A stretch of 64,000 bases of DNA from an uncultured Candidatus Saccharibacteria bacterium (GTDB taxonomy: Bacteria; Patescibacteriota; Minisyncoccia; Phycocordibacterales; DATDWN01). The stretch is taken from positions 12,435 through 76,434 of the forward strand of contig CAYMJQ010000003.1 in the NCBI GenBank assembly GCA_964391455.1, given 5' to 3'. The notes beneath the pieces were generated by a model, which ran no database searches, was not told the origin of the DNA, and was given only the letters and a program-made list of their open reading frames with translations. Position numbers and translations under genes: made by a program. Positions 1 through 64,000 of this stretch are shown one piece after another (position 1 is the stretch's first letter; the number at the start of each line of letters is the position of its first letter).

Positions 1-439
1 TATATGTAATCTCTCCGCTTGGCGCAGTAAAAGTGAATTTTTCACCCTTTTTCTTACCTAAAATTGCTTGTCCAAAAGGAGATTTCATTGAAATCTTGTT
101 TGCTGAAACATCTGCCTCTTCTGAACCAACAATATTATAAATGAATTCTTTACCATCTTTTTCTACAGTAACTTTTGAACCGACAGCTACAGCGTCCCCA
201 GTATTTGACGAAACGATTTGAGCATTTTTCAAAAGATCTTCTAACCTAGAAATTCTGTCTTCAATTGTAGCTTGGGCATCTCTGGCCTCGTGATACTCAG
301 CATTTTCTGACAAATCACCTAAAGATTTTGCGTACTCTAATGATTCAGCTATTTCTTTTCTTTTTTTACCCTTTAATTCAGCTAATTCTTTAGTAAATTC
401 ATCAAATTTCTCCTTTGTTAGGTATTCCTTGTCCTTCAT
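1..439 (-). CDS. greA: transcription elongation factor GreA, gene continues beyond window start
   Basis: Own translation of minus strand from ATG at 439: MKDKEYLTKEKFDEFTKELAELKGKKRKEIAESLEYAKSLGDLSENAEYHEARDAQATIEDRI..., which matches the GreA/GreB N-terminal coiled-coil and C-terminal domain. The ORF is open at the window edge. Confidence 0.8.
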   Translation of the reverse strand, partial: MKDKEYLTKEKFDEFTKELAELKGKKRKEIAESLEYAKSLGDLSENAEYHEARDAQATIEDRISRLEDLLKNAQIVSSNTGDAVAVGSKVTVEKDGKEFIYNIVGSEEADVSANKISMKSPFGQAILGKKKGEKFTFTAPSGEITY

Positions 440-494
440 AGATAAAATAATTAAAAATAAGTAAGTAGCAATATAGCAAAAAAATAAGACTTCG

Positions 495-2201
495 TCAATT
501 TAAGTATTCTGGTTTATAAATTTCAACCCATTTGAAAAATTCGTTCATGACCAAAACTGCACCAAATTGATTCCCTCGAGATCCTCTTTCCATAACAACA
601 GCAAAAGCGTACTTAGGGTCTTTATAAGGCCAAAAACCAACAATCCAAGAATTAACTTCATCTTTCGCTAAACCTATCTGAGCAGTACCAGTCTTGCCAG
701 CCACCTCTACAGAAGAAAAATTCAATGCTCCACAAGTGCCATCTGTAACACACATTCTCATTCCCTCTTTTACTATCTTATAATTATTTTTATTGAAATC
801 ATAAGATACCGCACCATTTAACACTTCATTATTTGTTTTTAATAATGTAGGTGTAACTAATTTCCCTTCTGTAGCAATGCCACCCAATGCTTTAACTACT
901 TGAATTGGGGAAACTTGAAAACCATATTGTCCGATTGATGTATTATAAGTGTCTCCTATTCTCCAATTATCTCCATTAAAAGTATTTTTCTTCCACTCTG
1001 GATTTGGTATTGTGCCGTTTTTTTCACCTGGGAAAGCAATACTTGTGGTGGTTCCAAAACCAAAAGATCTAACGTATTTTTCTATTTTTTCTATTCCAAT
1101 TCCTTTTTGCTCGCCAAAACCACCAGAAACAGCATAGAAATAAATATTTGAAGAAACTGCCAAAGCCCTCCTAAAATCAACTAGACCGTGAGCTCTCCAA
1201 TCCATAAAAATAGATGGTTTGTCTGGAAAAAATGGATTAGGTATCGTAATAGACCCAGTGCTTAAAATCTGTTTTCTAGGGTCTATTATATTTTCCTCTA
1301 AAACACCCATAGCAATAAATACTTTCATAATTGAACCCGGAGTATAAAGACCATTTATAACGCGGTTCAAAAAAGGGTGATTACTGCTTTTTAGCCAACC
1401 GTTTATTCTATCCCTATCTCTTCCTAAAGATATTACTTGCGACTCATATTCAGGGAAATTAGCTAAAGCCAAGATTTCTCCATTACGAACATCCATTATA
1501 ACTCCAGCTCCACCTTTGAAACCTCCTCTTCCAGATATATCAATTATGGAATCATATAATCTCTTCTGAAGACTCAAATCTATAGACAAGTCTAGATTAG
1601 CCCCATCTTGTGGAGACTGGACCACACTTTGTGATACGATATTACCCCTAACATCCGTCTCAACAATTCTTATTCCATCTCTTCCTGAAATAAGATCGTT
1701 GTATATTTTTTCTAAACCATCTTGAGGAACAAACTTCTCTTGAAAATAAAAACCTGAAGAATCTTTGGTTGGATATTTAATATAACCAAGAGTTGTAGAA
1801 AGACCTGTAGATGTAGCGTATTGTCTTAAAGAAAAATCTAAGCTATCCGGATTTGTTGTGTTCCAAACTATGGGATTCTTATTTCTGTCATAAATTATCC
1901 CTCTATCAGCAAAAATTAAGGTGTTGTGTAGATTATTATTATCACTTCTTTTACGAAACTCTTCTCCTTGTGCAATCTGTAAATCCCACAATCTATAAAT
2001 AAAAACAATTCCTACTAACAAAACAAAAAATCCAAAAAAATTAAAAACGCTATATGAAATAGGTTTTTCTAACCTTCCTTCTAGTTGATATTTATCAAAA
2101 TCTGGTAAATTTTTTGAATCTAAAAAAATCTCATCTGGGTCGATTGTTTTATTAGAACTTAATTTTCTTTTTCTCCAAAATCTTTTTATATTAGAAAACA
2201 T
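495..2201 (-). CDS. mrdA: penicillin-binding protein 2 / peptidoglycan D,D-transpeptidase (rod complex)
   Basis: 568 aa with an N-terminal TM segment and a transpeptidase domain carrying an STGS-like Ser motif plus SxN and KTG-type motifs (KTGTAQ). It lies directly upstream of mreD/mreC/mreB in the same orientation. Confidence 0.8.
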   Translation of the reverse strand: MFSNIKRFWRKRKLSSNKTIDPDEIFLDSKNLPDFDKYQLEGRLEKPISYSVFNFFGFFVLLVGIVFIYRLWDLQIAQGEEFRKRSDNNNLHNTLIFADRGIIYDRNKNPIVWNTTNPDSLDFSLRQYATSTGLSTTLGYIKYPTKDSSGFYFQEKFVPQDGLEKIYNDLISGRDGIRIVETDVRGNIVSQSVVQSPQDGANLDLSIDLSLQKRLYDSIIDISGRGGFKGGAGVIMDVRNGEILALANFPEYESQVISLGRDRDRINGWLKSSNHPFLNRVINGLYTPGSIMKVFIAMGVLEENIIDPRKQILSTGSITIPNPFFPDKPSIFMDWRAHGLVDFRRALAVSSNIYFYAVSGGFGEQKGIGIEKIEKYVRSFGFGTTTSIAFPGEKNGTIPNPEWKKNTFNGDNWRIGDTYNTSIGQYGFQVSPIQVVKALGGIATEGKLVTPTLLKTNNEVLNGAVSYDFNKNNYKIVKEGMRMCVTDGTCGALNFSSVEVAGKTGTAQIGLAKDEVNSWIVGFWPYKDPKYAFAVVMERGSRGNQFGAVLVMNEFFKWVEIYKPEYLN

Positions 2202-2214
2202 AATTGTTTGAGAT

Positions 2215-2469
2215 TTATCTTCTAATATTAGTTCTTACGAAATAAATTATTATTAAAATAATTGTAGTGATAATCAAAGATGCATAAGGTACTTTTTGGG
2301 AAGCTAAAAACAAATGATCAAATAAAAAACCAAAAAAAATAATTTCTAAATATAAAGGAAAATGAAAAGCCAGTATAATTAAAAAAACCAAAGTAAGCCA
2401 CCATGGCATATACAATACCGAAAGAAACACTACCACAAACAATATTAACCTTTCTACTGTAGAATTCAT
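2215..2469 (-). CDS. mreD: small polytopic membrane protein, probable MreD
   Basis: 84 aa and very hydrophobic. Its position between mreC and mrdA is the conserved mreBCD-mrdA arrangement. Confidence 0.45.
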   Translation of the reverse strand: MNSTVERLILFVVVFLSVLYMPWWLTLVFLIILAFHFPLYLEIIFFGFLFDHLFLASQKVPYASLIITTIILIIIYFVRTNIRR

Positions 2470-2492
2470 ATATATAATATTACCACAACGAA

Positions 2493-3278
2493 CTATTTTA
2501 CTATAAAAACCCTTTTTAGCTGAAAGACATTTGTTGGTACCTTTAGATGAATAGTCTTAAATGAACTTTGTAAATTAGAATCTACAAAATATACAGTAGC
2601 AACAACAGAGCTCCTTAAATTCGGATATAGAAATGTGTCCCCCCAAATAATATCGGTATCTCTTGGAACCTCTACTTTAAAATTCAAACCTCCATCACCT
2701 TTTATAACAAAATTAGAGCCGGTACGAGAAGAAATCACTTCGGTCTCTTGTGATCCATTTGAAAAAAGTGTGGCTATTGATGTTTTAGGAGTTACTTCTG
2801 TTATTGTAGCTATAATTACACTATCAGAAATGTACACTTTATCACCCAAAGACACTCCAGATTCCGAACCTGCATCTAAAAGTAAAGTATCAAATGGTAT
2901 TTGAGGTGGTTTTGATAATATACTTGAAATTATTTTTCTTTCAGTAAAAATCCTTCCTAAATCTGCTTTGATTTCTTCATTTTCTCTCAATAAAATATCA
3001 TAATCCATTTTTACTAATCTTAGACTATCTAATTCATTTTTTAGTTCTTGGTTTTCTTTTATAAGAGAGTTTTTGAAAATAAAAAATCTACTGAAATAAT
3101 TCATGGAATCAAGACCAGTGTTCTTAAGATAAAAAACAGGTTCCATAGTTATATGAATAGTATTTCTGAAAAAATCCCGAAAAAAAATAGACATAAAAAT
3201 CACAAAAATAAGAAACACAAATAAAAATAGTTTGTAATTAAATTTGTTTTTAGGTTTACTTTTTAGGTGGAAGTTCAT
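2493..3278 (-). CDS. mreC: rod shape-determining protein MreC
   Basis: 261 aa with an N-terminal TM segment, a coiled-coil (ENQELKNELDSLRL) and a C-terminal beta-rich domain. It is immediately downstream of mreB. Confidence 0.7.
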   Translation of the reverse strand: MNFHLKSKPKNKFNYKLFLFVFLIFVIFMSIFFRDFFRNTIHITMEPVFYLKNTGLDSMNYFSRFFIFKNSLIKENQELKNELDSLRLVKMDYDILLRENEEIKADLGRIFTERKIISSILSKPPQIPFDTLLLDAGSESGVSLGDKVYISDSVIIATITEVTPKTSIATLFSNGSQETEVISSRTGSNFVIKGDGGLNFKVEVPRDTDIIWGDTFLYPNLRSSVVATVYFVDSNLQSSFKTIHLKVPTNVFQLKRVFIVK

Positions 3279-4338
3279 CTTTGTTAGTAATCAAAATATC
3301 TTTATATAAATCTATGTTCTCCAATATAACACCTGTCCCTCTGCAAACTGCAGTTAGTGGATCTGGGGCTATGTGTACCGGCATTTTTGTGTATTCAGAA
3401 ATTATCTCAGATAAACCATTTATTAGTGCACCTCCTCCAGCAAGAAAAATACCCCTCTGCATTATATCAGCCAATACCTCCGGTGGAGTAGTTTCCAAAA
3501 CTTCTTTTACTCCGTCGACTAGAGTGTTTATTGATTGAGAAATAGCTTCTCTTATATCAGAGTCAGTTATTATAACTTCTCTTGGTAATCCAGTTATCAA
3601 ATCTCTCCCTTTTACAGAAGTCTCTAGAGGATCATCACCGGGTATTATTGCACCGATGGATATTTTTATTTCTTCAGCAGTTTTTTCTCCAATCAAAATT
3701 TTAAATTCACTTCTCATATAAGAAATGATATCGCTGTTTAATTTATCTCCAGCAATTCTAAGATTTTTCGAACGCACAACTCCACCTAGTGAGATTACAG
3801 CAATATCAGTTGTTCCACCACCTATGTCTATAATCATATTTCCAGTAGGTTCCAGCACAGGGAGCCTGATGCCTATAGCTGCCGCCATAGGCTCTTCTAC
3901 AATATGGACTTCAGAAGCTCCCGCATTTTTTGTAGCATCACGAACTGCACGAATCTCCACATTTGTTATCCCAGAAGGCACTCCAACGACAACTCTAGGG
4001 CCTAAAAGTTTTGTGTTTCCCTTTTGAGCCTTATTTAAAAGATAAGTAATCATCTCTTCAGTAACTTCAAAATCTGATATAACCCCATCTACCAGAGGTC
4101 TTACAGCAACTATATGCTGGGGAGTCCTCCCAAGCATTTGTTTGGCATCTTTACCAACAGCTACAACTTGACCAGTTTTTTGGTTTATTGCCACCACAGA
4201 AGGTTCATTTAAAACAATCCCTTTACCAGAAAGGTACACTAGAGTGTTTGCAGTACCCAAATCTATTCCAATATCGTTGGAGACATATCTTTTGAATTGT
4301 TCTAAATTTTTAATCATTTTTGCTAGTCTACCACACAA
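3256..4338 (-). CDS. mreB: rod shape-determining actin-like protein MreB
   Basis: 360 aa with the actin/Hsp70 fold motifs DLGTANTLVY, DIGGGTTD and LAGGGAL. Confidence 0.9.
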   Translation of the reverse strand: MCGRLAKMIKNLEQFKRYVSNDIGIDLGTANTLVYLSGKGIVLNEPSVVAINQKTGQVVAVGKDAKQMLGRTPQHIVAVRPLVDGVISDFEVTEEMITYLLNKAQKGNTKLLGPRVVVGVPSGITNVEIRAVRDATKNAGASEVHIVEEPMAAAIGIRLPVLEPTGNMIIDIGGGTTDIAVISLGGVVRSKNLRIAGDKLNSDIISYMRSEFKILIGEKTAEEIKISIGAIIPGDDPLETSVKGRDLITGLPREVIITDSDIREAISQSINTLVDGVKEVLETTPPEVLADIMQRGIFLAGGGALINGLSEIISEYTKMPVHIAPDPLTAVCRGTGVILENIDLYKDILITNKDELPPKK

Positions 4339-4380
4339 CTAATTAGATATTAAAATCTTAATTAATTTTCGTTGACTCAT

Positions 4381-4500
4381 AATTTTTATCGCCCCCGCAG
4401 GCCAAAAGCATGGTGTCGTCAAGGCACCCTTTCTTGACGACCTTGGCCGAGGACTGACCTTAAAAATTCGCTGTAATTTTTAAGGTTGCGATAAAAAATT
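4381..4500. other. GC-rich roughly 120-nt nested inverted-repeat element (three-way-junction-like) between proS stop and mreB start
   Basis: Outer 12-bp inverted repeat aatttttatcgc (4381-4392) / gcgataaaaaatt (4488-4500). Inner hairpins are ggccaa/ttggcc, gtcgtcaag/cttgacgac (4414-4441) and ccttaaaaatt/aatttttaagg (4458-4486). No coding potential. Confidence 0.35.
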
Positions 4501-4519
4501 ATGAGGAGAAAGAAAATTA

Positions 4520-5782
4520 TTACAAAATACTTACTGCATCATCCACCGACAAAATCTCCGCATCTGATTTTGTTCTATGCTTTACTTCTATTTTATTTTC
4601 TGCAACTGTTTTATCGCTAACTACAAACCTAACCGGAATACCGATTAAGTCCGAATCAGCAAATTTTTCCCCTGGTCTTACATCCCTATCGTCATAAAGA
4701 ACTTCCACACCTTTATTTTTTAAATCATTATAAAGATTGTCTGCATATTTTATAGTCTCTTCATTTGTTCCTAGTCTAACTAAATGAACATGAAAAGGAG
4801 CAACTTCTTTTGGCCAAATAATACCCTTGTCATCTGAAAGTGTCTCAACAATAGTTCCAAGTAATCTAGTTGGTCCTATACCATAACTACCCATAACCAC
4901 AGGTACTTCAACCCCTCCCTCATTTTTATATTTTAATCCTATAGCATCAGAAAACCTAGTGCCCAAATGAAAAATATTCCCAACTTCAACTGCTTTTTTT
5001 TCTACTAATTCATCCTTTTTTATATCTAGTTTATTTAAATTTTCATCTGTATAAACTTCTTTATTTAAAGCAATTCTTTTATTCTCATGAACGTAAATAA
5101 TATCTTCTCCTGAATCAGTTATTGTTTGAAATTCCTCAGAAAAATCTGAGAAAATTCCTCCGGAAGCATAAGTTATATAAGTTTTTTCTCCAATACCTAA
5201 TCTATCAAAAACCTTAAGATATGCACTCCTTACTTTTCCATAATCCTCCAAGTGAGATTCATTATCCTTTGAAAAAGTATAAAGGTCTTTCATTAGAAAC
5301 TCCTTACCTCTCATTACCCCGCTTTTTGCTCTTAATTCATTTCTAAATTTATTCTGAAATTGATAAGCAAATACTGGTAAATCTCTGTAAGAAAAAATAT
5401 GCTCAGTCATAATTCTAGTTAAAGGTTCTTCATGAGTTATACCCAAACCGGTTTCTCCTCCACTTTTTAGTTCGGTCTTAAACCAATTATCAACTTTTGC
5501 ATCGTCCCATCTATCAGTTTTTGTCCAAAGATCTTTGTCTTGAAGAGCTGACATAAACAATTCTTGTCCACCAATATTATTCATCTCCTCACGAATAATT
5601 TTTACTATATTATTCAATGTTTTTAATCCAAGTGGTAAGTAAGAATAAACCCCGGCTAATTCTTTGTGAATAAAACCTGCTTTTATTAAAAACTGTGCAT
5701 TTTTAGAAGTTTCATCTGAAGGCAGTTCCTTTCTTGTTTTTGTAAAAAGTTGTGACTGTTTCATAATATTTAGTACCTTCAT
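4520..5782 (-). CDS. proS: prolyl-tRNA synthetase, minimal bacterial-type form without a large insertion/editing domain
   Basis: 420 aa with class II aaRS motifs and a ProRS anticodon-binding C-terminal domain (LGTNEETIKYADNLYNDLKNKGVEV...). It is preceded by a GAAGG ribosome-binding site. Confidence 0.85.
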   Translation of the reverse strand: MKVLNIMKQSQLFTKTRKELPSDETSKNAQFLIKAGFIHKELAGVYSYLPLGLKTLNNIVKIIREEMNNIGGQELFMSALQDKDLWTKTDRWDDAKVDNWFKTELKSGGETGLGITHEEPLTRIMTEHIFSYRDLPVFAYQFQNKFRNELRAKSGVMRGKEFLMKDLYTFSKDNESHLEDYGKVRSAYLKVFDRLGIGEKTYITYASGGIFSDFSEEFQTITDSGEDIIYVHENKRIALNKEVYTDENLNKLDIKKDELVEKKAVEVGNIFHLGTRFSDAIGLKYKNEGGVEVPVVMGSYGIGPTRLLGTIVETLSDDKGIIWPKEVAPFHVHLVRLGTNEETIKYADNLYNDLKNKGVEVLYDDRDVRPGEKFADSDLIGIPVRFVVSDKTVAENKIEVKHRTKSDAEILSVDDAVSIL

Positions 5783-5823
5783 AGTATCTTAAAAAGAAAA
5801 TTTGAGCAAAATATAAATTAAAA

Positions 5824-5902
5824 GGGCCTCCAAATACTCACAATCAATCTTATAAGAAATAAAATTATTTCTCAAAAGATTCTGTGTCTATTTGAAGGCC
5901 CA
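5824..5902 (-). terminator. intrinsic terminator T2 in proS leader
   Basis: gggcctccaaata (5824-5836) pairs with tatttgaaggccc (5890-5902). An inner hairpin agaaataa/ttatttct is present, and the minus-strand RNA ends in UUUU. Confidence 0.55.
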
Positions 5903-5923
5903 GTGTCGCCATGTATCTAGAGT

Positions 5924-5959
5924 CTAAAAACTCGCACCTCCAGATTCTGGTACAGTGCG
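5924..5959 (-). terminator. intrinsic terminator T1 in proS leader
   Basis: Minus-strand CGCACUGUACCAGAAUCUGGAGGUGCG followed by AGUUUUUAG. Confidence 0.5.
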
Positions 5960-6104
5960 GTAGAATTTATGTACCACTCCAGAATACCAACGACTTCGGT
6001 ATGACAACCTTTTTTTACTTATCCTGTTACTCTGTCCTGAGTCAGGCAAGGTTGGGTCCGAAAACTTAATTTCTACATGCACCATAGAATAAAAATGATA
6101 AAAA

Positions 6105-6300
6105 GTCAAAAAAGGCCGCTCATTTCTGAGCGGCCACCCTGTGGGGGAAATACAATGCAAGTTGGAAGCGGAAGACCGTTCCAGCGGGGTTTTCACCCTT
6201 TGCCCAAGGGAGAAGCATCAGCTCCTGGAGGTAGCTGGCTCCATCAAACCCGGGGGGAGGACTGGAAACAGCACTCCCGCTTCCGACATATTTATATCAT
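6105..6300 (-). ncRNA. candidate structured small RNA (about 190 nt) with its own intrinsic terminator; identity unknown, with an SRP-RNA-like helix motif as one possibility
   Basis: Minus-strand RNA: GGAAGCGG...CCGCUUCC closes a roughly 125-nt domain with internal hairpins CAGCU/AGCUG, CCCUU/AAGGG and GGGU/ACCC. It contains GUGCUGUUUCCAG, which resembles the SRP RNA GUGCUGUUUACCAGG. It ends with GGCCGCUCAGAAAUGAGCGGCC + U6 (plus 6112-6136). The region is visibly GC-rich, and the 90-aa and 76-aa track ORFs here look spurious. Confidence 0.4.
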
Positions 6301-6328
6301 AAATTGAAAAATAAAGCAAATCAAAAAA

Positions 6329-7426
6329 CTACAAAAGTTTTAATATATCTTTTGTTGTAACTATAAGCATAAGCAACATAAGAAGAGCAAAACCGGTAAC
6401 ATTAGCCCACTTAACCACATTTGGATTTATCGGCCTTCTTATTATGGCTTCTATTAGTACAAACAGTAGTCTCCCTCCGTCTAGTGCTGGAAATGGAACC
6501 AAATTGATAACTGCTAAATTAATAGAAATTATTGCGGTTATAGAAAGTAGATATCTAAAACCTAATTCGTTTGCTTCTTTTACGATACTGGCAATACCAA
6601 CAGGTCCAGTTACTTGAGAAAAATCTGATCTTAAAGTAATAGTTTCAAATAAGAATTTTGATAATCCAACAGTCGTAGCTTTTAACAAATACCAAGTGGT
6701 TTTAGCTCCAGTTAAAAGTGAATCTATAGCTGAAAGTTTTAATGTCCCTATCCATTCCATAGATATACCTAACACCCTTCTTCCTGGAATTATATCCGTT
6801 GTTGGAGTTATGCTTACTTGCCTTTCAGTGCCATTCTCACTAGAAATTTTCAAAATCAAATCTTTAGATGTTGATTCTGAAATATATTTTTGAACAACTT
6901 CAGGATAAAGTTCTTTATCCAAAACCTCACTTCCTCCAGATATAGCAAGTATCGTCTCTCCTGGTTTTAGACCGGATTTAAAAGCTGGAGAGTCTGGCAA
7001 AACTTCAGTAATTATCAGTCTAGCATCATTAAAATCCCCCATAGTATTTGATGGTAAAACAGAAGTGGTGCCAAGAAAAAAACCTAGTGAAATAATCAAC
7101 CAAGCAAATATTAAATTAAAAGTAACTCCAGCTAGCAACACTAAAGCTTGTATCCATTTAGGTTTATAAACAAAACTTACTCCTTTGTTTTCTTCACTTA
7201 TTTCACCACTATGAGCATCTTCACCGAATATTTTTACAAAACCACCGAAAGGTATAACATTTAGTGTATAAAGAGTTCCCCCCCATTTTTTACTTAAAAT
7301 TTTAGGAGGAAATCCAATTGCGAACTCATCTACTCTTATCCCAGACTTTTTAGCAACAAGAAAATGACCTAACTCATGGACAAAAATCAACACCGCCAAA
7401 ATTATTAAAAATATTATTATACTCAA
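6329..7426 (-). CDS. rseP: RIP metalloprotease RseP (site-2 protease) with PDZ domain
   Basis: 365 aa with the HELGHFLVAKKSG HExxH motif in a TM helix, a PDZ-like middle domain and a C-terminal LDGG motif. Confidence 0.85.
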   Translation of the reverse strand: MSIIIFLIILAVLIFVHELGHFLVAKKSGIRVDEFAIGFPPKILSKKWGGTLYTLNVIPFGGFVKIFGEDAHSGEISEENKGVSFVYKPKWIQALVLLAGVTFNLIFAWLIISLGFFLGTTSVLPSNTMGDFNDARLIITEVLPDSPAFKSGLKPGETILAISGGSEVLDKELYPEVVQKYISESTSKDLILKISSENGTERQVSITPTTDIIPGRRVLGISMEWIGTLKLSAIDSLLTGAKTTWYLLKATTVGLSKFLFETITLRSDFSQVTGPVGIASIVKEANELGFRYLLSITAIISINLAVINLVPFPALDGGRLLFVLIEAIIRRPINPNVVKWANVTGFALLMLLMLIVTTKDILKLL

Positions 7427-7437
7427 GTTTTTAGTTG

Positions 7438-7724
7438 TTAGTTTTTAATTTCTAGTTTGTTAATCAAAACTCTAATCATTTTACTTACTTCAATTATCAA
7501 ATTTAGTTCCTTATCAATATTTATATCATATAAATCTCTACAAAGTAACAGCTGAGTTTCAAGTTCTGATATTGAGCCATATGCAATTTGTAAAAAATTT
7601 GCATAATCTTTTCTAGTTCTTCTATTAACTCCCTCGGCAATATTTGAAACTATAGAAACAGAAGACCTTCTAGTTTGAGATACCAGACCACTAGATCCTT
7701 GTAAGACTTTATACTATCTGACAT
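7438..7724 (-). pseudogene. remnant of a four-helix-bundle protein gene (the family usually found in 23S rRNA intervening sequences), with frameshift plus internal deletion
   Basis: Own translation of the minus strand gives an N-terminal fragment MSDSIKSYKDLVVWYLKLEGLLFL*. After a TAG and frame change comes LVSQTRRSSVSIVSNIAEGVNRRTRKDYANFLQIAYGSISELETQLLLCRDLYDINIDKELNLIIEVSKMIRVLINKLEIKN*. Together these match the conserved ...YGLTSQxRRAAVSIPSNIAEG...FxxIAxGSxxELETQ... family signature, but about 30 central residues are missing and there is no continuous ORF. Confidence 0.5.
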
Positions 7725-7759
7725 TCGCAAACTATAAACTAACAACTAAAAACTATCAA

Positions 7760-8311
7760 TTATTCTTTAATTTCTTTTTCTTTCTTTTCAAACATTGTCT
7801 CTAAAACCCCAGCACACTCATCAACAATTTTCTGAAGCTCATTTTTTAATCTAAACTTATCATCTTCACTAATTTCACCATTTTTCTCTTTTGTATCTAT
7901 ATCTTTAATTACTTTTTCTCTCTCTCCTCGTAAAGTAACCTTAGCGTCTTCAAGTTTTTGTTTTGTAATTTTCACTAAAGAAATCCTTCTCTCTCCTGTA
8001 AGTTCTGGGAAAACAATACGGAGTCCCTTATCGTCTACAGCAACAGAAAGACCTAGATCTGAAGAAATTATTGATTTTTCAATTTCTTTAGTCAAAGAAG
8101 AATCCCAAGGAGATACCCTAATGACCCTTACATCTTCCATAGAAATATTTGCCAATTGATTTATAGGCATAAAAGAACCGTAAGCTGGGACTTTAACTGA
8201 ATCTAGTATAGATATACTAGCCCTACCTGTCCTTATAGTTAATAATTCTTTTTTAAGCCAATCTTCTATCTCTTTAGTCGCCTGTTTAAATAAATTAAAA
8301 TTGTATGACAT
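7760..8311 (-). CDS. frr: ribosome recycling factor
   Basis: 183 aa with the typical RRF sequence (LLTIRTGRASISILDSVKV...). Confidence 0.9.
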   Translation of the reverse strand: MSYNFNLFKQATKEIEDWLKKELLTIRTGRASISILDSVKVPAYGSFMPINQLANISMEDVRVIRVSPWDSSLTKEIEKSIISSDLGLSVAVDDKGLRIVFPELTGERRISLVKITKQKLEDAKVTLRGEREKVIKDIDTKEKNGEISEDDKFRLKNELQKIVDECAGVLETMFEKKEKEIKE

Positions 8312-8334
8312 AGAAGAATATTACAATAAAAAAC

Positions 8335-9006
8335 CTAAAGATTCAAAACCAGATTCTCTAAAATCATTTTGACTGGAGCTCCCCTATCATACAAAGAAAC
8401 TCTTGTTTTTTCGCAAATCTTCAACTTATCTGCATTTTTAAAAACATCATCAGAATAAAGTTCAAACTCTATCTTGTTTAAAAACTCTATAGCATCTTGT
8501 TTGGTCTTCTCTTCATCTTTGATGCCTTCAGTGATTTCTTTAACCAAATTCAATTTATCTTTTATGCTAAGACTTAGAAAATTTTCTGATTGTGAAGTTT
8601 TAGAATTGTATTCATTGAATACCTGCATTCTAGATCGAAAAGTTGGCAATAATATGTCTTGAGGAGAAACAATAAAAAAATGTGTGTCTTTGCTTGGCTC
8701 TTCAAAAACTTTGAGTAAACTGTTCTGTGCTTCTTCTGTTATAAAATTTAATTCAAGAATAAATATCTTTTTATTGCCTAAAAAATCTCTCCTATTTTCT
8801 ATTTGTGATAGTTCTCTTGCGTTCTGAATATTAAAAGAATCATACTTAGCATAAAAAAAATCTGGGTTATTAGATGTATTTATTTTTAAAACATCTTCCA
8901 GAAATATTTTAATTTTATTAACAATATCTCCAGTATCTTTCTCTACAAAATAATAGACGTGATGAAGATTTTTTGAATTATTATAAATATCTAAAAAAGA
9001 CTGCAT
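8335..9006 (-). CDS. holB: DNA polymerase III delta-prime subunit-like (AAA+ clamp-loader subunit)
   Basis: Starting from MQSFLDIYNN..., the protein carries KIFILELNFITEEAQNSLLKVFEEP, HFFIVS and LLPTFRSRMQVF clamp-loader motifs. The upstream 88 codons of the 312-aa track ORF overlap an independent gene in another frame, so the shorter start at 9006 is preferred. Confidence 0.65.
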   Translation of the reverse strand: MQSFLDIYNNSKNLHHVYYFVEKDTGDIVNKIKIFLEDVLKINTSNNPDFFYAKYDSFNIQNARELSQIENRRDFLGNKKIFILELNFITEEAQNSLLKVFEEPSKDTHFFIVSPQDILLPTFRSRMQVFNEYNSKTSQSENFLSLSIKDKLNLVKEITEGIKDEEKTKQDAIEFLNKIEFELYSDDVFKNADKLKICEKTRVSLYDRGAPVKMILENLVLNL

Positions 9007-9067
9007 ATTGTAAGTATTATAACAAATCAGGTAACCACTCACAGAGCAGTTACCTGATTTCTTCACA

Positions 9068-9283
9068 TCACAGTCCGACGGAAACCCCGACAAACTGATC
9101 GAGAAACTCCGACGGAGAAAGAAGTGAATCGTGAGGCTCAATTGAACCACCATAACCATTGAGGAGAAAATACCTCTTGTTCTGGTGTTCCCAAGAAACC
9201 CCAACTTTTTCCAAAAACTCTTGGGCCAAATCCAGTGAGGTAAATGGCCCGATGTTTCGATTGCAGTATACAATTTTGTACAT
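9068..9283 (-). CDS. hypothetical 71-aa protein, GC-richer than flanks, with its own SD and terminator
   Basis: GGGGAGG lies 4 nt before the ATG. The product is MYKIVYCNRNIGPF...VGVSVGL. A hairpin aatcaggtaac/gttacctgatt (9032-9066) follows the stop codon. Confidence 0.5.
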   Translation of the reverse strand: MYKIVYCNRNIGPFTSLDLAQEFLEKVGVSWEHQNKRYFLLNGYGGSIEPHDSLLSPSEFLDQFVGVSVGL

Positions 9284-9326
9284 ACAACCTCCCCTTCATT
9301 AAGAATACTACAAAAATATTCTGTGT

Positions 9327-10340
9327 CTATCTTTTAGAAATTACAGACTTTTTATAATCATCCAAATGTTCTAGAGCAATACCTGTTCCCTTCACAACAC
9401 AATATAAAGCATCTTTAGCTAGAACAGCTTTAACTCCAGTCCTTCTAAAAACCAGTTCTGGAAAATTCCTAAGCTGTGATGTACCTCCAGTCATTATTAT
9501 CCCTTGATCAATAATGTCCGATGAAAGCTCTGGTGGAGTTTCTTGCAAAACATCTTTTATCGCCTTTATCATTTCTCTCAAATCCTTACTTATTGCTTTT
9601 ACTATTTCATTTGTTTTTATTTCTACACTTCTCGGAAGGCCAGTAATAAAATCTCTTCCTTTTATTGTAACAGTCAATTCTTCATCTAATGGAATAGCTG
9701 ACCCAACTTTAACTTTTATATCTTCTGCAGTTTTATCACCAATACCAAGATTAAATGTCTTTTTTATATAATCGGTTATTGCTTGATCAATTCTATTGCC
9801 TGCACATTTAACCGATGTTGAAGCCACTATACCTCCAAGAGAGATGACGGCAACGTCTGTCGTCCCCCCACCTATATCTACAATCATATGCCCTTTGGCT
9901 TCATGAATAGGGATACCGGCACCAATAGCTGCCAAGATAGGTTCTTTAATAACATAAGCACTTTTTGCTCCAGCTCTAATAGCCGCTTCAATAACCGCAC
10001 GTCTTTCAGTAGAAGTAACTCCAGCTGGAACAGAAACCAAAACGTCTGGTTTAAAAAATTGCCATTTACCAAGAGCTTTATCTATGTAATATCTAAGCAT
10101 GGCTTCAGTTACCCTATAATCAGCTATAACACCATCTTTCATTGGTCTATAAGCGATAATATTGTCAGGAGTTCTGCCTATCATCTCTTTAGCTTCTATA
10201 CCTATAGCAACGATTCTGTTATCCTCCTCTGAAACAGCAACCACCGAAGGCTCATTTAAAACCACACCACGGCCAGGGACAAAAACCAGAGTATTAGCAG
10301 TACCCAAATCAATACCTATTTTTTTTGAGAAAAATGACAT
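9327..10340 (-). CDS. second actin-like MreB-family protein (MreB paralog, Mbl-like)
   Basis: 337 aa carrying GIDLGTANTLVF, DIGGGTTD and MTGGTS motifs. It is distinct from the mreB at 3256-4338. Confidence 0.85.
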   Translation of the reverse strand: MSFFSKKIGIDLGTANTLVFVPGRGVVLNEPSVVAVSEEDNRIVAIGIEAKEMIGRTPDNIIAYRPMKDGVIADYRVTEAMLRYYIDKALGKWQFFKPDVLVSVPAGVTSTERRAVIEAAIRAGAKSAYVIKEPILAAIGAGIPIHEAKGHMIVDIGGGTTDVAVISLGGIVASTSVKCAGNRIDQAITDYIKKTFNLGIGDKTAEDIKVKVGSAIPLDEELTVTIKGRDFITGLPRSVEIKTNEIVKAISKDLREMIKAIKDVLQETPPELSSDIIDQGIIMTGGTSQLRNFPELVFRRTGVKAVLAKDALYCVVKGTGIALEHLDDYKKSVISKR

Positions 10341-10410
10341 AATTTTGAGTGTACCACAAAAAACAACTGCAAAAATTTGTTTTTATGATATATTCGGTAT
10401 AATAGCCGAT

Positions 10411-11154
10411 ATGAAGGATAATGTAAAAAATAAAAAAATCTATTATCAAGTCGCTTTTGCGATCGGCGCCTTGGTTGTGCTTGTATCAATATTTAGTTAT
10501 GAAATAACTGGAGGGTTAAGCATTGGTAAAACTGGACAGCTAGCTTTAACTATCCCAATTCCAGAAACAAATATTTTTATTGATCAATCAAAAAAAATTG
10601 TAACTGAAAAAGAAAATGAAGTTTTAGAAATATCTCTTAGTCCAAAAGAACACACAATAATAGTTTCTCACGAAGATTTTTATCCTTGGAAAAAGGAAAT
10701 AAGAATTTCTAAAGATGAAAAAATAAATCTATCACCTATTTTTGTGTACAGAAATCCTTCTGGAAACATCATTACAAAAAATGACCCTGAATACTCAAAA
10801 ATACTAAACGACATTATTAGCAACGTGACGCCTCAAAAAAATTCTCCTAAAAAAAGTCTGGATGGATTAGTTTCCGTGTGGGCAGAAGATGACAAAATAA
10901 TGTCAAAAAAAGACGGTGATATAAAAGAGGTTGTTAAATTCCAAACCCCTATTAGAAACTTGGATTTTTACAAAGACAGAAATGATGTGGTTATGTTCTC
11001 ATCTGGAAATGGCGTTTATGTTATAGAACTAAACAAAGAAGGAACTCAGAATTTTATGCCTATATATAAAGGTGAAAATCCTTCTTTCTTTACGGCCGAT
11101 AAAAACTACATTTTTATACAAGATTTTCAAAACTTAATGCAAGTTATTATATAA
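10411..11154 (+). CDS. hypothetical membrane-anchored protein
   Basis: Starts at the ATG at 10411 (MKDNVKNKK...), has one N-terminal TM segment and no recognisable motif. The longer 330-aa track ORF is antisense to mreB2. Confidence 0.45.
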   Translation: MKDNVKNKKIYYQVAFAIGALVVLVSIFSYEITGGLSIGKTGQLALTIPIPETNIFIDQSKKIVTEKENEVLEISLSPKEHTIIVSHEDFYPWKKEIRISKDEKINLSPIFVYRNPSGNIITKNDPEYSKILNDIISNVTPQKNSPKKSLDGLVSVWAEDDKIMSKKDGDIKEVVKFQTPIRNLDFYKDRNDVVMFSSGNGVYVIELNKEGTQNFMPIYKGENPSFFTADKNYIFIQDFQNLMQVII

Positions 11155-11160
11155 GCATAT

Positions 11161-13083
11161 TTGGAGTATAATACCTCACAAATGCAGATAATAACTATAA
11201 TACCTATAAGTAAAGGAATCCCTAAAGATGTTTTAACCTATTTCACAAAAGATGAGATTGATTTGGGTAGTCTAGTCAAAATACCTTTAAGAAAAAAAAC
11301 CGCCTATGGTTTAGTTATAGATGCAGTAAAAGCCGAAGAAGTTAAATCCCAAATAAAATCTCTGCCCTATTCAATGAAAAAAATTGAGGAAATCAAATCT
11401 AGATATTTTTTGCCAGAATATTTTATAGAATCTGCAAAAAGAATATCAGATTATAATGCTGGAAGTGTAGGTTCTGTATTGTATTCTCTTATACCTAAAA
11501 TAATATTAGAAGAAAGTGATAGTATTAATTTTGAAAAAAAAGAGAGACCAAAAGACACTTTTAATGAAATAGCCTTACTTCAATCAGATAATGAGGAAAG
11601 ATTTGCAACTTATAAAAGTTTGGTGAGAGAAGAATTTGCAAGAAATCATTCAGTATTTTTTTGTATTCCTACTTCAGAAGACTTGGTCAATTCAAAGGCA
11701 ATATTGGAAAAAGGTATAGAAAAATATACTTATGTTTTAAACTCTAATTTATCCAAAAAAGAATTGCTAGAAAACTGGAAAAAAATACTTGAAGAAAATC
11801 ACCCAGTTTTGATAATCGGGACTGGACAGTTTTTATCAATTCCGAGAAATGATATAGGAACAATCATATTGGAAAAAGAATCTTCAAGAGCCTATAAAAC
11901 ACAGACCAGACCTTTTTTAGACATAAGAACAGTTGTAGAAATGCTAGCAAAAGAAATGAAAGCCAGATTGGTTATAGGAGACACCCTTCTTCGTGTTGAG
12001 ACACTTTGGGGTGAAAAAAAAGGTAAATATGCTCAATTGTCTCCTTTAAAATTTAGATCACTTTCTCCGGCTAATTGCGAAATAGTGGACATGAAAATCC
12101 CACAAGAAATGAAAAGTAAAGAATTTAAAATAATCGGAGATAAACTAAAAGAACTGATATCAAATACAATATCAAACAATGAAAATTTGTTTTTATTTTG
12201 TGCTAGAAAAGGCTTATCACCCATAACAATATGTAGTGATTGTGGAACCGTAGTCTCGTGTAAAAATTGCAAAATGCCTGTAGTCCTTTATGGAAAAAAG
12301 GAAGAGGCTGGTGGAGCAAAAAATATTTTTGTTTGTAATCATTGTAGAGAAAAATTTGATACCAGAATAACTTGTACTCACTGCGGAGGATGGAGACTAA
12401 ACCCTATGGGTATAGGCACAGAAAAAGTGAAAGAAGAAATAGAAAAAATTTTCCCCAAAGCAAATATTTTTATTTTTGATAAAGACCATGTAAACACACA
12501 AAAGAAAGCTGAAAAAATACGTAACAATTTTTACGGATCACCTGGATCCATATGTATAGGTACAGAAATGGCTATACCTTATTTGAATCAAAAAATAGAA
12601 AATACAGCTGTAGTAACTTTAGATTCATACTTTTCCATACCAGATTTTCAGATTAATGAAAAAGTATTTCACATCCTACTTGAAATGAGATATATAAGTT
12701 TGAAAGAATTTATCATTCAAACCAGACAAGAAAACACAAAAATATTTGAGTATGCCACAAAAGGCAACTTGATAGATTTTTACAGAGATGAGATAGAAGA
12801 AAGAAAAACGCTTGGTTATCCCCCATTTAATAAATATATAAAAATTACATTAGAAGGAGAAAAAAATACTATCCGAAAAGAAATGGAGAAGATAAAAACA
12901 TTTTTTGAACCTTATAAAGTTCAAATTTTTGATGCTTTCGGTAAAAGCATAAAAAATAAACACACTGTTCATGGATTGTTATATTTGGAAGCAGAACAAT
13001 GGCCAGAAAAAAATATTCTGTCTAAAATAAGACAACTTCCTCCACAAGCTATCGTAAAAATAGACCCAGCAAGCCTTTTGTGA
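11161..13083 (+). CDS. priA: primosomal protein N' (replication restart helicase PriA)
   Basis: 640 aa with N-terminal 3'-DNA-binding, helicase and Cys-rich zinc-binding regions (CSDCGTVVSCKNCKMPV...CNHCREKF...CTHCGG). Confidence 0.8.
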   Translation: MEYNTSQMQIITIIPISKGIPKDVLTYFTKDEIDLGSLVKIPLRKKTAYGLVIDAVKAEEVKSQIKSLPYSMKKIEEIKSRYFLPEYFIESAKRISDYNAGSVGSVLYSLIPKIILEESDSINFEKKERPKDTFNEIALLQSDNEERFATYKSLVREEFARNHSVFFCIPTSEDLVNSKAILEKGIEKYTYVLNSNLSKKELLENWKKILEENHPVLIIGTGQFLSIPRNDIGTIILEKESSRAYKTQTRPFLDIRTVVEMLAKEMKARLVIGDTLLRVETLWGEKKGKYAQLSPLKFRSLSPANCEIVDMKIPQEMKSKEFKIIGDKLKELISNTISNNENLFLFCARKGLSPITICSDCGTVVSCKNCKMPVVLYGKKEEAGGAKNIFVCNHCREKFDTRITCTHCGGWRLNPMGIGTEKVKEEIEKIFPKANIFIFDKDHVNTQKKAEKIRNNFYGSPGSICIGTEMAIPYLNQKIENTAVVTLDSYFSIPDFQINEKVFHILLEMRYISLKEFIIQTRQENTKIFEYATKGNLIDFYRDEIEERKTLGYPPFNKYIKITLEGEKNTIRKEMEKIKTFFEPYKVQIFDAFGKSIKNKHTVHGLLYLEAEQWPEKNILSKIRQLPPQAIVKIDPASLL

Positions 13084-13100
13084 TATTTTAATGAAATAAT

Positions 13101-13649
13101 ATGGTAAAAAAAATCCTACAAAAAAATGAAAAAATTTTAAGGGAAATCGCCAAAGAAGTACCTTTAGAAGAAATAAAATCTCTAAAAATAAAAAAAATAA
13201 TAGAAGAGATGAAAGAAGCTTTAGCCTCCCAAGATGACGGGGTTGCCATTGCGGCGCCACAAATAGGATATTCCTTAAGAATATTTGTCGTATCTAGGCG
13301 AGTAGAAGAAATACTTCTTGAGACAAAACCAGATAAAAAAGAAAATGAGTTAAAAGATTGGATATTTATAAACCCAGTATTGAAAAAATTATCCAAAGAA
13401 AAAAAGAACGTGGAGGAAGGATGTCTTTCAGTAAGGTATCTGTATGGAGAAGTAAAAAGAAGTAAAAAGGCCATAGTAGAAGCATATGATGAAAATGGTA
13501 AGAAATTTCAAAGAGGAGGCACTGGTCTTATGGCCCAGATATTTCAGCATGAGATAGATCATTTAGATGGAATACTCTTTATAGATAAAGCACAAAATGT
13601 TGAAGAAATATTCCCAGAAAAATTAAAGAAATTAAATAATGAAAAATAA
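13101..13649 (+). CDS. def: peptide deformylase
   Basis: Carries the GVAIAAPQIG, EGCLSV and HEIDHLDG motifs. Confidence 0.9.
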   Translation: MVKKILQKNEKILREIAKEVPLEEIKSLKIKKIIEEMKEALASQDDGVAIAAPQIGYSLRIFVVSRRVEEILLETKPDKKENELKDWIFINPVLKKLSKEKKNVEEGCLSVRYLYGEVKRSKKAIVEAYDENGKKFQRGGTGLMAQIFQHEIDHLDGILFIDKAQNVEEIFPEKLKKLNNEK

Positions 13650-14496
13650 AAATATAGATTTCGCTTACTTTGGAACATCAGAGTTCGCCGTATATGTAAT
13701 AGAAGAATTGAAATCAAAAAACTTGATACCTAAGTTAGTAATAACTACCGAAGACAAACCGAGTGGAAGAAAATTAAAACTATCCCCTTCACCAATGAAA
13801 GTATGGGCTGAAAATAATAATATAAAATACATACAACCAAAAACTCTTAAAGGAGAAGATTTTCAAGAGCAATTCAAAAAATACGATATAAACCTTTCAA
13901 TAGTGGCTTCTTATGGAAAAATAATTCCAAAAAATATAATAGAAATACCTGAATTCAAAACAATAAATGTCCACCCCTCTCTTCTACCTAAACTAAGAGG
14001 ACCTTCACCCATCCAAAATACAATACTTCAAGAAAATGAATCTGGAGTAACTATAATAAAAATTGATGAAGAAGTTGACCACGGACCGATACTCTTACAA
14101 AAAAAAGTGGAAAATATAGACTGGCCTCCTTACGCAGATGAACTTGAAAAAACTCTTGGGAAAATTGGCGGAGAAATGTTATTTGAAGTAATAGAAAAAT
14201 TAAAAAATGAAACCATTAAAGAGGTAGAACAAGACCACAAAAATGCAACCTTCACAAAAAAAATAGAGAAAGCTGATGCTGAATTAAATTTCAATGATGC
14301 ACCAGAAGTAAATTTAAGAAAAATAAGAGCTTATAATATATGGCCAAATGCTTATTACTTTGAAAATATAAAAGGTGTTAAAAAAAGAATAATAATAAAA
14401 AAAGCTCATATAGAAAATGGCGAGCTTATTCTAGAAAGAGTTGTCCCTGAAGGCAAAAAAGAAATGAATTACAAAGATTTTCTAAGAGGTGTCTAA
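13639..14496 (+). CDS. fmt: methionyl-tRNA formyltransferase
   Basis: 285 aa with formyl-transferase N and C domains (NVHPSLLPKLRGPSPIQ). It overlaps the def stop in the classic def-fmt pair. Confidence 0.85.
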   Translation: MKNKNIDFAYFGTSEFAVYVIEELKSKNLIPKLVITTEDKPSGRKLKLSPSPMKVWAENNNIKYIQPKTLKGEDFQEQFKKYDINLSIVASYGKIIPKNIIEIPEFKTINVHPSLLPKLRGPSPIQNTILQENESGVTIIKIDEEVDHGPILLQKKVENIDWPPYADELEKTLGKIGGEMLFEVIEKLKNETIKEVEQDHKNATFTKKIEKADAELNFNDAPEVNLRKIRAYNIWPNAYYFENIKGVKKRIIIKKAHIENGELILERVVPEGKKEMNYKDFLRGV

Positions 14497-14663
14497 TCAT
14501 ACGAACCAGAATTGTAGATTGAAATTGAATCTACATACATTGATTTTTCTTGGGCTTTTACCATAACATGTAAAAGCAATATAATGATAAAAATACACCC
14601 AAAGACAAAACCTGTCATAAACCAATTAGCTTTTTGTTTGAAACTTCCTATCTGGATCATAAA

Positions 14664-15035
14664 TTAATTTCTAAAATCTACTCTCTTCAATAAATCTTTT
14701 ATCTTTGAAGCGCCTCTTCTAAACAAAGTGTCTTTTTTACTTTTTTTTGATACCAACTGTCTTTCTATATCATCTTTTACAATATCTATTGCAGCGTACA
14801 GATCAGACTGTTCAGAAACGGCATATACTTGAGGTGAACCGGAGATAGACATATTGACCTCCGCTTTAAATATATCACCAGAATTATGATGTTTAGTAGT
14901 CCTACCTATTTCAACTTCACATAAAACCTCCCCGTCTACTCCTGTAAATTTCTCTAAAGAAGACAGTTTTTTATTAACGTACTCACTTATAGCATCTGTT
15001 AAATCAAAATTTACTGATCTTATTTTTATATTCAT
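14664..15035 (-). CDS. hpf: ribosome hibernation promoting factor / RaiA family
   Basis: 123 aa starting MNIKIRSVNFDLTDAISEYVNKKL... Confidence 0.85.
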   Translation of the reverse strand: MNIKIRSVNFDLTDAISEYVNKKLSSLEKFTGVDGEVLCEVEIGRTTKHHNSGDIFKAEVNMSISGSPQVYAVSEQSDLYAAIDIVKDDIERQLVSKKSKKDTLFRRGASKIKDLLKRVDFRN

Positions 15036-15112
15036 ACCTTAATTATATAACTAAAAAATACTTTTTGAAAAGACCCCAAAATAGGGTTTATAAACAAAAA
15101 GTACTATACAAA

Positions 15113-15616
15113 TTAATCTAGAATGGATACCTCTTTTATGTTGGATTTTAGAATTTTTGAAGAATATTCAGCATCAGATGGTCTATCAAACAAAAAATCT
15201 CCCTCAAACAACTTTCCACTCAAAAGAAATGGAAACCAATATTCATCATCAGGCCACATTTGTGTAAAAGGTACTACACTCATTAAAAACCATTTCGGTT
15301 TCATTTCTTCAGTCTCAACTGGCTCCCGTAAAAAATCTAATAATTTAAAAACATGAACTTCTAGAACTTTATCATCATTTTCAAAAGAAAATTCTAAAAT
15401 ACCTACCTTATTTAATTGACCGTCATTTATCCCCACTTCTTCTTTCAACTCCCTAAGTGCAGCTTGTTCTATAGTTTCTCCTTCTTCCACCTTGCCCCCA
15501 AAACCATTCCATCTACCCGAGCCGAATCCCCTCTTTTTCATACCAAGCAGAATTTTATCACCTTTAATTGGAAAACATAAAGTCAATATTTTTTTCATAA
15601 AAAAATTGTAACACAA
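15113..15616 (-). CDS. NUDIX hydrolase
   Basis: Carries a NUDIX box GGKVEEGETIEQAALRELKEEVG. The true start may be the internal MKKILTL. Confidence 0.8.
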   Translation of the reverse strand: MCYNFFMKKILTLCFPIKGDKILLGMKKRGFGSGRWNGFGGKVEEGETIEQAALRELKEEVGINDGQLNKVGILEFSFENDDKVLEVHVFKLLDFLREPVETEEMKPKWFLMSVVPFTQMWPDDEYWFPFLLSGKLFEGDFLFDRPSDAEYSSKILKSNIKEVSILD

Positions 15617-15664
15617 ATAATTTAATCCAAGGGTAATATTGGGTTGTAATATATATACAGAAAC

Positions 15665-15700
15665 CGCCCGAAAGCTCGACGGCTCTGCGGGCGGCTTTTA
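15665..15700 (-). terminator. GC-rich hairpin terminator at left edge of tRNA-Asn island
   Basis: ccgcccg / cgggcgg form a 7-bp stem with a 16-nt loop, immediately after the stop of the 15714-16109 ORF. Confidence 0.5.
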
Positions 15701-15713
15701 CTGGTTACCTCTT

Positions 15714-16109
15714 TCAGTCCATTTCCAAATAGTCTGGTAGTGACCTACTATAGATTTCATAAGTAAGTTTAGTACCATCGCCATTGAGGACAATAAAGCA
15801 GACCCAATCGTAGTCCATCTTGCCTATTTCTTCAGCGAGATCACTGAGTCCACCATTACCCCAGAATTCAGGAACTCTAGTGCTTTCCTTCGTCTCTTCA
15901 GTCCACAAACAGAGACGTCTGTCTGTGTTTGTTGCAGTGTCAATGATATATCCCCCATTGAATTCAGTTGCGATAAGACGTCTCGCAAAAGAATGTTCAA
16001 GTTTTGGCTCAAATACAACAATAGCTTTTGCTTTTTGCGAAGAACTTGTTACTCCTGGGTCATCTACAAGTTTTTCTATGTTTACTGAACCAGTTTCAAT
16101 CCAGTACAT
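15714..16109 (-). CDS. hypothetical 131-aa protein (island gene F); weak resemblance to SUKH/Smi1-type immunity-like proteins
   Basis: Starts MYWIETGS... with GGAAGGAG 5 nt upstream. A TTGACA-17-TAATTT promoter lies at 16131-16159. The gene is GC-rich and carries EFWGNGG and LPDYLEM motifs. Confidence 0.5.
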   Translation of the reverse strand: MYWIETGSVNIEKLVDDPGVTSSSQKAKAIVVFEPKLEHSFARRLIATEFNGGYIIDTATNTDRRLCLWTEETKESTRVPEFWGNGGLSDLAEEIGKMDYDWVCFIVLNGDGTKLTYEIYSRSLPDYLEMD

Positions 16110-16130
16110 TTTAACTCCTTCCTGATGCAA

Positions 16131-16159
16131 AAATTAACATTAGAATTAATGTGTGTCAA
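16131..16159 (-). promoter_or_regulatory. promoter of island gene F (TTGACA-17-TAATTT), paralogous to the gene E promoter
   Basis: The minus-strand read is ATTGACACACATTAATTCTAATGTTAATTTTTG. It aligns with ATTGACACGCATTTATTTGTGTGTTAATTTTG upstream of gene E. Confidence 0.5.
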
Positions 16160-16172
16160 TTCACAACGCTCA

Positions 16173-16199
16173 TTGGACAAGTTCAGAACTCTGAATTGG
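16173..16199. repeat. 27-bp palindromic element copy 2 (ttggacaagttcagaactctgaattgg)
   Basis: Inverted-repeat arms TTCAGA/TCTGAA flanked by CCAA/TTGG, lying 13 nt upstream of the gene F -35. A near-identical copy is at 16751-16777. Confidence 0.6.
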
Positions 16200-16249
16200 A
16201 GAAAAACTGAGATAGAGTTTGAAATGATAATGTTTGGTTTTGTGTATAA

Positions 16250-16276
16250 CGAAAGCCGCTCTACAAGAGAGCGGCC
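16250..16276 (-). terminator. terminator after island gene E
   Basis: Minus-strand GGCCGCTCTCTTGTAGAGCGGC + TTTCGTT. Confidence 0.5.
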
Positions 16277-16539
16277 AAGATGTGGGCCTTTTTGTCATCA
16301 AATTCATTGAGTGGAACAATTGAGATTGTGTTCAGCCCAATACGAAGTTCAGAGAAGTCAGTAACCTGTTGTCCGATTTTGTGTATCGGAATTCCAGCTG
16401 TTACGAGTTTCTGTACAACGGCCTGTTGAGCTTCTTTTCTGTTCTCTGATTCGACCAATCCAAGCGAGTATGAGCCTCGTCCTGGGTTTTCAATGCTCAC
16501 AATGAAATGCATTTTTACCTCCAAAAACAAAATTAACAC
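16261..16539 (-). CDS. hypothetical 92-aa protein (island gene E)
   Basis: GGAGG lies 7 nt before the ATG. A TTGACA promoter at 16530-16558 sits 5 nt from att repeat A1. The gene is GC-rich. Confidence 0.5.
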   Translation of the reverse strand: MLILFLEVKMHFIVSIENPGRGSYSLGLVESENRKEAQQAVVQKLVTAGIPIHKIGQQVTDFSELRIGLNTISIVPLNEFDDKKAHILAALL

Positions 16540-16563
16540 ACAAATAAATGCGTGTCAATAAAG

Positions 16564-16579
16564 TGCTCCGGCGGTAGGG
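16564..16579. repeat. direct repeat A1: partial copy of tRNA-Asn 3' end (tgctccggcggtaggg)
   Basis: A 16/16 match to plus-strand 17492-17507 (the tRNA acceptor/T-arm 3' portion). Confidence 0.7.
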
Positions 16580-16712
16580 TGATCTTTTTTAATTTTAAAT
16601 TTTCGTCAAAATTTAAAATTAAAAACGCAGTTTGTCGACAAGCCGTACTCGGCTCGTAAACCGACAAACTGTTCGATCCCTACACGAAAACTTTCAGTTT
16701 TCTCGCCGATAG

Positions 16713-16740
16713 TAAAAAAGACCCTTACGGGTCTTTCTTT
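16713..16740. terminator. bidirectional hairpin terminator (aaaaaagaccc ttac gggtctttcttt)
   Basis: Stem agaccc/gggtct with an A-run on the 5' side and a T-run on the 3' side. Confidence 0.5.
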
Positions 16741-16750
16741 GCTCCGCAAG

Positions 16751-16777
16751 TTGGACGCATTCAGAACTCTGAATTGG
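16751..16777. repeat. 27-bp palindromic element copy 1 (ttggacgcattcagaactctgaattgg)
   Basis: Differs from copy 2 only at 3 central-left positions. Confidence 0.6.
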
Positions 16778-16914
16778 GTTGCTATTAAAAGAGAATTAGA
16801 ACTTTCGGGGATTTTAGGTATATCTTATTTTCAAACTGCTTCAGAACTAGTGTAAAAACAGAATCGCCCAACGAGGTCGGGCGACCTGTTGAGCGATGAT
16901 AGAGAAACGGGAAG

Positions 16915-17265
16915 TTACTTCTTTGCACGGGACGTTCTGGAACGAAAGGACAGTTCTTCCTTGCTGAACTGGATGTGATGGGTGTTTTCAATGATAGTCC
17001 TGCGTTTCGCACCCTTGTCGACATTCCACTGTCGCAATCCTTTGCGACGCCCAACACGAAGCCCTTTGGTTTTCTCGTCGCAATATTTCATCACACACTT
17101 CGCGACGTGTTTTGGAAGTGTGTGCAAACAACTTCCATCACAAGGACCGATGACAATGTGCTCATCTGCCATTCGGTTTACGTAGTTGTAGTGGGAAACG
17201 TGGATTTCACCATTGATACAGAACTGGTCTCCCCATTCTTCACGACTAATCAGAGTTGCTTTCAC
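16915..17265 (-). CDS. hypothetical 116-aa Cys/His-rich protein (island gene G), a possible zinc-finger or HNH-like nuclease fold
   Basis: GTG start with GGGAGG 5 nt upstream. A TTGACT-17-TATTAT promoter at 17294-17322 lies 2 nt from att repeat A2. The protein carries C16, HVSHYN, GPCDGSCLH, KHVAKC, KYC and NTHHI clusters and a basic C-terminal tail. Confidence 0.5.
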   Translation of the reverse strand: MKATLISREEWGDQFCINGEIHVSHYNYVNRMADEHIVIGPCDGSCLHTLPKHVAKCVMKYCDEKTKGLRVGRRKGLRQWNVDKGAKRRTIIENTHHIQFSKEELSFRSRTSRAKK

Positions 17266-17293
17266 TAAACACCTCCCTTCAAATCTAAATTAG

Positions 17294-17322
17294 ATAATAA
17301 CACGACTTATAAAATAAGTCAA
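17294..17322 (-). promoter_or_regulatory. promoter of island gene G (TTGACT-17-TATTAT)
   Basis: The minus-strand read is TTGACTtattttataagtcgtgtTATTAT. Confidence 0.5.
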
Positions 17323-17324
17323 AC

Positions 17325-17347
17325 TTGCTCCGGCGGTAGGGATCGAA
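17325..17347. repeat. direct repeat A2: 23-nt copy of tRNA-Asn 3' end (ttgctccggcggtagggatcgaa)
   Basis: A 23/23 match to 17491-17513. Confidence 0.75.
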
Positions 17348-17493
17348 ACTTACAGTTTCAGTACACCTGTTCTGTTTTTTATTTCTAATTGAATAAAAAA
17401 CTATCACAGGTCTTCGATCCCTAACGTAAAAGTCTCCCAGACTTTTACTCCGTCCTTCGCAAATGAAAAATCCCCTTTCGGGGTTTTCATTTG

Positions 17494-17565
17494 CTCCGGC
17501 GGTAGGGATCGAACCTACGACCAATCGATTAACAGTCGATTGCTCTACCACTGAGCTACACCGGA
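17494..17565 (-). tRNA. tRNA-Asn (anticodon GTT)
   Basis: The minus-strand read is TCCGGTGTAGCTCAGTGGTAGAGCAATCGACTGTTAATCGATTGGTCGTAGGTTCGATCCCTACCGCCGGAG. It has a 7-bp acceptor stem, a D-arm AGCTCAGTGGTAGAGC, an anticodon loop CUGUUAA and a T-arm GTAGGTTCGATCCCTAC. CCA is not encoded. Confidence 0.85.
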
Positions 17566-17745
17566 ATGTTTAAGCTCAGGACCACTGGCCACAAGTTAAA
17601 ATCTGCTGATTTTACTCGCGACCCCTCCTCGCCCCCGTCTCGGGCTCCGGCCTTGCGAAGTAAAAACATCACTTCTCACTACACCGGAATAAATAGATAA
17701 TACCAAAAATATAGAGGAAAGCAACAATTTTATACTTACTCTGTA

Positions 17746-18150
17746 CTATTGATTATAGGAATCTCTTAACCACATTCTCATATCCCCTATCTCTTTATTT
17801 TGAGTCAAAATAATAGCTTCTGCCAAATCCTTTATCTCTTGCATTTTTGCATTAGTTAGAGCAAGTTTAGCCATTTCAACAGCACCCTCATGATGAATAA
17901 TCATTTCTTGTAAGAATGCTACGTCAAATTCATCTCCTGTTTTACCCTTAAGTTGAGCATTCATACTTATCATCATATCTTCCATACTCATCATATTCAT
18001 ATCTCCCATAAGACTTCCGTCAGGCATTACATGCATACCTGAAGGAACATTGGTCTTAACATCTGTGGTTTTAGAACCTCCAAACCAGTATCCTCCCAAA
18101 AAAGACACTAAAATTAAAACTACAATTAAAGAAATATTATTTTTTTCCAT
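17746..18150 (-). CDS. DUF305-family (ferritin-like) protein with N-terminal TM segment
   Basis: Carries the FDVAFLQEMIIHHEGAVEMA motif typical of DUF305. Confidence 0.65.
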   Translation of the reverse strand: MEKNNISLIVVLILVSFLGGYWFGGSKTTDVKTNVPSGMHVMPDGSLMGDMNMMSMEDMMISMNAQLKGKTGDEFDVAFLQEMIIHHEGAVEMAKLALTNAKMQEIKDLAEAIILTQNKEIGDMRMWLRDSYNQ

Positions 18151-18198
18151 ATAAATATACTATAATATACTTCCTAAAAAGCAATATATAAATACATT

Positions 18199-18618
18199 AT
18201 GCTGAACAAAAAATATAATGTAAAAAACCTTAAATTAAGAGTTAAAAGATCCAAAACTGGAAAAGGTCTTTTTACATTAGAAAATATCCCTAAAGGTACT
18301 TGTATTATTGAGTATATCGGAGTTGTAGTTCCGGAGGAAAAACTAGATACAATAAATTCAAGATATCTTTTTGAGGTCGGTAAAAAAACAACAATAAACG
18401 GCAACATACCTAAAAATATAGCCCGTTATATAAATCACTCTTGTCGTCCAAACTGTGAAGCAGATGGACCTGAAGGAAGGGTTTTTATAACTGCAATAAA
18501 AAATATAAAAGCTGGAGAAGAACTGTTTTATGATTATGGAGAAGAATATTTTGAAGAATACCTAAGTAATGGCAGATGTTTGTGTGAAAAATGTAAAAAG
18601 ACAAAATCCAAAAAATAA
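18199..18618 (+). CDS. SET-domain protein (putative protein-lysine methyltransferase)
   Basis: Carries NHSCRPNC and ELFYDYG SET motifs and a post-SET Cys cluster CLCEKC. Confidence 0.8.
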   Translation: MLNKKYNVKNLKLRVKRSKTGKGLFTLENIPKGTCIIEYIGVVVPEEKLDTINSRYLFEVGKKTTINGNIPKNIARYINHSCRPNCEADGPEGRVFITAIKNIKAGEELFYDYGEEYFEEYLSNGRCLCEKCKKTKSKK

Positions 18619-18632
18619 TTTATTATAAGTAA

Positions 18633-19412
18633 ATGGATCTAAATCTTTTTGCAATATCTATAGTAGAGGGTATAACTGAATTCCTCCCGATATCTTCCAC
18701 CGCACACCTGATAATACTTGGCAAAATTCTATCTGTAGATTTATCAGATCCATATATCAAATTTTACTTACTAGCAATACAATTCGGAGCTCTTTTGGCT
18801 GGAATATTCCTCTTCACAAAAAAAATAATTCTTAACAAAAAATTATTTGTTAACATAGTAGTAAGCTTCATTCCAAGTGCAGTTGCTGGTTTTATCTTAT
18901 ACCAGACTTTCAAGCAATTATTGGAAGGAAATATTATTCTTCTATCCTCAATGCTTTTAATAGGAGGAATAATTCTGGTATATATTGAACGATTTGTTAT
19001 AAAAAACTTAAATGATTCTGAATTCGGAAAAGAAGATATGACTAAAACTGATGCTTTGATTGTGGGAATGGCCCAAGCAATAGCCATAATACCCGGGGTT
19101 TCAAGATCTGGAGCAACCATCGTATCTGGCATATTAAGAGGTATAAAGAAATCAACAATAATTGAATACACTTTCCTTCTGGCAATACCGACATTGGGAA
19201 GTGCTGTAGCGTACGACACCTATAAATCTCGTGAAATGTTTTTTGCTCTAGAGAATTACTCTGCCCTGTTTCTTGGAATTTTTATATCTTTTTTAACTGC
19301 TTTAATAACTCTATACGTAATCAGAAAACATATTAGAAAAATATCCCTCTCCGCTTTCGGAATATATAGAATAATCCTATCTTTAATTATATTTTTCGTT
19401 TATCTTTTCTAA
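18633..19412 (+). CDS. uppP: undecaprenyl-diphosphatase
   Basis: The BacA/UppP N-terminus EGITEFLPISSTAHL with a polytopic membrane profile. Confidence 0.85.
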   Translation: MDLNLFAISIVEGITEFLPISSTAHLIILGKILSVDLSDPYIKFYLLAIQFGALLAGIFLFTKKIILNKKLFVNIVVSFIPSAVAGFILYQTFKQLLEGNIILLSSMLLIGGIILVYIERFVIKNLNDSEFGKEDMTKTDALIVGMAQAIAIIPGVSRSGATIVSGILRGIKKSTIIEYTFLLAIPTLGSAVAYDTYKSREMFFALENYSALFLGIFISFLTALITLYVIRKHIRKISLSAFGIYRIILSLIIFFVYLF

Positions 19413-19516
19413 AAAAGCTTTTTTCTTTTTATTTTCTATATACCAGACAAAATACAAAACAATTATCACCACCACATTTGGAATAAATACTAACGGGTCA
19501 CTCCATGGTATGCCAC

Positions 19517-19903
19517 TTATTCTAATATCTGATATCGGCCATAAAAAGGTGTTGGGAAAAATTCAAAAGAATGTGAGGGCATGTCAACTAGTATATGTAA
19601 AGGCCAGCCTAATGTTAATTTTGCAAAAGATTTTTTACCCATAAACCATAGAATTGAAAAGAATATGAGATAAGGAACAAAGCTATGAGTAAAATCATAT
19701 AAAATGTGAACGTATTTTGGTATTTCGGAAATTTCTGGTTTATCCAAAGGTAAACGACCGAAACTCATCAATCTAGAAATAAAAAATATACCAAAGGAAA
19801 AAAGATCTGGCCCAATACCAAAAAGAAACGCAATTATATATTTTCTTCTATTTTCCCTACCAAAGGCTATCCCGCCGTGCAAACCATGAGACAATATATC
19901 CAT
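19517..19903 (-). CDS. hypothetical membrane protein (possible membrane-bound metal-dependent hydrolase family)
   Basis: 128 aa, hydrophobic, with His-rich ends (HGLHGG ... HSFEFF). Confidence 0.35.
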   Translation of the reverse strand: MDILSHGLHGGIAFGRENRRKYIIAFLFGIGPDLFSFGIFFISRLMSFGRLPLDKPEISEIPKYVHILYDFTHSFVPYLIFFSILWFMGKKSFAKLTLGWPLHILVDMPSHSFEFFPTPFYGRYQILE

Positions 19904-20205
19904 TAGGATTTTGCTTTATCAAGCTTATCTAGACCAATAACTTTTACTCCATAGTAAACCACAAGAGCAATGACTAGAAAATCCACAATAACACTTATAA
20001 AATCACCGTACATTATCTTTGCTGAGCCTATACTAAAATAAGCTTCTTTTAATCCTTCTGCAGAACCCAAAACAACACCTAATATAGGATTTATTATGTC
20101 TGTAACCAAGGCTGAAACCACTTTAGAAACCGCACCTCCTAAAATAAAACCAACTGCCAAACCAACCACTCCTTGTTCCCTTATAAAATTTAAAAATCCT
20201 TGCAT
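19903..20205 (-). CDS. mscL: large-conductance mechanosensitive channel
   Basis: 100 aa starting MQGFLNFIREQGVVGLAVGFILGGA... Confidence 0.85.
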   Translation of the reverse strand: MQGFLNFIREQGVVGLAVGFILGGAVSKVVSALVTDIINPILGVVLGSAEGLKEAYFSIGSAKIMYGDFISVIVDFLVIALVVYYGVKVIGLDKLDKAKS

Positions 20206-20287
20206 ATAATTTCAATAATTAGTAATAAAACAATTATACACCAAATACTAAGTAAAATTAAAAAATATTTTTGGTATAATTCTCTCT

Positions 20288-20611
20288 ATGGAAGTATTTA
20301 AAAGAACTACTCATCTTTCAGAAATTCTACAAAAATCTGAGCAAGAAGAAGTTTTGATATATAAAAACTCAAATAATTGCAATACTAGTAAAGAAATTGA
20401 AAATATACTTACTGATGCAATAATGAAACAAAAAATAACATTTCCTGTTTATATGGTAACTGTCCAAGAAATGCCTATCCTATCAAAAAATATAGAAACG
20501 ATACTAGAGATAAAACATGAGACACCACAAGTAATTCTATTAGAAAAAGGCAAAGTAAAACATACATCTAGTCATAAAGATATAAATCTTAAAAACATTG
20601 CTAAAATTTAA
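20288..20611 (+). CDS. thioredoxin-like small protein (YtxJ/DUF2847-like)
   Basis: 107 aa with a single Cys in a KNSNNCNTSKE context; a weak family call. Confidence 0.4.
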   Translation: MEVFKRTTHLSEILQKSEQEEVLIYKNSNNCNTSKEIENILTDAIMKQKITFPVYMVTVQEMPILSKNIETILEIKHETPQVILLEKGKVKHTSSHKDINLKNIAKI

Positions 20612-20657
20612 TCTTTATTATAGTCTGATTTTAGAACAAATTAATTAAGGGGTTAAA

Positions 20658-21341
20658 ATGCCACAAAAAACTGAGCTTCACCCAGAAGAAGTAGCAAAGT
20701 TGTTTGGTGTACACAAAAGAACCATTTTCAGATGGATAAAAAGGAAACATCTGAAAAATGTAAATGGAAAAGTTCAGATGGATGGTTTGCAAGAAAAACT
20801 ATCTCTCTGGAAAAACAGTGTGCCCAGACACGAAGCCAGAAAAAGACTGAGAGTTAGGGTATGGACCTTGAACACTTGGATCTCTCATGGCTATCTTGAA
20901 ACCGTCTCTGTGATGGGAGAAACAAGGGTGATAACAACTTCTCTGGTGAATGCTCCCCAGAAAAGAATAGGGCTGTCTCTGGACTTGAGACGATTTGTAA
21001 ATTTCAACCAATTGATTGTAATGTTGGACACTTCTTCTCCAACATTAAATAAATATGCAAACATTGAGTTTAAAGTTCAAACCTCAGGAAAACACAAAGT
21101 TGTTACAGAAGAAGAGGCTCACCGTTTAATTGAGCTAAAAAGGAGTTCCTTTTCAACAAAAGAAACCTGCCAGATTCTGGATGTAAACAAAAAACAACTC
21201 AAACAAATGGTAAAAAGTAAGGAACTGGAATTGTTAGTACTTCTTGGAAGAGTAAGGGTAACCAAAAAATCAGTCAGATCTATGGTTACAAAAATTGCCA
21301 GTAGAAAAAAACTGCAAGAGATTGGTCTTGCAAAGACTTGA
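20658..21341 (+). CDS. DNA-binding protein with three tandem excisionase/MerR-like HTH (HTH_17-type) repeats
   Basis: The three repeats are EVAKLFGVHKRTIFRWIKRKHL, VWTLNTWISHGYLETV and ETCQILDVNKKQLKQMVKSKELE. AAGGGG lies before the ATG, and a terminator follows at 21351-21381. Confidence 0.55.
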   Translation: MPQKTELHPEEVAKLFGVHKRTIFRWIKRKHLKNVNGKVQMDGLQEKLSLWKNSVPRHEARKRLRVRVWTLNTWISHGYLETVSVMGETRVITTSLVNAPQKRIGLSLDLRRFVNFNQLIVMLDTSSPTLNKYANIEFKVQTSGKHKVVTEEEAHRLIELKRSSFSTKETCQILDVNKKQLKQMVKSKELELLVLLGRVRVTKKSVRSMVTKIASRKKLQEIGLAKT

Positions 21342-21350
21342 AACTGAATT

Positions 21351-21381
21351 GGACACCCTATAAACTTAGGGTGTCCTTTTT
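21351..21381 (+). terminator. intrinsic terminator
   Basis: ggacaccct...agggtgtcc followed by ttttt. Confidence 0.6.
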
Positions 21382-21405
21382 CTTAAAATATGGAATAATA
21401 CGTAA

Positions 21406-22296
21406 ATGAATCTAAAGATCAAAAATGATAAAAAAACTTGGTTAACTGTAACATCTGCAACTATTATATTGCTCTCAATAGGATTTAATTTTTATCTATA
21501 TTGGCTATTAAATAACCATAATAAAGAATTAAATTCACAATTAGAAACACTGGAATCAGCATTAGAAATAAATCAAAAAAAATTATCAAAGGTAAATTAT
21601 GAGAAAGAAAAAGTTGAAGAGAATTTAGTTAAAGAAAAAGAAAATATAAACATCTTTAAAAACCAGATTGAAAATATAGCTGGAACAGTAAACGTTCTCG
21701 AAAGACTTAGTAAAACCGACGAAGAGCTTCTAAAAAAATATTCCAAAGTATATTTTCTAAATGAAAATTACATTCCGGAGAGTCTAACAAGAATCGATCC
21801 CGCATATCTTTTACAGAAAGATAAAGTTGTAGAAATAAAAACTAAAGTTACGCCTTACTTACTTAATCTAATGGAAGATGCCAAAGGTTCTGGTTTAGAG
21901 CTTCTAATACTATCTGGATATAGATCATTTGATACACAAGCATCATTAAAATCATCATATAAAGTAACCTACGGATCTGGAGCTAATAAATTTTCAGCCG
22001 ATCAGGGTTATTCTGAACACCAACTTGGAACAACAGTAGATTTTACTAATGCACAAATAGGCACTGTATTGTCTGGTTTTCAGAACACAAAAGAATATGA
22101 ATGGCTTAAAAATAATGCTCACAAATACGGTTTTATACTCTCATACCCTGAAAATAATGAATACTATATATTTGAACCTTGGCACTGGAGATATGTAGGC
22201 ACAGAATTGGCAACTAAACTTTATGAAGAAAAAATAAGCTTTTATTCATTAGACCAAAGAGTTCTCGATAGCTATTTATTAAATCTTTTTAACTAA
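21406..22296 (+). CDS. D-alanyl-D-alanine carboxypeptidase (peptidase M15, VanY-like) with N-terminal TM and coiled coil
   Basis: Carries SGYRSFDTQ, EHQLGTTVDF and EPWHWRYVG motifs. Confidence 0.8.
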   Translation: MNLKIKNDKKTWLTVTSATIILLSIGFNFYLYWLLNNHNKELNSQLETLESALEINQKKLSKVNYEKEKVEENLVKEKENINIFKNQIENIAGTVNVLERLSKTDEELLKKYSKVYFLNENYIPESLTRIDPAYLLQKDKVVEIKTKVTPYLLNLMEDAKGSGLELLILSGYRSFDTQASLKSSYKVTYGSGANKFSADQGYSEHQLGTTVDFTNAQIGTVLSGFQNTKEYEWLKNNAHKYGFILSYPENNEYYIFEPWHWRYVGTELATKLYEEKISFYSLDQRVLDSYLLNLFN

Positions 22297-22297
22297 C

Positions 22298-22326
22298 AAA
22301 AAACACACCCAAAGGTGTGTTTTTTG
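22298..22326. terminator. bidirectional terminator (aaaaaacacacc caaa ggtgtgtttttt)
   Basis: A perfect 7-bp GC-containing stem flanked by an A-run and a T-run. Confidence 0.65.
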
Positions 22327-22351
22327 TTATAAATTTAAACCAAAAATTTAT

Positions 22352-22564
22352 TTAAGAGTTTGAAACACTACAATTCTTGCAATCATTTCTATGATTGACT
22401 ACTTCGTAAATCGCTGATAGACCAACCAATAGATAAACTGCTTTCTCTAAAGTAGGCATAGAGCCCAAAAGCATATAAACCAAATTGAAGTCAAGAGCAT
22501 ACAATCCCCAGTTTACACCTCCCACAACGAGAAGTATGTAAGTAACCTTATGTAATGATTTCAT
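22352..22564 (-). CDS. small membrane protein (DUF378-like)
   Basis: 70 aa with two TM segments. Confidence 0.5.
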   Translation of the reverse strand: MKSLHKVTYILLVVGGVNWGLYALDFNLVYMLLGSMPTLEKAVYLLVGLSAIYEVVNHRNDCKNCSVSNS

Positions 22565-22628
22565 ATTATTTAAATTTAATATAATAATTCTAACAAATAT
22601 ATTTTAACATAAAAAACATAAAAAATGT

Positions 22629-23225
22629 CTAATGTTTTAAATTCTCTGCCCTACCTTCATTTGCCCTATTTTGTGTTCCAAAAATAACTTTTCTAATTTG
22701 TTGAGGATTTTTAACTGATTTTATAGAGAAATCCAAACTATCCTGACCGGCTGTTTGCACCTTAACATTTCCGAAATCTAACAAGGTGGGTATAAAACCG
22801 TGAACGTCAACTGTAATATCTTGAATCTTATCAAAACGCAAATTAGACATCCCTCTGTGAAAAATATCTCTCTGATCAACTATAATTATCCTTTTTTGTG
22901 TAACGTACCAAACATCTAAATAGTATTTAGTCCAATCTATAAAAAACAAAATCCACAATGTTAAAAGCCAGAGAGTATATAGAAATAAAAATAAAGCAAT
23001 ACCGTTGCCCGGAATATCAATATTAAAAATACCAGGAACAAACCATCTTAAAGCCAGAAATAAAATTAAAGGAAAAATACCTGAAAATAGAAAGCCGGAA
23101 GCGACACTTACAAAAACTATCCAATGTTTTCTTACTTCTAATATTACACTTTCATCTGAATCCAAATGTAGATTTTTATATGTAGTCATACTAATAATAA
23201 TGAATTGATAAACCCAGAATAACAA
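22629..23225 (-). CDS. membrane protein with bacterial PH (bPH_2/YdbT-like) domain
   Basis: Two TM segments followed by a IIIVDQRDIFHRGMSNLRFDKIQDITV... domain. Confidence 0.5.
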   Translation of the reverse strand: MLFWVYQFIIISMTTYKNLHLDSDESVILEVRKHWIVFVSVASGFLFSGIFPLILFLALRWFVPGIFNIDIPGNGIALFLFLYTLWLLTLWILFFIDWTKYYLDVWYVTQKRIIIVDQRDIFHRGMSNLRFDKIQDITVDVHGFIPTLLDFGNVKVQTAGQDSLDFSIKSVKNPQQIRKVIFGTQNRANEGRAENLKH

Positions 23226-23439
23226 AGAGTATTATAGAAACAAGAAAAAAAATGCTTTGAGCAAAAATTATACCAGGGTTTCTCATACCATAATTATGCC
23301 AATGATACTTCAATATCCCAGAAATTATTAAATAGATTACAAAAAATCCCACAGAAATAAAAATTAAAACTGGTTTATTTACTAAATAAAAAATTTTGAA
23401 ACTAGACATGTCAGTAATTGGTAAGATGGGGATTTCCAT
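23191..23439 (-). CDS. small hydrophobic protein
   Basis: 82 aa with two TM segments. Confidence 0.3.
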   Translation of the reverse strand: MEIPILPITDMSSFKIFYLVNKPVLIFISVGFFVIYLIISGILKYHWHNYGMRNPGIIFAQSIFFLVSIILFVILGLSIHYY

Positions 23440-23460
23440 AACTCTATTATATCAAAAAAA

Positions 23461-24060
23461 TTATTTTTGTACTTTTGGGAATAAATCTGTTTTTACTTTC
23501 TTGGAAACCTTAAAAAATAGAAATATAATAACAATACCTATCGTGATAAATGCGAAATTCTGAAAATAACCGTCTATTCTGTCATAGTAAATACCAGCAT
23601 AGTAACCTATCAAAATAAGAACTAATGCTTTTGGCAATGTAGTGACAAAAGAAATAAATAAATATTCAATAAATCTCATTCTGGCTATACCTGAAGCTAT
23701 TTCTATCATGCCTCCTATCCCATGAGTAAATTTGCCTATTAAAAATGTTTTGAATTTGTGTTTTCTAAAATGTTCTTCTAAATAAATTTCTGTTGACTCA
23801 TCATAACCTAAAAATTTTACAAGTCTCTTTATCCGAGGAGAACTTCGCCAGTACCTACCAATAAAATAATATACTGTATCTCCTAAAACATCAGCAATAA
23901 CAAGCAAAAAATAAGACAAGAAAGGACTCAGGACTCCTAAATTAATAAGAAAACCGGAAATAATTGTTATCATCGGACCCTCAACCAAAGCTATAGGGAA
24001 AATAATCCAATATTTATATTGACCAAGTATTGTAAATAACTCTGCGGGAGAAATAAACAT
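23461..24060 (-). CDS. DedA/VTT-family membrane protein
   Basis: 199 aa, polytopic, with DedA-like motifs. Confidence 0.65.
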   Translation of the reverse strand: MFISPAELFTILGQYKYWIIFPIALVEGPMITIISGFLINLGVLSPFLSYFLLVIADVLGDTVYYFIGRYWRSSPRIKRLVKFLGYDESTEIYLEEHFRKHKFKTFLIGKFTHGIGGMIEIASGIARMRFIEYLFISFVTTLPKALVLILIGYYAGIYYDRIDGYFQNFAFITIGIVIIFLFFKVSKKVKTDLFPKVQK

Positions 24061-24181
24061 ATATATATAATCTCAATTTTGAGAATATTAATCAAATCTA
24101 TATATTTGACTAGAAGCATAAAATTTGCTTTAATTAACGAACTTCTGCCGGCCAAATTGCCGGCTTTTAAAATCAAATAAT

Positions 24182-25960
24182 ATGGAAATAAGAAACATAG
24201 CAATCATAGCTCACGTAGATCACGGCAAAACAACTTTAACTGACGCTCTAATGCGTCAAACCGGCATGGTTACAGATGAATCTGCGACAATGGATTCAAA
24301 CGCTCTAGAACAAGAACGTGGTATTACTATTTATGCAAAAAACACTTCTGTATACTATCCGACTAAAGACTCTGGGAAAGAAGTTACTAAAATAAACATT
24401 GTAGACACACCAGGGCACTCCGACTTTGGTTCTGAAGTAGAACGTGTACTACGTTCTATCGATACAGTTCTACTTCTAGTAGACGCCCAAGAAGGACCAA
24501 TGCCTCAAACTCGTTTCGTTTTAAAAAAATCTCTTGAGCTTGGCTTAAAACCTATTGTCATAATAAACAAAATAGATAAACCGGCAGCAAGACCAGATGA
24601 GGTTCATGAAATGGTGCTAGAATTATTTTTAGAGCTTGGAGCTAATGATGAACAGTTAGATTTTACAACTGTATATGCCATAGGCAGAGAAGGTGTAGCC
24701 AAAATGAGATTAGATGATGAAAACAAAGATTTGACTCCTTTACTTGAAACAATATTAAAAGAAGTTCCACCTGCTAAAGCAGATGTAAACGCACCTCTAA
24801 GAATGCAATCTTTCAATTTAGCTTATGACAACTTCCTGGGGAGAGAAGCTGTTTGTAGAATATATGACGGAAAAGTAAAAAACGGCCAAACTGTTTTTGT
24901 AAAACAACCAGATGGTCAAGTTTTTACAGGAAGACTAACCAAGATTTTTACATTTCAAGGAACAAAGAGGATAGAGACCGAAGAAGCTTTTGCTGGAGAT
25001 ATTGTTATGATTGCAGGCCTTCCAAAGGTATATATTGGAGATACTATTTGTGAAAATGAAACCCAAGAAAGACTTCCTTCTATAAACATAGATGAGCCAA
25101 CTATCTCATTAAACTTTTTGGTTAACGACTCACCTTTTGCAGGAAAAGAAGGTAAATTTGTAACCGGAAGACAAATAAGAGACAGATTAGAGAAAGAGCT
25201 GGAAATAAATGTTGGATTAAAAGTTGATTGGAATAACAATGAATACTATACAGTGTATGGGCGAGGAGAATTACATATTGCAATACTTTGTGAAAATATG
25301 AGAAGAGAGGGTTTTGAACTACAAGTATCTCAACCCCAAGTAATTATAAAAGAAATAAATGGTGTAAAAACAGAGCCTTTTGAAGAAGTAACGATTGATG
25401 TTCCAGATGAATTAGCAAGTTCTATAATATCCAGACTTACAGAAAGAAAAGGTTTGTTAATGAATGTAAAACAAGGCCACGGTACACAGAGATTGATATT
25501 TGAAATACCAACAAGAGGACTTTTAGGATATAGAGGACAATTCGTTGTAGATACAAAAGGTTTAGGAATACTTTCTTCAAGATTTATAGAATTTAGAGAA
25601 TACGTTGGAGAAATAAAGAAAACAAAATACGGTTCAATGGTATCTATGGAAAAAGGAAAAGCTCTTGCTTTTGCACTGGATAATCTACAACAAAGAGGAA
25701 CGCTGTACATAGACCCTGGAACAGAAGTATATGTTGGAATGGTAATCGGCAACGTATCGAAAGGAGAAGACTTGGTTGTAAATCCAACAAAAGGGAAACA
25801 GTTAACAAACATGAGAGCTTCTGGTTCTGATGATTCTGTATATCTTGCAGCAACTATTAAACTTGATATAGAGAAAGCTATGGAAATTATGTCAGAAGAT
25901 GAATACATTGAAATAACTCCTAAATCTGTAAGATTAAGAAAAAAAGTGCTAAAAAGATAA
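24182..25960 (+). CDS. typA: translational GTPase TypA/BipA
   Basis: Carries [20 protein letters not shown] and NKID G-motifs; 592 aa. Confidence 0.9.
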
Positions 25961-25978
25961 TTTTATAAAAAAAACAAA

Positions 25979-26012
25979 GTCTCGAGTTGTCACAACAACT
26001 CGAGACTTTTTG
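25979..26012. terminator. bidirectional terminator (gtctcgagttg / caactcgagac + ttttt)
   Basis: An 11-bp stem. Confidence 0.65.
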
Positions 26013-26023
26013 GATCTTGGGAA

Positions 26024-26329
26024 CTACCTTCTCTCAGCGAGAGAAAGTGGATTGGCAATCCTTTCTCCAGGAAGGATCGTCTCAGGGTGAATCTTTTCGA
26101 CAAGCTCCAGCATAACGCCGACGGTAGCAGTGCCGAGCTCTGGCTCACAGGAAAGAGCGAGGTCTTTCAGAACTTGCTTTTCCAGACGACCAGCATGACC
26201 AGTCGTGACCTCGATGATGTCTTGTTTCGACATTCCAGTTCTTTCTCCGAGAAGAGTCTTGGAACCGACTCTCACTGCCGCTCGGTGAACAAGAACACCG
26301 AACTCTGCAGAAGCAAACCTATTTGTCAT
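26024..26329 (-). CDS. hypothetical GC-rich 101-aa protein with probable HTH (sigma-70 region-4-like) segment
   Basis: Starts MTNRFASAEF... with GGGAGG 4 nt upstream. The HTH-like segment is LGERTGMSKQDIIEVTTGHAGRLEKQ. It lies directly after the atpC terminator and is GC-richer than its neighbours. Confidence 0.5.
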   Translation of the reverse strand: MTNRFASAEFGVLVHRAAVRVGSKTLLGERTGMSKQDIIEVTTGHAGRLEKQVLKDLALSCEPELGTATVGVMLELVEKIHPETILPGERIANPLSLAERR

Positions 26330-26408
26330 CTTGCCTCCCAAAAGGAACAAAAACCCCGACCATCGGGGCTATTAATAATTAAACCTAATCCAAGTGTATT
26401 TTGCAATA

Positions 26409-26860
26409 TTAATTTTTCCACTTATTAAACACTTCAATTCTATTTAACTCTTTATCCATCATGGATTTAAATTTCGCAAAATCAACATCAGATTCAAACT
26501 CTTTCGATTCTATGACTTTCAAGACTTTTTGGTAAGATAATTTAGCTCTTTCTATATCTATTTCATAAGCAAATTCTGCTCTATATGCAAGTATAATTAT
26601 TTCAGTATCAATATCTTTTTTATTAAAACTCTCTCTTACTTCAATTATTCCAGAAGATATTGCAATGGGTAAAATGCTTTTGTCCAACCTAGTTATTTTT
26701 ATTTCTCCAGTAACCGCTATAGTAACTAAGGGTTGATGATTAGGTAAAACTGTAATATGACCGACCTCAGTAGGTATAACAATACTTAAAACACTATCTT
26801 GATAAATAGTCTTTTCTGGAGTAATTATTTTAAGATTTATAATATTGGAACCTTTCTGCA

Positions 26861-26861
<1 letters not shown>
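26409..26861 (-). CDS. atpC: ATP synthase epsilon subunit
   Basis: Last position in the operon; 150 aa. Confidence 0.8.
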
Positions 26862-29161
<2,300 letters not shown>

Positions 29162-29187
<26 letters not shown>

Positions 29188-30649
29188 GTTTTATCAAAAT
29201 TTCCTTTTTCAAATCATCACTCCAACCCTTTTCTATTTTTTCCAACAAATCAGGACTGCTTGTTTTAAATAGATTATGTAATTTTTCTTCTGATTCTTTT
29301 ATATTTGAAATAGAAATGTTATCAAAAAAACCATTATTAACCGCAAATATAGACAAAACTTGAAGTGCAACCGGAAGAGGACTCCATAGATTTTGTTTCA
29401 AAACTTCTATAGTCTTTCTACCTCTTTCTAAAATTTGTTTTGTGTTTAAATCAAGATCAGAATCAAATTGGGAAAAACTTTCTAGTTCTCTGTATTGAGC
29501 TAAAGACAATTTCATTGGACCAGCATTTTTTTTCATTGAAGATATTTGAGCAGCACCACCAACTCTAGAAACAGAAAGTCCAACATTTATCGCCGGCCTT
29601 ATTCCCTTATTAAAAAGAGAAGATTCCAAAAATATTTGTCCGTCGGTTATAGAGATAACATTAGTCGGTATATAAGCAGAAATATCACCTCCTTGAGTCT
29701 CAATAATAGGTAATGCTGTTATGGAGCCACCACCAGATTCTTCGTTTCTCCTACAAGCTCTTTCTAATAATCTAGAATGAAGATAAAATACATCTCCAGG
29801 ATAAGCTTCTCTTCCAGGTGGTCTTCTTAAAAGAAGAGATATCTCTCTATAAGCATTTGCATGTTTAGATAAATCATCATACACAACAAGAACATCTTTT
29901 CCTTGTTCCATAAAATACTCAGCAATAGCAACCCCAGAATAAGGAGCTAAGTATAAAAGAGATGGACTATCTGAAGCTCCAGAAAAAACAACTGTAGTAT
30001 ATTCCATTGCCCCCCTTTTGGTAAGTTCTTGCACAACTCGCATCACTTTTGATTTTTTCTGACCAATTGCTACATAAACACAAATGACGCCTTGTCCTTT
30101 TTGATTGATAATTGTATCAATAGCAAGAGAGGTTTTTCCTGTTTGTCTATCTCCTATAATAAGCTCTCTTTGTCCACGACCTATCGGGACCAGACAATCA
30201 ATTACTTTAATACCAGTCTGAAGTGGGACATCTACTGATTTCCTATCCATAACACCAGAAGCAACTCTTTCAACTAACATGTCTTTTTTAGGTTTAATTT
30301 TGGAACCACCATCAATAGGAGTAACTAATGGATCCACAACTCGACCCAACAGTTCATCAGAAACCGGAATAGACAAGACTTTACCAGTTCTTATCGCCAC
30401 GTCACCTTCTTTCACTTTGTTATAATTCCCCAGTATAACAACCCCCACAGAATCTTCTTCTAAATTTAAAGCCAAACCAAAAGAATCACCTATTTTAATC
30501 ATCTCTGATGACATGCACCCAGATAACCCAGAAACTTTTGCGATACCATCATTTATAGATATAACACTCCCTGATTCAACAACAAGAACTTTGTGATCAA
30601 AAGCTTTTATTGAATCTTCTAATTGTTTTATTATTTCTTCTACAGACAT
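29162..30649 (-). CDS. atpA: ATP synthase alpha subunit
   Basis: Carries the GDRQTGKTS motif; 495 aa. Confidence 0.95.
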
Positions 30650-30650
30650 T

Positions 30651-31034
30651 TTAATTATTAATTAATGATTCTTTTAATTTATCTAATTTATTTCTAATAC
30701 TGAAGTCATATATATAACCCTTGTGACCGACAACACCACCACCGAGTAAATTACTATCTACAATATTTAATACTTTTTTATCTTTTGGAGAACCAACAAT
30801 GTTTTTTAGTTTATTTTCTTCATTTTCACTCAATTTAAAAGCAGATGATATGTTTATGTCATTTGCCTTGTTATCTTTCTCTAAAATATTTTTCAAATGA
30901 GACACAATTTTAGGAAGATTTTTTTCAAGATGTCTTTTTTTTATATAATCCAAAAATGAAGATACTACTTTATCACCTTCTTCTTTCTTCCCTAATATAT
31001 AAAGTGATTTTGCTAAAATAAGTGGGTTTTTCAT
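30651..31034 (-). CDS. atpH: ATP synthase delta subunit (short form)
   Basis: Located between atpF and atpA; 127 aa. Confidence 0.55.
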
Positions 31035-31035
31035 T

Positions 31036-31518
31036 TTACAATTTTTCTATATATCTTTTATCTACTTCAATAGTAATTTTTTCTCCAAGTATTTTTTCAA
31101 CACCTAAAGCTATCATATTAGCAGATTTCTCTTTAAACTTATTCTCCATTTCTTGTCTCTTTTTCTCTACTTCTTTGTAACCACTATCCAATATTTCTTT
31201 TTTCAAAGATTCAGCATCTTCTTTTACTTTTGATAACAGATTTTCTGCTTTTTTATTAGCTTCTCTTACTATTTCATCAGCTTTTACTCTAGCTTCTCTT
31301 AAGGTGGTATTTTTTAGCTCTTCAGCCATAATTCTATCTGTTTCGGCTAATCTAGCATTTTCCAAACCCTTTTCAATTGTTTTCTGTCTATTTGATATCG
31401 TTTCTTTTATTGGACCAAAAGCAAATTTCCTTAAAATAAATAGAATAATTATAAAATTAACAAGGTTCGCTAATGCAACCTGCCAATCAAAACCAATTTT
31501 TGCCAAAATAGAAAGCAT
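31036..31518 (-). CDS. atpF: ATP synthase subunit b
   Basis: An N-terminal TM segment followed by a long charged helix. Confidence 0.7.
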   Translation of the reverse strand: MLSILAKIGFDWQVALANLVNFIIILFILRKFAFGPIKETISNRQKTIEKGLENARLAETDRIMAEELKNTTLREARVKADEIVREANKKAENLLSKVKEDAESLKKEILDSGYKEVEKKRQEMENKFKEKSANMIALGVEKILGEKITIEVDKRYIEKL

Positions 31519-31535
31519 TGGAATTTAAAAAATTA

Positions 31536-31757
31536 TTATAGTAAGAAAAATGCTACGAAAGCGTATATAGCAGTTGATTCTGCCAAAGCTACACCGATAA
31601 TCATTTTTGGAAATATTGCATCACTTGCATCTGGGTTTCTTCCAATTGCTTCAAGTGCTTTTCCAATAAGATAACCTTCCCCGATAGCAGAACCGGCCAT
31701 CGCAAATGTCATCGTCATAGCTTTTGCTATTAATCTTGCTGATTCTATATTTTCCAT
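31536..31757 (-). CDS. atpE: ATP synthase subunit c
   Basis: A 73-aa proteolipid hairpin. Confidence 0.85.
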   Translation of the reverse strand: MENIESARLIAKAMTMTFAMAGSAIGEGYLIGKALEAIGRNPDASDAIFPKMIIGVALAESTAIYAFVAFFLL

Positions 31758-31835
31758 ATTTTTATTTTTAATCTAATAATTTGACATAAAAATCTGTCAT
31801 CTAAACTCTATTGTTAAAGTCCAGATTGCAAATTT

Positions 31836-32630
31836 TTAAGGAATACTATTCTCAACCTTTTCTTTGTTTATTGAAAGAATGTAATAAGAAGCAATCAAAG
31901 AACCGAAAACTACTGATTGCACCACTCCAGAAACCAAAGACATAAATGACCAAGTTATAGGAAGTACAAAAGCAAAAGCACCTAATATAAGAGTTGCCAA
32001 AACATCTCCAGCATACATATTTCCAAAAAGACGAAGTGACAGAGAAACAACTTTTGCTAATTCACCAACAATATCTAGTAACCCAACAAAAAAATTTATT
32101 ATTGCGATAAATCCATCCCCTACAGATTTCCTAAATCCATAAAACAACTCTTTGAATTGAAAGAATTTCCCTAAATAACCCAAAACCCCTAAATCTTTTA
32201 TAGAAATAAATTGCAAAAATATTACAGCACCAAGAGCTAATCCGAAGGTCGTATTAAAATCAGAAGTGGGACCTCTAAATATAGAATATCCATCGTATGT
32301 TATAGAGGTAAGACCTGGTATCAAACCGATTAAATTAGCTACAGCTATATAAACAAAAACTGAACCTATAACAGGTAAAATCTTTTCAGCTATTTTTATA
32401 CTGCCTGTTATTTGAGAAATTAAAGAAAGTATTGACTCATATATAATTTCAGATAACGACTGAAAATTGCCTGGCTTTAGTTTATGTTTTCTATAAGTCG
32501 CAACCCCGATAATTAGAAATACTAGTGTTATAAAAATAGAAAGAAGTGTTGTATTAACAATATGAAAAAAACCAAGATCTATAATTGTATCTGGGTGAAT
32601 ACTATTTATATCTCGTGTTAACCTAAACAT
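31836..32630 (-). CDS. atpB: ATP synthase subunit a
   Basis: 264 aa, polytopic, with the conserved Arg in LRLFGNMYAG. Confidence 0.85.
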   Translation of the reverse strand: MFRLTRDINSIHPDTIIDLGFFHIVNTTLLSIFITLVFLIIGVATYRKHKLKPGNFQSLSEIIYESILSLISQITGSIKIAEKILPVIGSVFVYIAVANLIGLIPGLTSITYDGYSIFRGPTSDFNTTFGLALGAVIFLQFISIKDLGVLGYLGKFFQFKELFYGFRKSVGDGFIAIINFFVGLLDIVGELAKVVSLSLRLFGNMYAGDVLATLILGAFAFVLPITWSFMSLVSGVVQSVVFGSLIASYYILSINKEKVENSIP

Positions 32631-32633
32631 AAA

Positions 32634-32939
32634 TTATTTTTTCTCTGTTAATCTTGCTTGTTTTATTTTCTCATTCAAATCCTTAAGAATCTTGGTCTTT
32701 CTTTTATATTCAATAGCAACAATAATCCAAGATAAGATAAATGCCAAAAATAGCATTACAAAATGAGCACTATTAACCCCATAAAATTCATTTATTTTGT
32801 TGCCTACAAAAATAGCTATGACTGCCGGGATACCAAATATAAATGCTGTATATAGTGCTAACCAAAAAAAGTTAGTAACAATTTGATCTCGCTTTTTTTC
32901 TAATTCACTTAAATTCATATTTTGGCAATATTTTTGCAC
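32634..32939 (-). CDS. small membrane protein at head of atp operon (AtpI/AtpZ-like)
   Basis: 101 aa with two TM segments, placed upstream of atpB. Confidence 0.4.
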   Translation of the reverse strand: MQKYCQNMNLSELEKKRDQIVTNFFWLALYTAFIFGIPAVIAIFVGNKINEFYGVNSAHFVMLFLAFILSWIIVAIEYKRKTKILKDLNEKIKQARLTEKK

Positions 32940-32995
32940 ACAAAAAACAGAAGGTTAATATTATACACGAAATAGAGTTAAAAAGGAAGGTGGGG

Positions 32996-33751
32996 TTATT
33001 TTATTTTGAAATCGCCAACACTTATCCTTTTTATGTGAAAAGTTAGAGCTAAAGCATCTGATTCAGTGGCGATATCTTTAATATACTGCCTTACATAAAA
33101 CCCAGAAGAAACACTTAAATTTATCCTATCTAAAACAAATTCTTCTTTTTCTAATTCAAAAATACTTTTTCTCCAGCTATTCAATATTTCATTTTGTCTA
33201 AAATCTCCAGAAACCAAATTTACCCTATTTTCTATTTCTTTTAACAGAGAATTTTTTGTCAAAAGCTCTCGTTTCAAAAAAGAAGCCTCGTGTATAGATA
33301 CTTCGTGGACCGGTATATCTATCTCGTCAATCCTATCTTCCCTTGCCCAAACAAAAAGCGGTTTACCTTTTACCGGTTTTGACGAAAAATTTGGATATCT
33401 CTGATTTAATTTTCCAATATTATTTTTTAAAAGATGGGAGACTTCTTCGATTGAAGGAATTTTGTCTTTAAAGGCCGAGACTACTCCTAATATATCCAGC
33501 GAATCTGTCTCAAACCCCCATAAAACACTGACCTCATACACCTTTGGTAAATTTTGAAATTCTTCTTTTTTATATAAATTATCACCAGACAAAACCAGAA
33601 GCAGACCTTCAGCCATTGGATCCAATCTACCCGCGTAGGTCATGCTTAAATCTTTCAAATCTGGATTTTCATTTTTAAATCTCAAAATACATTCTTTTGG
33701 AGTCTCCCCTAGTTTTTTGTATAAAATATGAATATCACTATTTTTTTTCAT
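32996..33751 (-). CDS. truB: tRNA pseudouridine synthase (TruB-like)
   Basis: Carries the AGRLDPMAEGLLLV catalytic-Asp motif. Confidence 0.7.
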   Translation of the reverse strand: MKKNSDIHILYKKLGETPKECILRFKNENPDLKDLSMTYAGRLDPMAEGLLLVLSGDNLYKKEEFQNLPKVYEVSVLWGFETDSLDILGVVSAFKDKIPSIEEVSHLLKNNIGKLNQRYPNFSSKPVKGKPLFVWAREDRIDEIDIPVHEVSIHEASFLKRELLTKNSLLKEIENRVNLVSGDFRQNEILNSWRKSIFELEKEEFVLDRINLSVSSGFYVRQYIKDIATESDALALTFHIKRISVGDFKIK

Positions 33752-33798
33752 GTATTTTTGTGATACACTATAACATAATTAATAAACTCTATAAAAAA

Positions 33799-35064
33799 AT
33801 GAAAATAAGTACCGAAAGTTATAAAGGTGTAAGAGACTTCTATCCAGAAGATTTTTTTATACAAAATTATATATTTGAAAATTGGAAAAAAACAGCAGAA
33901 AGTTTTGGCTACCTACAATATGACGCTTCAATATTAGAACCAGCAGAATTATACAAAGCCAAATCCGGAGAAGAAATTATAAACGAACAAACTTATACTT
34001 TCTTTGATCGTGGAGAAAGAGAAGTTACCTTAAGACCAGAAATGACGCCTACAGTAGCTCGCATGGTAGCAGCTAAAGAAAAAGAACTTTCTCTACCAAT
34101 AAGATGGTTTTCAATACCGAACCTTTTTAGATACGAAAAACCTCAAAGAGGTAGACTCCGTGAACACTGGCAATTAAATGTAGATTTATTTGGAATAAAA
34201 TCTAATCTTGGAGATATAGAAATAATAAATATTGCCTATAGAATAATGAAAAATTTTGGAGCTAAAGATGAAGATTTTATAATAAGAATAAATGATAGAA
34301 GGTTAATGAAAATGCTCTATCAAAAATTTGAAATAGATGAAGAAAACTCATATAAAATATCAAAAATAATTGATAAAAAGGATAAAATATCAGAATTAAA
34401 TTTTAAAGAAAGTATTAGTTTGATAATCAAAGAAAAAAGCGAAAAATTTATTGAACTGCTGAATTCTCATGAAAAACTTTTGGATTTCCTAGGTGAAAAC
34501 GAAATAACCAAAGAACTGATAGGAACAATTGACGAACTGCTTTCTTTGGGAGTAAAAAATATCTACTTTGACCCAACTCTTATGCGTGGTTTTGACTACT
34601 ATACAGGCATAGTATTTGAAGTATTTGATACTGATCCAGAAAACAATCGTTCTGTTTTTGGAGGTGGAAGGTATGACGAACTTATGGATATTTTTGGTGC
34701 AAAGAAAATTCCATCTGTTGGTTTTGGAGCAGGAGATGTAACAACAAAAGACTTTTTAGAAAAGCATAACCTTATTCCTTCGTTTAAACCAAATACCCAT
34801 ATATATATATGCACAACAAAAAACGAATTCAAATATGAAGCTATAATAATTGCTCAAAAAATAAGAGAAATGGGTATAAACACGGCTGTAGATTTAACAG
34901 AGAAAAAAATTGGAGATCAGATTAAAAATGCTGATAAAAATAAAGTTCCATTTATAATTGTATTAGGTGATGATGAAATTAACTCTGCTATATACACACT
35001 AAAAAATCTATCTACTGGTGAAGAGAAAAAAGTAAAACTAGAAGAATTGGTTTCCCATATTTAG
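33799..35064 (+). CDS. hisS: histidyl-tRNA synthetase
   Basis: Starts MKISTESYKGVRDFYPED... with class II motifs and a C-terminal anticodon-binding domain. The track ORF begins earlier, antisense to truB. Confidence 0.85.
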   Translation: MKISTESYKGVRDFYPEDFFIQNYIFENWKKTAESFGYLQYDASILEPAELYKAKSGEEIINEQTYTFFDRGEREVTLRPEMTPTVARMVAAKEKELSLPIRWFSIPNLFRYEKPQRGRLREHWQLNVDLFGIKSNLGDIEIINIAYRIMKNFGAKDEDFIIRINDRRLMKMLYQKFEIDEENSYKISKIIDKKDKISELNFKESISLIIKEKSEKFIELLNSHEKLLDFLGENEITKELIGTIDELLSLGVKNIYFDPTLMRGFDYYTGIVFEVFDTDPENNRSVFGGGRYDELMDIFGAKKIPSVGFGAGDVTTKDFLEKHNLIPSFKPNTHIYICTTKNEFKYEAIIIAQKIREMGINTAVDLTEKKIGDQIKNADKNKVPFIIVLGDDEINSAIYTLKNLSTGEEKKVKLEELVSHI

Positions 35065-35106
35065 AATCTCTTATTTACAATACTTTTCTGGTACCAGAAT
35101 AATTTC

Positions 35107-35688
35107 CTAAAACAAAGACTGGGTTTTTACTTCCACCTGTGGCTCCCAATGTTTTGTATCTAATTTAATCTCCTTTGTAAAAGGTCCTTCTTTAAAAATT
35201 AGTTTTTTATTCTTCATTGCAAACTCATAAACATCCTTAGTGATTTTCACATCATCTATACAATACTTTCTTATTTTATCTATCTCTCCGCTCCGCCACC
35301 AAGCCACCGCCTCTAGCCCATTACCACTTTTGTTTATTCCAAAAGTTCCTTGTGCTATCTGATCCAATTTCATTCTTCTTCCGTAAGAATTCTTTACTTC
35401 TTTTAAGATATCTAATGAAGCTATTTGAGTTAAGTCACCTTGACCTGCTTTTTTATAATATTTATTCAAAAGTGGTATATCAAAATGTTCACCATTAAAA
35501 GTTATGAGCTGTTCTGCTTTTTTAAAAAAGGGCCACATTTTATCAAACTCTTCCTCTATAAAAGTCTCATACTTGTTTGTATCGTAGTCATACAAGCCCA
35601 CAAGAGAGATATCTAAATCTACCGGATCGTTTGAGCCAACATCCTGAAAAATATTTTTAGTCTCAATATCAAACACAATTTTTCTCAT
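35107..35688 (-). CDS. DEDD-family 3'-5' exonuclease (DnaQ/RNase-T-like)
   Basis: Carries VFDIETKNIF (Exo I) and YCIDDVKITKDVY (Exo III) motifs. The start is taken at MRKIVFDIE; the track's longer N-terminus is uncertain. Confidence 0.6.
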   Translation of the reverse strand: MRKIVFDIETKNIFQDVGSNDPVDLDISLVGLYDYDTNKYETFIEEEFDKMWPFFKKAEQLITFNGEHFDIPLLNKYYKKAGQGDLTQIASLDILKEVKNSYGRRMKLDQIAQGTFGINKSGNGLEAVAWWRSGEIDKIRKYCIDDVKITKDVYEFAMKNKKLIFKEGPFTKEIKLDTKHWEPQVEVKTQSLF

Positions 35689-35739
35689 AAGATTTAGTAT
35701 ACCAGCACAATAAAACTTAACAAAATTAAGCACAAAAAA

Positions 35740-35858
35740 ACTGGTGGGGAGGTTTGCAGTCCCTCCCTAACCAGTCTTGACGAGCCCCTGTGTACTCGTC
35801 GGCCGGCGGGTCTGCCGCCATTAAAGGGTCACGGTGTAGGTGTGACTCATAAAAGTCA
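35740..35858. other. GC-rich structured non-coding element with four hairpins and mutually exclusive gtcac/gtgac/gtcac pairings
   Basis: The hairpins are actggt...accagt (35740-35775), gacgag...ctcgtc (35779-35800), ggcgg...ccgcc (35805-35819) and gtcac...gtgac (35828-35846), with an alternative gtgac...gtcac pairing (35842-35858). The element sits in the divergent region between the exonuclease and the DsbA-like gene. Confidence 0.35.
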
Positions 35859-35993
35859 CCTTCCTTTCCCAAATCGTAAACCTAGGAAATCTAGGCTACT
35901 TCTCAATTATAACATATGTAAAAATAATAATCAACTAATACAAGGTCTGCTTGAAAATTGCATCTAAATCGATTCCCTAGTAGAATAGGCGTT

Positions 35994-36695
35994 ATGAATA
36001 TAGAAAAATTATCTGTGCCAATCGCAATAGTTATTGCTGGAGCTTTAATAGCCTTTGCTTTTTATTACTCAAACGTACAAAGTGCTAAAGAGACGGCTAG
36101 GGTTCAAACAGAATCACTAAAAAATGCCGATGGAGAAAAAATGAGACCTATAACTGATGAGGATCATATACTAGGAAATCCGAATGCAGAACTTATGTTT
36201 GTGGAGTACTCTGATACAGAATGTCCTTTCTGTAAACAATTTCATTCAACTCTAAAAAGAATGATGGATGAGTATGGTAAAGATGGAAAGGTTGCTTGGG
36301 TTTATAGACATTTCCCCATCGATCAACTCCACAAAAAAGCTCGTAAACAAGCCGAAGCTTCTGAATGTGCAGCAAATCTTGGTGGCAATGCTAAATTCTG
36401 GGAATATATAGACCAGGTATATGCTAGAACAAATTCCAACGATTCTCTTCCGGATTCAGAACTTCCAAGAATAGCTCAAGATATAGGTCTAAATGTTACC
36501 GCTTTCAATGAGTGTTTATCTAGTGGAAAATTTGCAGATAAAGTAGAACAAGATTATCAAAATGCAATAGCATCTGGTGGACGTGGAACTCCACACTCTA
36601 TAATAGTTGCGAGAGATGGAACAAAAGTACTAGTGCAAGGAGCTCAACCTTACGAGAATATAAAAACAATTATAGACGCAATGCTTTTCCAATAA
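35994..36695 (+). CDS. DsbA-like thiol:disulfide oxidoreductase (thioredoxin fold) with N-terminal TM anchor
   Basis: Carries the CPFC active site. Confidence 0.75.
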   Translation: MNIEKLSVPIAIVIAGALIAFAFYYSNVQSAKETARVQTESLKNADGEKMRPITDEDHILGNPNAELMFVEYSDTECPFCKQFHSTLKRMMDEYGKDGKVAWVYRHFPIDQLHKKARKQAEASECAANLGGNAKFWEYIDQVYARTNSNDSLPDSELPRIAQDIGLNVTAFNECLSSGKFADKVEQDYQNAIASGGRGTPHSIIVARDGTKVLVQGAQPYENIKTIIDAMLFQ

Positions 36696-36723
36696 AAGCT
36701 TCTAAAAAATATTTGGAATAAAA

Positions 36724-39627
36724 CTATTTAAAACTGCAGTACTGACAATCTTGGTCTCCACATTTTTTATTTAAAAATTCTCCAGACCAAACAGAGTTAA
36801 CTAAATTAACCACCTCTTTCTCTATATCTTTTAAATCAGAATCTTCTATTGGCAAAACTACTGTAGGACACTTACCACTACTGGTTGGTTTTACAAAAAT
36901 AAGAGCAGGGGTTATCTCCTTGTCTTTATAATTATGGTTATCTTTCAGCAAAAACTTATAGAACACTAACTGTCTAAAATAGTTTCCATCAGACCCTTCT
37001 GTTTCACCTTTTATATTGGCAATACTCTTTGAATCTGTAGTTTTATAATCAAAAATCCTAACTTCCTTTTCGTCGACCAATATAGCATCTAGCTGACCAT
37101 GTAAATTAAAAGCAATGTCTTTGTCTTTGTATTTGGTAACAAATTCTCTTTCTTCCCACTTCTCCACAAAAACCTGTCCAGCAAAAGCAAAATAATCTTC
37201 TAATTCTCTAGCTAAACTAACTGCGTATGATTTTATCTCTTCTCTTACCATTTCTTTTTCAAATTTAGGAAGAAGTGAAGTTTTGAAATAATCAGTTGCA
37301 ACAGAAATAATAGTCTTTTCAATATCTTTTGTTTTTCTTTTCTCTTCTCTCCAAATTAAAGAAAGAGCCTTGTGCATTGCAATACCTCTTTCAGAAGAAA
37401 CACTTGGAGCTTCTGGTATCTTCAAAATACTTTTATAAAAAAATCCTCTAGGGCATTTTATAAAATGATTTAAAGCTGTAACCGAAAGACCTTTTTCCAC
37501 CAAAACTCTTTTGGTGTATTCTACAGATTCTTTTAATCTTAATTCATCATAAAAATTAAGTGATAAATCCAAAGGTCTTTCCTCTACACGTGGAATAGAT
37601 TTTATCTCAACAAATTCTTTGTCCAATTCAGAAACAAAACGAAGCAATGTTAACCCCTTACCACCAAAATCTTCTTCTGGAGCTATAATTTCTATGTGTT
37701 TTTTGGCACGAGTCATCGCCACATAAAACAATCTTCTGGAATCTTTGATTTCATCTAAATTATCTTTTTGAAACGAAAAAACAAAAGAGCTACCACGATT
37801 ATGAGACATCCAGGACTCCTCTGTAACATTAGGCATCAAAACATAATCATACTCCAAACCCTTTGAAGAATGAGCTGTGATAATTTGCACCTTTGAATCA
37901 ATATTCCCACTGCCTATTTTTATAGACCTATTTTCTGCAGTCTTTCTATAATTCAATAATTCTGATATAAGCACATTTGGATTATCTATACCCTGTCTTT
38001 CCGATATATCTTTTGCAAGATCTATGATAGCCCGCCAAACTTCAGCTCCTGTTGGATTTTGCTTTACAAAATAAGAAAGCCCGGAAAGTTCTGAAACTGA
38101 TATAAGAAAGTTAATGACTCCAGACGAATTTGATTCAGTAAAAAGTTTTTTAATTTCAGGTATCTCTTTTTCAACCTCTATATCGCCACTTTTTAACTTA
38201 TTTATAATTTCTACTGATTTTTTAAAATCTAATCCCCACAAACCTCTGGCCACTGTATTAGCTAGGGCTTCTGTATTTGACCTATCATTTATATATTCCA
38301 AAATATCAAAATACAAAACTCCTAAACTGGATTTAAAAATGTTTACACCTCTTTCAGCTGAGGCCTCAACCCCACACCTCTCGCATAAAGACAAAAAGTG
38401 TTCAACTTCTCTATTTTTCCTAACTATTAAAGCAATAGTGGCGTCTTTATCTTCTTTTGTAATTTCTTTAATTCTTTTTATTAAATAATCATCTTGAGAA
38501 AAAACATCTGGAGCCATCAAAACATCAATAGGTCTTTCTTTATCTCTTCCGGTTAATTTAACTCTAAGATCTATATGTTCCCCTTCTTCATAATTATTCT
38601 CAATCATCTTAAAAGTAGCTGAAAGTATTGCCTGATGACTCCTGTAATTACTTTCAAGTTTTACAACTTTCATATCTTTCCATTTGGTTTGAAAAGTTAA
38701 AAAGTTTTTTACAGACGCTCCTTGAAATCTGTATATGGCCTGCTTTTCATCACCCACAATAAAAATATTTGGAGTATCAAAATAATCCACCAGTTTCATA
38801 ACAATAGTATTTTGAGACTCATTGGTATCCTGATGTTCGTCTATATGGACATATTGAAATTTCTCTTGAAGTTCTCGCAAAAGTTGTTCATTTGTATCCA
38901 AAGCATTTAAAAGTTTTATAAGCAGGTCATCAAAATCCAAAAGTCTTTCTTCTTTCTTTTTTTCTTCGTAAATCCTGTAAACTTCTGAAAATAAAATCGT
39001 CTTCTCACATTTTTCTATCTTGCCCAAAGCATCTGCTTTTAGTTTACCTTTGGTGTGACCTCTAGAAGATATACTTTGAGGATCATTTTTTATTCTTTCT
39101 ATTTCTGCTTTGGCAAAATCAGAAATATTCTCTGGAGTTTGATTTTCTTTTTTGGCATCACTTATAGCTTTTAATATTTTAACCAAATAATAATCAGGTT
39201 CTCCAAAAGGCCTAAGGTCTCCGAACTTTTCTGATTTTAAAATATCCCTGATTACATTTTCTGCTTCAATATCTGTTATTTGTTTTGTTCTGAAAAGTTC
39301 TGGGAAATGGTCTGGAAATTCAGAAAATACTGACCCGGCAAAAGAGTGAAAAGTGTGTATCCTAACCTCATCTGCCCGACTTCCAATAATTTCTCTTAAC
39401 TTTTTCTTCATCGATTTAACTCCCGCATCAGTAAATGTAAGGGCTAAAATGGAGCTAGGTGTGGCTTGTGTCTCAAGGAGTATATTTGCTATATGTAAAG
39501 TAAGAATAGTAGTTTTACCCGTTCCAGGGCCGGCTACTACCATAACTGGACTCTCAATAGCATCCACTGCCTCTTTTTGAGCTTTGTTTAGATTTTTATA
39601 TTTTTCTTTAAAAATCGCATCCGACAT
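36724..39627 (-). CDS. UvrD/PcrA-like superfamily-1 helicase fused to C-terminal PD-(D/E)xK (RecB/Cas4-like) nuclease with Cys cluster
   Basis: Carries GPGTGKT Walker A and helicase motifs, then a C-terminal DAILVDEKEVRIFDYKT nuclease motif and CGDQDCQYC. Confidence 0.8.
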   Translation of the reverse strand: MSDAIFKEKYKNLNKAQKEAVDAIESPVMVVAGPGTGKTTILTLHIANILLETQATPSSILALTFTDAGVKSMKKKLREIIGSRADEVRIHTFHSFAGSVFSEFPDHFPELFRTKQITDIEAENVIRDILKSEKFGDLRPFGEPDYYLVKILKAISDAKKENQTPENISDFAKAEIERIKNDPQSISSRGHTKGKLKADALGKIEKCEKTILFSEVYRIYEEKKKEERLLDFDDLLIKLLNALDTNEQLLRELQEKFQYVHIDEHQDTNESQNTIVMKLVDYFDTPNIFIVGDEKQAIYRFQGASVKNFLTFQTKWKDMKVVKLESNYRSHQAILSATFKMIENNYEEGEHIDLRVKLTGRDKERPIDVLMAPDVFSQDDYLIKRIKEITKEDKDATIALIVRKNREVEHFLSLCERCGVEASAERGVNIFKSSLGVLYFDILEYINDRSNTEALANTVARGLWGLDFKKSVEIINKLKSGDIEVEKEIPEIKKLFTESNSSGVINFLISVSELSGLSYFVKQNPTGAEVWRAIIDLAKDISERQGIDNPNVLISELLNYRKTAENRSIKIGSGNIDSKVQIITAHSSKGLEYDYVLMPNVTEESWMSHNRGSSFVFSFQKDNLDEIKDSRRLFYVAMTRAKKHIEIIAPEEDFGGKGLTLLRFVSELDKEFVEIKSIPRVEERPLDLSLNFYDELRLKESVEYTKRVLVEKGLSVTALNHFIKCPRGFFYKSILKIPEAPSVSSERGIAMHKALSLIWREEKRKTKDIEKTIISVATDYFKTSLLPKFEKEMVREEIKSYAVSLARELEDYFAFAGQVFVEKWEEREFVTKYKDKDIAFNLHGQLDAILVDEKEVRIFDYKTTDSKSIANIKGETEGSDGNYFRQLVFYKFLLKDNHNYKDKEITPALIFVKPTSSGKCPTVVLPIEDSDLKDIEKEVVNLVNSVWSGEFLNKKCGDQDCQYCSFK

Positions 39628-39645
39628 AAGATAAGGATAACATTT

Positions 39646-39690
39646 TTTGGATAATAAAAAATCCCGGTTCTCGACTGTTGCCGAAAACCG
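39646..39690 (-). terminator. terminator of GC-rich gene (tcccggtt / aaccggga + T-run)
   Basis: An 8-bp stem; the minus-strand read is followed by TTTTTTATTAT. Confidence 0.6.
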
Positions 39691-39726
39691 GGACCTGTGC
39701 TGGGAAGCAAATACAAGAAGATCAAA

Positions 39727-40383
39727 TCAGATCGCTGAGGCGAATTCCTCCGCAGCCGCTCTCACCTCGTCGGCGATCCGCGTATCTTTCTCAGCCTGTT
39801 CGCGACGCCTCTCTTCTGGCGTCTTTTCAACGAGAAGCTCGACTCTCGCCTTCTGCTTCTTGGAAGCCTTGCCGAGCCTGGCAAGCATGCGGGCATTGGC
39901 ATCCCGCGCCTCCTGAAGTCTGGGAGCTTCCTCGATAGAATCGAGAAGATCCCAGTAGAGACGGCTGAGTTCGTTGAGATCGAACTCGTCGAGCAGCCGA
40001 GTGCTCTCAACCGCCTCCTTGAAGAGATTGAATTTCTTCATGAGGCCGTCATAGATGTCCTGGTCCACGAGCTGGGCCACCATGCGGAGCTTGTTCGGGA
40101 AAAAGTTCTCCACCGAGCGAATGGCGTAGAACTTTTGACTGTTCCGGAGTGAACGAAGTGCCTTCACTGCGCCATTGAAGGCAAACAGGAAGGACATCAC
40201 CCCGAACGCCCGGACTGAATCGAGGTAAAGTATCTTGATCTCATCCTTTACCTTGAAATTCATGAATCGGGCTCGAGTCTTGCCACTGTCACCAGTGGCA
40301 ATCTTTACCTCTGCTAGGAAGGCACGGAAAACACCCTCCACCTCCTGCCGAGTCGGGATCTTCTTCACCTTCTTCTTGTCCAT
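39727..40383 (-). CDS. hypothetical 218-aa protein encoded by a strongly GC-rich gene with its own consensus promoter and terminator
   Basis: Starts MDKKKVKKIPTRQ... with GGGAGG 5 nt upstream. The C-terminal half is an E/R/A-rich coiled coil. Codon usage is unlike its neighbours. Confidence 0.55.
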   Translation of the reverse strand: MDKKKVKKIPTRQEVEGVFRAFLAEVKIATGDSGKTRARFMNFKVKDEIKILYLDSVRAFGVMSFLFAFNGAVKALRSLRNSQKFYAIRSVENFFPNKLRMVAQLVDQDIYDGLMKKFNLFKEAVESTRLLDEFDLNELSRLYWDLLDSIEEAPRLQEARDANARMLARLGKASKKQKARVELLVEKTPEERRREQAEKDTRIADEVRAAAEEFASAI

Positions 40384-40427
40384 TGTCGCCTCCCAGCAAT
40401 ACGCCACGAAATGTGACTAAATTGCTC

Positions 40428-40463
40428 TGTTTTGATACTAGCATATTTATCACTATTTGTCAA
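40428..40463 (-). promoter_or_regulatory. sigma70-consensus promoter TTGACA-17-TAGTAT for the GC-rich gene
   Basis: The minus-strand read is TTGACAaatagtgataaatatgcTAGTAT. The spacer 3' end plus the -10 (ATATGCTAGTAT) nearly matches the 54174 promoter (ATATGCTACTAT). Confidence 0.55.
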
Positions 40464-40547
40464 ATAATTTTTTACTTTTTATATAAAAACCCTTATTTTA
40501 AGCCAAAAAATACATGGTGTCGGAACCGATGCACTAGTTTAGTTAAA

Positions 40548-40590
40548 ATAAAAAAATCATACTTGATCTGGGAAGTATGATTTTTTATTT
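40548..40590. terminator. bidirectional terminator after rpoD (atcatactt / aagtatgat)
   Basis: A 9-bp stem flanked by A- and T-runs. Confidence 0.6.
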
Positions 40591-40721
40591 TAATTCCAAA
40601 CTTTCATAATTTGGTGAAATCCGACGTTGAGAGTTTTAAAATGTAAGGAGCCTTACCAGAAGTAAAGTGACAAGGATTTTGAAACTCGAGAACGAGGAGT
40701 TCGCCGAATTTGGAAGTTTAC

Positions 40722-42038
40722 TTAATAATAATTCCTTAATCTATTTATTTTGTCATGCTGTCGTATCTTCTCATGCGCTTTCGCTTCAATCTGTCTTATA
40801 CGCTCTCTTGTAACTCCAAATTCCTTCCCTACTTCTTCTAGTGTGTGAGTAACTCCATCAACGAGTCCATGACGAAGCTCTAGAATTTTTCTTTCCTTTT
40901 CAGGCAAATCATTTAATATTTCTCTGACCTGATCAGAAATAATTCTTCGTGATGCTTCTTGTTCTGGTGAAAGAATTTTATCATCAGCCAAAAAGTCTCC
41001 TAGTTTACTTTTACTGTCGTCATCTTCACCAATAGGTGCTTCAAGTGAAAGTGTAGACTGATCAATTTTTTCAATAGTGTACACTTTGTCCACTGACAAA
41101 TTCATCTCAACGGCAATTTCCTCTGGCAAAGGATCTCTTCCTAAATCTTGAGAAAGTCGTCTCACAACTTGTTTGTATTTTGCAATAGTTTCCACCATAT
41201 GAACTGGAACACGAATAGTTCTACTCTGGTCAGCAAGAGCACGAGTAATAGCTTGTCTAATCCACCACGTTGCGTATGTAGAAAACTTATAACCCTTTGT
41301 CCAATCAAATTTATCTACTGCTTTAAACAAACCTAAATTCCCCTCTTGAATAAGGTCCAGCAAAGTCAAATCAGCAGAACGAGTAGCATATTTTTTCGCA
41401 ATAGAAACAACAAGTCTTAAGTTTGCACGAGCAAGTAGTGTTTTTGCCTCTTCATCGCCTTGTTCAATTCTCTTTGCCAGTTCTTTCTCCATACCTCCGG
41501 AAATAAGTTGGTATTGACCTATTTCTTTAAGATACATTTGAATTGAATCGTAAGAAGAATCAACCGCTCTTCCATAAGTATATTTTTTAGCAAGCAAATC
41601 ATCATCCGCACCAGCATCCAAAAGTCCTCCACCTTCTAATACATCTACCCCACTAACAGAAAATTTATCATAAAGTTCCTCAAGAAAGAGAATGTCTTCT
41701 TCTATCGTTGGAAATTCTTTTAATATTTCATCATAAGTTACATATCCTCTTTCTTTGCCTTTGTTTAGAAGCCTCATCATTCCATCATTTTGCCTATCTG
41801 CTTTTTTAACAGACTTGGTTGATTTAGGTAAATTTTTAGAAGCCCTGATAGCCAGAGAAGTTTTATTTTTCTTTTTAGCTCTTATGTTTGGAACTGATAT
41901 CTTTTTTGTTTTGTTTTTTTGTTTTTTGTTAGAAGATTTTACTTTTTTACTAATATTTTTAGCCACTTTTTTAGTCTTTACGACTTTATGTGGTTTAGTA
42001 TTCTTTTTTGATTTTGCTTTATTTTTTCTCATAAGCAT
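40722..42038 (-). CDS. rpoD: RNA polymerase sigma-70 factor RpoD with lysine-rich N-terminal extension
   Basis: Regions 1.2 to 4 are recognisable. Confidence 0.9.
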
Positions 42039-43761
42039 TTTTAATAATCTTTATTGTGTTTATTCTTTGTGTTATCCTCTGAACTTCTTCTAAAAATTTT
42101 AATACGTCTCCACTTTCCCTCTTTTGCTCTGCTTTGGTCAAGTTGTTCATAGCAAGCTCTAATTCTTTTTTTAAATATTCTTCTTCTAAAGAAAGTAGTA
42201 ACTCTGAAACATCTTTTTCTAAATTTGTTTTACTATTATAATAACTTTCTGTCTCAAATAATAGTGTCTCCGTGTCCTTTTCAAAAATTTTCTCTAATTC
42301 TTTTAATCTGTCTTTGATTATTTCTTTAACTTTTTCTTCTATTGTTTTTAAATTATCTGGTATTTCGTTTTTATCTTTTTCTTTTTGTCTCTTCCATAAT
42401 ACAAGCCCCCAAATTCTTCTTTCTATTATATCCACCCTATTAGTTGGAGGAGAAGAATTGAGTGGAGATGTGTTATTTACAAAACTAGCAACATTTATTT
42501 TCTTCAAATCTTCCCATAAAGCTTCTTCATTTAAAAATGTTTTTCTTTTTATTACACTTACCCAATGTGATTGATCTGTCTTATCTTTCATGGAAGCTAT
42601 ATAAGGAAGGATTTTTTTTCTTATTTCTATAGTTAAATCTTTTGGATCTAGATTTTTCGACAAAAGTGTGTCTACATAGAAATCAACAATTGATTTAGAA
42701 TTTCTGAAGCATTCTTTTAAAGTTTCTGGGTTTTCTTTTGCTAAATCTGCGGGATCAAAACCTTCTGGCATGGAAACTAATTTCAAATCCATACCTAAAG
42801 CAAGAGCTATTTTTGCAGCCCTATCTGAAGCGCTGAAGCCTGCAGAATCTGAATCAAAAGACATTATTATTCTATCTGAAAATCTTTTCAATTTAATTAA
42901 GTGATTTTCTGTTATAGCTGTACCAGAAGAAGCCACTGAATTGTTTAGCCCAACTTGATGCATCATTACAAGATCCATTTGTCCTTCCACAAGAATAGAG
43001 TAATCTTTCGTCTTAATATTTCTTTTTGCTTTATCTAGGCCAAAAAGAATTTCACTTTTATTGAATAGTTCTGTCTCTGGAGTATTTAGATATTTAGGAG
43101 ACTTTTCATCTGGTATAAGTATTCTCCCTGAAAAACCCACAACTCTTCCGGAAGAATCACTTATAGGAAACATTATCCTACCTCTAAAAACATCGTAATA
43201 AGATGAGCCTAGAGAAATAGAAGAATCTTTTTGTTTTATAAGGCCAGCAGACAACATCTGTTTTTCTGTAACTCCCTTGTCTTTTAGGTAATCATAAAGC
43301 TGTCTCCATTCTAAAGAAGAATAGCCGATTCTAAAATTTTTTATAGATTCATCATTTATTCCCCTACTATATACATAGTTCAATGCCTCTTTATTTCCGG
43401 AAAGATTTCTTTCGTAAAAAAGCACTGCCATCTCTAAAACAGAAAGTAGTTTTTCTTTTTCTGATTTCTCTCCTGATACATAGTTTTGAAGTTCTACTCC
43501 AGCTTTTTCAGCCAACACTTTTAATGACCCCATAAAATCTAAACCTTCGAACTCTTGGACAAAAGTAAAAATATCTCCTTTCGCGTGACACCCAAAACAA
43601 TAATAGGTTCCTCTATCCGGAGACACAAAAAAGGATGGCGTTTTTTCGTTGTGAAAAGGACACCTGCCCTTAAAGTTCCCTCCTGCTTTTTCTAATTTCA
43701 CATAATTAGAAACTAGAGAAACTATGTCTATCTTTGATTTTATTTGATCTACTGATGACAT
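42019..43761 (-). CDS. dnaG: DNA primase
   Basis: Carries the zinc ribbon [11 protein letters not shown], a TOPRIM domain and a C-terminal helical domain. Confidence 0.85.
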
Positions 43762-43888
43762 AAAATGAGTTTAAAAGTTCCAATCTAATAAGTTTTAAAA
43801 TTAAATTCAAAACTTGAACCAAATTTGACTTGAAATACTAAGAGTATTCACAAATTCGAAACAAGAAGTTCGTCAAATTTGTAGACTC

Positions 43889-46800
43889 TTACTGATAACG
43901 TGTTGACTCGTCAAACACAACCGGTCTATCCTCCCTCATCTTCTTTATCATTTCAGATTTAGAACTTCCCTTGAAACCTGTGCCGGCAGGAATAAGTTTT
44001 CCAAGAATAACGTTTTCCATAAGTCCAGCTAATCTATCCGCATTACCTCTTATAGCACTAGATATAAGTATTCTGGTTGTGTGTTGGAAAGAAGCAGCTG
44101 ATAAGAAACTGTGTCTAGATAGTGAGACATCTGTAATACCCATCACCACTGGTTCTGCTGTAGCAGGCTCTTTACCTTCTTCCTTAATTTTTGCATTTTC
44201 TTCGTCTAGCAAATTCGCTTCTACAATATCTCCAGGAACAAAGTATGTATCCCCAGGAGTCTTTATTCTTTTTCTTGAGAACATTTGTCTAACTATAGTT
44301 TCTATGTGTTTTCTAGAAACATTTTCTCCTTGAAGCTCATAAGGTTTATTTATTTCATGAATTATATAATCAATAGTTTTTTCTTTGCCTGCGTATTTGA
44401 ATAATTCATCTATATCTGCAGACCCGTCCGTTATAATATCGCCCTTTTTTACCTCATCTCCAACTTTAACCAATAAAGTTCTGTTGAGAGAAGTGGAATA
44501 ATCTATCCTGTCTTTTGATTTTTTTCTGTCTTCTAGATCTGGAGTTATAGTGATTATCTTTTCTTTATCAGTAACTTTTATTTCTGATATTGTTCCTGAC
44601 ACACTTGCAACTACAGCTGGATTTTTTGGTTTCCTCTTTTCAAATAATTCTTCTACTCTTGGCAAACCAGAAACAATATCTCCAGAAACTGAAGCAGTTC
44701 CTCCGGCATGGAAAGTTCTCATTGTTAATTGAGTTCCTGGTTCACCAATAGCTTGTCCTGCAACAGTCCCAACCGCTTCACCTAATTCAACTACTTTATT
44801 TTTACCTAGATCTGTTCCATAACACTTAACACAAATACCATTAGATGTTTTACATGATAAAGGAGACCTTACAGATACAGAAGTAACTCCTGCCCCTTCT
44901 ATTTTTTGAGCATCCGCTTTTGTTAAGAGATGATCTTTTTTAAACAAAACTGTTCCGTCTGCAAGCTTAACGTCAGAAGCTAAAAATCTTCCTTTTATGT
45001 GTTTTGCAATTGGAGTTTCAATCCCAGAAATTGCGTATTTATCAATCACTACCCCGTCTTTAGTAAGACAATCTTCTTCGGTGATTATAGTATCCTGTGC
45101 CACTACGAACATTTTTCTTGTTAGATATCCGGATTTAGCAGTATTTAGAGCGGTATCAGTAAGACCCTTTCTGGCACCGTGAGTAGTGATGAAATATTCA
45201 AGTGGAGTCAAACCTTCTTTTGAACAAGAAATAATCGGAAATTCAATAGTCTCTCCAGCAGTATTTGTAATAAGACCTTTCATACCAGCCATTTGAGTAA
45301 TATTACCCATTGTTCCTCTAGCTCCTGAAGAAACCATATCAATAACAGAACCGTTTTGAGGCAGTGTTTCAGGCATTAATTTTTCAACTTCAGCTTTAGC
45401 TCCGTGCCAAACTTCAATAGTTTGTCTTAATCTCTCTTCTTTTGATATAAGTCCAGCTTCAAAGTGGCCGACTATCGCTTCAGTTTTTTCTCTTGCTCTT
45501 TTAACAATATCTTCTTTACCTTTAGGAATAATAATGTCATCTAACCCCCAAGTAACCCCAGAGTGAGTAGCATATTTAAAACCGAAAGATTTAATCTTAT
45601 CTATTATAGATGGAATATTCTCTATTCCATATTTTTCAGTTAAATCATCAACCAAGTTTGTAGTTTTCTTTTTATTTATTTCACCATTTATAAAAGGATA
45701 ATCACTTGGTAGAACCGAATTAAATAAAAGTCTCCCAACAGTAGTTTCAAATATCTTGCCTTCAAATTGAGAATACTTTTCTGAATCACTTGGTAGAACT
45801 TTTATTTTTGCCCTAAAAGATACCTCTCCTAGGTCATAAGCCATAATTGCCGTATTAGGACTTTGAAAAACTTTTCCTTCTCCTTTTTCTCCAACGATTT
45901 CTTTTGTCATCCAATAACAACCCAAAATAATATCAAGCATTTTTGCAGACACTGTAGGATCTCCAGAACCTGGTTTCAGAATATTTTTATCTGATGCCAT
46001 TATTTCTTTAGCTTCTAATTGTGCTTCATCAGAAAGAGGTACATGCACTGCCATTTGATCTCCATCGAAGTCCGCATTAAAAGCAGAACACACTAGAGGG
46101 TGTAGTTGAATAGCATCTCCTTCTATCAAGATAGGTTTGAAAGCTTGAATACCTAGTCTGTGCAAAGTAGGTGCACGGTTAAGCAAAACATATCTATCTG
46201 AAATTACTTCTTCAAGTATTGCCCACACCTCTGGTATCCCATCTTCTATGAGTTTACTTGCGCCTTTTATGTTATAAGCAAATTCTCTTTTTAGTAGTTG
46301 TGATATTACAAAAGGTTTAAAAAGCTCTAACGCCATATGTTTTGGGAGACCACATTGGTTTAGATGTAAATCAGGACCCACCACAATAACGGAACGTCCA
46401 GAATAATCCACTCTTTTACCCAAAAGGTTTTGTCTAAAGATACCTCTTTTACCTTTCAAATTATCAGCAAGAGATTTTAATGCTCTTCTCTGTGATTGAT
46501 TTAGTGCAGACTGGCTTGAACCGTGTCTTATAGAATTATCTATAAGAGCATCTACAGCTTCTTGAAGGATTCTCTTTTCATTTCTTAAAATAACATCAGG
46601 TGCACTTATTTCTTTAAGTTTCTTTAAACGATTATTTCTATTTATAACTCTTCTGTACAAATCATTTACATCTGAAGTAGCATATCTACCCCCATCAAGT
46701 GGAACCATAGGACGAAGTGCTGGAGGAATAACAGGTATAGCTGTAAGAAACATCCATTCAGGACGAATTCCAGAATTAATCATTGAACTTATTACACTAA

Positions 46801-47617
46801 TTCTTTTATTTATTTTTGGAGCTTCCAAACCACTTGCCTTTGTAAGTTCTTCATTTAACTGAGTAAGTAATTTTTTAAGATCAATTTTCTTAAATATATT
46901 GTATATTGCCTCCGCACCAATGCTTGCTTCAAACATTGTTCCATACTTCATACCAAAATTGTAATACTCAACTTCATCCAAAACTCTACCTTCTTGTATA
47001 GAATCTATGTCTCTTTTTGCAGAAAGCAACATCTCTTTAAGTTTTTCCTTAGTCTTCTCATCTTGAAGAGTTTTAACTTTAGCTTTGTATTCTGAATCCA
47101 AATCTTTCAAATATCTAACTCTATCTTCCTCAGAAACCTTAGTAACAATATATCCAGCAAAATATATTACCTTTTCTAAATCTGTTACAGGTATACCTAA
47201 TACCAAAGAAATCCTACTAGGCATTGATTTTAAAAACCATATATGTGAGACAACAGTGGCTAATTCTATATGCCCCATTCTTTCTCTTCTCACAATTGAT
47301 CTTGTAATTTCAACTCCACATTTTTCACAGACAATACCTTTATATCTTATACCTCTGTACTTTCCACAGTAACATTCAAAATCTCTATCTGGACCGAATA
47401 TTTTTTCATCAAACAGACCATTTTTTTCTGACCTTTGTGTCCTGTAGTTAATGGTTTCTGGTTTTGTAACCTCACCAAAAGACCACTCTTTTATCCTTTC
47501 TGGAGAAGCCAGCTTAAGAGCTATTGTTTCAAAATCATTTGTATCCTGGTTTATTCTTGTTTTCATATTTTTTATTTTTAGAGAATTAATATTACTGTGT
47601 ATTTTGTTTACCTCCAT
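43889..47617 (-). CDS. rpoC: DNA-directed RNA polymerase beta' subunit
   Basis: 1242 aa with the NADFDGD motif. Confidence 0.95.
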   Translation of the reverse strand: MEVNKIHSNINSLKIKNMKTRINQDTNDFETIALKLASPERIKEWSFGEVTKPETINYRTQRSEKNGLFDEKIFGPDRDFECYCGKYRGIRYKGIVCEKCGVEITRSIVRRERMGHIELATVVSHIWFLKSMPSRISLVLGIPVTDLEKVIYFAGYIVTKVSEEDRVRYLKDLDSEYKAKVKTLQDEKTKEKLKEMLLSAKRDIDSIQEGRVLDEVEYYNFGMKYGTMFEASIGAEAIYNIFKKIDLKKLLTQLNEELTKASGLEAPKINKRISVISSMINSGIRPEWMFLTAIPVIPPALRPMVPLDGGRYATSDVNDLYRRVINRNNRLKKLKEISAPDVILRNEKRILQEAVDALIDNSIRHGSSQSALNQSQRRALKSLADNLKGKRGIFRQNLLGKRVDYSGRSVIVVGPDLHLNQCGLPKHMALELFKPFVISQLLKREFAYNIKGASKLIEDGIPEVWAILEEVISDRYVLLNRAPTLHRLGIQAFKPILIEGDAIQLHPLVCSAFNADFDGDQMAVHVPLSDEAQLEAKEIMASDKNILKPGSGDPTVSAKMLDIILGCYWMTKEIVGEKGEGKVFQSPNTAIMAYDLGEVSFRAKIKVLPSDSEKYSQFEGKIFETTVGRLLFNSVLPSDYPFINGEINKKKTTNLVDDLTEKYGIENIPSIIDKIKSFGFKYATHSGVTWGLDDIIIPKGKEDIVKRAREKTEAIVGHFEAGLISKEERLRQTIEVWHGAKAEVEKLMPETLPQNGSVIDMVSSGARGTMGNITQMAGMKGLITNTAGETIEFPIISCSKEGLTPLEYFITTHGARKGLTDTALNTAKSGYLTRKMFVVAQDTIITEEDCLTKDGVVIDKYAISGIETPIAKHIKGRFLASDVKLADGTVLFKKDHLLTKADAQKIEGAGVTSVSVRSPLSCKTSNGICVKCYGTDLGKNKVVELGEAVGTVAGQAIGEPGTQLTMRTFHAGGTASVSGDIVSGLPRVEELFEKRKPKNPAVVASVSGTISEIKVTDKEKIITITPDLEDRKKSKDRIDYSTSLNRTLLVKVGDEVKKGDIITDGSADIDELFKYAGKEKTIDYIIHEINKPYELQGENVSRKHIETIVRQMFSRKRIKTPGDTYFVPGDIVEANLLDEENAKIKEEGKEPATAEPVVMGITDVSLSRHSFLSAASFQHTTRILISSAIRGNADRLAGLMENVILGKLIPAGTGFKGSSKSEMIKKMREDRPVVFDESTRYQ

Positions 47618-50600
47618 CTAATAATTCTTTCGACCCCTTTTTTATTTGAACATCTAAAGACAACCCTCTTAGATTATTAATCAAAACATTAAATGATGCC
47701 GGCACGTTCAATTGAGTAATCGGCAAACCTTTAACTATTGCATCATAAGCTGCTGAACGACCAACAATATCATCAGACTTAATTGTTAGAATTTCTTGTA
47801 GAGTATGAGCCGCACCGTGTCCCAAAAGTGCCCACACTTCCATTTCTCCAAATCTCTGTCCTCCATTTTGAGCTTTACCACCAAGAGGTTGTTGAGTAAT
47901 AAGTGAGTATGGACCAATAGATCTCATGTGAATCTTATCTTCTACCATGTGGTGAAGTTTCAGTATGTACATATATCCAACTGCAACTTCTTGAGCGAAT
48001 GGTTCACCAGTTCTACCATCAAACAGTTTCATTTTACCTGTAGAAGAGTAGCCGGCCTTAACAAGTTCTTCTTTTATTTCATCTCCAGTCGCTCCAGCAA
48101 AAGGAGGAACGATAGCTTGGTAACCTAAAGTATTTGCCGCTAGACCCAAGTGAAGTTCCAGAATTTGCCCAAGATTCATACGTGAAGGCACACCAAGTGG
48201 AGTAAGAATTACATCTACAGGAGTACCATCTGCCATATAAGGCATATCTTCTTCAGGAAGTATTCTAGAAATAACTCCTTTGTTTCCATGTCTTCCAGCA
48301 AGTTTATCTCCAACAGATATGTTTCTTAGTTGAGCAACTTCTATGTGAATTCTTTTTATTATTCCAGAATCCAACTTGTCTCCTTTTTCTCTAGAAAATA
48401 CTTGAACTTTGATAACTCTTCCTCTTTTACCTCCTTCCATTCTCTTTGAGGTATCTTTAATATCATGAGCTTTCTCTCCAAAAAGTGATCTAAGTAATCT
48501 TTCTTCTGGAGTTAACTGTGTCTCTCCTTTTGGAGTAATTTTTCCAACCAAAATGTCTCCAGGTCTAACCTCAGCCCCAACTCTTACTATACCGTCCTCG
48601 GCAAGATTTTTTAGTTTTGCTTCTCCAACATTTGGAATATCACAAGTTGTAACTTCTGGACCAAGTTTTGTGTCTCGCACATTAACCACAAACTCATCTA
48701 TGTGAATAGATGTGAATTTACTATCTTTAATAACTCTTTCAGAAAGAATAATCGCGTCTTCATAGTTTGATCCAGACCAAGACATGAAAGCAACGAGCAT
48801 ATTTTGACCTATCGCTGATTGCCCATTAACCGAAGCACTCGTATCTGCAATAACTTGCCCTTTCTTCACCTTGTCCCCAACATTAACGCTCGGTCTTTGG
48901 TGGAAAGCTGTAAATCCATTTGTTCTAGAAAAATTAATTAATTTATATTCTACTTCCTTACCCTTATTACTCTTCATTACAATTTTTTTACCATCAGCAT
49001 GAGTAACAACCCCGTCTTCATCTGCAATAACCAGTCTTCCTGTATCTTTAAGTGCATCAGCTTCCATACCAGTTGCAACAAGAGGAGCTTCTGGAACTAT
49101 ACAAGGAGTCGCTTGTCTTTGCATGTTACTTGCCATCAGTGCTCTGTTTGCTTCATCGTGATTCAGAAAAGGAATCATAGATGTAGCAATTGAAAAAGCT
49201 TGATTTGTAGAAACGTCTATATAATCCACTTTATCTCGTGAAATAGTTGCTGGTTCTCCCTCTATTCTAACTTCAACTTCAGATGAAAGTATTTTTCCAT
49301 TTTCATCTACAGGAGTTGCTGCATGTGCAATATTGAAACCTTCTTCTTCAGAAGCATTAAGATAAACTATTTCATCCGTAACTTTTCCATTTTTTACTTT
49401 GGCGTATGGGGTCTCAATCATCCCAAAACTATTTATTCTTGCATATACAGAAAGTCTTAATACCAAACCGATGTTTGGACCTTCTGGTGTGTGAATAGGA
49501 CACAGTCTTCCATAATGAGAAGGATGAACGTCACGAACTTCAAAACCAGCACGAGTTCTGTTTAATCCGCCCGGACCTAGAGCTGATAAAGTTCTTAGAT
49601 TTTCAATTTCAGCTACAGGATTTTCCTGTGTCATAAATTGAGACAATTGATTTGTTGTGAAAAATTCTTTAATTCTTGCTTGAAGAGGTCTAGGTGCAAC
49701 AAACTGAACAGGCAAAGTAACATCTGTCTCAATTGTAGACATCTTATTTTGAATATTTCTCTTTATTTGAGCAATACCTTTTCTTATATTTTGCTGAAAC
49801 AATTCTCCAACAAATCTAACTCTTCTTGAGCCCAAGTGATCTATATCATCTGCTGTAGCGTTAGGAGTATTGTTAAGTAATGCTATATGAGAAACTATTG
49901 TTGAAATATCAGATACTGAAATAGTTCTTCTCTTTAATTCCTTATCGTCCATAGAAAGACCGAACCTTTTATTAAATCTGTGCCTTCCAACAGGAGAAAG
50001 ATCGTATCTTTCACTATCAAATATAGAATCGACAAACTCTTTTGCATTTTCTGCTGTAGCCAAATCCCCGTCTCTTAGTCTCTTGTGTATATCTATATAT
50101 GCTTCTTCTACAGTTTTTGTGTGGTCTTTGACCAAAGTTTTTTCTATAGAATTTTTAGCAAACTCATCTTTTTCAAAAAGTTTCTTAATTGCTTCATCAT
50201 CTTTTACACCAAGAACTCTAAGAAGAGTTGTAATAGCAAACTTTCTTTTTCTATCTATTCTCACAAACATAACACCATCACTATCTGATTCTATTTCTAT
50301 CCAAGCTCCTCTAGAAGGTATAATTTTGGCACCAAAGAAATTTCGTCCTTTTATTTCTGTGGCAGTAAAAAATACACCATAACTTCTAGCTAGTTGAGGA
50401 ACAATCACTCTCTCAATACCAGAGATAATAAAAGTACCGTGTGAAGTCATCAAAGGAAAATCAGCCAAAAATATTTCTTGCTCTTTTTCTGTTCCCAAAA
50501 TGTGGTTCTTTAGTCTGACTCTTGCTTTAAGAGGAGCTTCGTATGACAATTTATTATCTTTTGCATAATACTCATCATATTTTGGAGTAGATAATTCAAA

Positions 50601-50795
50601 ACCTGTAAAATCTAGAGTAAATTTTTTCTCAGAAAAATCTTTTATAGAAGAAAACTCTTCAAAAACCTCTTTCAATCCTTTCTCAACAAGCCACTTAAAA
50701 GATTCTATTTGTGGTTCTACAAAATTGGGAGTTGGCAAAAGAGGTTTTTTGTATCGACTAAAAAATTTCTGCGGACGAATAGTTGGTGTATTCAT
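47592..50795 (-). CDS. rpoB: DNA-directed RNA polymerase beta subunit
   Basis: 1067 aa; the stop overlaps the rpoC start. Confidence 0.95.
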   Translation of the reverse strand: MNTPTIRPQKFFSRYKKPLLPTPNFVEPQIESFKWLVEKGLKEVFEEFSSIKDFSEKKFTLDFTGFELSTPKYDEYYAKDNKLSYEAPLKARVRLKNHILGTEKEQEIFLADFPLMTSHGTFIISGIERVIVPQLARSYGVFFTATEIKGRNFFGAKIIPSRGAWIEIESDSDGVMFVRIDRKRKFAITTLLRVLGVKDDEAIKKLFEKDEFAKNSIEKTLVKDHTKTVEEAYIDIHKRLRDGDLATAENAKEFVDSIFDSERYDLSPVGRHRFNKRFGLSMDDKELKRRTISVSDISTIVSHIALLNNTPNATADDIDHLGSRRVRFVGELFQQNIRKGIAQIKRNIQNKMSTIETDVTLPVQFVAPRPLQARIKEFFTTNQLSQFMTQENPVAEIENLRTLSALGPGGLNRTRAGFEVRDVHPSHYGRLCPIHTPEGPNIGLVLRLSVYARINSFGMIETPYAKVKNGKVTDEIVYLNASEEEGFNIAHAATPVDENGKILSSEVEVRIEGEPATISRDKVDYIDVSTNQAFSIATSMIPFLNHDEANRALMASNMQRQATPCIVPEAPLVATGMEADALKDTGRLVIADEDGVVTHADGKKIVMKSNKGKEVEYKLINFSRTNGFTAFHQRPSVNVGDKVKKGQVIADTSASVNGQSAIGQNMLVAFMSWSGSNYEDAIILSERVIKDSKFTSIHIDEFVVNVRDTKLGPEVTTCDIPNVGEAKLKNLAEDGIVRVGAEVRPGDILVGKITPKGETQLTPEERLLRSLFGEKAHDIKDTSKRMEGGKRGRVIKVQVFSREKGDKLDSGIIKRIHIEVAQLRNISVGDKLAGRHGNKGVISRILPEEDMPYMADGTPVDVILTPLGVPSRMNLGQILELHLGLAANTLGYQAIVPPFAGATGDEIKEELVKAGYSSTGKMKLFDGRTGEPFAQEVAVGYMYILKLHHMVEDKIHMRSIGPYSLITQQPLGGKAQNGGQRFGEMEVWALLGHGAAHTLQEILTIKSDDIVGRSAAYDAIVKGLPITQLNVPASFNVLINNLRGLSLDVQIKKGSKELLDGGKQNTQ

Positions 50796-51019
50796 AAAAT
50801 TTAAAACTTAATAAAATATTAAAACTAAAAACTTAATTCTTAATAATAAAGACAAACAAAACTAACCATCTTCATTTCTTTAGATGGTTTCCTCTACACT
50901 ATTCAATTTTTAGAGATTGAAATGCAAAATAGTAGAGAGTAATAACTAGTAAACCCTTACAAATAAACCCTAGAATTAACTCGCCTCTGCCAAAACTCAA
51001 TCATGTGAAGCTAAACCAG

Positions 51020-51048
51020 AGTATATGTCAATAGGTATTTTTTGTCAA
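51020..51048 (-). promoter_or_regulatory. strong promoter of rpoB-rpoC (TTGACA-17-TATACT) with long structured 5' UTR
   Basis: The minus-strand read is TTGACAaaaaatacctattgacaTATACT, about 220 nt upstream of the rpoB ATG. Confidence 0.5.
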
Positions 51049-51153
51049 CAAAAGTCAAATAGTTTATCCACATACTACCAACAGCCAATTTGACTCTACA
51101 AAAACAAAAACCGGATAAATCCGGCTTTGTCTAAGAGATAAAAATCAATTGGC

Positions 51154-51705
51154 TTACTGTCTAATTTCAGTGAAAGTAATACCTCTCGGCAGAGAAAACT
51201 TTGATTTATCTGTATTCCAAGGTTCACAATTATAGTCACCTATTTGTTCAGCATTAAAACTATACTGCCCGCTTGTTCCAAAATTAGAATCTCCTCCTTC
51301 TCCCATATCTACAGGTGCCTTAAATCCAACTCCAGACATCATGCTAGACCAAGTATAAGTAAAACCTCCAGTGACTAAAAGTTCACTATTTATATTCATA
51401 CCAGATACAGATGTAGAAAATGTTCCTCTGATATTTTCACCATCAATATAGACAGTACCTTTGCTCTCAATATTTTCAACATACTGATTGACACTACAAA
51501 CATAAGATCCACCTTGTTTCAAAAAATCATTGAACGACATTTTTTTATTAGATGTGTTCTCTTGTGGTACAGAAGGATTAGGTTCCCCAACTGCAATGGA
51601 GTTTTGTGATTTTTCTGTAGAACTTTCTCTATTATTCATAAAAAAGTAAGCACCTCCCAAAACCACTACCCCGCCCAAAACCCCTGCAATTAATTTATTA
51701 TTCAT
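51154..51705 (-). CDS. hypothetical exported protein
   Basis: An N-terminal TM/signal segment followed by a Ser/Gly-rich, probably beta-rich domain. Confidence 0.45.
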   Translation of the reverse strand: MNNKLIAGVLGGVVVLGGAYFFMNNRESSTEKSQNSIAVGEPNPSVPQENTSNKKMSFNDFLKQGGSYVCSVNQYVENIESKGTVYIDGENIRGTFSTSVSGMNINSELLVTGGFTYTWSSMMSGVGFKAPVDMGEGGDSNFGTSGQYSFNAEQIGDYNCEPWNTDKSKFSLPRGITFTEIRQ

Positions 51706-51720
51706 ATTATTTATTTACTT

Positions 51721-52002
51721 CTAATGTTCCATATTATACCTCCAACCTTCCTTTTTAAGTAGAGCCAGTTTTTTGGATGGACCACCACGATTGTATTCCC
51801 CAACTTTACCATCAGAGAGTATTACCCGATGACATGGAACAGTTTTGTCATGGTTGGCCTTCATGATACTTCCCACGGCTCGACTTGCTCCAGGACTTCC
51901 AGCTCGTGTTGCAACTTGTTTGTATGTTAAAACTTTACCTTGGGGTATTCTCCTTACCACATATTTCACAAATTCAGTAAATGTTTTCTTTTTTATTTTC
52001 AT
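51721..52002 (-). CDS. small methylated-DNA-protein-cysteine methyltransferase (MGMT/Ogt C-domain only)
   Basis: Carries the PCHRV active-site motif and an HTH-like YKQVATRAG segment. Confidence 0.75.
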   Translation of the reverse strand: MKIKKKTFTEFVKYVVRRIPQGKVLTYKQVATRAGSPGASRAVGSIMKANHDKTVPCHRVILSDGKVGEYNRGGPSKKLALLKKEGWRYNMEH

Positions 52003-52049
52003 TTATTTTTTACTAAAAACTAGAAACTAACGACTAGAAACTTGAAAAT

Positions 52050-52556
52050 TTATAATTTTCTACTGTCATATGCCCAATGAAGCACAGCTTGTCTCTGTTT
52101 TCTGTGGCACGAATAATCTCCTGGGCTACATTTTAAAGTTATTTGAACAATATGCCTCTTGATAGCTTTCCAACGCTTTATTTGTCTTTCATCATCACTT
52201 GTCCTTCTACCCATATAGTAACGACAATACCACTCAAACCAACCTCTAGGATCTTGTGCATTTATCCAACCCTTTTTTCTCCAGACAGAAAGTGGTTGAC
52301 TAGCGTTAATTCCAAAGAAATTAATTTTTGGATCATGTTTTTCTTTGCAGAGTTTTACCTTCTTCCACCAATCTTTTGGATATTCATCTGTTTCTGCAAC
52401 ATCTGTCATATATTTTCCACCAAAAACACCGAGCTCTAGCATTTCTTTTGGAGTTAATTCTGGTTTAAAATCAGGATGAAAATTTTTTCCTTTAGGTTCT
52501 GTAAGCTCATACTCATAACTCCCTTGCATCTTATTGTTTACTTTTACTTTTTTCAT
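52050..52556 (-). CDS. hypothetical protein
   Basis: 168 aa, Trp/Lys-rich (GWFEWYCRYYMGRR). No motif recognised. Confidence 0.4.
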   Translation of the reverse strand: MKKVKVNNKMQGSYEYELTEPKGKNFHPDFKPELTPKEMLELGVFGGKYMTDVAETDEYPKDWWKKVKLCKEKHDPKINFFGINASQPLSVWRKKGWINAQDPRGWFEWYCRYYMGRRTSDDERQIKRWKAIKRHIVQITLKCSPGDYSCHRKQRQAVLHWAYDSRKL

Positions 52557-52557
52557 A

Positions 52558-52830
52558 CTACTCAGCTTTATTTAGCTTTTTATATAAAGTTCCAGTAAAA
52601 AATAAAGTTACTACACCAATTATCAATAAATAATATGGATTTTCTCTAAAGAAAGCTATGTCATCTGCAACCAATTCAAATCCATGTAGTATAGAAGCCA
52701 AACCAAATGTAACTAAAAAAGCAAAAAGTAACGGGTATCTTTTTAAAACAGGTTTAGTCCTGTAACCAAACTCATCATGAATACTCTTTATCATTCTTTC
52801 TATTTCAAGAATTGGATCTTTTTCTTGCAT
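52558..52830 (-). CDS. small membrane protein
   Basis: 90 aa with two TM segments. Confidence 0.4.
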   Translation of the reverse strand: MQEKDPILEIERMIKSIHDEFGYRTKPVLKRYPLLFAFLVTFGLASILHGFELVADDIAFFRENPYYLLIIGVVTLFFTGTLYKKLNKAE

Positions 52831-52837
52831 AAATTAT

Positions 52838-53116
52838 TTATTTAATATTAAAGGATACATTAATTGTATCATTTTCATAAACCCCCACACTTTTTCTTAT
52901 GTTATTTTTTAAGCACAATAGATATCCTTTAGATTTCTTATGTGGGAAAAGTGATGTATTCCAACTAACACCTTTTACAAGGGCATTAATTTTTATCATA
53001 CCCTTGCCATACTTTACCCTAATTTCTTCACTTATTTTTACAGGTACATTAACAAAGTGCCACCCACCGACACCCGGCCATAACCACACAGAAGCTTTAA
53101 ATTTATAGACCTTAGA
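52838..53116 (-). CDS. DUF1905-like small protein
   Basis: Starts MSKVYKFKASVWLWPGVGGWHFVNVP... Confidence 0.5.
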   Translation of the reverse strand, partial: SKVYKFKASVWLWPGVGGWHFVNVPVKISEEIRVKYGKGMIKINALVKGVSWNTSLFPHKKSKGYLLCLKNNIRKSVGVYENDTINVSFNIK

Positions 53117-53262
53117 CATGTAAATTATACTGATTTTAATTTCTGAGAATTTTTGCTTGAGTTCGAGACGTGAGTATGGATTGTGACTAAAATGTACAGA
53201 TAGTACATTGCAGGAACAAACGCAAACAAGCAACAAAAAAATCGAGCAAAAAGACTAGAAAT

Positions 53263-53844
53263 TTAGTACTTTCGAATAACTCCACGCACAATAGCCGCCA
53301 CCTTCAAATCATAAGTAGGATATATCGGTGCATAGTTTTTATTGGCTGGTTTTAGATATACAGTATTGCCCTTTTTTTTGAAATACTTCATGGTCCAACC
53401 CCCATCAACTTCTGCAATAACTATATCACCATCTTTTGGATCCCCTCGTCTTTCAACCAAAACTAAATCTCCTTCACGTATACCTTCATCTATCATGGAG
53501 TCCCCTTTTACTTCAAGTAAATATGTAGAGTTTTTGTTTCTCCCTATAAGATACTCATCTATACTTAAAGATTCTGTGTCATCTTGGTCCACCGTTGTTG
53601 GAATACCAGCTTCTACAAGTCCCAAAAGTGGTGTTTCCCCAAATATTTTTAAAGGAGTGAGTTTGCCGTTACTGTCTTTATCTATAATCTCATCTGCAAC
53701 CATTTTATTTATGAGTTTATAGACTGCATTTTTGGATTTAAATCCAAGTAGTTGCATTATTTCTTTATAGCCAGGCATACGCCTATTGTTTCTATAAAAA
53801 GAAAGTATTTTTTCTTTGTATATTGAATATCTTTCGTCAGACAT
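53263..53844 (-). CDS. lexA: LexA repressor
   Basis: An N-terminal wHTH, an Ala-Gly cleavage site (VEAGIP), the S24 Ser motif GDSM and a Lys motif YFKKKGNTVYLKP. Confidence 0.85.
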   Translation of the reverse strand: MSDERYSIYKEKILSFYRNNRRMPGYKEIMQLLGFKSKNAVYKLINKMVADEIIDKDSNGKLTPLKIFGETPLLGLVEAGIPTTVDQDDTESLSIDEYLIGRNKNSTYLLEVKGDSMIDEGIREGDLVLVERRGDPKDGDIVIAEVDGGWTMKYFKKKGNTVYLKPANKNYAPIYPTYDLKVAAIVRGVIRKY

Positions 53845-53848
53845 ATCT

Positions 53849-54040
53849 TTAAATTAATGAAAATCTTCTAAAACTCAAACTTGATCTCCTGTGTTTCAAA
53901 ACTTCAAGTCTTTTCAAAATGTTTTTGTGTTCTCTGGCCTCTCTTGTGTAAGACAAACCTCTAACTATTTTTCTATCAATAATATCATTTAAAACTTGTA
54001 ATTGTACCCTAAGTGTTTTTTCTAAATTTAATTGTGTCAT
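53849..54040 (-). CDS. small basic 63-aa ORF between SOS box and lexA (uncertain)
   Basis: The ORF is intact and ends 4 nt before the lexA ATG, but it lacks a clear SD. Confidence 0.3.
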   Translation of the reverse strand: MTQLNLEKTLRVQLQVLNDIIDRKIVRGLSYTREAREHKNILKRLEVLKHRRSSLSFRRFSLI

Positions 54041-54100
54041 ATTTTTTGTAAATTTAATTTATTAATTACTAAACCCTGGTTTACTTATAAATATATATTA

Positions 54101-54116
54101 GTGAACTATGGTTCAC
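54101..54116. promoter_or_regulatory. LexA operator of Cheo-box type (GTGAACTATGGTTCAC; GAAC-N4-GTTC)
   Basis: A perfect 6-4-6 palindrome matching the low-GC Gram-positive SOS-box consensus CGAACRNRYGTTCG, upstream of the lexA operon. Confidence 0.6.
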
Positions 54117-54173
54117 CAGTCAATAAAGACAAAACTAAAACTGTGGAAAACTAATTTTTAATATTTTAAAAAC

Positions 54174-54202
54174 TTGACATTTAACTTGATATATGCTACT
54201 AT
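54174..54202 (+). promoter_or_regulatory. sigma70-consensus promoter TTGACA-17-TACTAT of GC-rich cassette
   Basis: TTGACAtttaacttgatatatgcTACTAT. AGGAGG lies 7 nt before the ATG at 54223. Confidence 0.5.
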
Positions 54203-54222
54203 TAAGGATAGGAGGATAACAC

Positions 54223-54441
54223 ATGCCGAGTCCGAACTCGACCCGCTCCCGGCTTTGCAACCGGGAGAAAACCCGCGGTTTCCAGACCGCGGGCCACCAC
54301 ACGGTGAATATGTTTGGCGCGACGCCGACCATGTTCACGGACCAGCCGTGGCGGGACCCTCGGGTCCCCCGGCTGAAGAGCTTCAGCTCGGACAGGAGCT
54401 ACCTGCTCCCGTCCGAGTACAAGATCGAGGTGAGCCACTAG
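54223..54441 (+). CDS. 72-codon ORF in extremely GC-rich cassette; a protein-coding versus structured-RNA role is unresolved
   Basis: The product MPSPNSTRSRLCNREKTRGF...YKIEVSH has a strong SD. The region also carries six perfect hairpins, including a 14-bp stem that holds the stop codon in its loop. Confidence 0.35.
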   Translation: MPSPNSTRSRLCNREKTRGFQTAGHHTVNMFGATPTMFTDQPWRDPRVPRLKSFSSDRSYLLPSEYKIEVSH

Positions 54442-54459
54442 GCTCACCTCGATCACGCA

Positions 54460-54498
54460 GGCCGACCCACTTCAGAGAGCGGGTCGGCCTTTTCATTT
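54460..54498 (+). terminator. intrinsic terminator (ggccgaccc ... gggtcggcc + tttt)
   Basis: A 9-bp GC stem with a 12-nt loop and a T-run. It is preceded by a second perfect hairpin at 54423-54454. Confidence 0.65.
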
Positions 54499-54499
54499 G

Positions 54500-55159
54500 C
54501 TACCTAATTAAATCTTGCAATACAGGATAAACTCTTTCTGCAATTTTTTCATAACCTAAATCATTTGGGTGTATCTGATCTGACATATACCTATCATCCA
54601 ACAAAAGACCGTCTAAAACATTCGACACAAAAGCGACATTGTATCTTTTACTTAATTCTTCAAAATCAGAATCAAAATTATCCCTCAAAAGTCCACCCCT
54701 AACACCAAGAAGTAAAACCGTACTACCTCTTTGATGAATACTCTCTATAATTTTTCCTAAGTTATCAAAAGTTGTTTGTCTTGGAATTCTCCTGAGATAA
54801 TCATTACCACCAAGCAAAACTATAACCACTTTTGGATTATATTTATCTAAATCTGCTAATCTATTTAATCCATCGGTTGTAGTATTACCTGATACTCCCA
54901 AATTTATAATTGGTCTACCTAACCTTTTGGATAAAACCGAAATAAAATTGGTAGATTCTGAAGACGCTCCAACCCCTTGGATCAAACTGTCTCCAAAAGC
55001 TATTATATCTACCCCATCGGATGGATAATTCGTATAGCTATCTTTATTAAAAAAGAAGTATAAGAATATACCAATTAATCCTAAAAAAATAAAAACTATT
55101 GATATTAAATTTGTTTTATTTTCTAAAATACTTTTCATTAAACAAATAATAACACACAA
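54500..55159 (-). CDS. SGNH/GDSL-family hydrolase with N-terminal TM anchor
   Basis: Carries the IIAFGDSLIQG motif. Confidence 0.75.
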   Translation of the reverse strand: MCVIICLMKSILENKTNLISIVFIFLGLIGIFLYFFFNKDSYTNYPSDGVDIIAFGDSLIQGVGASSESTNFISVLSKRLGRPIINLGVSGNTTTDGLNRLADLDKYNPKVVIVLLGGNDYLRRIPRQTTFDNLGKIIESIHQRGSTVLLLGVRGGLLRDNFDSDFEELSKRYNVAFVSNVLDGLLLDDRYMSDQIHPNDLGYEKIAERVYPVLQDLIR

Positions 55160-55189
55160 AGAATCCGTGAAGGTAACACCTTCACGGAT

Positions 55190-55774
55190 TCACTCAAGAA
55201 TAGAAAAGTGGTACCAGTCAAAAATCATTATGTGAAAAACTAACTGTGACCACTCCTCTGTTGCTTCAATCAGATTCTGTTCCTCAAAAAACAAAAGTTC
55301 TTGCCTCAACCAATCCAACTCTGATAAAGAAAGTCCAATCTTTCCAATATCAATAGTTGAACCAGTGTTGTGTGTGGATGCCCTATCTCCAGATATCGGA
55401 GCAGCATTTGAATTTACCTTCTGAAGTTCTGCTTGATAGACCGTAGTCCTCACAGCAGAATTGATTTGAAACATTCTACCGAATGCATTGATGAAACGTA
55501 TTGCCAAATCATCAATGTACTTAGCGGTGGTGTATCTTACGAAACGAAAATCTTTTGGGATTCGTTCGTCGATTAAGACAGACTCTGGAATAGGAACAAG
55601 AATCCCGTTTCTTTTCAGCTCTTCCAAGTCGTCCTCATTATGGATTCTTGGAAGATTAAGAATCTTCGCTACTTCATTTTGCTTCTGCAAAGATTCTCTT
55701 GAACCAACAAGACTCTGAGAAAAGACTGTTTGATTAAAAAGAAACAGAAAACAAATGGTAAAAAACACATACAT
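55190..55774 (-). CDS. hypothetical exported protein
   Basis: Has an N-terminal signal-like segment. The promoter (TATAAT), RBS (AGGAGG) and first 9 codons lie inside the 65-bp repeat. Confidence 0.5.
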   Translation of the reverse strand: MYVFFTICFLFLFNQTVFSQSLVGSRESLQKQNEVAKILNLPRIHNEDDLEELKRNGILVPIPESVLIDERIPKDFRFVRYTTAKYIDDLAIRFINAFGRMFQINSAVRTTVYQAELQKVNSNAAPISGDRASTHNTGSTIDIGKIGLSLSELDWLRQELLFFEEQNLIEATEEWSQLVFHIMIFDWYHFSILE

Positions 55775-55811
55775 CTCACACCTCCTTTCTATAAATATTA
55801 TAGAAAAAATA
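55747..55811. repeat. 65-bp direct repeat copy 1 (promoter -10, RBS and start of the 55190-55774 gene)
   Basis: Identical to 56680-56744. Confidence 0.8.
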
Positions 55812-55935
55812 TATATTATTTGAAAGTTAATTTTTTAGTTTTTATTATTTTTTAAGATATTGAATAAAATTCAGACCCATACAATGTAATGACATAATTT
55901 CTTTTTGTATTTTATGATTTAGTTGTTCTACTGTG

Positions 55936-56556
55936 TTATTTGACCTTAAAAGTATTATAAATCTGCTCGAGCTCTTCTTTCATTCCAACTGGTATTTTCT
56001 CTTTTATTTTATCACTACCAAAAAGTGTATATGCGTGACTTTCATCATCTAAAACAGATTCGTGATAACCCCCCATAGAACGTAGCCATTCTTTGATTAA
56101 ATTTAGATCGTATTTCTTTAAAACCTCATCAACTTGTTTTTTATACTCTGGTCTTGTGTAGTAGAGTCCATGAGCTGTTTCGTGTTTTAAAGTTTTTTGC
56201 ACTCTCTCTGTATTTATATCGCCATATAAACCGATAATATAAAAAGGGTGTTCATCTCCTTTAAAATATTCTAGAAATATTTTTTCTTCGTCACTCAGTG
56301 GGTCGAAATCGCCAGCAAAAAAAGGGTTGAGTATATGAGATGGAATATTGAAACCAGACCAGTCTGTGTAATAGGTAAAATCCCCTTTTATTTCTGAATA
56401 CCATTTTTTATATTCATCTAGAGTAAATATTTTCCCTTTAAACTCCGGAGACTCATAGTGTTCCTGAAACCGCAAAAAAGTAGAAGTAAGTTCTACTTGA
56501 TTCTCAAATTGTAGTAAATATGTCCTATCTGCAACCTTAATCTTTTTTATATTCAT
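55936..56556 (-). CDS. hypothetical protein
   Basis: 206 aa with no motif recognised. Confidence 0.45.
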   Translation of the reverse strand: MNIKKIKVADRTYLLQFENQVELTSTFLRFQEHYESPEFKGKIFTLDEYKKWYSEIKGDFTYYTDWSGFNIPSHILNPFFAGDFDPLSDEEKIFLEYFKGDEHPFYIIGLYGDINTERVQKTLKHETAHGLYYTRPEYKKQVDEVLKKYDLNLIKEWLRSMGGYHESVLDDESHAYTLFGSDKIKEKIPVGMKEELEQIYNTFKVK

Positions 56557-56679
56557 TTTAAAAATTTATAGTTAATCTCGAGATCAATCAACTTACCTAC
56601 TCACAACCGTTAGAAAGCAATTCAACATCTTGATTCTACATCTCTGATCCAACATTAAAACATCATCCTTAAAAATATT

Positions 56680-56744
56680 GAAAACAAATGGTAAAAAACA
56701 CATACATCTCACACCTCCTTTCTATAAATATTATAGAAAAAATA
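56680..56744. repeat. 65-bp direct repeat copy 2 (duplicated promoter/RBS/start fragment giving a 12-codon mini-ORF MYVFFTICFQYF)
   Basis: Identical to 55747-55811 and located about 125 nt upstream of the 55936-56556 gene start. Confidence 0.8.
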
Positions 56745-56799
56745 AGAGAAAACCGCTATCTGGGAAAAATCTCAAATAGCGGGGGTTGTCTTTCTTTAC

Positions 56800-57282
56800 T
56801 TAAAGATGTTGGTCTACTTTCTCGACAAAGCGATGCTTTAAGTAAAGTATTCTAGCTGTGGCTGGACGAGTTCCCAGTGCAATGGGAATCGAAAGATCCT
56901 TGTCTTTCGCCCAAACAGAAAGGAAGAAATCTGCGTGATGGACTTGAGTAGAAACAATTACCACGTCGTTTCTTATCCCAACTCTATCAACTAGACTCAC
57001 TGCCTCTTGAGCGTACGAGGAATTGTCCAGACAAGAAGCCCTGTGCCCGAAACAGTTGTGCTGGCTAAACCTGGAAACACCCAGACAAGAAGCTAGAATC
57101 AAACTAGTCTCTTCTGCTCTTATGGAAGGAGAAGAGAGAATGGCGATACGAGAACCTTTTAGCTTTAGCATAAGAATTCTCGCCAAAGCAAAAACGTTAC
57201 TCCTACCTCTATCTGTCAAACTCCCATTGCTACGGTTGTATTCTCCATTGCAAACAACGATTAATTTTTCCAACATGTACAC
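56800..57282 (-). CDS. histidine-phosphatase-superfamily-like protein (SixA-like) lacking the canonical RHG catalytic motif
   Basis: Carries VVCNGE in place of RHGE. A TTGACA-17-TAATCT promoter and GGGAGG RBS are present. The gene is GC-richer than its flanks. Confidence 0.45.
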   Translation of the reverse strand: MYMLEKLIVVCNGEYNRSNGSLTDRGRSNVFALARILMLKLKGSRIAILSSPSIRAEETSLILASCLGVSRFSQHNCFGHRASCLDNSSYAQEAVSLVDRVGIRNDVVIVSTQVHHADFFLSVWAKDKDLSIPIALGTRPATARILYLKHRFVEKVDQHL

Positions 57283-57332
57283 CTCCCAAGAAAAAGATTA
57301 GGTTTTTAAAAAAACTTTGTCAAATTTATATT

Positions 57333-57365
57333 GAAAAAGGTCGGGGGCAAATCCCCGACCTTTTT
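57333..57365 (-). terminator. terminator (ggtcgggg gcaaat ccccgacc + T-run)
   Basis: An 8-bp GC stem. Confidence 0.6.
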
Positions 57366-57372
57366 GAAGAAC

Positions 57373-57876
57373 CTAGATTTTCAAAACATACCACTGAACA
57401 GAAAGTTCCCTACGAAGCCTACTCTGTCTCTCTGCCCAAATCGGAAATCCAAGAGACATTCTGCTAAAGAACTCAGATCTCTTACTTGAACTAGTATTAC
57501 GAGAAAGAGTTCTAAAAAATCTAGCTCCCTCTCCATGATACCAATTCAAATTGTGACGCCCTCTCATCTGGTCAGCGAAAAACCCAGACAGCAGGAGAAT
57601 TTGACAAGCAACTGCTTCACAAACCTCAGGGTCAGAAACAATGTCTCCAACCTGAGAATTCGGCAAAATATGGTTGTCAAACACCTGAGACAAATTCCTT
57701 GGACACGGAATAGTCTCAGTTGAGTCACAGGAAACTTGAGCAAAGTGTGCCAGAACACTTGCGTTATACAAGAGTTCATCTTCTCTTACTTCACCTTGAG
57801 AAACATCTTTCAGTCCCCCAAAGAAAAACTGTAGAGCTTGCCTGTGGTTTACAGAGAGAGGTTCTGCAAAAGACAT
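57373..57876 (-). CDS. hypothetical protein, GC-richer than flanks
   Basis: Starts MSFAEPLSVNH... with GGAGGG upstream. No motif recognised. Confidence 0.4.
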   Translation of the reverse strand: MSFAEPLSVNHRQALQFFFGGLKDVSQGEVREDELLYNASVLAHFAQVSCDSTETIPCPRNLSQVFDNHILPNSQVGDIVSDPEVCEAVACQILLLSGFFADQMRGRHNLNWYHGEGARFFRTLSRNTSSSKRSEFFSRMSLGFPIWAERQSRLRRELSVQWYVLKI

Positions 57877-57896
57877 ACACCCTCCTACGATAGATA

Positions 57897-58859
57897 TTAT
57901 AACTTTATAACAAATCTGCAATCTTTATGTTCTATATCTTTTATAAATTTTTGACAAAAATCATTCCTTTCTTCCTCCTTCATCAAATCTGGAGCAAATG
58001 CTTTCATATTAAATGGAAAAAGCTCAAATACAGTTTCGGTTTTTCTAAAATCCACTTTTACCCCAAGACCTACTGTCGTGTCGCCAAAATTTTGATCAAA
58101 AACAAAGTTTCCTAATGAGTAAAATATTGCCTTACCTTTATAGACCTCCATATTTTGTACAACATGTGGATGATGCCCAAAAATAATATCCGCTCCAGAA
58201 TCTATAAGTTTGTAAGCGATATTTCTTTGATTCAAATCATTTTTTAATTCATACTCCCTACCCCAATGAATATGTAAAACTACTAAATCATTTTCTGATT
58301 TTAATTTTTGAATTAATGGATAAAATCTAGAAAGAGGTATTACTTGAATCGTTTCATCTATTCCCAAAAATGCGACTTTTTTCCCTGAAATTTCTTTTAC
58401 TAAATAACTTCGTTCTAAATTACTATCTCCTATATATTCAATACTAGAAGAAGCAAGGTATTTTTTCGTATCATCTAATCCCTTCCTATAACAATCATAC
58501 GTATGATTATTTGCCAGATTAACCATGTTAACTCCAATACTCTCAAGTCTGTTTATTGTATCAGGCGAAAACTGAAAATTATAAGCTTTTTGCTGACAAT
58601 CACTCCTTCTCATATTAGTGATTGGGCCTTCCAGGTTAACAACAAAGACATTATATTCACCGAATATGTTTAAATCTTTTTTAATATACTCAAAAGGATC
58701 TCTATCTCGATTCTCTATTATGTTTCTAACACCTCTATCGAACATCACATCTCCAAAACTTAGAATTTTTACACTTGGTTCTTTTTCAAAAACAAAGTTA
58801 TAAGAAATCACAAATACTAAACATAGAACAAGTATTATTAAAAAATAATATTTTTTCAT
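57897..58859 (-). CDS. capA: CapA-family metallophosphatase (poly-gamma-glutamate biosynthesis CapA-like)
   Basis: Carries GDVMFDR, NLANNH, GIDE, HWGREYE and GHHPH motifs. Confidence 0.75.
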   Translation of the reverse strand: MKKYYFLIILVLCLVFVISYNFVFEKEPSVKILSFGDVMFDRGVRNIIENRDRDPFEYIKKDLNIFGEYNVFVVNLEGPITNMRRSDCQQKAYNFQFSPDTINRLESIGVNMVNLANNHTYDCYRKGLDDTKKYLASSSIEYIGDSNLERSYLVKEISGKKVAFLGIDETIQVIPLSRFYPLIQKLKSENDLVVLHIHWGREYELKNDLNQRNIAYKLIDSGADIIFGHHPHVVQNMEVYKGKAIFYSLGNFVFDQNFGDTTVGLGVKVDFRKTETVFELFPFNMKAFAPDLMKEEERNDFCQKFIKDIEHKDCRFVIKL

Positions 58860-58965
58860 TTATAAACAATTTTAACATGAATAATAAAAGAAAATGTAAT
58901 CAAGACTATTTAAACATTAAAAAAGAAAAGCACACCTAGAAAGGATGTGCTCCTCTTGGTGCGCC

Positions 58966-59253
58966 CTAGCTGGCAAAGACACTTGTCTCATTTTTGCCAG
59001 TGTTTAGATAGTTTTCATATTCTTGCCAAAACTTTTTCAAAGCAGTTTTAGCATTTTTTATTGCTTCATTATACCTTTCATTTTTATACATTTCCATAGC
59101 AACTACAGAAAAAGCCTTAACACTGGTGGAAGGTGTAAAACCCTTCATGCCACCACCAACTTCAAAAGCTTTTTCTAGGCTAAGAATTTGAATTCTGGCT
59201 CTGGTTTTTAAACTCAGCCTTGACATAGAAGAACCCCCAAAAATAAAATACAT
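58966..59253 (-). CDS. hypothetical small protein
   Basis: 95 aa. The start is uncertain (possibly MSRLSL). Confidence 0.3.
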   Translation of the reverse strand: MYFIFGGSSMSRLSLKTRARIQILSLEKAFEVGGGMKGFTPSTSVKAFSVVAMEMYKNERYNEAIKNAKTALKKFWQEYENYLNTGKNETSVFAS

Positions 59254-59286
59254 TTAAAATAATGTTATGTCAATTACAAATTGACG

Positions 59287-60972
59287 CTACAAAAATAGTC
59301 TGGCGATTCTTATTTTTAAATAACTTGGTTTCTTTTTCTTTCTTAATAAGTAATTATAAACCGGAGATAAATTCTTTGTACCCAAATCTTCAAATGCATC
59401 TAAAATATCATCTAATTCACTTCTCTTTAATTCTCTTTTTAAATAATCCACATCAGGACACTTATTATCACTTTTTAAATCTTCAATATGAGAAATGATA
59501 GTCTCTTCTTTGACGCCACGAGCTTTGGCAATATCTTTTAATGGCCTTTGCTCTTGAAGCATTTCTAAAGTAATATCTGTGGTACTCTTTTTCATCTCTT
59601 TCTCTTTTCTTTTTATTTTAATTTTTTCTTCGGGCTCTATTTTTTTAATCCATTGTTTTTGCTTCTCTAAAATCTCACTTTTTTTCATAGATTTTAGGTC
59701 TTCTACTGCTTCTTCTGATTTATCTCTAAAATCTTTATCTGTCTTTAGAACCTCTGAAGAGACTTCAAGTGACATCTGGTTAAATCCTAAAAGTTTTATA
59801 CCCTCCAATGTTCTCACCCGAGAAAGCGCGACATAACCCATGCCCTTTACAAAAGATTTTGATAAATCTACCTCCATAGCATCCAAAGACATCCCCTGAC
59901 TTTTATGAACCGTTATGGCCCAAGCAAGACGAAGTGGCAGTTGAGTTATTTCTGCTTTAACCTTGCCGTCCTCTTCTATCCTCCAAGACTGTGGCGTCAC
60001 AGACAACTCCAAACCACTGTTTGTAAGAACAACAGGAAAACCATATGAATCAAAATCTTTAACAACCCCCAATGTGCCATTTACATACAATCCTTCTGGA
60101 TGATTTTTGGTAAACATAACCCTAGCTCCAATTTTTAACTCAAGCTCTTCTGGAGAAAGACAACTTTTTTTTAAGGTTTCAGATAATCCTGTAGAACCAG
60201 AACTAGTCATATAAAATTTTTTAGATTTTTCCCCTATAAGATCCAAATGTTTTTTATTAACCACATCTACATCTATATTATGAGTATATAGTCTTGTGTA
60301 TTCGCCAACACTTTCCAAATCTTGATTGAATCTAGACTTCAAAAGATCTAAAGTTCTACTAGAGACTTTATCTTCGCGAATCTGATTCAATATAGAAAGA
60401 TAAGTATTGTCTTTTTGTCTATGTTGTTCCGAAAGATAACATATTGTAAATTTTGCATTTCTAAAACTCTCTGATTTATATACAAATTCTAATTCTTGTT
60501 CTGCATCAAAATAACTCAAGTTTTTTAATCGAGTAACCGGTGGTAATTGAAAAAAATCTCCACATAAAATAATTTGCATACCGCCAAATGGTTTTTCATC
60601 TCTCTTCATCTGTCTGCAAATCCAATCAATCATATCTAGACGATAATTATGAAGCATAGATACTTCATCAATGATTAAAACTTTTGTTTTTTGAAACCTT
60701 TTATACAAATACTGTCTTTCCATTAAATCCTCTATATCATAGTCAGTTAGAGTATCTTTTATTCCAAGCCCCGACCAAGAGTGTATGGTCATACCGCCTA
60801 TATGTGTAGCAGCTATTCCTGTGGAAGCAGTCACCGCAACATCCACTCCATGATTTTTCAAATAATTAACATATTCATTTATTACATAAGTTTTCCCACT
60901 ACCAGCAGGACCGGTTAAAAATACATTCTTACCCATTTTTAGAATATCCAAAGCTTGTGATTGAAGCATCAA
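59287..60972 (-). CDS. Pif1/RecD-like superfamily-1 DNA helicase with C-terminal HTH-like extension
   Basis: Carries GPAGSGKTY Walker A, DEVSML Walker B and CGDFFQLPPV motifs. Confidence 0.8.
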   Translation of the reverse strand: MMLQSQALDILKMGKNVFLTGPAGSGKTYVINEYVNYLKNHGVDVAVTASTGIAATHIGGMTIHSWSGLGIKDTLTDYDIEDLMERQYLYKRFQKTKVLIIDEVSMLHNYRLDMIDWICRQMKRDEKPFGGMQIILCGDFFQLPPVTRLKNLSYFDAEQELEFVYKSESFRNAKFTICYLSEQHRQKDNTYLSILNQIREDKVSSRTLDLLKSRFNQDLESVGEYTRLYTHNIDVDVVNKKHLDLIGEKSKKFYMTSSGSTGLSETLKKSCLSPEELELKIGARVMFTKNHPEGLYVNGTLGVVKDFDSYGFPVVLTNSGLELSVTPQSWRIEEDGKVKAEITQLPLRLAWAITVHKSQGMSLDAMEVDLSKSFVKGMGYVALSRVRTLEGIKLLGFNQMSLEVSSEVLKTDKDFRDKSEEAVEDLKSMKKSEILEKQKQWIKKIEPEEKIKIKRKEKEMKKSTTDITLEMLQEQRPLKDIAKARGVKEETIISHIEDLKSDNKCPDVDYLKRELKRSELDDILDAFEDLGTKNLSPVYNYLLRKKKKPSYLKIRIARLFL

Positions 60973-61031
60973 AACATTGTATCAGTATGTATCAAAAAAC
61001 TATCAATTGACATACTGTGATTTTTGATATT

Positions 61032-61688
61032 CTATTTATTTTTTAACTTCCATTTTTCAATTTCTGTATGATTTCCAGAAAGCAAAACTTTTGGGACTCT
61101 ATATTTTTTACCTTTGTATTCAAAAAATTCGGGTCTGGTATAAACCTCATGACTAGAGACTCTATTTTCTTCAAGAGAGTTAAAATTCCCTAAAACACCT
61201 TGTATTTGTCTGGAAACACAGTCTATATATATCATCGCTGGTAATTCACCTCCAGTTAAAATAAAAGGCCCAATAGAAACTTCTTCCATTTTAAAGACTT
61301 TTTTAACCCTAGCGTCTACACCTTCATATCTACCGCAAACCAAAATAATATCTTTTATTTGATTTTTATTTTTTTTTGTAATCTTTTTTGCATATTCATT
61401 TGTAAATTCTTTACCTCCAGGAGTAAAAAATACAATTTTGTATTTTTTTTTACCTATTTTTTTTAAAGATTTCTCGATTGCCTTGATAACAGGCAATGCT
61501 TGTATAACCATACCAGGTCCACCACTATATGGTTTCTGATCAACTCGTTTCCATTTATCATCCGAATAATCCCTAGGGTTATAAAAATAGACTTTTATTT
61601 TCTTATCCTCTATTGCCCTAGAAATAATAGACTCATTTAGATATGAATCAAAAGCACTCGGAAACAAAGTTATGATATGAAAATTCAT
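61032..61688 (-). CDS. trmD: tRNA (guanine37-N1)-methyltransferase
   Basis: A SPOUT-fold TrmD sequence. Confidence 0.9.
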   Translation of the reverse strand: MNFHIITLFPSAFDSYLNESIISRAIEDKKIKVYFYNPRDYSDDKWKRVDQKPYSGGPGMVIQALPVIKAIEKSLKKIGKKKYKIVFFTPGGKEFTNEYAKKITKKNKNQIKDIILVCGRYEGVDARVKKVFKMEEVSIGPFILTGGELPAMIYIDCVSRQIQGVLGNFNSLEENRVSSHEVYTRPEFFEYKGKKYRVPKVLLSGNHTEIEKWKLKNK

Positions 61689-61753
61689 ATTTTATTTATA
61701 ACACAAAAAATATACACAGTAAAGGGCGTAAGATTATTACGCCCTTACACAGT

Positions 61754-61927
61754 CTATGCCACCCTATTCTTCGGTGGAATTTCCTCCCTCTTGATATTTT
61801 TTACCACCTGAGAAGCCAGGTGCCAATTTGATATTGGCTCCTGACACATATTGCATTTGTTGTCTCCCTTGAAGGCCTGCCAAGCTCCGCAGTGTGGCTT
61901 ATCACAGCATATCCAACGTTCAGACAT
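61754..61927 (-). CDS. 57-aa Cys-rich zinc-ribbon-like small protein (not in supplied ORF track; below its length cutoff)
   Basis: Own translation: MSERWICCDKPHCGAWQAFKGDNKCNMCQEPISNWHLASQVVKNIKREEIPPKNRVA. GGAGGG lies 8 nt before the ATG. The gene sits between the KH-protein terminator and trmD and is GC-richer than its flanks. Confidence 0.5.
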   Translation of the reverse strand: MSERWICCDKPHCGAWQAFKGDNKCNMCQEPISNWHLASQVVKNIKREEIPPKNRVA

Positions 61928-61961
61928 TGTGATACCCTCCTAAAAAATTATAACCCTAAAC

Positions 61962-61995
61962 AAAAAAGAACTCTAGCTTCTAGAGTTCTTTTTTG
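61962..61995. terminator. bidirectional terminator (gaactctag ctt ctagagttc + T-run)
   Basis: A 9-bp stem flanked by A6 and T6. Confidence 0.65.
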
Positions 61996-62015
61996 TTATT
62001 TTAATAACTACAAAA

Positions 62016-62330
62016 CTATAGTTTTAAGTCATTCATAGCTTCATCTAAAGATTTTGTAGAACTTTGCTTAACTTCACTTATAATTCCTTCTGGTTCGTTA
62101 ATCTTTAAATTAACTCTAGAATTATTTTTCATACCGACAACTCTAAGCAACGTCCTTATCGCTTTAGCAGTATTGCCTTCGCGACCTATTATCTTACCCA
62201 TATCGTCTTTATTTACATCCAAGGTCATTAAAACACCCATCTCATCTACAGTCCTAGTTATTTTCACGTCTTCTGGTTTTTCAACCAATGCTTTCACAAC
62301 AAATTCTAAAAATTTTACATCATTTTCCAT
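62016..62330 (-). CDS. KH-domain RNA-binding protein (YlqC-like) of the rpsP-trmD cluster
   Basis: Carries the GKIIGREGNTAKAIRTL KH motif. Confidence 0.8.
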   Translation of the reverse strand: MENDVKFLEFVVKALVEKPEDVKITRTVDEMGVLMTLDVNKDDMGKIIGREGNTAKAIRTLLRVVGMKNNSRVNLKINEPEGIISEVKQSSTKSLDEAMNDLKL

Positions 62331-62405
62331 AGTATCAATTCAGTTAATTTTAAAGTCTTACAGTCTCAATTTTATAATCAAAAAATACGGTCGTCAAACA
62401 ACTTA

Positions 62406-62885
62406 TTAAACAGTTGTAGTTTCTGTTGAGTTTTCTGCATCAGAAGTTTCTGTTACAGCCTCCGATGTAGTCTCTGCAACTGGAGATTCCAGAGGAGCTT
62501 CTACAACTGGAGTTTCTGGCGTAATTTCTGTTGTTGATGCCTCTGTCGGTGTTGGCTCTGGTGGAACAGAAGAGACTGGAGCTTCCACCGGTGGAATATC
62601 TTTAACTATTGCTTTTTTAAGTGGAAGTACGTTTACTTTTTTACCAGAAACAACCTTTTTATCCACAAGTATATTGTGAACTGTACCTGAAACTTGAGCC
62701 CCTTTACTCATCCAATATTCTACCCTATCTTTTTTTATTTCAGACTTTTCTCCTCTTCTTGCATCATAACTTCCGAGTGATTCTAGATATTTACCACTTT
62801 TTGTTGAGTTTTTTGAATCAGTCAAAACAAGCCTAAAAACTGGCTCATGCTTTCTCCCTACTCTCTGTAGTCTTATTTTTAACAT
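62406..62885 (-). CDS. rpsP: 30S ribosomal protein S16 with Thr/Glu/Pro-rich C-terminal extension
   Basis: Starts MLKIRLQRVGRKHEPVFRLVL... Confidence 0.9.
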   Translation of the reverse strand: MLKIRLQRVGRKHEPVFRLVLTDSKNSTKSGKYLESLGSYDARRGEKSEIKKDRVEYWMSKGAQVSGTVHNILVDKKVVSGKKVNVLPLKKAIVKDIPPVEAPVSSVPPEPTPTEASTTEITPETPVVEAPLESPVAETTSEAVTETSDAENSTETTTV

Positions 62886-62953
62886 GGGCTATATACTAAC
62901 AAAAGAAACCAAAATGGTCAAATAACTCAATATTTGCTAGTATATCTCTACTT

Positions 62954-64000
62954 ATGAAAAAAGACTCTTTTATAGGTCCTATAATAGTAAACACTAAAGG
63001 TGTTGGTTTTTTTGACCCAAAACCAGAGGAAAAAAACAGAGAAAATAGTATAGAAATTCAACCTCAATTTTTAAATAAAGCTTTAAATGGAGATACCGTA
63101 GAAGTCGTATTAACCGGTGAAAAAATAAAAAACAGAGTCCAGGGTAAAGTTGTAAAAATAATAAAACGGGCAAAAGAAGAATTCGTCGGTGTAATAACAA
63201 AAAAAAACGGTAAAACTTTTATTATTCCTGACGACCAAAGGCTTTACGTAGATATTTTCTTAAAAGAGGATACTAAAGCCCCTGAGGGTGAAAAAGTGTT
63301 AGTAAAGATAATTGATTGGGACACTCTTTCTGGAGAAATTATAAAAGTAATAGGTAAAAAAGGTGAAAACAATACAGAAATGGAATCAATTATCCTGGAA
63401 AAAGGTTTTAGGATAGAATTCCCCGAAGCAGTACAGAAAGAAGCCTTACAGATTAAATCCAAATCAGAAACAGAGGTTTCTGCGGAAATTAAAAATCGTC
63501 GAGATATGCGAAATGTCACAACAATGACAATTGATCCTTTTGACGCTAAAGATTTTGATGATGCAATATCTTTTGTAGACCTTGGCAACAACCAATATGA
63601 AATTGGAGTTCATATAGCCGATGTATCACATTACGTTACGCCTGGTTCTGAATTAGACAAAGAAGCAGAAAAAAGAGGTCTCTCTGTTTACCTTGTCGAC
63701 AGAACCATACCAATGCTTCCAGAAATACTTTCCAATGATCTCTGTTCTCTAAATCCAAATGAAGATAAATTTACTTTTTCAGCAGTATTTAAAATAACCA
63801 ATGAAGGAGAAGTGTTGGAAGAATGGTTTGGAAGAACAGTAATACATTCTGACAAAAGATTTACTTATGAAGATGCAAACGAAGTTATACTTGGAAAACA
63901 AGACGGACCTTTTCAAACTGAACTTAGAAAATTAAACGAAATAGCAAAAAACCTTGAGAAAAAGAAATCTCAGGATGGTGCAATGAGTTTTGATACTGAA
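62954..64000 (+). CDS. rnr: ribonuclease R (RNB family), runs off window end
   Basis: Own translation from the ATG at 62954 is open to 64000. It shows N-terminal cold-shock-like domains and the start of the RNB domain (MTIDPFDAKDFDDAIS). It is absent from the track because no stop lies in the window. Confidence 0.8.
   Translation, partial: MKKDSFIGPIIVNTKGVGFFDPKPEEKNRENSIEIQPQFLNKALNGDTVEVVLTGEKIKNRVQGKVVKIIKRAKEEFVGVITKKNGKTFIIPDDQRLYVDIFLKEDTKAPEGEKVLVKIIDWDTLSGEIIKVIGKKGENNTEMESIILEKGFRIEFPEAVQKEALQIKSKSETEVSAEIKNRRDMRNVTTMTIDPFDAKDFDDAISFVDLGNNQYEIGVHIADVSHYVTPGSELDKEAEKRGLSVYLVDRTIPMLPEILSNDLCSLNPNEDKFTFSAVFKITNEGEVLEEWFGRTVIHSDKRFTYEDANEVILGKQDGPFQTELRKLNEIAKNLEKKKSQDGAMSFDTE

Follow-up and report, generated by a model that had tools for sequence, protein, structure and literature searches.

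Boundaries of an RNA gene between rseP and proS

The analysed stretch of DNA, 64,000 nt long and called the window below, carries rseP and proS one after the other on its minus strand. In the spacer between them, positions 6284 to 6108 (minus strand) are, as judged from the sequence signals, a gene for a separately transcribed structured small RNA of about 177 nt with predicted ends. We refer to this RNA and its homologues as the A-type RNA. Its promoter is of the sigma-70 type with an extended -10 element, and lies directly after the rseP stop codon (Table 1). A promoter consensus scan chose the overlapping TTGATT-17-TATGAT rather than TTGCTT-17-TG-A-TATAAA. Among the homologues compared, 11 of 12 have TGnTATAAAT at a fixed distance of 5-7 nt upstream of the closing stem. 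With the promoter at 6319-6291, the RNA probably starts at about 6284 and not at 6300, so that of the extent given by the original prediction (6105-6300, about 190 nt) the terminator end stands and the start moves inwards.

The other elements of the original prediction for this region are largely borne out. GC content across the A-type region is 52-62% in 100-nt windows, compared with 33% for the whole window, and the minimum free energy (MFE) of the fold is -86.6 kcal/mol against -62.8 ± 4.7 kcal/mol in 200 dinucleotide shuffles (z = -5.0, 0/200 as stable). Together with compensatory changes in 12 homologous loci, this agrees with the claim of a structured small RNA with its own terminator after rseP. 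The two arms said to close a GC-rich domain are present as GGAAGCGG (6284-6277) and CCGCUUCC (6171-6164) on the minus strand and enclose a domain of 121 nt; the terminator followed by U6 and the next promoter, TTGACT with TATGGT 17 nt on, also lie where they had been placed. The -35 element of that promoter overlaps the A-type U tract, and relatives repeat this overlap as TTTTTGAC or TTTTGCTC.

Table 1 Coordinates of the A-type RNA, its flanking elements and the tandem units of related loci.
Feature	Position	Strand	Description
rseP stop codon	6331-6329	-	A-type promoter begins ~10 nt after
A-type RNA promoter	6291-6319	-	-35 TTGCTT 6319-6314, 17-nt spacer, extended -10 TG-A-TATAAA 6299-6291
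Predicted primary A-type transcript, ~177 nt	6108-6284	-	Conserved promoter and terminator, GC island, fold z = -5.0
P1 5' strand, closing stem	6262-6284	-	GGAAGCGGGAGUGCUGUUUCCAG; MFE and RNAalifold consensus
J1/2, unpaired, C-rich	6255-6261	-	UCCUCCC; unpaired in MFE and subgroup consensus
P2, long irregular hairpin	6203-6254	-	CCC/GGG base-pair block; RNAalifold consensus of window, L170 and L085
J2/3	6202-6199	-	CAAA; precedes P3
P3, short hairpin	6187-6198	-	GGGU-GAAA-ACCC; RNAalifold subgroup consensus, GGGU-NNNN-ACCC in subgroup
P1 3' strand, closing stem	6164-6184	-	CUGGAACGGUCUUCCGCUUCC; RNAalifold consensus, pair counts
Unpaired linker	6148-6163	-	AACUUGCAUUGUAUUU with semi-conserved (C/U)UUG(U/C)A, just 3' of P1 in 11/13 members
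Single-stranded C-rich motif	6140-6147	-	CCCCCACA (CCCCACA), between P1 and terminator
Intrinsic terminator	6108-6135	-	Hairpin GGCCGCUCAGAAAUGAGCGGCC (6135-6114): 9-bp stem, 7 G-C pairs, 4-nt loop; then U6 (6113-6108)
Promoter of next unit	6081-6109	-	TTGACT (6109-6104)-17-TATGGT; -35 overlaps A-type U tract
D-type structured RNA unit	5812-6109	-	Own promoter TTGACT-17-TATGGT, long terminator hairpin 5901-5824
proS promoter	5781-5809	-	TTGCTC 5809-5804, TACTAT 5786-5781
Tandem spacer units	L085 3096-4125		Promoter- and terminator-bounded
Tandem spacer units	L081 3096-3900		Promoter- and terminator-bounded
Tandem spacer units	L088 2814-3290		Promoter- and terminator-bounded
Tandem spacer units	L179 2893-3355		Promoter- and terminator-bounded
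Tandem spacer units	L178 2908-3355		Promoter- and terminator-bounded
Tandem spacer units	L006 3681-4019		Promoter- and terminator-bounded

Conserved across many Parcubacteria, a promoter motif precedes proS, reading TTTTGCTCAAAA or TTTTGACCC and then TAGTAT or GATACTAT, a few bases before the start codon. It is found directly after rseP in relatives with a gap of 30-100 nt and, wherever RNA units are inserted, downstream of all of them, which identifies it as the promoter of proS. By its sequence, it is predicted often to yield a leaderless or near-leaderless mRNA. Since the insertion site of the RNA units lies after the end of rseP and before this promoter, they are not proS leaders.

This position also decides the nature of the stretch at 5800-6100, which the original prediction had named the proS leader. 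It is bounded by its own promoter and terminator, and because the conserved proS promoter lies downstream of that terminator, 5812-6109 is a second independent structured RNA unit, which we call the D-type. Across the whole alignment it shares 64-66% identity with its counterparts in L085, L081, L170 and L278, its conserved 5' part of 181 nt reaches up to 80% identity to relatives' copies, and 17 of its 72 predicted pairs show compensatory changes. No Rfam match was obtained for it, and no match to the T-box model (RF00230) at E ≤ 10. A T-box or riboswitch leader of proS at 5800-6100 was rejected on the absence of a covariance-model match and the position of the proS promoter after the unit's terminator. 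The T-box-like string GUGGUAC...ACCGC of the D-type unit was likewise set aside: it forms a covarying hairpin that reads GGAAC...GUUCC in L278.

Relatives stack up to four unrelated GC-rich RNA units in the rseP-proS spacer, each with a promoter and a terminator. The order is A-B-C-D in L085, B-C-D in L081 and A-B' in L088, L178 and L179, and none of these stacks gave an Rfam match. As in the window, the U tract of each terminator in the tandem units overlaps the -35 of the next unit. In the C-type unit, a GGAAGUAAGGGGAC loop is conserved, and UCCUCC, which is similar to an anti-Shine-Dalgarno sequence, forms the loop of a hairpin.

Fold and covariation of the A-type family

In the subgroup consensus obtained with RNAalifold from the window, L170 and L085, the A-type RNA folds into a three-way junction of stems P1, P2 and P3; other subgroups form three- or four-way junctions. 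The 5' end of the RNA pairs in P1 with a segment about 100 nt downstream, and across members this closing stem of 10-24 pairs begins at the first transcribed bases. In the upper part of P2 the sequence varies among the three subgroup members while pairing is maintained. The junction strand J1/2 contains CCUCC, which is anti-Shine-Dalgarno-like; it is C-rich in the window, L170 and L085 and is not kept family-wide. A G-rich core of the form GGG-CAAA-GGG (GGGCAAAGGG, GGGUUAGAGGG, GUGGUAGGGG and similar) occurs in 10 of the 13 members and maps in the subgroup model to the P2 3' strand, J2/3 and the P3 5' strand.

Downstream of P1, an unpaired linker of 25-60 nt carries UUGUA and CCCCACA. Between P1 and the terminator, 10/13 members have C2-5AC[A/G] and the remaining 3/13 have repeated CCACCC, and the window contains this C-rich motif-plus-terminator unit only once. 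All members have a homologous terminator, whose loop often reads CCUSACYAG. Inspection by eye revealed neither a pseudoknot of the C-rich tail with the G-rich core nor an antiterminator pairing between P1 and the terminator that would be consistent across members.

The family comprises 13 members including that of the window, all located after the rseP stop codon and before the proS promoter; the 12 homologues are those of L001, L003, L085, L086, L088, L170, L171, L173, L175, L178, L179 and L278. By its RseP homologues, the window comes from a member of the Parcubacteria, a lineage of the CPR bacteria. The rseP-proS order is widely kept in 80 representative genomes, with gaps from 0 to more than 1000 nt. 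Searches of the loci of these 80 genomes with the A-type element by blastn and nhmmer gave no match, and the homologues were found through synteny alone because the sequence diverges too fast for these tools. The window RNA is 53-58% identical to the two closest members of its subgroup, which are 73% identical to each other, and the interior, 54-135 nt long among members, is strongly divergent in sequence. As far as sampled, the family is seen solely in a Parcubacteria subclade in which RseP shares at least about 58% identity with that of the window. Its presence there is patchy: between rseP and proS, the site to which this statement applies, it is absent in the equally close relatives L002, L004 and L081 (relatives' loci span 3-8 kb each). 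A metagenome scan with an RseP peptide pattern returned, among the matches listed, only relatives of at most 51% identity. Viral contigs were scanned with two patterns, of which one yielded 98 unrelated promoter-like matches, including a recurring phage 5' hairpin, and the other none.

The original prediction had proposed covariation in homologous loci as a check, and P1 provides it. Pairs were counted on constructs with the interior excised because MAFFT on full-length members misaligned the P1 3' strand, and the alignment was assembled by hand, with UUGUA just downstream of P1 as an independent anchor. Over the first 11 pairs in 12 sequences, 93.9% of the cells are paired, a count that leans towards pairing because the 3' strands were chosen from MFE partners, compared with 42-53% after a shift of the 3' partner by 1-3 columns. 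Changes on both sides are found in 10 of the 11 pairs, and no measure attains its observed value in any of 500 shuffles. Trained on the window, L170 and L085, a covariance model finds the L001 member in full length (30.4 bits, E = 2.6e-5), which links the two subgroups by structure plus sequence; the same model recovers the remaining subgroups weakly.

Known families, proposed role and alternatives

Rfam 15 at the gathering score identified only a tRNA-Asn in the 64-kb window, and nothing was added at E ≤ 1 over the whole window. At E ≤ 10 on 5700-6450 (751 nt), only terminator look-alikes and microRNA noise appeared, with no SRP, 6S, RNase P, tmRNA, T-box or riboswitch match; the search for SRP_bact, 6S, RNase P and tmRNA that had been suggested as a check was therefore negative. 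The same holds for 18 related loci, which gave no match to SRP or another RNA family, and for the four-unit spacer of L085, which gave no match, T-box being absent at E ≤ 5. ARAGORN detected no tmRNA or tRNA-like gene in the spacers. Full-text literature searches for small RNAs (sRNAs) of Parcubacteria and other CPR bacteria returned no prior description of such RNAs. TIGR-Tas systems reportedly consist of 36-nt repeat arrays adjoining the Tas protein, unlike the rseP-proS locus. A novel family, with no match in Rfam 15 and no description in the literature searched, fits best, which is the option that the original prediction had left as its last.

By analogy, the A-type RNA may be closest in function to the RsaE/RoxS-type sRNAs with C-rich motifs and in architecture to the 6S and Y RNAs. 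Like RsaE/RoxS (RF01820) and the Staphylococcus 'UCCC-motif' sRNAs, it stands alone with a sigma-70-type promoter, an intrinsic terminator and no ORF, has an unpaired C-rich motif adjoining the terminator (CCCCACA or repeated CCACCC, in all 13 members) and belongs to an AT-rich genome. Hfq is often absent in its host group. Unlike these sRNAs, it shows no sequence or covariance-model similarity (no RF01820 match), is about twice as long, has a large junction domain that its 5' end closes and carries CCCCACA where they have UCCC or CCCC in hairpin loops; nor did the 64-kb window yield G-rich start sites complementary to it. With 6S RNA (RF00013) it shares small size and stability, a long irregular closing stem of 5' and 3' segments and a structure preserved despite low sequence conservation. 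It differs in having no covariance-model match to RF00013, a three-way junction core with a 7-8 nt unpaired 5' junction strand instead of the central bubble and terminal stem of a rod-like fold, a terminator and a 3' tail that is single-stranded and conserved, and a patchy distribution. Y RNA and YrlA-type RNAs resemble it in that both ends form a long stem capping a variable multi-helix module; for the A-type RNA, however, no Rfam match, no tRNA-like module and no Ro (Rsr) gene near the locus were detected.

The explanation that we favour, with a probability of about 0.5, is that the A-type RNA is the product of a stand-alone structured sRNA gene, not a proS leader, which acts in trans through its unpaired C-rich motif. 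In such a mechanism, CCCCACA would be the functional contact, either pairing with G-rich sites on other RNAs, in the manner of the C-rich-motif sRNAs of Firmicutes, or being bound by a protein. The covarying 5' domain would serve as a scaffold and not as a ligand-binding aptamer. In this domain P1 caps a P2/P3 three-way junction whose sequence and length change fast between species, and the strong terminator further downstream ends in a U tract shared with the -35 of the next transcription unit. The presence of the G-rich junction core in 10/13 members hints that the 5' domain may itself be functional.

Target searches in the window gave no candidate. On its gene-rich strand, the 64-kb window contains four copies of UGUGGGG, the complement of CCCCACA, none of them near a start codon; the best duplex of the tail with the 98 translation-initiation regions of the window has -20.7 kcal/mol, against a mean minimum of -22.8 kcal/mol for shuffled tails; and no conserved complement to the tail is seen around the starts of holB, frr and rseP, the genes linked to the RNA. 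In many genes of the clade (in L170, L085, L086, L088, L171, L175 and others; holB, frr and proS), a TATAAT-like -10 lies only 6-8 nt before the ATG, which implies leaderless mRNAs. With several clade genes looking leaderless, a C-rich seed would have fewer Shine-Dalgarno sites to target. A pairing of the UUGUA linker with the conserved UUUACAAAA near the proS 5' end (about codon 7) was considered and rejected, as its 5-9 A/U-rich pairs were judged to be at chance level in an AT-rich genome.

Other accounts treat the locus as an RNA gene or element with a different role. The A-type RNA may instead be a protein-binding or scaffold RNA, a subunit of a ribonucleoprotein (RNP) or a decoy like 6S or Y RNA, in which the stem and junction core would be recognised and CCCCACA would be auxiliary; we regard this as a serious, though less likely, alternative. 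It would account for a closing stem of 11-24 bp that keeps capping a multi-helix junction while the sequence turns over, for the shared G-rich core, and for the failure to find a base-pairing target in the 64-kb window. Weighing against it are the lack of an Rfam match to 6S, Y RNA/YrlA or any RNP RNA, a consensus that is a junction instead of a rod with a central bubble, and a patchy presence at the rseP-proS site, which argues against a universal housekeeping role; the neighbour genes around A-type loci are frr, rseP, proS and mreB, and no candidate partner gene is linked to the RNA. A more elaborate version takes the rseP-proS spacer as a stacking site for unrelated, fast-evolving RNA genes A-D in head-to-tail order and the A-type RNA as the subunit or decoy of an undescribed RNP of CPR bacteria, a lineage-specific analogue of 6S or Y RNA with both CCCCACA and the junction core recognised by protein, and seems rather improbable to us. 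The constant position between rseP and proS, the strong terminator, and the fact that in 9/13 loci the next unit is proS or a second sRNA-like unit directly before it would fit a cis-acting element, that is, a riboswitch-like attenuator or insulating terminator governing how much transcription from rseP, or from the element's own promoter, continues into the next unit and proS. Such a role is unlikely, because proS has an independent conserved promoter, also used where no RNA is inserted, because no consistent antiterminator pairing of P1 and terminator is visible by eye, and because the interior is hypervariable, too much so for a ligand aptamer; relatives have as many as four such terminators in a row, and Rfam gave no riboswitch or T-box match.

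The favoured trans-acting sRNA must also be weighed against SRP or 6S RNA, both of which the original prediction had tentatively raised. A highly divergent SRP or 6S RNA overlooked by the Rfam models would suit the size, the GC richness and the structured character of the A-type RNA, and housekeeping RNAs of CPR bacteria are poorly studied. The string likened to the SRP helix-5 entry does exist (GUGCUGUUUCCAG, 13 nt, 6274-6262, with CUGG at 6184-6181, minus strand), but the likeness appears to be one of chance: the string is an inner part of the closing stem and becomes GAAUUCGUCCAG or GUGUACACAGAG in L170 and L085. Neither the SRP models (RF00169, RF01854) nor RF00013 match at the gathering score or at E ≤ 10 in the 751-nt query, nor in the 18 related loci. 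By inspection, none of the 13 members has the GNAR tetraloop or the loop motifs of domain IV; the original prediction had already remarked that the tetraloop was not evident, and the apical parts are the most variable regions of the members. An RNA missing from the rseP-proS site in close relatives, folding into a three-way junction and evolving much faster than expected for SRP RNA, is very unlikely to be either of the two. Still harder to credit is that the locus holds no RNA gene at all and is either a GC-rich ORF for a small protein or what is left of GC-rich DNA of foreign origin. The region is indeed crossed by ORFs of 90, 76 and 53 aa, and other GC-rich islands in the window are protein genes. 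Yet the three frames have no Pfam match and no Shine-Dalgarno or start-codon context, the longest ORF lies on different strands and in different frames in different homologues, the interiors differ in length by numbers not divisible by three, the changes are compensatory for base pairing, and the promoter and terminator precisely bracket the structure; the dismissal of the 90- and 76-aa ORFs as noise was sound.

Implications and further candidates in the window

Parcubacteria and other CPR bacteria have tiny genomes with few recognisable regulators, and to our knowledge almost no non-coding RNAs have been characterised in them. At least one Parcubacteria clade has well-defined sRNA genes without an Rfam match, each combining a canonical promoter, a covarying structure, a single-stranded motif and a terminator, and a single intergenic spacer stacks up to four different sRNA genes. 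If expressed, the A-type and stacked RNAs would suggest that organisms regarded as poor in regulation have a regulatory layer built on RNA. They are concrete candidates for metatranscriptomics and for family-wide covariance-model searches, and for annotation a tempting mislabel as SRP, 6S or T-box leader is removed.

At least two more candidates lie elsewhere in the 64-kb window. An sRNA-like candidate of 171 nt lies at 35735-35905 on the minus strand, with a TTGATT-17-TATAAT promoter, up to 63% GC, a fold z of -4.6, a terminator containing CCUCCCCACCAG and no Rfam match. On the plus strand, a unit of about 330 nt at 54168-54495 reaches 71% GC in this genome of 33% GC and has a TTGACA-type promoter and a terminator; it contains AGGAGG and an ATG at 54223, a 72-codon Arg-rich frame to 54441 and about seven near-perfect hairpins. 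This unit has no Rfam match and may encode either a small protein or a highly structured RNA.

Other GC-rich sequences were noted as well. In a related locus without proS (L009, 4950-5300), about 400-600 nt downstream of rseP, a segment of 60-71% GC has several long hairpins and a terminator. The 12-nt sequence CTACACCGGAAT lies over the 5' end of the tRNA-Asn gene (17494-17565, minus strand) and is repeated 123 nt away (17556, 17679), whereas none would be expected by chance; about 110 nt of GC-rich sequence separate the copies (region 17494-17690), and the repeat may be an integration scar or part of a co-transcribed structured RNA. Finally, the islands at 16835-17270, 26012-26350 and 39727-40407 (minus strand), with 54-62% GC and GGAGG Shine-Dalgarno sites, look like protein-coding genes and not RNAs, and their composition suggests a foreign origin.

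What the first reader, a model, noticed from the sequence alone, without database searches (positions are those of the whole stretch)
9068..61927. Genome-wide pattern in this window: at least eight discrete GC-rich micro-insertions, each a single small gene or structured element with its own signals
Modules at 9068-9283, 15650-17570, 26024-26329, 39727-40383, 54223-54441, 56800-57876 and 61754-61927, plus non-coding elements at 4381-4500, 5790-6300 and 35740-35858, all stand out by eye as GC-richer than the AT-rich housekeeping backbone. Most are bounded by terminators of the neighbouring operons and have strong SDs. The window therefore looks like a streamlined core chromosome peppered with small foreign cassettes. 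That points to an active small-cassette acquisition mechanism: tRNA-site integration is visible in one case, while the others carry no obvious repeats. Alternatively, a proportion of the GC-rich segments are structured RNAs.
Basis: partly seen in the sequence, partly recalled or inferred. Interest (0 to 1): 0.6.

Follow-up and report, generated by a model that had tools for sequence, protein, structure and literature searches.

The report
GC-rich mini-genes in AT-rich Parcubacteria
The GC-rich patches are real, but most are not fresh foreign DNA: they are small stand-alone genes, structured RNAs and one tRNA-linked island that sit between the conserved core genes of an AT-rich candidate-phyla-radiation bacterium and stay GC-rich across its relatives for a reason not yet known.

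Summary
The window has 33.4% GC and backbone genes have GC3 of about 0.20. All ten listed segments lie above the 93rd percentile for their length, and four are extreme: 54223-54441 (64% GC, GC3 0.90), 39727-40383 (GC3 0.69), 35740-35858 and 26024-26329.

The organism is a Parcubacteria/Zambryskibacteria-like bacterium. The segments fall into three classes:
- Small protein genes, each with its own promoter, ribosome-binding site and terminator.
- Structured non-coding RNAs. One (4374-4505) belongs to a dispersed, strongly covarying repeat family that is absent from Rfam.
- A tRNA-Asn-linked insertion with repeated tRNA 3' fragments.

In 133 related loci the same gene junctions are empty or occupied in a patchy way. 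In 48 AT-rich relatives, 22% of non-core ORFs exceed core GC3 by more than 0.2, against 1% of core genes.

The 218-aa gene family is confined to this lineage. It usually sits at the same junction with a conserved AT-rich 5' UTR, and all nine sampled members are GC-rich. Recent import by a cassette-capture machine is therefore not supported, and no integrase, attC-like repeat or outside donor was found. Why the GC-richness persists is unresolved. Extra mRNA structure is common but not universal.

The parts
4374..4505 (-). Copy of a conserved structured repeat (the 'R1 element'). It is a three-helix RNA or ssDNA fold with a long AT-rich basal stem (CTCATAATTTTTTATCGC / GCGATAAAAATTATGAG).
   Evidence: The covariance model scores it at 107.6 bits. 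Across 16 copies, 91.7% of cells are paired against 66% in shuffles, and 26 of 32 pairs show compensatory change. Relatives carry copies at other junctions and on both strands, with four copies in 24 kb of L007. No Rfam family matches.
6105..6290 (-). Candidate stand-alone small RNA. It runs from a promoter-like TATAAAT through a closing stem (GGAAGCGGGAG/CUUCCGCUUCC) to an intrinsic terminator at 6114-6135.
   Evidence: The fold z-score is -5.4 and the terminator was detected. L056 and L061 have an sRNA-like unit with a similar closing stem at the same rseP-aaRS junction, judged by eye. Alignment failed, so covariation is not shown. No Rfam hit.
5783..6104 (-). Moderately GC-rich 5' leader of the class II aminoacyl-tRNA synthetase gene (4520-5782). 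Its nature was not resolved.
   Evidence: The sequence is. No Rfam hit, including T-box. No similar sequence in relatives.
9068..9283 (-). 71-aa ORF with its own GGGGAGG ribosome-binding site and a terminator at about 9020-9060, lying between mreB2 and holB.
   Evidence: GC3 is 0.47. L057 has a divergent ORF at the same site that shares a GPF motif. L056, L058 and L060 lack the ORF, and L056 keeps an AT-rich remnant with the GAGAGTGG loop motif. The mRNA structure z-score is -3.0 against synonymous shuffles.
15617..17492 (-). tRNA-Asn-linked island. It holds three small ORFs (15714-16109, 16261-16512, 16915-17265), each with its own ribosome-binding site and terminator, plus copies of the tRNA 3' end at 17325-17350 (96%) and 16563-16588 (65%) and inverted T-arm fragments.
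   Evidence: Repeats are. In L056 the core gene g14664 lies about 60 bp from tRNA-Asn, so window 15048-17492 (NUDIX gene plus island) is extra DNA. The ORFs have no family hits and no integrase was found.
17493..17565 (-). tRNA-Asn (GTT), the integration target.
   Evidence: ARAGORN and Rfam, 72.8 bits.
26024..26329 (-). 101-aa ORF (P0003) with a GGGAGG ribosome-binding site and its own terminator at about 25975-26000, lying at the end of the atp operon.
   Evidence: GC is 0.51 with GC1 0.63 and GC3 0.46. It has no homologue in the word-indexed search and no family hit. The end of the atp operon is a synteny break in relatives, and L139 carries a different GC-rich ORF (GC3 0.69) there.
35735..35890 (-). 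Stand-alone small RNA with a TTGATT-17-TATAAT promoter at about 35900-35930 and an intrinsic terminator at 35735-35775.
   Evidence: The fold z-score is -4.3. It is conserved in L002, with core blocks nearly identical while the backbone is about 80% identical, and four pairs are compensated. The neighbouring exo gene is inverted relative to L002, so this is not a leader. No Rfam hit.
39655..40470 (-). Single-gene unit made of a conserved AT-rich 5' UTR (40384-40470), a 218-aa ORF (39727-40383, P0004) and a terminator (about 39655-39700).
   Evidence: GC3 is 0.69. The full HMMER search found 33 cluster representatives, all about 205-240 aa. All nine sampled members are GC-rich (GC3 0.58-0.86) inside AT-rich Parcubacteria DNA, and six of them lie after sigma-70 and/or before uvrD. 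The AlphaFold2 model is an all-helical bundle with pLDDT 87 and has no PDB match.
54174..54497 (+). Single-gene unit made of a TTGACA-17-TACTAT promoter, an AGGAGGA ribosome-binding site, a 72-aa ORF (54223-54441) and a terminator (54461-54497), divergent from secE.
   Evidence: GC1, GC2 and GC3 are 0.51, 0.52 and 0.90. The protein family shares the motifs MPxLNSxR, PW[RK]DPxVPRL and EYKxExS[HQ], with synonymous differences, in L003, L005, L024, L026 and L030. L002, L025 and L028 have unrelated GC-rich small ORFs behind the same conserved promoter. The RNA fold z-score is -11.2 against dinucleotide shuffles and -3.8 against synonymous shuffles.
56800..57876 (-). Two moderately GC-rich genes: 56800-57282 (160 aa, weak SixA/histidine-phosphatase signal) and 57373-57876 (167 aa, P0005).
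   Evidence: GC3 is 0.39 and 0.35. P0005 has homologues of 34-45% identity near PGA_cap in L013, L015, L024, L039 and L045.
61754..61927 (-). 57-aa Cys-rich (zinc-ribbon-like) ORF with a TATAAT box, an AGGAGGG ribosome-binding site and a hairpin terminator, lying between the KH-domain gene and trmD.
   Evidence: The sequence is and GC3 is 0.53. The KH-trmD gap is 328 bp here against 69-121 bp in L047, L034 and L051. No family hit.

Best explanation
The window comes from an AT-rich Parcubacteria (Zambryskibacteria-like, candidate phyla radiation) chromosome. Its conserved, syntenic core genes are separated by junctions that hold small, self-contained transcription units.

**Three kinds of unit make up the GC-rich patches**
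1. Lineage-restricted, fast-evolving small protein genes (57-218 aa). Each is driven by a native AT-rich sigma-70 promoter and a strong ribosome-binding site, and each is closed by its own terminator.
2. Structured non-coding RNAs. One of them is a copy of a dispersed, covarying repeat family.
3. A tRNA-Asn 3'-end integration island that has accreted in tandem.

**Origin.** The units belong to this lineage. Homologues occupy the same or neighbouring junctions in relatives, diverge very fast and are often lost. This produces the presence/absence pattern that looks like insertion.

**GC-richness.** It is a maintained property of the units, not a sign of recent arrival.
- For the RNAs it follows from base-pairing constraints in an AT-rich genome.
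- For the protein genes it most likely reflects a force acting on the transcript or the codons. Many are more structured than synonymous shuffles allow.

**Shown:** composition, coding status, family membership, synteny, patchy occupancy and RNA covariation. **Inferred:** the cause of the persistent GC-richness and the function of every unit.
For: - **Composition and GC3 outliers:**
- **Taxon and synteny:**
- **Junction occupancy:** it varies from about 0 to several kb, and GC excess rises with gap length (Spearman 0.60).
- **Lineage-wide pattern:** in 48 AT-rich relatives, 22% of non-core ORFs exceed core GC3 by more than 0.2, against 1% of core genes. None of the non-core ORFs above 400 aa does so.
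- **P0004 family:** 33 representatives, full-length matches at 21-40% identity. All nine sampled members are GC-rich in AT-rich Parcubacteria contigs, mostly at the sig70-uvrD junction. The 5' UTR is conserved at 77% DNA identity while the protein is 40% identical and RpoC is 93% identical.
- **c54223 family:** a conserved promoter and conserved amino-acid motifs with synonymous variation.
- **9068 site:** a remnant survives in the closest relative.
- **R1 element:** 91.7% paired, 26 of 32 pairs compensated, and 0 of 500 shuffles reach the observed values.
- **35735 sRNA:** conserved in L002.
- **tRNA island:** absent in L056, with tRNA 3' repeats in the window.
- **mRNA structure against synonymous shuffles:** z of -3 to -4.4 for six cassette genes of the window and L002, and -2.8 for the L024 homologue, against +0.7 to -1.3 for six core genes.
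Against: - Extra mRNA structure is not universal. The L003 and L005 homologues of c54223 give z of about 0 to -1.2, and c61754, c16915 and P0003 are weak. RNA structure alone therefore cannot explain GC3 of 0.86-0.93.
- The amino-acid composition is also shifted towards GC-rich codons, as expected for genes that evolved in a GC-rich replicon.
- P0003, c9068, c61754 and the three island ORFs have no detectable homologue outside this contig, apart from a doubtful one for c9068 in L057. Their history is therefore unknown.
- Only 9 of the 33 family representatives were checked for context.
- Relatives covered about two thirds of the window. For the 26024 site, synteny is broken.
- No expression data are available.
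Confidence: 0.6

Rival explanations
1. The GC-rich units are recently acquired foreign cassettes from GC-richer donors (host bacteria, phages, plasmids or GC-rich Parcubacteria). A site-specific or integron-like capture mechanism places them between core genes.
For: - Strongly atypical composition, including amino-acid usage.
- Patchy presence and absence between close relatives.
- One real tRNA-targeted island.
- Different unrelated GC-rich ORFs behind the same promoter next to secE, and at the sig70-uvrD and atpC-downstream junctions.
- GC-richer Parcubacteria do exist among the relatives, with core GC3 up to 0.65.
Against: - No integrase, transposase or reverse transcriptase among the 40 window proteins scanned.
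- No shared boundary repeats or attC-like sites.
- The composition switches exactly at the start codon, behind promoters and 5' UTRs that are AT-rich and conserved between species.
- All nine sampled P0004-family members lie in AT-rich Parcubacteria DNA, and none lies in a GC-rich context.
- No phage match and no PHROG match.
Confidence: 0.15
2. The protein cassettes are hypervariable loci kept polymorphic by diversifying selection. GC-biased repair of the many heteroduplex mismatches during homologous exchange between strains drives their GC up, above all at third positions. The conserved flanks offer few mismatches and stay AT-rich.
For: - GC-richness goes together with extreme divergence: 25-40% protein identity where RpoC is 83-93% identical.
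- Boundaries coincide with the variable coding region rather than with any repeat.
- GC3 is the most affected position.
- The effect is lineage-wide.
- Biased gene conversion in bacteria has been proposed before (Lassalle et al. 2015). This is cited from my own knowledge, not from a paper read here.
Against: - The size of the effect (GC3 from 0.2 to 0.7-0.9) is far beyond what has been attributed to biased conversion in bacteria.
- No population data were examined here.
- It does not explain the extra RNA structure.
Confidence: 0.1
3. The small ORFs arose de novo inside GC-rich structured sRNA genes. Those genes are already transcribed from strong promoters, and they are the only places in an AT-rich genome where long stop-free frames occur.
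For: - sRNA units and ORF units share the same architecture at the same junctions: promoter, GC-rich body, terminator.
- 54223-54441 is a chain of near-perfect hairpins, with z of -11.2.
- The ORFs have no detectable family in Pfam, NCBIfam, PHROGs or PADLOC.
- GC content favours de novo ORFs (title and abstract of PMC12868653, listed).
Against: - Strong three-base periodicity (GC3 0.90 against GC1 and GC2 of about 0.5) and conserved protein motifs point to long-standing coding constraint.
- P0004 folds as a confident helical bundle (pLDDT 87) and has 33 divergent relatives.
Confidence: 0.08
4. There is nothing special here. The patches fall within normal gene-to-gene variance, or they are assembly or binning chimeras.
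For: Six of the ten segments are only 1.6-3.1 SD above the mean. GC-rich patches also occur inside core genes such as mreB and rpoC.
Against: - Four segments lie at 3.3-5.4 SD.
- Cassette GC3 of 0.69-0.90 compares with about 0.20 in backbone genes.
- The same pattern recurs in dozens of independently assembled relatives at the same junctions.
Confidence: 0.02

Closest known systems
Long GC-rich intergenic regions as markers of structured non-coding RNAs in AT-rich bacterial genomes (Stav et al. 2019, PMC6429828; Narunsky et al. 2024, PMC11109978)
   Same: The non-coding patches (4374-4505, 35735-35890, 6105-6290) are exactly what that approach finds. They are GC-rich, strongly folding and conserved, and for 4374-4505 they covary.
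   Different: None of them matches any of the 4227 Rfam families. More than half of the patches here are protein-coding.
Dispersed structured intergenic repeats and MITEs (Correia, RUP, ERIC/IRU, REP/BIME, Rickettsia palindromic elements; recalled from memory)
   Same: The R1 element is about 135-165 nt and intergenic. It occurs on both strands and in several copies per genome in relatives, and it has a long terminal inverted repeat.
   Different: Copies within one genome are only about 65-75% alike, yet they keep the fold through compensatory changes. That suggests selection on each copy rather than a recent transposition burst. No target-site duplication could be defined, and the 64-kb window holds a single copy.
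tRNA-gene-targeted integrative elements and genomic islands
   Same: Extra DNA abuts the 3' end of tRNA-Asn. Direct repeats of the tRNA 3' end appear at increasing distance, and the DNA is absent from a close relative.
   Different: No integrase is present. The segments are tiny (about 140, 740 and 950 bp), each with one or two ORFs of unknown function. It looks like a decayed tandem accretion.
Integron gene cassettes
   Same: Small, single-gene units of unknown function with variable content at a fixed site. Next to secE, different ORFs sit behind one conserved promoter.
   Different: The units are scattered rather than arrayed. No attC-like imperfect palindromes are shared, and no IntI was found among the proteins scanned. 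Each unit has its own promoter, ribosome-binding site and terminator.
Accessory genes in chromosomal hot spots or hypervariable regions of streamlined bacteria
   Same: Fixed junctions between core genes carry variable, lineage-specific, fast-evolving genes.
   Different: Accessory or acquired DNA is usually AT-richer than its host (general knowledge). Here a fifth of the non-core ORFs are much GC-richer than the core, and they stay so across species.

Membership tests
Integron cassette system | Tyrosine recombinase IntI next to an attI site | tested here: inconclusive
   Forty window proteins were scanned against Pfam and none carried an integrase domain. Not every ORF was scanned, and only 64 kb of the genome is visible.
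Integron cassette system | Cassettes arrayed head to tail, each ending in an attC imperfect palindrome with conserved R/L boxes | tested here: not met
   The units are scattered over 57 kb. No sequence is shared between module boundaries. Each unit ends in an ordinary hairpin with a T-run.
tRNA-targeted integrative element | Direct repeat of the tRNA 3' end flanking the inserted DNA | tested here: met
   17491-17516 and 17325-17350 are 96% identical (a 23-nt exact match, E = 2e-7). A third, degenerate copy lies at 16563-16588.
tRNA-targeted integrative element | Empty site in a close relative | tested here: met
   In L056, g14664 lies about 60 bp from tRNA-Asn. The window has about 2.4 kb more at that point.
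tRNA-targeted integrative element | Element-encoded integrase | tested here: not met
   The three island ORFs and the NUDIX gene have no integrase domain in Pfam. The three island ORFs also have no match in PHROGs, NCBIfam or PADLOC.
MITE / dispersed intergenic repeat | Terminal inverted repeats, with several intergenic copies on both strands | tested here: met
   The window copy has a 17-bp TIR. Across 133 sources, 24 matches reach E <= 0.01. L007 has four copies and L022 has two, on both strands.
MITE / dispersed intergenic repeat | Target-site duplication, and near-identical copies from recent transposition | tested here: not met
   Copies within L007 are about 65-75% alike. Occupied and empty sites are too diverged to define a duplication.
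Structured non-coding RNA (generic) | Base pairs kept through compensatory changes, beyond the controls | tested here: met
   R1 element: the covariation score is 0.714 against 0.213 in shuffles (0 of 500 reach it) and at most 0.19 when partners are slid. 35735-35890: only two sequences, with four compensated pairs. 6105-6290: not shown.
Known Rfam families (6S, SRP, T-box, riboswitches and others) | A covariance-model match at or near the gathering score | tested here: not met
   Only the tRNA passes in the window. Homologous copies in L005, L022, L046 and L071 give no hit either.
Recently acquired foreign gene | Atypical composition relative to the host genome | tested here: met
   GC3 is 0.46-0.90 in the six most deviant cassette ORFs (0.33-0.44 in the other four), against about 0.20 in backbone genes.
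Recently acquired foreign gene | Closest homologues lie in a donor lineage of matching composition | tested here: not met
   A full HMMER scan of 1.84 billion representatives found 33 relatives of P0004. All nine sampled lie in AT-rich Parcubacteria DNA. No phage hit.
Recently acquired foreign gene | Absent from the syntenic site of close relatives, with no remnant | tested here: inconclusive
   Absent with no remnant visible: the tRNA island and c61754. Present as divergent homologues: 39727, 54223 and 57373. Remnant kept: the 9068 site in L056. Synteny broken: 26024.

The most novel reading that the evidence does not exclude
AT-rich Parcubacteria keep a distinct class of small, fast-evolving stand-alone genes at GC3 of 0.6-0.9 inside genomes with GC3 of 0.2-0.35. 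They do so through a dedicated, still unknown process confined to the coding body of these units. Candidates are mismatch-driven GC-biased conversion at hypervariable loci, or selection for rare GC-ending codons or hyper-stable transcripts as an expression switch. If so, composition would mark a functional class rather than foreign origin.
Probability: 0.25. Interest if true: 0.75.

Novelty: new variant of a known kind. Interest (0 to 1): 0.55.

Why it matters
Atypical composition is routinely read as evidence of horizontal transfer, and acquired DNA is usually AT-richer than its host. In this case a whole lineage of ultra-small bacteria keeps a set of endemic small genes and RNAs far GC-richer than the core. 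They sit at fixed junctions behind native promoters.

If that is confirmed, there are several consequences:
- Island and HGT predictors would misclassify these genes in candidate-phyla-radiation genomes.
- It would offer a simple compositional handle for finding the unknown small proteins and RNAs of these organisms. Every unit here lacks a known family.
- It would raise a tractable question about which force holds GC3 at 0.7-0.9 against a strong AT mutational drift.
- The R1 element and the two sRNA candidates are new structured-RNA leads for a phylum with almost no characterised regulatory RNAs.

Tried and rejected
- **Rfam.** Searched at gathering and permissive thresholds on the window, on 4300-6400 and on four relatives. 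The only hits were the tRNA in the window and a group I intron in L071.
- **Protein family libraries.** Pfam, PHROGs, PADLOC and NCBIfam on ten cassette proteins gave nothing beyond a weak SixA-like hint for 56800-57282.
- **Word-indexed homologue searches.** P0004 and P0003 each returned only themselves. The exhaustive HMMER job was needed to find the P0004 family.
- **Structure and profile searches for P0004.** The PDB profile search and Foldseek on the P0004 model gave no significant match. The afdb50 library was unavailable.
- **Viral and phage searches.** The phage tblastn found nothing.
- **6105-6290 sRNA.** An alignment with L056 and L061 failed. My coordinates were poor and the sequences are too divergent, so covariation is not shown.
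- **6S or SRP RNA reading of 4374-4505.** Considered from motif resemblance recalled from memory. Rejected as untested and unsupported: there is no Rfam hit and the element is multi-copy.
- **T-box reading of the 5783-6104 leader.** No support.
- **Island clustering.** All-against-all clustering of GC-rich islands was dominated by conserved core-gene patches and was uninformative.
- **Frame error.** The L056 holB-frr ORF was taken in the wrong frame and is ignored.

Full report
**1. Observation**

The window has 33.4% GC. Among 200-nt windows the SD is 0.06 and the 99th percentile is 0.53. Every listed segment lies above the 93rd percentile of same-length windows.
- Four are extreme: 54223-54441 (0.644, z 5.4), 39727-40383 (0.545, z 5.1), 35740-35858 (0.58, z 3.6) and 26024-26329 (0.507, z 3.3).
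- Six are moderate, with z of 1.6-3.1.

At gene level the contrast is sharper. Backbone genes have GC3 of about 0.20. The cassette ORFs reach 0.90 (54223), 0.69 (39727), 0.53 (61754), 0.51 (16915), 0.47 (9068) and 0.46 (26024).

**2. Context**

The backbone encodes MreB (two copies), MreC, PBP2, RseP, Frr, HolB, PriA, Fmt, TypA, the F1Fo ATPase, HisRS, DsbA, a UvrD/PcrA-type helicase, sigma-70, DnaG, RpoB/C, SecE-NusG, ribosomal proteins, Pif1 and TrmD.

RpoC finds 50 loci in species-representative genomes. The best (83-93% identity) are labelled Parcubacteria, Zambryskibacteria, Paceibacterota or Minisyncoccia. MreB finds 80 more loci in metagenomes. Gene order is conserved across both blocks.

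**3. The same junctions are variable in all relatives**

| Junction | Range of gap size |
|---|---|
| sig70-uvrD | 404 bp to 6 kb |
| dsbA-exo | 65 bp to 2.2 kb |
| mreB2-holB | about 0 (many under 50 bp) to 2.9 kb |
| holB-frr | 23 bp to 1.3 kb |
| rseP-aaRS | 36 bp to 2.2 kb |

- Short gaps are AT-rich, as usual. GC excess rises with gap length (Spearman 0.60).
- GC-rich islands recur at the same places in relatives: beside secE, after sigma-70 and between dsbA and exo.
- The closest MreB relative, L056, carries a GC-rich 137-aa ORF unit in the holB-frr gap, where the window has 23 bp. It lacks the 9068 unit.
- Across 48 AT-rich relatives, 22% of non-core ORFs exceed core GC3 by more than 0.2, against 1% of core genes. 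The effect is confined to ORFs under 400 aa.

The pattern is therefore a property of the lineage, not of this contig.

**4. Protein-coding units**

*39727-40383 (P0004, 218 aa)*
- The word-indexed search found nothing. An exhaustive HMMER scan found 33 cluster representatives of 205-240 aa with full-length matches at 21-40% identity.
- All nine members whose DNA I retrieved are GC-rich (GC3 0.58-0.86) and embedded in AT-rich Parcubacteria DNA (neighbour GC3 0.24-0.40).
- Six of those nine lie after sigma-70 and/or before uvrD, as in the window. The others lie at RNaseHII|NUDIX, at smpB|infC and after a zinc-finger gene.
- The 5' UTR is conserved at DNA level. Window 40389-40470 matches L002 at 77%, and the same motif is present in L052. 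The protein is only 40% identical where RpoC is 93% identical.
- AlphaFold2 gives a confident all-helical bundle (pLDDT 87, pTM 0.78) with a disordered charged linker. It has no significant PDB neighbour.

*54223-54441 (72 aa)*
- GC1, GC2 and GC3 are 0.51, 0.52 and 0.90.
- Relatives have a conserved divergent promoter next to secE (TTGACA, then N17, then an extended -10 box). It is followed by a GC-rich small ORF and a terminator.
- In L003, L005, L024, L026 and L030 that ORF is homologous. It shares the motifs MPxLNSxR, PW[RK]DPxVPRL and EYKxExS[HQ], and codons differ synonymously. In L002, L025 and L028 the ORF is unrelated.
- So the ORF is coding, although the window allele is also a chain of near-perfect hairpins (z -11.2).

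*The other coding units*
- **9068-9283:** L057 has a divergent ORF at the same site. L056 keeps only an AT-rich remnant that shares the terminator-loop motif GAGAGTGG. This indicates loss rather than insertion.
- **61754-61927:** the KH-trmD gap is 328 bp here against 69-121 bp in three relatives.
- **57373-57876:** homologues of 34-45% identity occur in five relatives.
- **26024-26329:** it lies at a synteny break. L139 has a different GC-rich ORF directly after atpC.

None of the ten proteins matches Pfam, NCBIfam, PHROGs or PADLOC convincingly.

**5. Non-coding units**

*4374-4505 (minus strand)*
- It aligns with sequences at different junctions in eight relatives.
- A covariance model finds 24 matches in 133 sources. 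L007 has four copies in 24 kb and L022 has two, on both strands. The window has one.
- On 16 copies, 91.7% of cells pair against 66% in shuffles. 26 of 32 pairs carry compensatory changes. The covariation score is 0.714 against 0.213 in shuffles (0 of 500 reach it) and at most 0.19 for slid partners.
- Copies within one genome are only 65-75% alike.
- It is a conserved structured repeat, absent from Rfam. Possible roles are a 3'-end or terminator module, a paralogous sRNA or an old domesticated MITE.

*35735-35890 (minus strand)*
- It has a near-consensus promoter and an intrinsic terminator, and folds with z -4.3.
- It is conserved in L002, with core blocks almost invariant.
- The adjacent exo gene is inverted between the two genomes, so this is not a leader.

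*6105-6290 (minus strand)*
- It has a promoter, a closing stem and a terminator, with z -5.4.
- A similarly built unit sits at the same junction in L056 and L061. Covariation could not be shown.

**6. tRNA-Asn island**

The 3' 24 nt of tRNA-Asn recur at 17325-17350 (96%) and, degenerate, at 16563-16588. There are also inverted T-arm fragments. In L056 the core gene g14664 lies about 60 bp from the tRNA, so about 2.4 kb (NUDIX gene plus three small ORF units) is extra in the window. No integrase is present. This is the one clear case of site-specific integration, and it is apparently old and accreted in tandem.

**7. Why GC-rich?**

For the RNAs, pairing constraints in an AT-rich genome are sufficient, and this is the known basis of GC-rich intergenic-region screens (PMC6429828, PMC11109978).

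For the protein genes, recent import is unlikely for three reasons:
- The families are endemic.
- They are stable in position and sit behind conserved AT-rich promoters.
- They remain GC-rich in every relative, even though synonymous sites must be saturated at these distances.

Seven of the fourteen cassette genes tested (one row in the wrong frame) are more structured than synonymous-codon shuffles (z -2.8 to -4.4). Six core genes lie between +0.7 and -1.3. However, the L003 and L005 homologues of c54223 show no excess although their GC3 is 0.86-0.93. RNA structure therefore cannot be the whole answer.

Three alternatives remain open:
- GC-biased repair confined to hypervariable coding bodies.
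- A source-sink relation with an unsampled GC-rich replicon.
- Selection on codon choice.

**8. Comparison with known systems**

- The non-coding part matches the known rule that GC-rich intergenic regions in AT-rich genomes hold structured RNAs.
- The R1 element resembles Correia/RUP/ERIC-type repeats, but its copies are old and individually conserved.
- The tRNA island fits integrative elements except for the missing integrase.
- Integron membership fails: there is no array and no attC, and each unit has its own promoter.
- The coding part reverses the usual rule that accessory DNA is AT-richer than the core.

One paper on horizontal transfer in Patescibacteria, queried for GC-related terms (PMC12455944), and the abstracts returned by two literature searches do not describe this pattern. 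That is a limited check and not proof of novelty.

**9. Verdict**

I rate it a new variant of known kinds. Its interest is moderate. It yields several unclassified RNAs and protein families and an unexplained compositional dichotomy that runs through the lineage.

Noticed in passing
window 35107-35704: The RNase_H_2-superfamily exonuclease gene is inverted in the window relative to L002, L003, L016 and other relatives. Its neighbours (dsbA, the sRNA and HisRS) keep their orientation.
   Followed up: partly
window 40596-40714; L002 13726-13846; L056 15535-15660: An AT-rich intergenic element of about 125 nt, conserved at 77-87% identity. It lies after sigma-70 in the window and in L004, L015 and L020. 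It lies after rpoC in L002-L005 and next to the PBP gene in L056. Whether it is a small ORF or an RNA was not determined.
   Followed up: partly
L071 4349-4615; L056 134-378; L065 4724-4980: In relatives, tRNA-Asn is interrupted directly after the anticodon by about 250 bp. In L071 a group I intron (Rfam RF00028, 84.7 bits) lies in the corresponding region. The window's tRNA-Asn (17493-17565) has no intron.
   Followed up: partly
window 8335-9273: The mechanical 312-aa TTG ORF fuses holB with the upstream GC-rich unit. The holB homology and the alignments with relatives place the real start at the ATG at 9006.
   Followed up: yes
window 54099-54118: The inverted repeat GTGAAC-N4-GTTCAC, with adjacent sequence upstream of secE, is conserved in all close relatives. 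It lies between the divergent promoters and may be an operator or a promoter element.
   Followed up: no
window 20658-21341: A 227-aa protein with two HTH_17 (excisionase/MerR-like) domains and mildly raised GC3 (0.34). It is the only mobile-element-flavoured domain seen in the window.
   Followed up: no
L012, L015, L017, L028, L029, L043 (sig70-uvrD gap, about 17.0-17.9 kb in each locus): Further GC-rich families occupy the same junction in relatives. They include a signal-peptide protein of about 220 aa, a 65-aa zinc-ribbon protein (L029, L046, L015), a low-molecular-weight phosphatase (L004, L031) and a SixA-like phosphatase (L044).
   Followed up: partly
window 17566-17745: A GC-rich (0.44) stretch just 5' of tRNA-Asn has weak nhmmer matches beside the same tRNA in L056, L060, L069 and L106. 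It could be a promoter or leader, or another small RNA.
   Followed up: no
window 3256-4338 and 9327-10340: Two full-length MreB paralogues about 46-48% identical lie 5 kb apart, and both are conserved in relatives.
   Followed up: no

Follow-up and report, generated by a model that had tools for sequence, protein, structure and literature searches.

The 64,000-nucleotide stretch of Candidatus Saccharibacteria DNA analysed here (the window) carries a tRNA-Asn(GTT) gene on the minus strand at 17494..17565 (ARAGORN; Rfam RF00005, 72.8 bits), which has no encoded CCA and terminates in ...CCGGAG, followed by CAAA. Downstream of the tRNA lie two structured modules and three small genes, termed G, E and F, and beyond the end of this island, after the terminator of F, stands a NUDIX gene (15113-15598). 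The elements of the tRNA-Asn locus located below are all on the minus strand. The sequence features listed in a preliminary description of the locus are all present and far above chance, including its GC-rich island, which has 41.3% GC (15650-17492) against 33.1% in the rest of the window and against a mean of 33.4% (sd 2.8%) in windows of island size. The GC3 of G (0.51), E (0.44) and F (0.33) likewise exceeds that of the flanking host genes (0.22-0.27).

Gene G (16915-17265; ORF list; 47% GC) encodes 116 aa from a GTG start after GGGAGG. Its product is an ORFan rich in Cys, His, Lys and Arg, of which residues 41-99 resemble one WD40 blade. The G promoter (17294..17322; TTGACT, 17 nt, TATTAT, with TG; 10/12 matches in the promoter scan) starts 3 nt past the 3' copy of module 1, and the terminator scan placed an intrinsic terminator with an 11-bp stem and a T run at 16862..16886. 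Gene E (16261-16512; ORF list; 44% GC) has a GGAGG ribosome-binding site and encodes 83 aa from its ATG; the 92 aa given previously would need an upstream GTG, while the lengths of G and F stood. Its promoter (16530..16558), read by eye as TTGACA, 17 nt, TAATTT, preceded by TGT, starts 5 nt past the 3' copy of module 2 and is conserved in a locus from another genome (L083), as is the intrinsic terminator at 16254..16276, which overlaps the stop codon and was found by the terminator scan. Gene F (15714-16109; ORF list; 40% GC) encodes 131 aa behind an AGGAG ribosome-binding site. The F promoter (16131..16159; by-eye reading) has the same two hexamers, spacing and preceding TGT as that of E, and the two are 81% identical over 31 nt (repeat family D3); with their TGn extended -10, both fall below the scan threshold for the second hexamer. 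The F terminator, GCCGCCCG...CGGGCGG with a T-rich tail (15655..15699; sequence reading, composition), forms the end of the GC-rich island. Each of the three genes has a terminator of its own, as had been proposed. A promoter 2-5 nt past a tRNA-end repeat had been described for all three, which is correct for G and E, but F starts its promoter 13 nt past a different, 27-nt box.

E and F are real coding genes under purifying selection: E has homologues of 81% and 72% identity and a dN/dS of 0.14 against L083, and F has one homologue, in another context, of 56% identity by BLASTP (59% in the MAFFT alignment), with a dN/dS of 0.23. None of the three genes matched a family in Pfam, PHROG, PADLOC or NCBIfam. 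Elsewhere in the window, at 39.7-40.5 kb, lies a similar cassette with its own signals and deviant GC, and with no tRNA or module nearby.

Repeats and flanking elements

The 16-mer CCCTACCGCCGGAGCA occurs three times, at 16564-16579, 17326-17341 and 17492-17507 (0.00 expected), and the copy at 17325-17347 is identical to the end of tRNA-Asn over 23 nt, in agreement with the direct repeats originally noted. The inverted fragments reported with them are also real, although at 17413-17423 and 16672-16682, 2-4 nt from the earlier placements (17415 and 16668); these are copies of the 11-mer TAGGGATCGAA, which has four hits with the tRNA and copy 2 included (0.02 expected). The 27-nt box (repeat family D5; two hits, none expected) is present as copy 1 (CCAATTCAGAGTTCTGAACTTGTCCAA; 16173-16199), 13 nt before the F -35 hexamer, and as copy 2 (CCAATTCAGAGTTCTGAATGCGTCCAA; 16751-16777), 5 nt upstream of GGAGCAAA and the first hairpin of module 2, and L083 has the same box in the position of copy 2. 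A promoter-like site at 16827..16856 (TTTACA, 18 nt, GAAAAT, with GTTCTGAAG; scan and locus comparison) marks the beginning of the homology between the window and L083, and has homologous sequence in the native flank of tRNA-Asn in L036 and at the distal end of the L086 island. Directly upstream of tRNA-Asn, a GC-rich structured element (17566..17692; sequence reading, fold z = -4.7) opens with 12 nt copied from the tRNA 5' end (17681-17692), which form an acceptor-like stem with GCCGGA; in L087, this element is ~85% conserved and its hairpin is compensated.

Two structured modules built on the tRNA end

The tRNA 3'-end copies and the inverted fragments are the paired arms of two structured modules of ~170-185 nt. 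Read along the tRNA strand, a module opens with a terminator-like hairpin (P0). Next come a 5' clamp, Watson-Crick complementary to the acceptor 3' strand of the tRNA, and the hairpin hpA, and then the complement of the T-stem 3' strand and T-loop, one or two inner hairpins (hpB, hpC) and, at the 3' end, the final 16-23 nt of the tRNA as a direct copy. Pairing of this copy with the inverted fragment, which lies 65-93 nt from it, closes a conserved multi-hairpin fold. As the clamp pairs with the copy, the closing helix is a replica of the cognate tRNA's acceptor/T-arm minihelix, with a short 3' tail left over.

Module 1 (17325..17493; covariance model R1, 42 bits, E about 3e-8 to 3e-9) comprises P0 (17461-17492), hpA (17426-17448), a clamp complementary to the T-loop and T-stem (17413-17425), an inner compound hairpin (about 17349-17412) and the 23-nt direct copy of the tRNA 3' end (17325-17347), and its single-sequence fold has the same layout (z = -8.1). 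Module 2 (16563..16746; R1, 189 bits) comprises P0 (16714-16739), the 5' strand of P1 (16704-16709), hpA (16686-16702), the clamp GTAGGGATCGAAC (16671-16683), hpB (16628-16671), hpC (16586-16625) and a 16-nt copy of the tRNA 3' end (16564-16579), and its minimum-energy fold, computed from the single sequence, equals the consensus (z = -9.06). The promoter and terminator scan missed P0 because an A run upstream pairs with the T run of this hairpin.

The tRNA-Asn modules, aligned from six copies on five contigs (83% mean column identity), share one consensus fold in which 33 of 69 pairs are compensated. With modules from other tRNAs added, 93.2% of cells are paired and double changes occur in 65 of the 69 pairs, giving a covariation score of 0.68 vs about 0.12 with partners slid and 0.20 after shuffling. 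In the tRNA-Asn alignment, 18 GU/UG cells stand against 3 AC/CA cells, an excess which identifies the tRNA-sense strand as the one that folds. Pairing in hpA, hpB and hpC is kept through many double substitutions, across genomes and tRNA types, and the loops GACGA and AGTA and a GTYT bulge are conserved; compensation of the inner hairpins together with these loops points to purifying selection on structure.

Modules at other tRNAs and in other genomes

The tRNA-Asn module follows tRNA-Asn in four other metagenome contigs, and retargeted modules, often without a cargo gene, follow tRNA-Ser, Lys, Arg, Ala, Thr and Ile in other Patescibacteria. All three tRNAs of L082 (tRNA-Ser, tRNA-Arg and tRNA-Lys) have a covariance-model match directly behind them, and further matches lie behind tRNA-Ala in L022 and at the beginning of L003; the modules after tRNA-Ala(TGC), tRNA-Thr and tRNA-Ile were read from sequence. 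In every case the clamp, at +55 to +73, matches the T region of the module's own tRNA with 9-13 nt of exact complementarity, and the module ends, at +122 to +197, in 10-23 nt copied from the 3' end of the same tRNA. A flank scan covered the 61 tRNAs with enough flanking sequence among the 63 found in the examined loci: downstream clamp/copy matches were obtained for 16 of the 61, two of them being the E. coli control, and upstream matches in the same scan for just two, which are weak or trivially explained.

Module 1 begins at the first base past the tRNA (17493), as do the modules of L086, L087, L082 (three), L022 and L034, whereas module 2 and its counterpart in L083 have been displaced and retain just GGAGC(A/C)AAA of the upstream context. 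The order tRNA, terminator, module, terminator is found in L086, L082 and L022, which also hold the cargo-free tRNA-linked modules (three in L082), and tandem module arrays occur in L085 and the window. Cargo is distal to the module in all loci examined and never separates the module from its tRNA. In about half of the modules, seven in number (two in the window and those of L083, L085, L087, L003 and L034), a strong -35 hexamer starts 3-6 nt past the 3' copy and drives an ORFan that is different each time. After tRNA-Lys in L082 and tRNA-Ala(TGC) in L022, the acceptor 3' strand of the tRNA forms a long, near-perfect palindrome together with P0 and the clamp; the tRNA-Lys module also has a degenerate 3' copy. 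The sequence of copy 3 (GATCA-CCCTAC...) recurs unchanged in L085 and L086 and almost unchanged in L083 and L087, and copy 3 is thus not a product of local decay.

Cargo turnover in relatives

The cargo at the tRNA-Asn locus differs in each of the closest relatives. L003 has a module and two other ORFans; tRNA-Asn and NUDIX are separated by 0.8 kb with a 153-aa ORF in L036, by 1 kb with a 216-aa ORF in L008, which by its sequence may encode a methyltransferase, and by 5.8 kb with other genes in L005. In none of these four relatives does tRNA-Asn directly abut NUDIX. The E cassette recurs in another genome (L083/L084) with a different neighbour in front, a 122-aa partial ORF, and a different promoter-led ORF downstream; the junction between module and E is intact and common to the window and L083, where module plus cassette sit in a non-tRNA context with short GGAGC repeats on both sides. 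The F homologue stands alone in L002, adjoining a pterin-4a dehydratase gene. The cargo ORFs of L003, L085, L083, L084 and L087 gave no family match in Pfam, the one library used for them.

As the preliminary description had stated, no ORF of a size suitable for a recombinase is present at 15650-17570, and no recombinase gene was found in the islands of L003, L085, L086 and L087 either. Searches of viral contigs, phage records and plasmid records gave no matches, the viral contigs having been scanned with F, the E alignment and DNA patterns of the box and module. Together, these data support the view that the region downstream of tRNA-Asn is a compositionally foreign, fast-turnover cargo site. 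That part of the original island reading stands, including the missing recombinase, but its interpretation of the repeats as integrase scars is not supported.

Discussion

We consider it reasonably probable that what looked like nested att copies are parts of two tRNA-linked-repeat (TLR)-type modules that trail tRNA-Asn and give rise to read-through RNA, with cassettes accreted after them, and our verdict is a new Patescibacterial TLR family adjoining a cassette hotspot. TLRs are a little-studied class of elements, so far described only in E. coli, where about 18-19 bp at their 3' end are the same as those that end the preceding tRNA or rRNA gene (PMC8144298, after Rudd 1999); the E. coli sources, including those on RtT (rttR), are Egan and Landy 1978, Rudd 1999 and Stenum et al. 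2021 (PMC8144298). Module 1 has a stable-RNA gene immediately upstream, and the 3' identity is 23 nt in module 1, 16 nt in module 2 and 10-20 nt in the others. Like E. coli TLR/RtT units, the modules are ~180-nt units, possibly in tandem, that stand immediately after the tRNA and end in a copy of its last ~16-23 nt. As in RtT, a complement of the T-stem/acceptor junction ~60 nt past the tRNA and a copy ~160 nt past it close a multi-hairpin fold with inner hairpins and a free 3' tail; in the E. coli tyrT/tyrV RtT units the complement lies at +57 and the 19-22-nt copy at about +157, and the Rfam RtT consensus (RF00391) is closed by the same helix of complement and tRNA-end copy. The RtT model (gathering threshold 45 bits; four E. 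coli units score 133-138 bits) had no match at E <= 1 in the window (14500-19000), L082, L085, L086, L087 or L003, and the module covariance model had none on E. coli RtT, so that the TLR link is one of architecture, not of demonstrated homology. Unlike RtT, the modules start with a terminator hairpin, and their clamp, which extends over the acceptor strand as well, is interrupted by hpA. A single homologous scaffold is used with at least eight tRNA species in several genomes, and about half of the modules directly precede a promoter-led ORFan.

The rrnA/B/D TLRs lie between terminators T1 and T2, arise by T1 read-through and are then processed; RtT and rrA/rrB/rrF have been shown to be transcribed with their operon and processed to a discrete RNA, and the rr repeat has been proposed as a processing signal (PMC8144298). 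The series of stable-RNA gene, first terminator, structured unit ending in a copy of the gene end and second terminator in rrA/rrB/rrF is matched in L086, L082 and L022. In rrA/rrB/rrF, however, the upstream gene is a 5S rRNA gene, their RNAs bind Hfq and CsrA via GGA motifs, a motif pattern that is not evident in the modules, and in the window a promoter takes the place of the second terminator. By analogy with rrB and RtT, we infer that a module is transcribed from the strong tRNA promoter by read-through of P0, that its tRNA-like end might be used by the tRNA/rRNA end-processing machinery, and that processing would release a stable RNA of about 130-150 nt. G, E and F are separate, self-contained units of promoter, ribosome-binding site, ORFan and terminator, foreign in composition, that probably accreted in permissive space past the modules. 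Modules and cassettes may have been shuffled by recombination at the tRNA-end repeats (GGAGCA), at the 27-nt box and at the promoters, which are nearly identical. P0 stands in front of the module body as T1 does in front of rrB. Since P0 resembles an efficient intrinsic terminator, module RNA may be scarce. Against an RNA function it also counts that an end-processing signal needs no sequence match to the cognate tRNA, yet both arms track the tRNA exactly. Furthermore, inner hairpins that are homologous at different tRNAs imply that the modules have spread through copying of some kind, for which the RNA model has no explanation, and genome compaction may not fully explain the regular placement of the -35 after the copy.

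The ladder of att scars that the repeats had suggested is not supported, as the copies are closing arms of covarying modules that match their tRNA and also occur without cargo. Serial integration by tyrosine integrases at the T-loop/3' end of tRNA-Asn, leaving displaced end copies and followed by loss of the integrases, would fit a locus at a tRNA 3' end with identity blocks from the T-loop region, reportedly a classic sublocation for integrases (Williams 2002), and a GC-shifted cargo that differs among relatives. It would also fit the GGAGCA at 17326-17331 and 16740-16745 that brackets the G cassette, and the L086 island, which terminates in GAGCCA before a flank that is native in L036. We nevertheless regard it as quite improbable: scars predict neither covarying hairpins nor a split complement of the tRNA end, modules follow tRNAs that have no cargo, a model in which the module is the attP predicts the opposite of the observed distal cargo, the sharing of copy 3 among loci speaks against local decay, and none of the five islands contains a recombinase. 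The locus resembles tyrosine-recombinase tRNA islands in its direct repeats and its foreign, variable cargo, but no integrase gene stands next to the supposed att site, and the repeats lie within covarying modules with a matching complement. Duplication or template switching at the tRNA terminator hairpin could instead have left palindromes and repeats as tolerated, functionless by-products, and the long palindromes at tRNA-Lys and tRNA-Ala(TGC), the degenerate copy in L082 and the tandem units, which unequal crossing-over could yield, agree with this; the selection seen on the inner hairpins and loops makes such a neutral origin highly improbable.

The module could also be a recombination site made of folded single-stranded DNA that, for example after uptake by transformation or during replication, rebuilds the duplex of the last ~20 bp of the tRNA gene, with a recombinase acting in trans to insert modules and cassettes. 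We judge this rather unlikely. Such a site would resemble an integron attC or the CTX-phi attP hairpin. In its favour, selection acts on the structure of a single strand, and at eight different tRNAs both arms fit the duplex that would be targeted; the tandem arrays, the cassettes without a recombinase and the seven -35 hexamers 3-6 nt past the core would all be accommodated, little RNA is to be expected from a module body placed after a strong terminator, and the E module plus cassette is bracketed by GGAGC in a non-tRNA context. However, no recombinase candidate was identified, viral, phage and plasmid sequences gave no matches, the E. coli counterparts are known as RNAs, and wobble counts cannot tell DNA from RNA. 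Only the G segment, which lies between copies 2 and 3, shows the predicted order of tRNA, cargo, module and flank, and the intact module-E junction contradicts that order. In a related and likewise unlikely scenario, the modules are a new kind of miniature mobile element or folded-single-strand recombination site, the arms being regenerated to match each new tRNA to which the element moves, and serve Patescibacteria as a landing pad for promoter-equipped ORFan cassettes that bear no integrase; if so, this process might also have left behind the TLRs of E. coli, which have lacked an explanation since 1978, as its relics. The undescribed small cassette system proposed earlier is possible, but it is not the best explanation of the locus.

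An integron consists of IntI, attI, the Pc promoter and promoterless cassettes, each ending in an attC hairpin (R''-L''...L'-R'). The attC and CTX-phi attP sites share with the modules a structure of one strand that is conserved over sequence and an imperfect helix with a bulged base that mimics a duplex site, and integron cassettes are also small, single-gene and without their own recombinase. The locus differs from an integron or attC array in having no integrase and no evident link to IntI or Xer, in cassettes equipped with their own promoters and terminators, in the multi-branched fold, in the tRNA-end target and in the structured unit, which precedes the gene. From phage morons the cassettes differ by standing outside any prophage context and by having no PHROG match, but like morons, G, E, F and the gene at 39.7-40.5 kb each combine their own promoter, ribosome-binding site and terminator with a deviant GC content.

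Structured modules downstream of tRNA-Asn

The copies of the tRNA 3' end that follow tRNA-Asn(GTT), a gene correctly placed on the minus strand at 17494-17565 by the preliminary description, are with high confidence the arms of structured modules of the type known in E. coli as tRNA-linked repeats (TLRs). On the minus strand 3' of the tRNA, two parallel units (module 1, 17325-17493; module 2, 16563-16746) have a like order of parts, namely a hairpin resembling a terminator (P0), a short complement of the acceptor 3' strand of the tRNA, a small hairpin (hpA), GTAGGGATCGAA(C), which is the exact complement of the T-loop and T-stem 3' strand of the tRNA, one or two longer hairpins (hpB and hpC) and a direct repeat of the tRNA 3' end. 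The underlying observation of the preliminary description is confirmed: the terminal 16-mer of the tRNA occurs three times against 0.00 expected, with the copy at 17325-17347 identical across 23 nt, and the inverted fragments reported alongside the copies are equally real, the 11-mer TAGGGATCGAA lying at 17413-17423 and 16672-16682 (four matches in total against 0.02 expected). The same applies to the GC-rich island, as 15650-17492 has 41.3% GC against 33.1% elsewhere in the window, approximately 2.9 sd above windows of the same size. The host is a Patescibacterium of the Paceibacteria type with a low GC content (33%), and 14098-17522 of the window is 100% identical to a Logan contig from SRR15237806, showing that the sequence is a natural assembly.

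A consensus fold obtained with MAFFT and RNAalifold is common to six modules, with 33 of its 69 pairs compensated. Minimum-energy folding of module 2 from its sequence alone yields this consensus fold (z = -9.06), and module 1 is laid out alike, with a single inner hairpin (z = -8.1). An alignment of 11 members, which was fitted to a covariance model and is therefore subject to a flattering bias of which the six-module result is free, has 93.2% of its cells paired, double changes in 65 of 69 pairs and a covariation score of 0.68 versus about 0.12 with slid partners. As such, the structure of the module is under selection. GU/UG cells outnumber AC/CA cells by 18 to 3 in the six-module consensus, which identifies the tRNA-sense strand as the folded one and hence excludes the modules as antisense transcripts or as duplex protein-binding palindromes. 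Other identities were rejected too: ARAGORN was negative for a tmRNA or permuted tRNA, Rfam searches gave no match to any family, and an IS110 bridge RNA, TnpB omega-RNA, retron or CAST homing RNA is contradicted by the absence of the partner gene and by the base-pairing of the 'guide-like' copy.

Occurrence at other tRNA genes

The tRNA-end repeat recurs elsewhere, as a metagenome scan with the pattern of an inverted fragment, 65-95 nt and a tRNA end returned three further contigs with modules. Their order is fmt, HPF, tRNA-Asn, module and terminator in L086; HPF, tRNA-Asn, module, promoter and gene in L087; and two tandem modules followed by two promoter-led genes in L085. Moreover, the same non-coding stretch of about 330 nt precedes a homologue of the island gene E from another metagenome (L083/L084); the stretch is 81% identical overall, about as conserved as the coding region, and keeps all hairpins through compensatory changes.

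A covariance model built on the six modules detected module 1 in the window and additional members in loci that had been fetched solely for relatives of the NUDIX gene following the island: directly after tRNA-Ser, tRNA-Arg and tRNA-Lys in L082 (all three tRNAs of that locus), after tRNA-Ala(CGC) in L022 and at the very start of the locus of the closest relative, L003. Modules after tRNA-Ala(TGC) in L022 and after tRNA-Thr and tRNA-Ile in L034 were recognised by eye. In each case, the complementary strand (clamp) is an exact 9-13-nt complement of the T region of its own tRNA at +55 to +73, usually spanning the acceptor strand too, and the module ends in a 10-23-nt copy of the 3' end of its own tRNA at +122 to +197, while hpA (GAG...CGT), hpB and hpC (loop GACGA) are recognisably homologous across tRNA types. 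Among the 61 tRNAs with sufficient flank (of 63 found in the loci examined), a simple scan gave such matches downstream of 16, two of these in the E. coli control, and only two upstream matches, both weak or trivial.

These findings raise the puzzle of how one scaffold with homologous inner hairpins gains, for each new tRNA, an exact complement and an equally exact copy of about 20 nt of its sequence. At tRNA-Lys of L082 and tRNA-Ala(TGC) of L022, P0 and clamp together make up, with the tRNA acceptor strand, a long palindrome that is almost perfect, which hints at template switching around the terminator, a process that does not by itself explain the shared hairpins. Another kind of tRNA-linked repeat than the Patescibacterial modules was seen in L044 (6690-6900), where two tandem repeats of 103 nt lie behind tRNA-Tyr, each with the tRNA 3' half from the anticodon loop on.

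On the other side of tRNA-Asn, a GC-rich element of 127 nt (17566-17692, minus strand) lies directly upstream of the gene. The first 12 nt of this element repeat the 5' end of the tRNA, and its fold (z = -4.7) includes a stem like that of the acceptor. Conservation in L087 is about 85%, the copy there comprising 25 nt and part of the anticodon arm, and in L008 and L005, too, the 5' end of the resident tRNA-Asn recurs as short copies 40-60 nt ahead of the gene. The element may represent either a counterpart of the trailer modules on the 5' side or a tRNA duplicate in decay.

Comparison with E. coli tRNA-linked repeats

The trailer of E. coli tyrT-tyrV has the same anatomy as the Patescibacterial modules, with a complement (GGGGAAGGAT) 57 nt past the tRNA, inner hairpins next and a 19-22-nt copy of the tRNA end about 157 nt past the tRNA, in tandem units of 178 bp; the Rfam model of this repeat (RtT, RF00391) closes with exactly the helix between complement and tRNA-end copy. 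TLRs have been known in E. coli for more than 45 years. [quoted passage not shown] No function has been assigned to those of tRNA operons; the three rrn TLRs sit between terminators T1 and T2, are made through read-through of T1 and subsequent processing, and have a repeat proposed to act as processing determinant (PMC8144298). The order of tRNA, terminator, module and terminator in L086, L082 and L022 mirrors this T1-TLR-T2 layout. The modules are nevertheless not members of RF00391, since neither covariance model matches the other family, and the relation is one of architecture. They represent a variant of a known but obscure kind of element, new in Patescibacteria; the term 'tRNA-linked repeats' was itself scarcely used in the literature searched.

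An architecture equivalent to that of TLRs, at no fewer than eight tRNA species and with heavy covariation, is present in a very distant phylum with minimal genomes. The closure of a multi-hairpin fold by clamp and tRNA-end copy appears to be selected as such, and a comparative data set now exists for testing TLR function.

Function and origin of the modules

The reading that we favour, with moderate confidence in its statement as a whole, combines a module RNA with independent acquisition of cargo: P0 would be read through, the mimic of acceptor and T-arm would set the ends of a stable RNA, and the cargo cassettes would be independent acquisitions at a permissive hotspot. A terminator ahead of the module body should, however, limit transcription, both arms track the sequence of the cognate tRNA more closely than a processing signal requires, and about half of the modules have a strong -35 beginning 3-6 nt past the copy. 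These three points keep alive a DNA-level reading, unlikely in our estimate, in which the module folded as single-stranded DNA mimics the end of a tRNA gene and serves as a recombination site.

The preliminary description had interpreted the locus as tandem miniature integrated cassettes or decayed islands, with a ladder of att repeats left by serial integrase events, which is supported in part. A cargo hotspot is borne out by turnover among relatives, but the ladder of att scars is unlikely, because the modules covary, the complement is split, some modules are without cargo and the module precedes the cargo. Repeated tRNA 3' ends past a tRNA should therefore not automatically be annotated as att scars of integrated elements. 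A purely neutral origin, which is at odds with the conserved structure, appears slightly less probable still. Hypervariation in Gracilibacterium (PMC6851277) was considered as a related case and is unrelated.

Cargo genes

The island has three small genes on the tRNA strand, as previously described, encoding G (116 aa), E (83 aa from the ATG) and F (131 aa). Each has a promoter (-35 TTGAC(A/T), 17-nt spacer and TGn-extended -10), a GGAGG-type RBS and a hairpin terminator, of which a promoter and terminator scan confirmed the promoter of G and the terminators of G and E, the remaining signals being read from the sequence. The placement of every promoter beside a tRNA-end copy did not hold for F, whose promoter lies 13 nt after a separate 27-nt repeat (box) instead. 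Gene E is real, with homologues 81% and 72% identical and a dN/dS of 0.14, and so is F, with one homologue at 56-59% identity and a dN/dS of 0.23 at saturated dS. For G (16915-17265), a word-indexed homologue search gave no match and an exhaustive HMMER search only weak WD40-repeat matches (2.2e-9 to 8e-4), the best of which align residues 41-99 to individual blades of giant proteins built of WD40 repeats, with Lys, Arg or Cys in place of many hydrophobic core residues. This resemblance, which we take for one decayed or borrowed blade and which carries no functional assignment, suggests that G is a captured, diverged gene fragment under a strong promoter.

None of the three proteins belongs to a family of Pfam, PHROGs, PADLOC or NCBIfam by search. 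Querying the PDB by sequence with F gave no match either, and the AlphaFold models (pLDDT 56 for F and 63 for E) were of too low quality to support a fold search. The cargo genes of L003, L085, L087 and L083/L084 likewise had no Pfam match. Scans of viral contigs with F, the E alignment, the box pattern and the module pattern were all empty, and BLAST against phages and plasmids matched the tRNA itself only.

Comparison with relatives revealed different cargo at the tRNA-Asn locus. The NUDIX protein is 73-74% identical to its counterparts in L003 (an uncultured MAG) and L004 (Minisyncoccus archaeiphilus), and in L003 a module is followed by a TTGACT promoter and two other ORFans ahead of NUDIX; other genes again occupy the locus in L036, L008 and L005. 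The locus thus turns over quickly, and the space past the modules is a hotspot for gain and swap of ORFan expression cassettes in symbiotic Patescibacteria. Cargo composition deviates in differing directions between hosts.

Junctions and further cassettes

The segment of G (17325 to 16746), as read from the sequence, is flanked on both sides by GGAGCA, and its removal would put modules 1 and 2 in direct tandem, like those of L085. The junction from module 2 to E is common to L083 and hence not a local joint of host and element. Also common to L083 is the GTTCTGAAG-to-box stretch 5' of module 2; similar sequence flanks tRNA-Asn natively in L036 and makes up the distal end of a 2.3-kb island in L086. 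The promoters of E and F (16529-16559 and 16130-16160) are 81% identical across 31 nt, and those of the L085 cargo (374-410 and 945-980) form a near-perfect 33-nt repeat; given such reuse of a near-identical promoter by consecutive genes, cassettes may be added through recombination within the promoter or its duplication. Recombination between the short repeats at the junctions could plausibly shuffle modules and cassettes.

The box (CCAATTCAGAGTTCTGAAnnnGTCCAA), distinct from the tRNA-end copies, occurs twice in the island (16173-16199 and 16751-16777) and in L083 at 452-478, found at the downstream end of the G segment and of the E segment, and may serve as an operator or as a site of recombination. 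Its reading as a second tRNA 3' end was rejected, as a T-arm cannot be drawn and the palindrome is lost in L083. The box-related GTTCTGAAG motif lies inside promoter-like sites at 16827-16856, in L036 (~7118-7150) and in L086 (~270-300), there with a second, inverted copy next to it.

A further cassette of the same build was found on the minus strand at ~39690-40470, with a TTGACA-17-TAGTAT promoter, a GGGAGG RBS, a 218-aa ORFan of 54.5% GC without a Pfam or NCBIfam match, and a hairpin terminator, between a sigma-70/RpoD-like ORF (read by eye) and a UvrD/PD-(D/E)XK helicase gene. Neither tRNA nor module is nearby, so such cassettes need no module. The GC-rich stretch at 38.5-40.5 kb was rejected as rRNA, having no Rfam match, and consists of this cassette and the somewhat GC-richer 5' end of the helicase gene. 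In L086, the island (~370-2500) is AT-shifted (33% GC versus 43% in core genes) and is bounded by the tRNA-Asn module on one side and a GAGCCA remnant on the other, beyond which comes the flank native to L036; its ORFs, by eye, are putatively CcdA-like, thioredoxin-like, membrane and XRE-type.

Follow-up and report, generated by a model that had tools for sequence, protein, structure and literature searches.

The 27-mer that occurs twice in a genomic island of an uncultured Candidatus Saccharibacteria bacterium forms the conserved core of a junction element that separates single-gene cassettes, and is not a local palindromic operator. The island lies beside a gene for tRNA-Asn within the window, i.e., the whole 64,000-nucleotide stretch of DNA that was analysed. 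We give a little less than an even chance to the view that the element serves as an att-like junction in a cassette array anchored at tRNA-Asn, with a recombinase acting in trans. A role as a recombinase site had also been suggested by a sequence-only reading of this DNA; it is plausible, although for a different motif, namely direct TTCAGAAC repeats together with GGGAGC.

Two 27-mers in an island at tRNA-Asn

As described in the sequence-only reading, the two copies (16173–16199 and 16751–16777) are identical at 24 of 27 positions, with 3 mismatches. The window holds no further copy; none appeared in 100 shuffles and 0 are expected by chance. All genes and promoters discussed here lie on the minus strand. 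Copy 1 stops 13 nt short of the –35 hexamer of gene F (tgtcaa, 16154–16159), and copy 2 lies 137 nt past the stop codon of gene G (16915), directly before a hairpin with a T-run (16714–16740), much as first described. The palindrome was partly misread. Its inner part, TTCAGA-AC-TCTGAA, is present in both copies, but the outer CCAA..TTGG arms are not, as the left flank is TTGGAC, which is direct instead of inverted. The self-complementary part is confined to the inner arms of 6 bp (7 bp in copy 2), and the whole 27-mer is no palindrome. The features of the island, ordered from the tRNA outwards, are as follows.

17642..17690, minus strand: remnants of tRNA-Asn ends upstream of the intact gene (repeat D16 and sequence)
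17493..17565, minus strand: tRNA-Asn(GTT), the array anchor (ARAGORN; Rfam 72.8 bits)
17327..17492, minus strand: module A, a paralog of module B (repeat families D1, D2, D6, I6 and I7; alignment)
17294..17322, minus strand: promoter-like site of gene G (TTGACT-17-TATTAT, with TG)
16915..17265, minus strand: cargo gene G, 116 aa, orphan
16862..16886, minus strand: terminator of gene G
16740..16860, minus strand: junction block copy 2, intact (nhmmer score 83)
16563..16739, minus strand: module B, tRNA-end-derived and structured (repeats I2, I5 and I8; folding)
16528..16560, minus strand: promoter-leader of gene E (ATTGACACGCATTTATTTGTGTGTTAATTTTG), a paralog of the gene F promoter (repeat D3)
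16261..16512, minus strand: cargo gene E, 83 aa
16254..16276, minus strand: terminator of gene E
16173..16245, minus strand: junction block copy 1, degenerate (nhmmer score 50)
16130..16162, minus strand: promoter-leader of gene F (ATTGACACACATTAATTCTAATGTTAATTTTTG; repeat D3)
15714..16109, minus strand: cargo gene F, 131 aa, followed by a terminator hairpin at about 15660–15700

The window contains two full units (genes G and E) and a third cassette (gene F) that starts directly after the degenerate block. Each of the genes G, E, and F comes with a –35/–10 promoter and a terminator of its own. The cassette or modular origin proposed earlier for the island is borne out by this arrangement of tRNA-Asn-linked promoter-gene-terminator cassettes with repeated junction modules between them. 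In the intact block copy 2, a distal TTCAGAAC lies at 16840–16847, the 27-mer's own TTCAGAAC at 16760–16767, and CGGAGCA at 16740–16746; on the plus strand, a short ORF (16751–16855) reads (M)DAFRTLNWVAIKRELELSGILGISYFQTASELV*. In block copy 1 the 27-mer is intact, the remainder has diverged and lacks GGAGCA, and the gene F promoter follows directly.

The last 22 nt of tRNA-Asn (TTCGATCCCTACCGCCGGAGCA) recur inside the island as repeat family D1. These direct repeats are found at 17493–17516 (in the tRNA), 17325–17350, and 16563–16588 (a degenerate copy in module B), and the gene E and gene F cassettes are positioned past the last of them. The remnant upstream of the intact tRNA gene consists of the 5' 12-mer ATTCCGGTGTAG and a GGCCGGAGCC piece. 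Module A begins with the terminator hairpin of the tRNA and another hairpin, and further contains an inverted T-arm piece (17413–17426), a long AT hairpin, and the tRNA 3' end in a second copy (17327–17348). Module B has a terminator hairpin (16714–16738), a small hairpin, an inverted T-arm piece (16671–16683), two long hairpins (one at 16586–16625), and a degenerate tRNA 3' end (16563–16584). Its fold energy is –75.8 kcal/mol (z = –8.5), and when it is aligned with the corresponding modules of loci L004 and L016, 23 of 68 predicted pairs carry compensatory double changes. The L016 module is a mosaic, the first half resembling module A of the window and the second half module B.

The promoter-leaders of genes E and F are paralogous, as the earlier reading held. 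Their local alignment score is 21, compared with 8.7 ± 1.65 (maximum 17) for dinucleotide shuffles, none of 2000 shuffles reaching the observed score, and the 17-nt spacers match at 11 of 17 positions (P = 4e-4). The gene G promoter aligns with these leaders at a background score of 10–11. The cargo itself is largely orphan. No Pfam, PHROG, or PADLOC match was obtained for genes E, F, and G, and gene G has zero homologs among 5.8 billion proteins. Gene E has two homologs (81% and 72% identity). Gene F has one (56% identity), which is found in another context with its own promoter and terminator and without a 27-mer. In the L004 genome, the gene E cassette is found together with ~360 nt of non-coding leader that includes the 27-mer, at ~80% identity and with no adjoining tRNA. 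All three genes are absent from the other arrays described below.

The junction block and its link to tRNA-Asn

Conservation peaks at the 27-mer, the core of a block of ~115 nt that sits downstream of a different cargo gene almost everywhere. On the tRNA strand, the block reads AGTTCTGAAG, followed by ~70 nt and then CCAATTNAGAGTTCTGAANNNGTCCA, and it ends in GGGAGC(C)A, the final bases of tRNA-Asn. On the same strand, a unit runs from GGGAGC(C)A through hairpins or a promoter to one cargo gene, its terminator, and the next block. GGGAGC(C)A is followed either by a terminator hairpin with tRNA-end-derived hairpins or, in many loci, directly by a TTGACA-type promoter. A terminator-like hairpin after the core, ~10 nt from the start of the short ORF, is present in 93 of 243 junctions, including that of window copy 2.

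An exact-pattern scan found the core in 61 genomes or loci among species genomes, nearly all of the CPR (Patescibacteria), and in at least 120 metagenomic contigs or loci, again nearly all Patescibacteria. The same pattern gave zero matches in viral contigs, where one 18-mer match within a coding region is ascribed to chance; a phage or viral origin was rejected. With nhmmer and relaxed matching, 254 cores were recovered in 178 loci. Among these loci, 57 have 2–4 cores, with mixed orientation in none, and the cores are spaced from ~0.4 kb upward, mostly 0.4–1.4 kb apart. Block identity across CPR classes is about 80–90%; other subfamilies have in common only GCTCCC-N5-TGGAC-N3-TTCAGAACT. The earlier reading had allowed for a ubiquitous genome-wide repeat unrelated to the island. 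This does not hold within the window, with its 2 copies, yet the 27-mer is common across CPR classes and far from island-specific. The block lies within 200 nt of a contig end in 47 of 148 cases, a behaviour typical of repeats in assemblies; CPR assemblies often break at these places because the junction block is present.

The chromosomal neighbours of the blocks recur (HPF in 14 loci, def and fmt repeatedly), and the cargo adjoining the block falls into 63 clusters over 66 sites. The cargo is of a typical accessory kind: YafQ, ParE, Fic, RhuM, glyoxalase, and VanY are among the types, and the majority belongs to no family.

Arrays consist of 2–4 co-oriented copies 0.5–4 kb downstream of tRNA-Asn. 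This tRNA accounts for 14 of 21 tRNAs in genome loci and 7 of 11 in metagenome loci, always on the same strand as the block and always upstream of it. GGGAGC is highly conserved despite its absence from the pattern used in the genome scan. In 5 tRNA/junction pairs (4 loci), the 90 nt after the junction GGAGC are paralogous to the 90 nt after the tRNA end (z = 8–29); in the window, the resemblance between post-junction and post-tRNA sequence is seen for module A (z = 8.6). In locus L010, the last junction of the array lacks this paralogy, as expected of a terminal attR. In independent lineages, these duplications have their boundaries at the tRNA 3' end. At most junctions the match to the tRNA extends over 5–7 nt only, and the block as a degenerate copy of tRNA-Asn was rejected (z = –0.5 to –1.7, either strand).

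Readings of the junction block

In the att-like reading, the block together with GGGAGC would form a recombination site, the direct TTCAGAAC repeats being putative protein-binding sites and the crossover taking place at the GGGAGC common to block and tRNA. Cassettes devoid of an integrase would be inserted serially beside tRNA-Asn by a recombinase encoded elsewhere, and the similarity of the gene E and F promoters may be a by-product of modular cassette ancestry. This reading draws on the distribution of the block, its link to tRNA-Asn, the varied cargo beside it, its frequency at contig ends, and the recurrence of the gene E cassette in L004. The sequence of the block points to constraint at the DNA level. 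TTC stands in 78% of copies, compared with a background of 27%, and AGA in 100%, compared with 36%. In 26 of 27 copies the distal motif reads CTTCAGAAC, in another reading frame, and its spacing is fixed, being exactly 69 nt upstream in 31 of 77 sites; the TTCAGAAC of the 27-mer recurs ~79 nt away, also in a different frame. The frozen codon choice and the recurrence of TTCAGAAC in another frame imply a DNA-level motif. As a pair, the TTCAGAAC repeats are direct and none is inverted. A third, inverted TTCAGAAC beyond the junction occurs in only 4 of 77 sites and hence is not general. Two other kinds of site were considered and rejected. A dif/Xer-like 28-bp site was dismissed, since its arms, judged by eye, are no inverted repeats. 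A genome-wide motif of the uptake-sequence type was dismissed as well: GTTCTGAA is mildly over-represented outside blocks, its 167 occurrences in 479 kb being mostly inside them.

The candidate enzyme was sought around the arrays. In a crude count of Pfam families on 195 flanking ORFs (about ±4 kb per site), no recombinase was enriched and no integrase was among the most-matched families. A similarly crude search of 1251 ORFs over the same distance gave no H.LRH or Y.R.S..Q motif, and the ten integrase-sized ORFs of the window are housekeeping genes. Among the loci there was no excised circle, no empty site, and no cassette present in identical form at two positions of an array. These negative results count against the att-like reading, as do the short matches to the tRNA at most junctions and the location of the gene E and F cassettes beyond the last 22-nt repeat, which is not predicted by a simple serial-integration model.

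A broader proposal, which we consider possible but somewhat unlikely, is that Patescibacteria capture gene cassettes by a so far undescribed system whose function parallels that of integrons. Cassettes of one gene each, expressed from their own signals, would enter in series at the tRNA-Asn 3' end by way of a core site of ~30 bp (AGTTCTGAA-N3-GTCCA-N5-GGGAGC), with help from the folded modules derived from the tRNA end. Another part of the genome, or a helper element, would supply the recombinase, and the short conserved ORF at each junction may be a second, overlapping function.

That ORF is the basis of another explanation, to which we assign a low probability, in which the block is a small protein gene. 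Each cassette would carry a micro-protein of ~33–37 aa, the 27-mer encoding its start and the conserved residues (M)DxFRTLNW; the gene would be convergent with the cargo gene and end at a shared bidirectional terminator. One frame among six is open, with a modal length of 31–34 codons counted from the D residue, and in 74 of 85 copies D is preceded by a GTG, TTG, or ATG codon. Within the 27-mer, variation is limited to one whole codon, in which the 3 mismatched bases of the window copies fall, and to a Leu wobble. Diverged copies show synonymous changes (TTC->TTT, ACT->ACC, AAT->AAC). Stop codons in the block number 30, fewer than the 48 ± 5.7 of column shuffles, and the information content per codon position follows the order 2 > 1 > 3. 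The open frame has been kept, which a pure DNA site leaves unexplained and which speaks against the att-like reading. The 27-mer was also considered as a remnant of an integrase N-terminus; a HMMER search of 1.84 billion representative proteins returned only three tiny true homologs, all annotated, three long-protein matches were spurious repeat proteins, and the remnant was rejected. Against a protein-coding role, pN/pS is 0.72–0.78 and the lowest value is not in frame 0. There is neither a conserved Shine-Dalgarno sequence nor a promoter upstream of the ORF, and the terminator-like hairpin seen in 93 junctions would stand just ahead of its start. The codon choice is frozen against host usage, the conserved 'LQN' C-terminus is in fact the DNA motif CTTCAGAAC, subfamilies have only ~5 residues in common, and no Pfam or NCBIfam family matches. 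Many near-identical copies per array are also hard to square with such a gene.

It is similarly improbable that the blocks are passive portable homology that permits RecA-mediated cassette swapping and unequal crossing-over with no dedicated recombinase or site. CPR bacteria are thought to be naturally competent. Saccharibacteria have been shown to undergo natural transformation. The lack of a recombinase gene near any array, the mosaic module of L016, the high block identity between CPR classes, and the conserved chromosomal neighbourhood are all in line with homologous exchange. However, conservation is uneven and focused in short motifs (TTCAGAAC twice, GTCCA, and GGGAGC), the duplication boundaries of independent lineages match the tRNA 3' end, and homology alone leaves unexplained the retention of a 115-nt sequence across classes.

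The proposal of the sequence-only reading that the 27-mer is an operator, at which a dimeric regulator (island-encoded or the three-HTH host protein) co-regulates island promoters, is largely refuted by comparative data, and we regard it as very improbable. It draws on the true palindrome in both window copies and on the closeness of copy 1 to the gene F –35 hexamer. However, the position on which the last pair of the palindrome depends is a Leu wobble that varies freely (C 27, A 17, G 15, and T 8 in 67 sites), so that the pairing base C is present in 40% of sites, and in the homologous L004 copy the palindrome is broken. The palindrome is thus not a selected feature, which makes an operator for a dimeric regulator unlikely. 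The outer arms are missing, copy 2 lies between a terminator and a hairpin with no adjoining promoter, and elsewhere a hairpin often takes the place of a promoter after the core. The suggested binder, the three-HTH protein (20658–21341), has no homolog in ~180 related loci and does not co-occur with the blocks; nor do genes E, F, and G accompany the blocks of other arrays.

A structured or small RNA gene, such as a tRNA-like RNA ending in GGGAGC(C)A before a terminator, would suit the tRNA-like block end, the intrinsic terminator that often follows, and the clearly structured neighbouring module B with its compensatory pairs, but it is highly unlikely and was rejected: the block has no conserved fold (consensus –1.06 and –0.49 kcal/mol on the two strands, 56 sequences), no Rfam match even at E < 10 (in the island, the tRNA alone matches), no similarity to tRNA-Asn beyond the terminal bases, and no promoter between the cargo terminator and the block.

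Significance and comparison with known systems

CPR bacteria have tiny genomes in which few mobile elements are recognised. The junction sequence marks a fixed hot spot by tRNA-Asn that collects unrelated, self-expressed single genes, among them toxins, resistance-like enzymes, and many orphans, and it provides a searchable handle on the flexible gene pool of the CPR. Should a dedicated recombinase be involved, a major uncultivated radiation would possess an integron-like system, possibly also a tool for site-specific insertion in bacteria that are hard to engineer. Otherwise, the block remains useful as a marker of CPR variable regions. In the literature searched on Patescibacteria integrons, tRNA-Asn, and genomic islands, no description of this integron-like arrangement was found.

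The arrays resemble integron arrays and CALINs (attC clusters lacking an integrase) in having co-oriented, mostly single-gene cassettes of ~0.4–1.4 kb with a conserved repeat after each, hypervariable and mostly orphan cargo with toxin-antitoxin and resistance-like genes, and a single fixed anchoring site. Like CALINs, the tRNA-Asn array has no adjoining integrase. In contrast to integrons, tRNA-Asn arrays have no IntI gene and no attI site, and their junction repeat lacks an attC-type imperfect hairpin, its repeated motif being direct. Whereas integron cassettes are generally promoterless and driven by Pc, the cassettes here each bring a sigma-70-type promoter and a terminator. The arrays are anchored at the 3' end of tRNA-Asn, their repeat retains an ORF, and the hosts are Patescibacteria.

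Integrase-less elements accrete in tandem at the 3' ends of tRNA and other genes, as do the CIMEs of Streptococcus ICEs, and Prochlorococcus tycheposon islands reportedly include cargo-only satellites. Like these, the present arrays lie beside a tRNA gene with partial tRNA 3'-end repeats between units, and the units lack a recombinase of their own and would need one in trans. Unlike them, the units are far smaller (about one gene) and have a common conserved 115-nt end block. A complete parent element with integrase, primase, or conjugation genes was found neither in the ~180 loci nor in viral contigs, and the flanking ORFs lack the hallmark recombinase and primase/helicase genes of complete tycheposons. 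Islands of tRNA-targeting tyrosine integrases are similar in that direct repeats of the tRNA 3' end bound the inserted DNA, but here the element contains no integrase gene.

Some attachment sites act as folded single strands, such as the bottom strand of integron attC and the attP hairpin of CTX phage that is used by XerCD. The 27-mer block, unlike such sites, lies outside the module fold. Modules A and B consist of the tRNA-Asn 3' region in the form of long inverted repeats, and their pairing is preserved through compensatory changes. By analogy, the folded modules would recreate the 3'-end sequence of the tRNA gene as an intrastrand duplex.

A cassette array beside tRNA-Asn

The window is AT-rich (~30% GC) and carries housekeeping genes of CPR type, and a stretch of 37-49% GC, from ~15640 to 17700, adjoins tRNA-Asn(GTT). 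On the minus strand, the island runs from tRNA-Asn through module A, the gene G promoter, gene G, a terminator and a junction block containing 27-mer copy 2. It continues with CGGAGCA, module B, the gene E promoter, gene E and a terminator, and ends with a degenerate block containing 27-mer copy 1, the gene F promoter, gene F, a terminator and the host NUDIX gene. Repeat analysis found pieces of tRNA-Asn dispersed across the island.

Features of the island in the window
17642-17690, remnant with both tRNA-Asn ends (5' 12-mer ATTCCGGTGTAG plus GGCCGGAGCC), upstream of the intact tRNA
17493-17565, minus, tRNA-Asn(GTT)
17327-17492, minus, module A, paralog of module B
17413-17426 and 16671-16683, inverted T-arm pieces
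17325-17350, repeat of the last 22 nt of tRNA-Asn, within the island
16915-17265, minus, gene G (116 aa, GTG start, own promoter and terminator)
16751-16777, 27-mer copy 2
16714-16746, repeat of short CGGAGCA, then a terminator hairpin
16563-16750, minus, module B as folded
16563-16588, degenerate repeat of the last 22 nt of tRNA-Asn, within the island
16261-16512, minus, gene E
16173-16199, 27-mer copy 1
15714-16109, minus, gene F

The remnant at 17642-17690 suggests an older rearrangement at the tRNA. A GC-rich 75 nt comes after it. Genes E, F and G match no family in Pfam, PHROG or PADLOC. Gene E has two homologs, gene F a single one and gene G, searched against 5.8 billion proteins, none at all; its own product is absent from that collection.

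The sequence-only reading had described the 27-mers as a repeated palindromic element and the gene E and F promoter-leaders as paralogous, and this description holds in part. The two copies lie where they had been placed, agree at 24 of 27 positions, are the sole copies within the window and did not arise in 100 shuffles; the distances of 13 nt to the gene F -35 hexamer and 137 nt to the end of gene G are likewise right. The core TTCAGA-AC-TCTGAA is self-complementary; the outer CCAA..TTGG arms do not exist, the left flank being TTGGAC. The E and F leaders align locally with a score of 21 (8.7 +/- 1.65 in dinucleotide shuffles, 0 of 2000 reaching 21), their promoter spacers are identical at 11 of 17 positions (P = 4e-4), and the gene G promoter is unrelated to both. 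Each of the two promoters (16528-16560 and 16130-16162, minus) is near-palindromic, -35 ATTGACA being almost the reverse complement of -10 TGTTAAT, and one hairpin called by the terminator scan is in fact the promoter of gene E.

Alignment identifies modules A and B as paralogs. Module B folds at -75.8 kcal/mol, far below shuffles (z = -8.5), into a terminator hairpin, a closing stem, a small hairpin and a 'T-stem' that encloses two long hairpins and in which GTAGGGATC pairs with GATC..CCTAC; its 3' end is that of tRNA-Asn (the last 22 nt), and relatives follow other junctions. When it is compared with its counterparts at two other loci (L004 and L016), 23 of the 68 predicted pairs are preserved through double, compensatory changes. 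Module B may function at the RNA level, as single-stranded DNA in its folded state or as an inverted repeat in double-stranded DNA.

A conserved block separates variable cassettes across CPR

Across CPR, hypervariable cassettes that bring their own expression signals stand in co-oriented arrays, set apart from one another by a conserved junction block that is anchored at tRNA-Asn. With each species represented by one genome, CCAATTNAGAGTTCTGAANNNGTCC matched at 61 loci, nearly all in Patescibacteria (Saccharibacteria, Paceibacteria, Minisyncoccia, Taylorbacteria, Nomurabacteria and Peribacteria), and at least 120 metagenome loci match GTTCTGAANNNGTCCANNNNNGGGAGC, a pattern taken from a different part of the site. 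No match to the core pattern was found in the viral contigs scanned. A profile of the surrounding block picked up additional diverged copies and, together with relaxed matching, gave 254 cores in 178 loci. Two to four cores are carried by 57 of the 178 loci, never in mixed orientation; spacings run from ~0.4 kb upward and are mostly 0.4-1.4 kb, about one gene. About a third of the blocks are no more than 200 nt from the end of a contig, the behaviour expected of repeats, which break assemblies.

The ORF next to the block differs nearly everywhere (63 clusters at 66 sites). Typical accessory genes are found there, including YafQ, ParE, Fic, RhuM, glyoxalase and VanY, and most of these ORFs have no family. 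The conserved flanking genes, fmt, def, pyruvate kinase and HPF, agree with the neighbourhood in the window. The commonest neighbouring tRNA is tRNA-Asn (14 of 21 tRNAs at genome loci, 7 of 11 at metagenome loci), always on the same strand, upstream of the block and 0.5-4 kb away. At L004, the gene E homolog has no tRNA gene beside it and is preceded by ~360 nt of non-coding DNA that is ~80% identical to the window; this shared stretch takes in the 27-mer, its palindrome broken by a C-to-G change, and the entire module B.

GGGAGC, the terminal bases of tRNA-Asn, is highly conserved after the block, though it lies outside the genome-scan pattern. The 90 nt after the junction GGAGC are paralogous to the 90 nt after the tRNA 3' end in the window and three other loci (L010, L032, L036; z = 8-29), and after the last junction of the L010 array the following 90 nt are not paralogous to post-tRNA sequence. 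Exactly this pattern is predicted by serial site-specific insertion: attL, internal attP-like junctions and a terminal attR.

Several other elements were seen near blocks. Between tRNA-Asn and the block, L020 (1535-1842) and L010 carry a GC-rich non-coding 'cargo' of ~290 nt that hardly differs between two CPR species, is more conserved than the adjoining tRNA, has no Rfam match and folds barely better than shuffles (z = -1.3). At a distance of 1-3 kb from blocks there are group I introns that exceed the Rfam gathering score (L047 4632-4912, L066 1227-1503, L056 4118-4413). Directly after the junction core of L107, at ~150-380 (+), is a tandem array with a ~66-nt unit (cagccgaggttaggct...ggtcaaggtctcccccaattgattcaggaa...). 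At metagenome loci L118, L132 and L180, a T-arm fragment (GGTTCGAATCCTACCC) directly abuts GGCTCCCC on the strand of the short ORF, with no hairpins between them and no complete tRNA.

Constraint on the 27-mer

In plus-strand codons the 27-mer is TTG-GAC-NNN-TTC-AGA-ACT-CTN-AAT-TGG, (M)DxFRTLNW in translation, and it opens a short frame ending just ahead of the cargo gene's terminator; the three differences between the window copies fall exactly in the x codon. One rival reading makes the block a micro-protein gene. This frame alone is open, with stops scarcer than in column shuffles (30 vs 48.3 +/- 5.7), information content ordered 2 > 1 > 3 over the codon positions and synonymous changes in diverged copies. 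However, pN/pS is 0.72-0.78, no upstream Shine-Dalgarno sequence or promoter is conserved, a terminator-like hairpin often stands ~10 nt ahead of the start, and no protein family matches, with just three tiny homologs among 1.84 billion representatives. Codon choice is decisive here, being frozen at odds with host usage (TTC in 78% of copies vs 27% background, AGA in 100% vs 36%). Because 26 of 27 copies have CTTCAGAAC as the 'conserved C-terminus LQN', each block holds two copies of the 8-mer TTCAGAAC, which lie in different reading frames and a constant ~79 nt apart. Other metagenome subfamilies have in common only GCTCCC-N5-TGGAC-N3-TTCAGAACT and diverge completely beyond it. We conclude that a ~30-bp core is constrained at the DNA level and that the open frame serves a second function or is a relic.

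Another rival takes the block as passive homology for RecA-mediated exchange. Among the rivals, the comparative data weigh most strongly against the two that remain, a palindromic operator and an RNA gene. The palindrome would be completed by the Leu wobble base, which varies freely (C 27, A 17, G 15, T 8), and the block has no conserved RNA fold. Comparison with tRNA-Asn also rejected the block as a degenerate tRNA.

Possible accretion and known systems

The block together with GGGAGC may constitute an att-like site, with the TTCAGAAC repeats as putative binding sites and crossover at the end that resembles the tRNA; through this site, integrase-less cassettes would be accreted by a trans-acting recombinase. 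This att-like reading has one main weakness: none of the arrays was seen to have a recombinase gene nearby, and neither an excision product nor an empty site was found. The three-HTH protein once put forward as the binding protein is not found together with junction blocks. This protein, with repeated HTH_17 (excisionase/MerR-like) domains, is encoded at 20658-21341 (+) in a local GC bump (0.41) and has no homolog in ~180 junction-bearing loci, and is thus unlinked to the arrays.

Full-text literature searches turned up no account of arrays of this kind in Patescibacteria. In their working they most resemble integron/CALIN arrays and the way integrase-less elements accrete in tandem at tRNA genes (CIMEs, tycheposon islands). 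Unlike integron/CALIN arrays, they have no intI, attI or attC hairpin, and their cassettes bear their own promoters; unlike the tRNA-gene systems, they show no hallmark recombinase or replication genes. The arrays fail the defining tests of both, and we would tentatively entertain, as the less probable outcome, that they reflect a distinct cassette-capture system.
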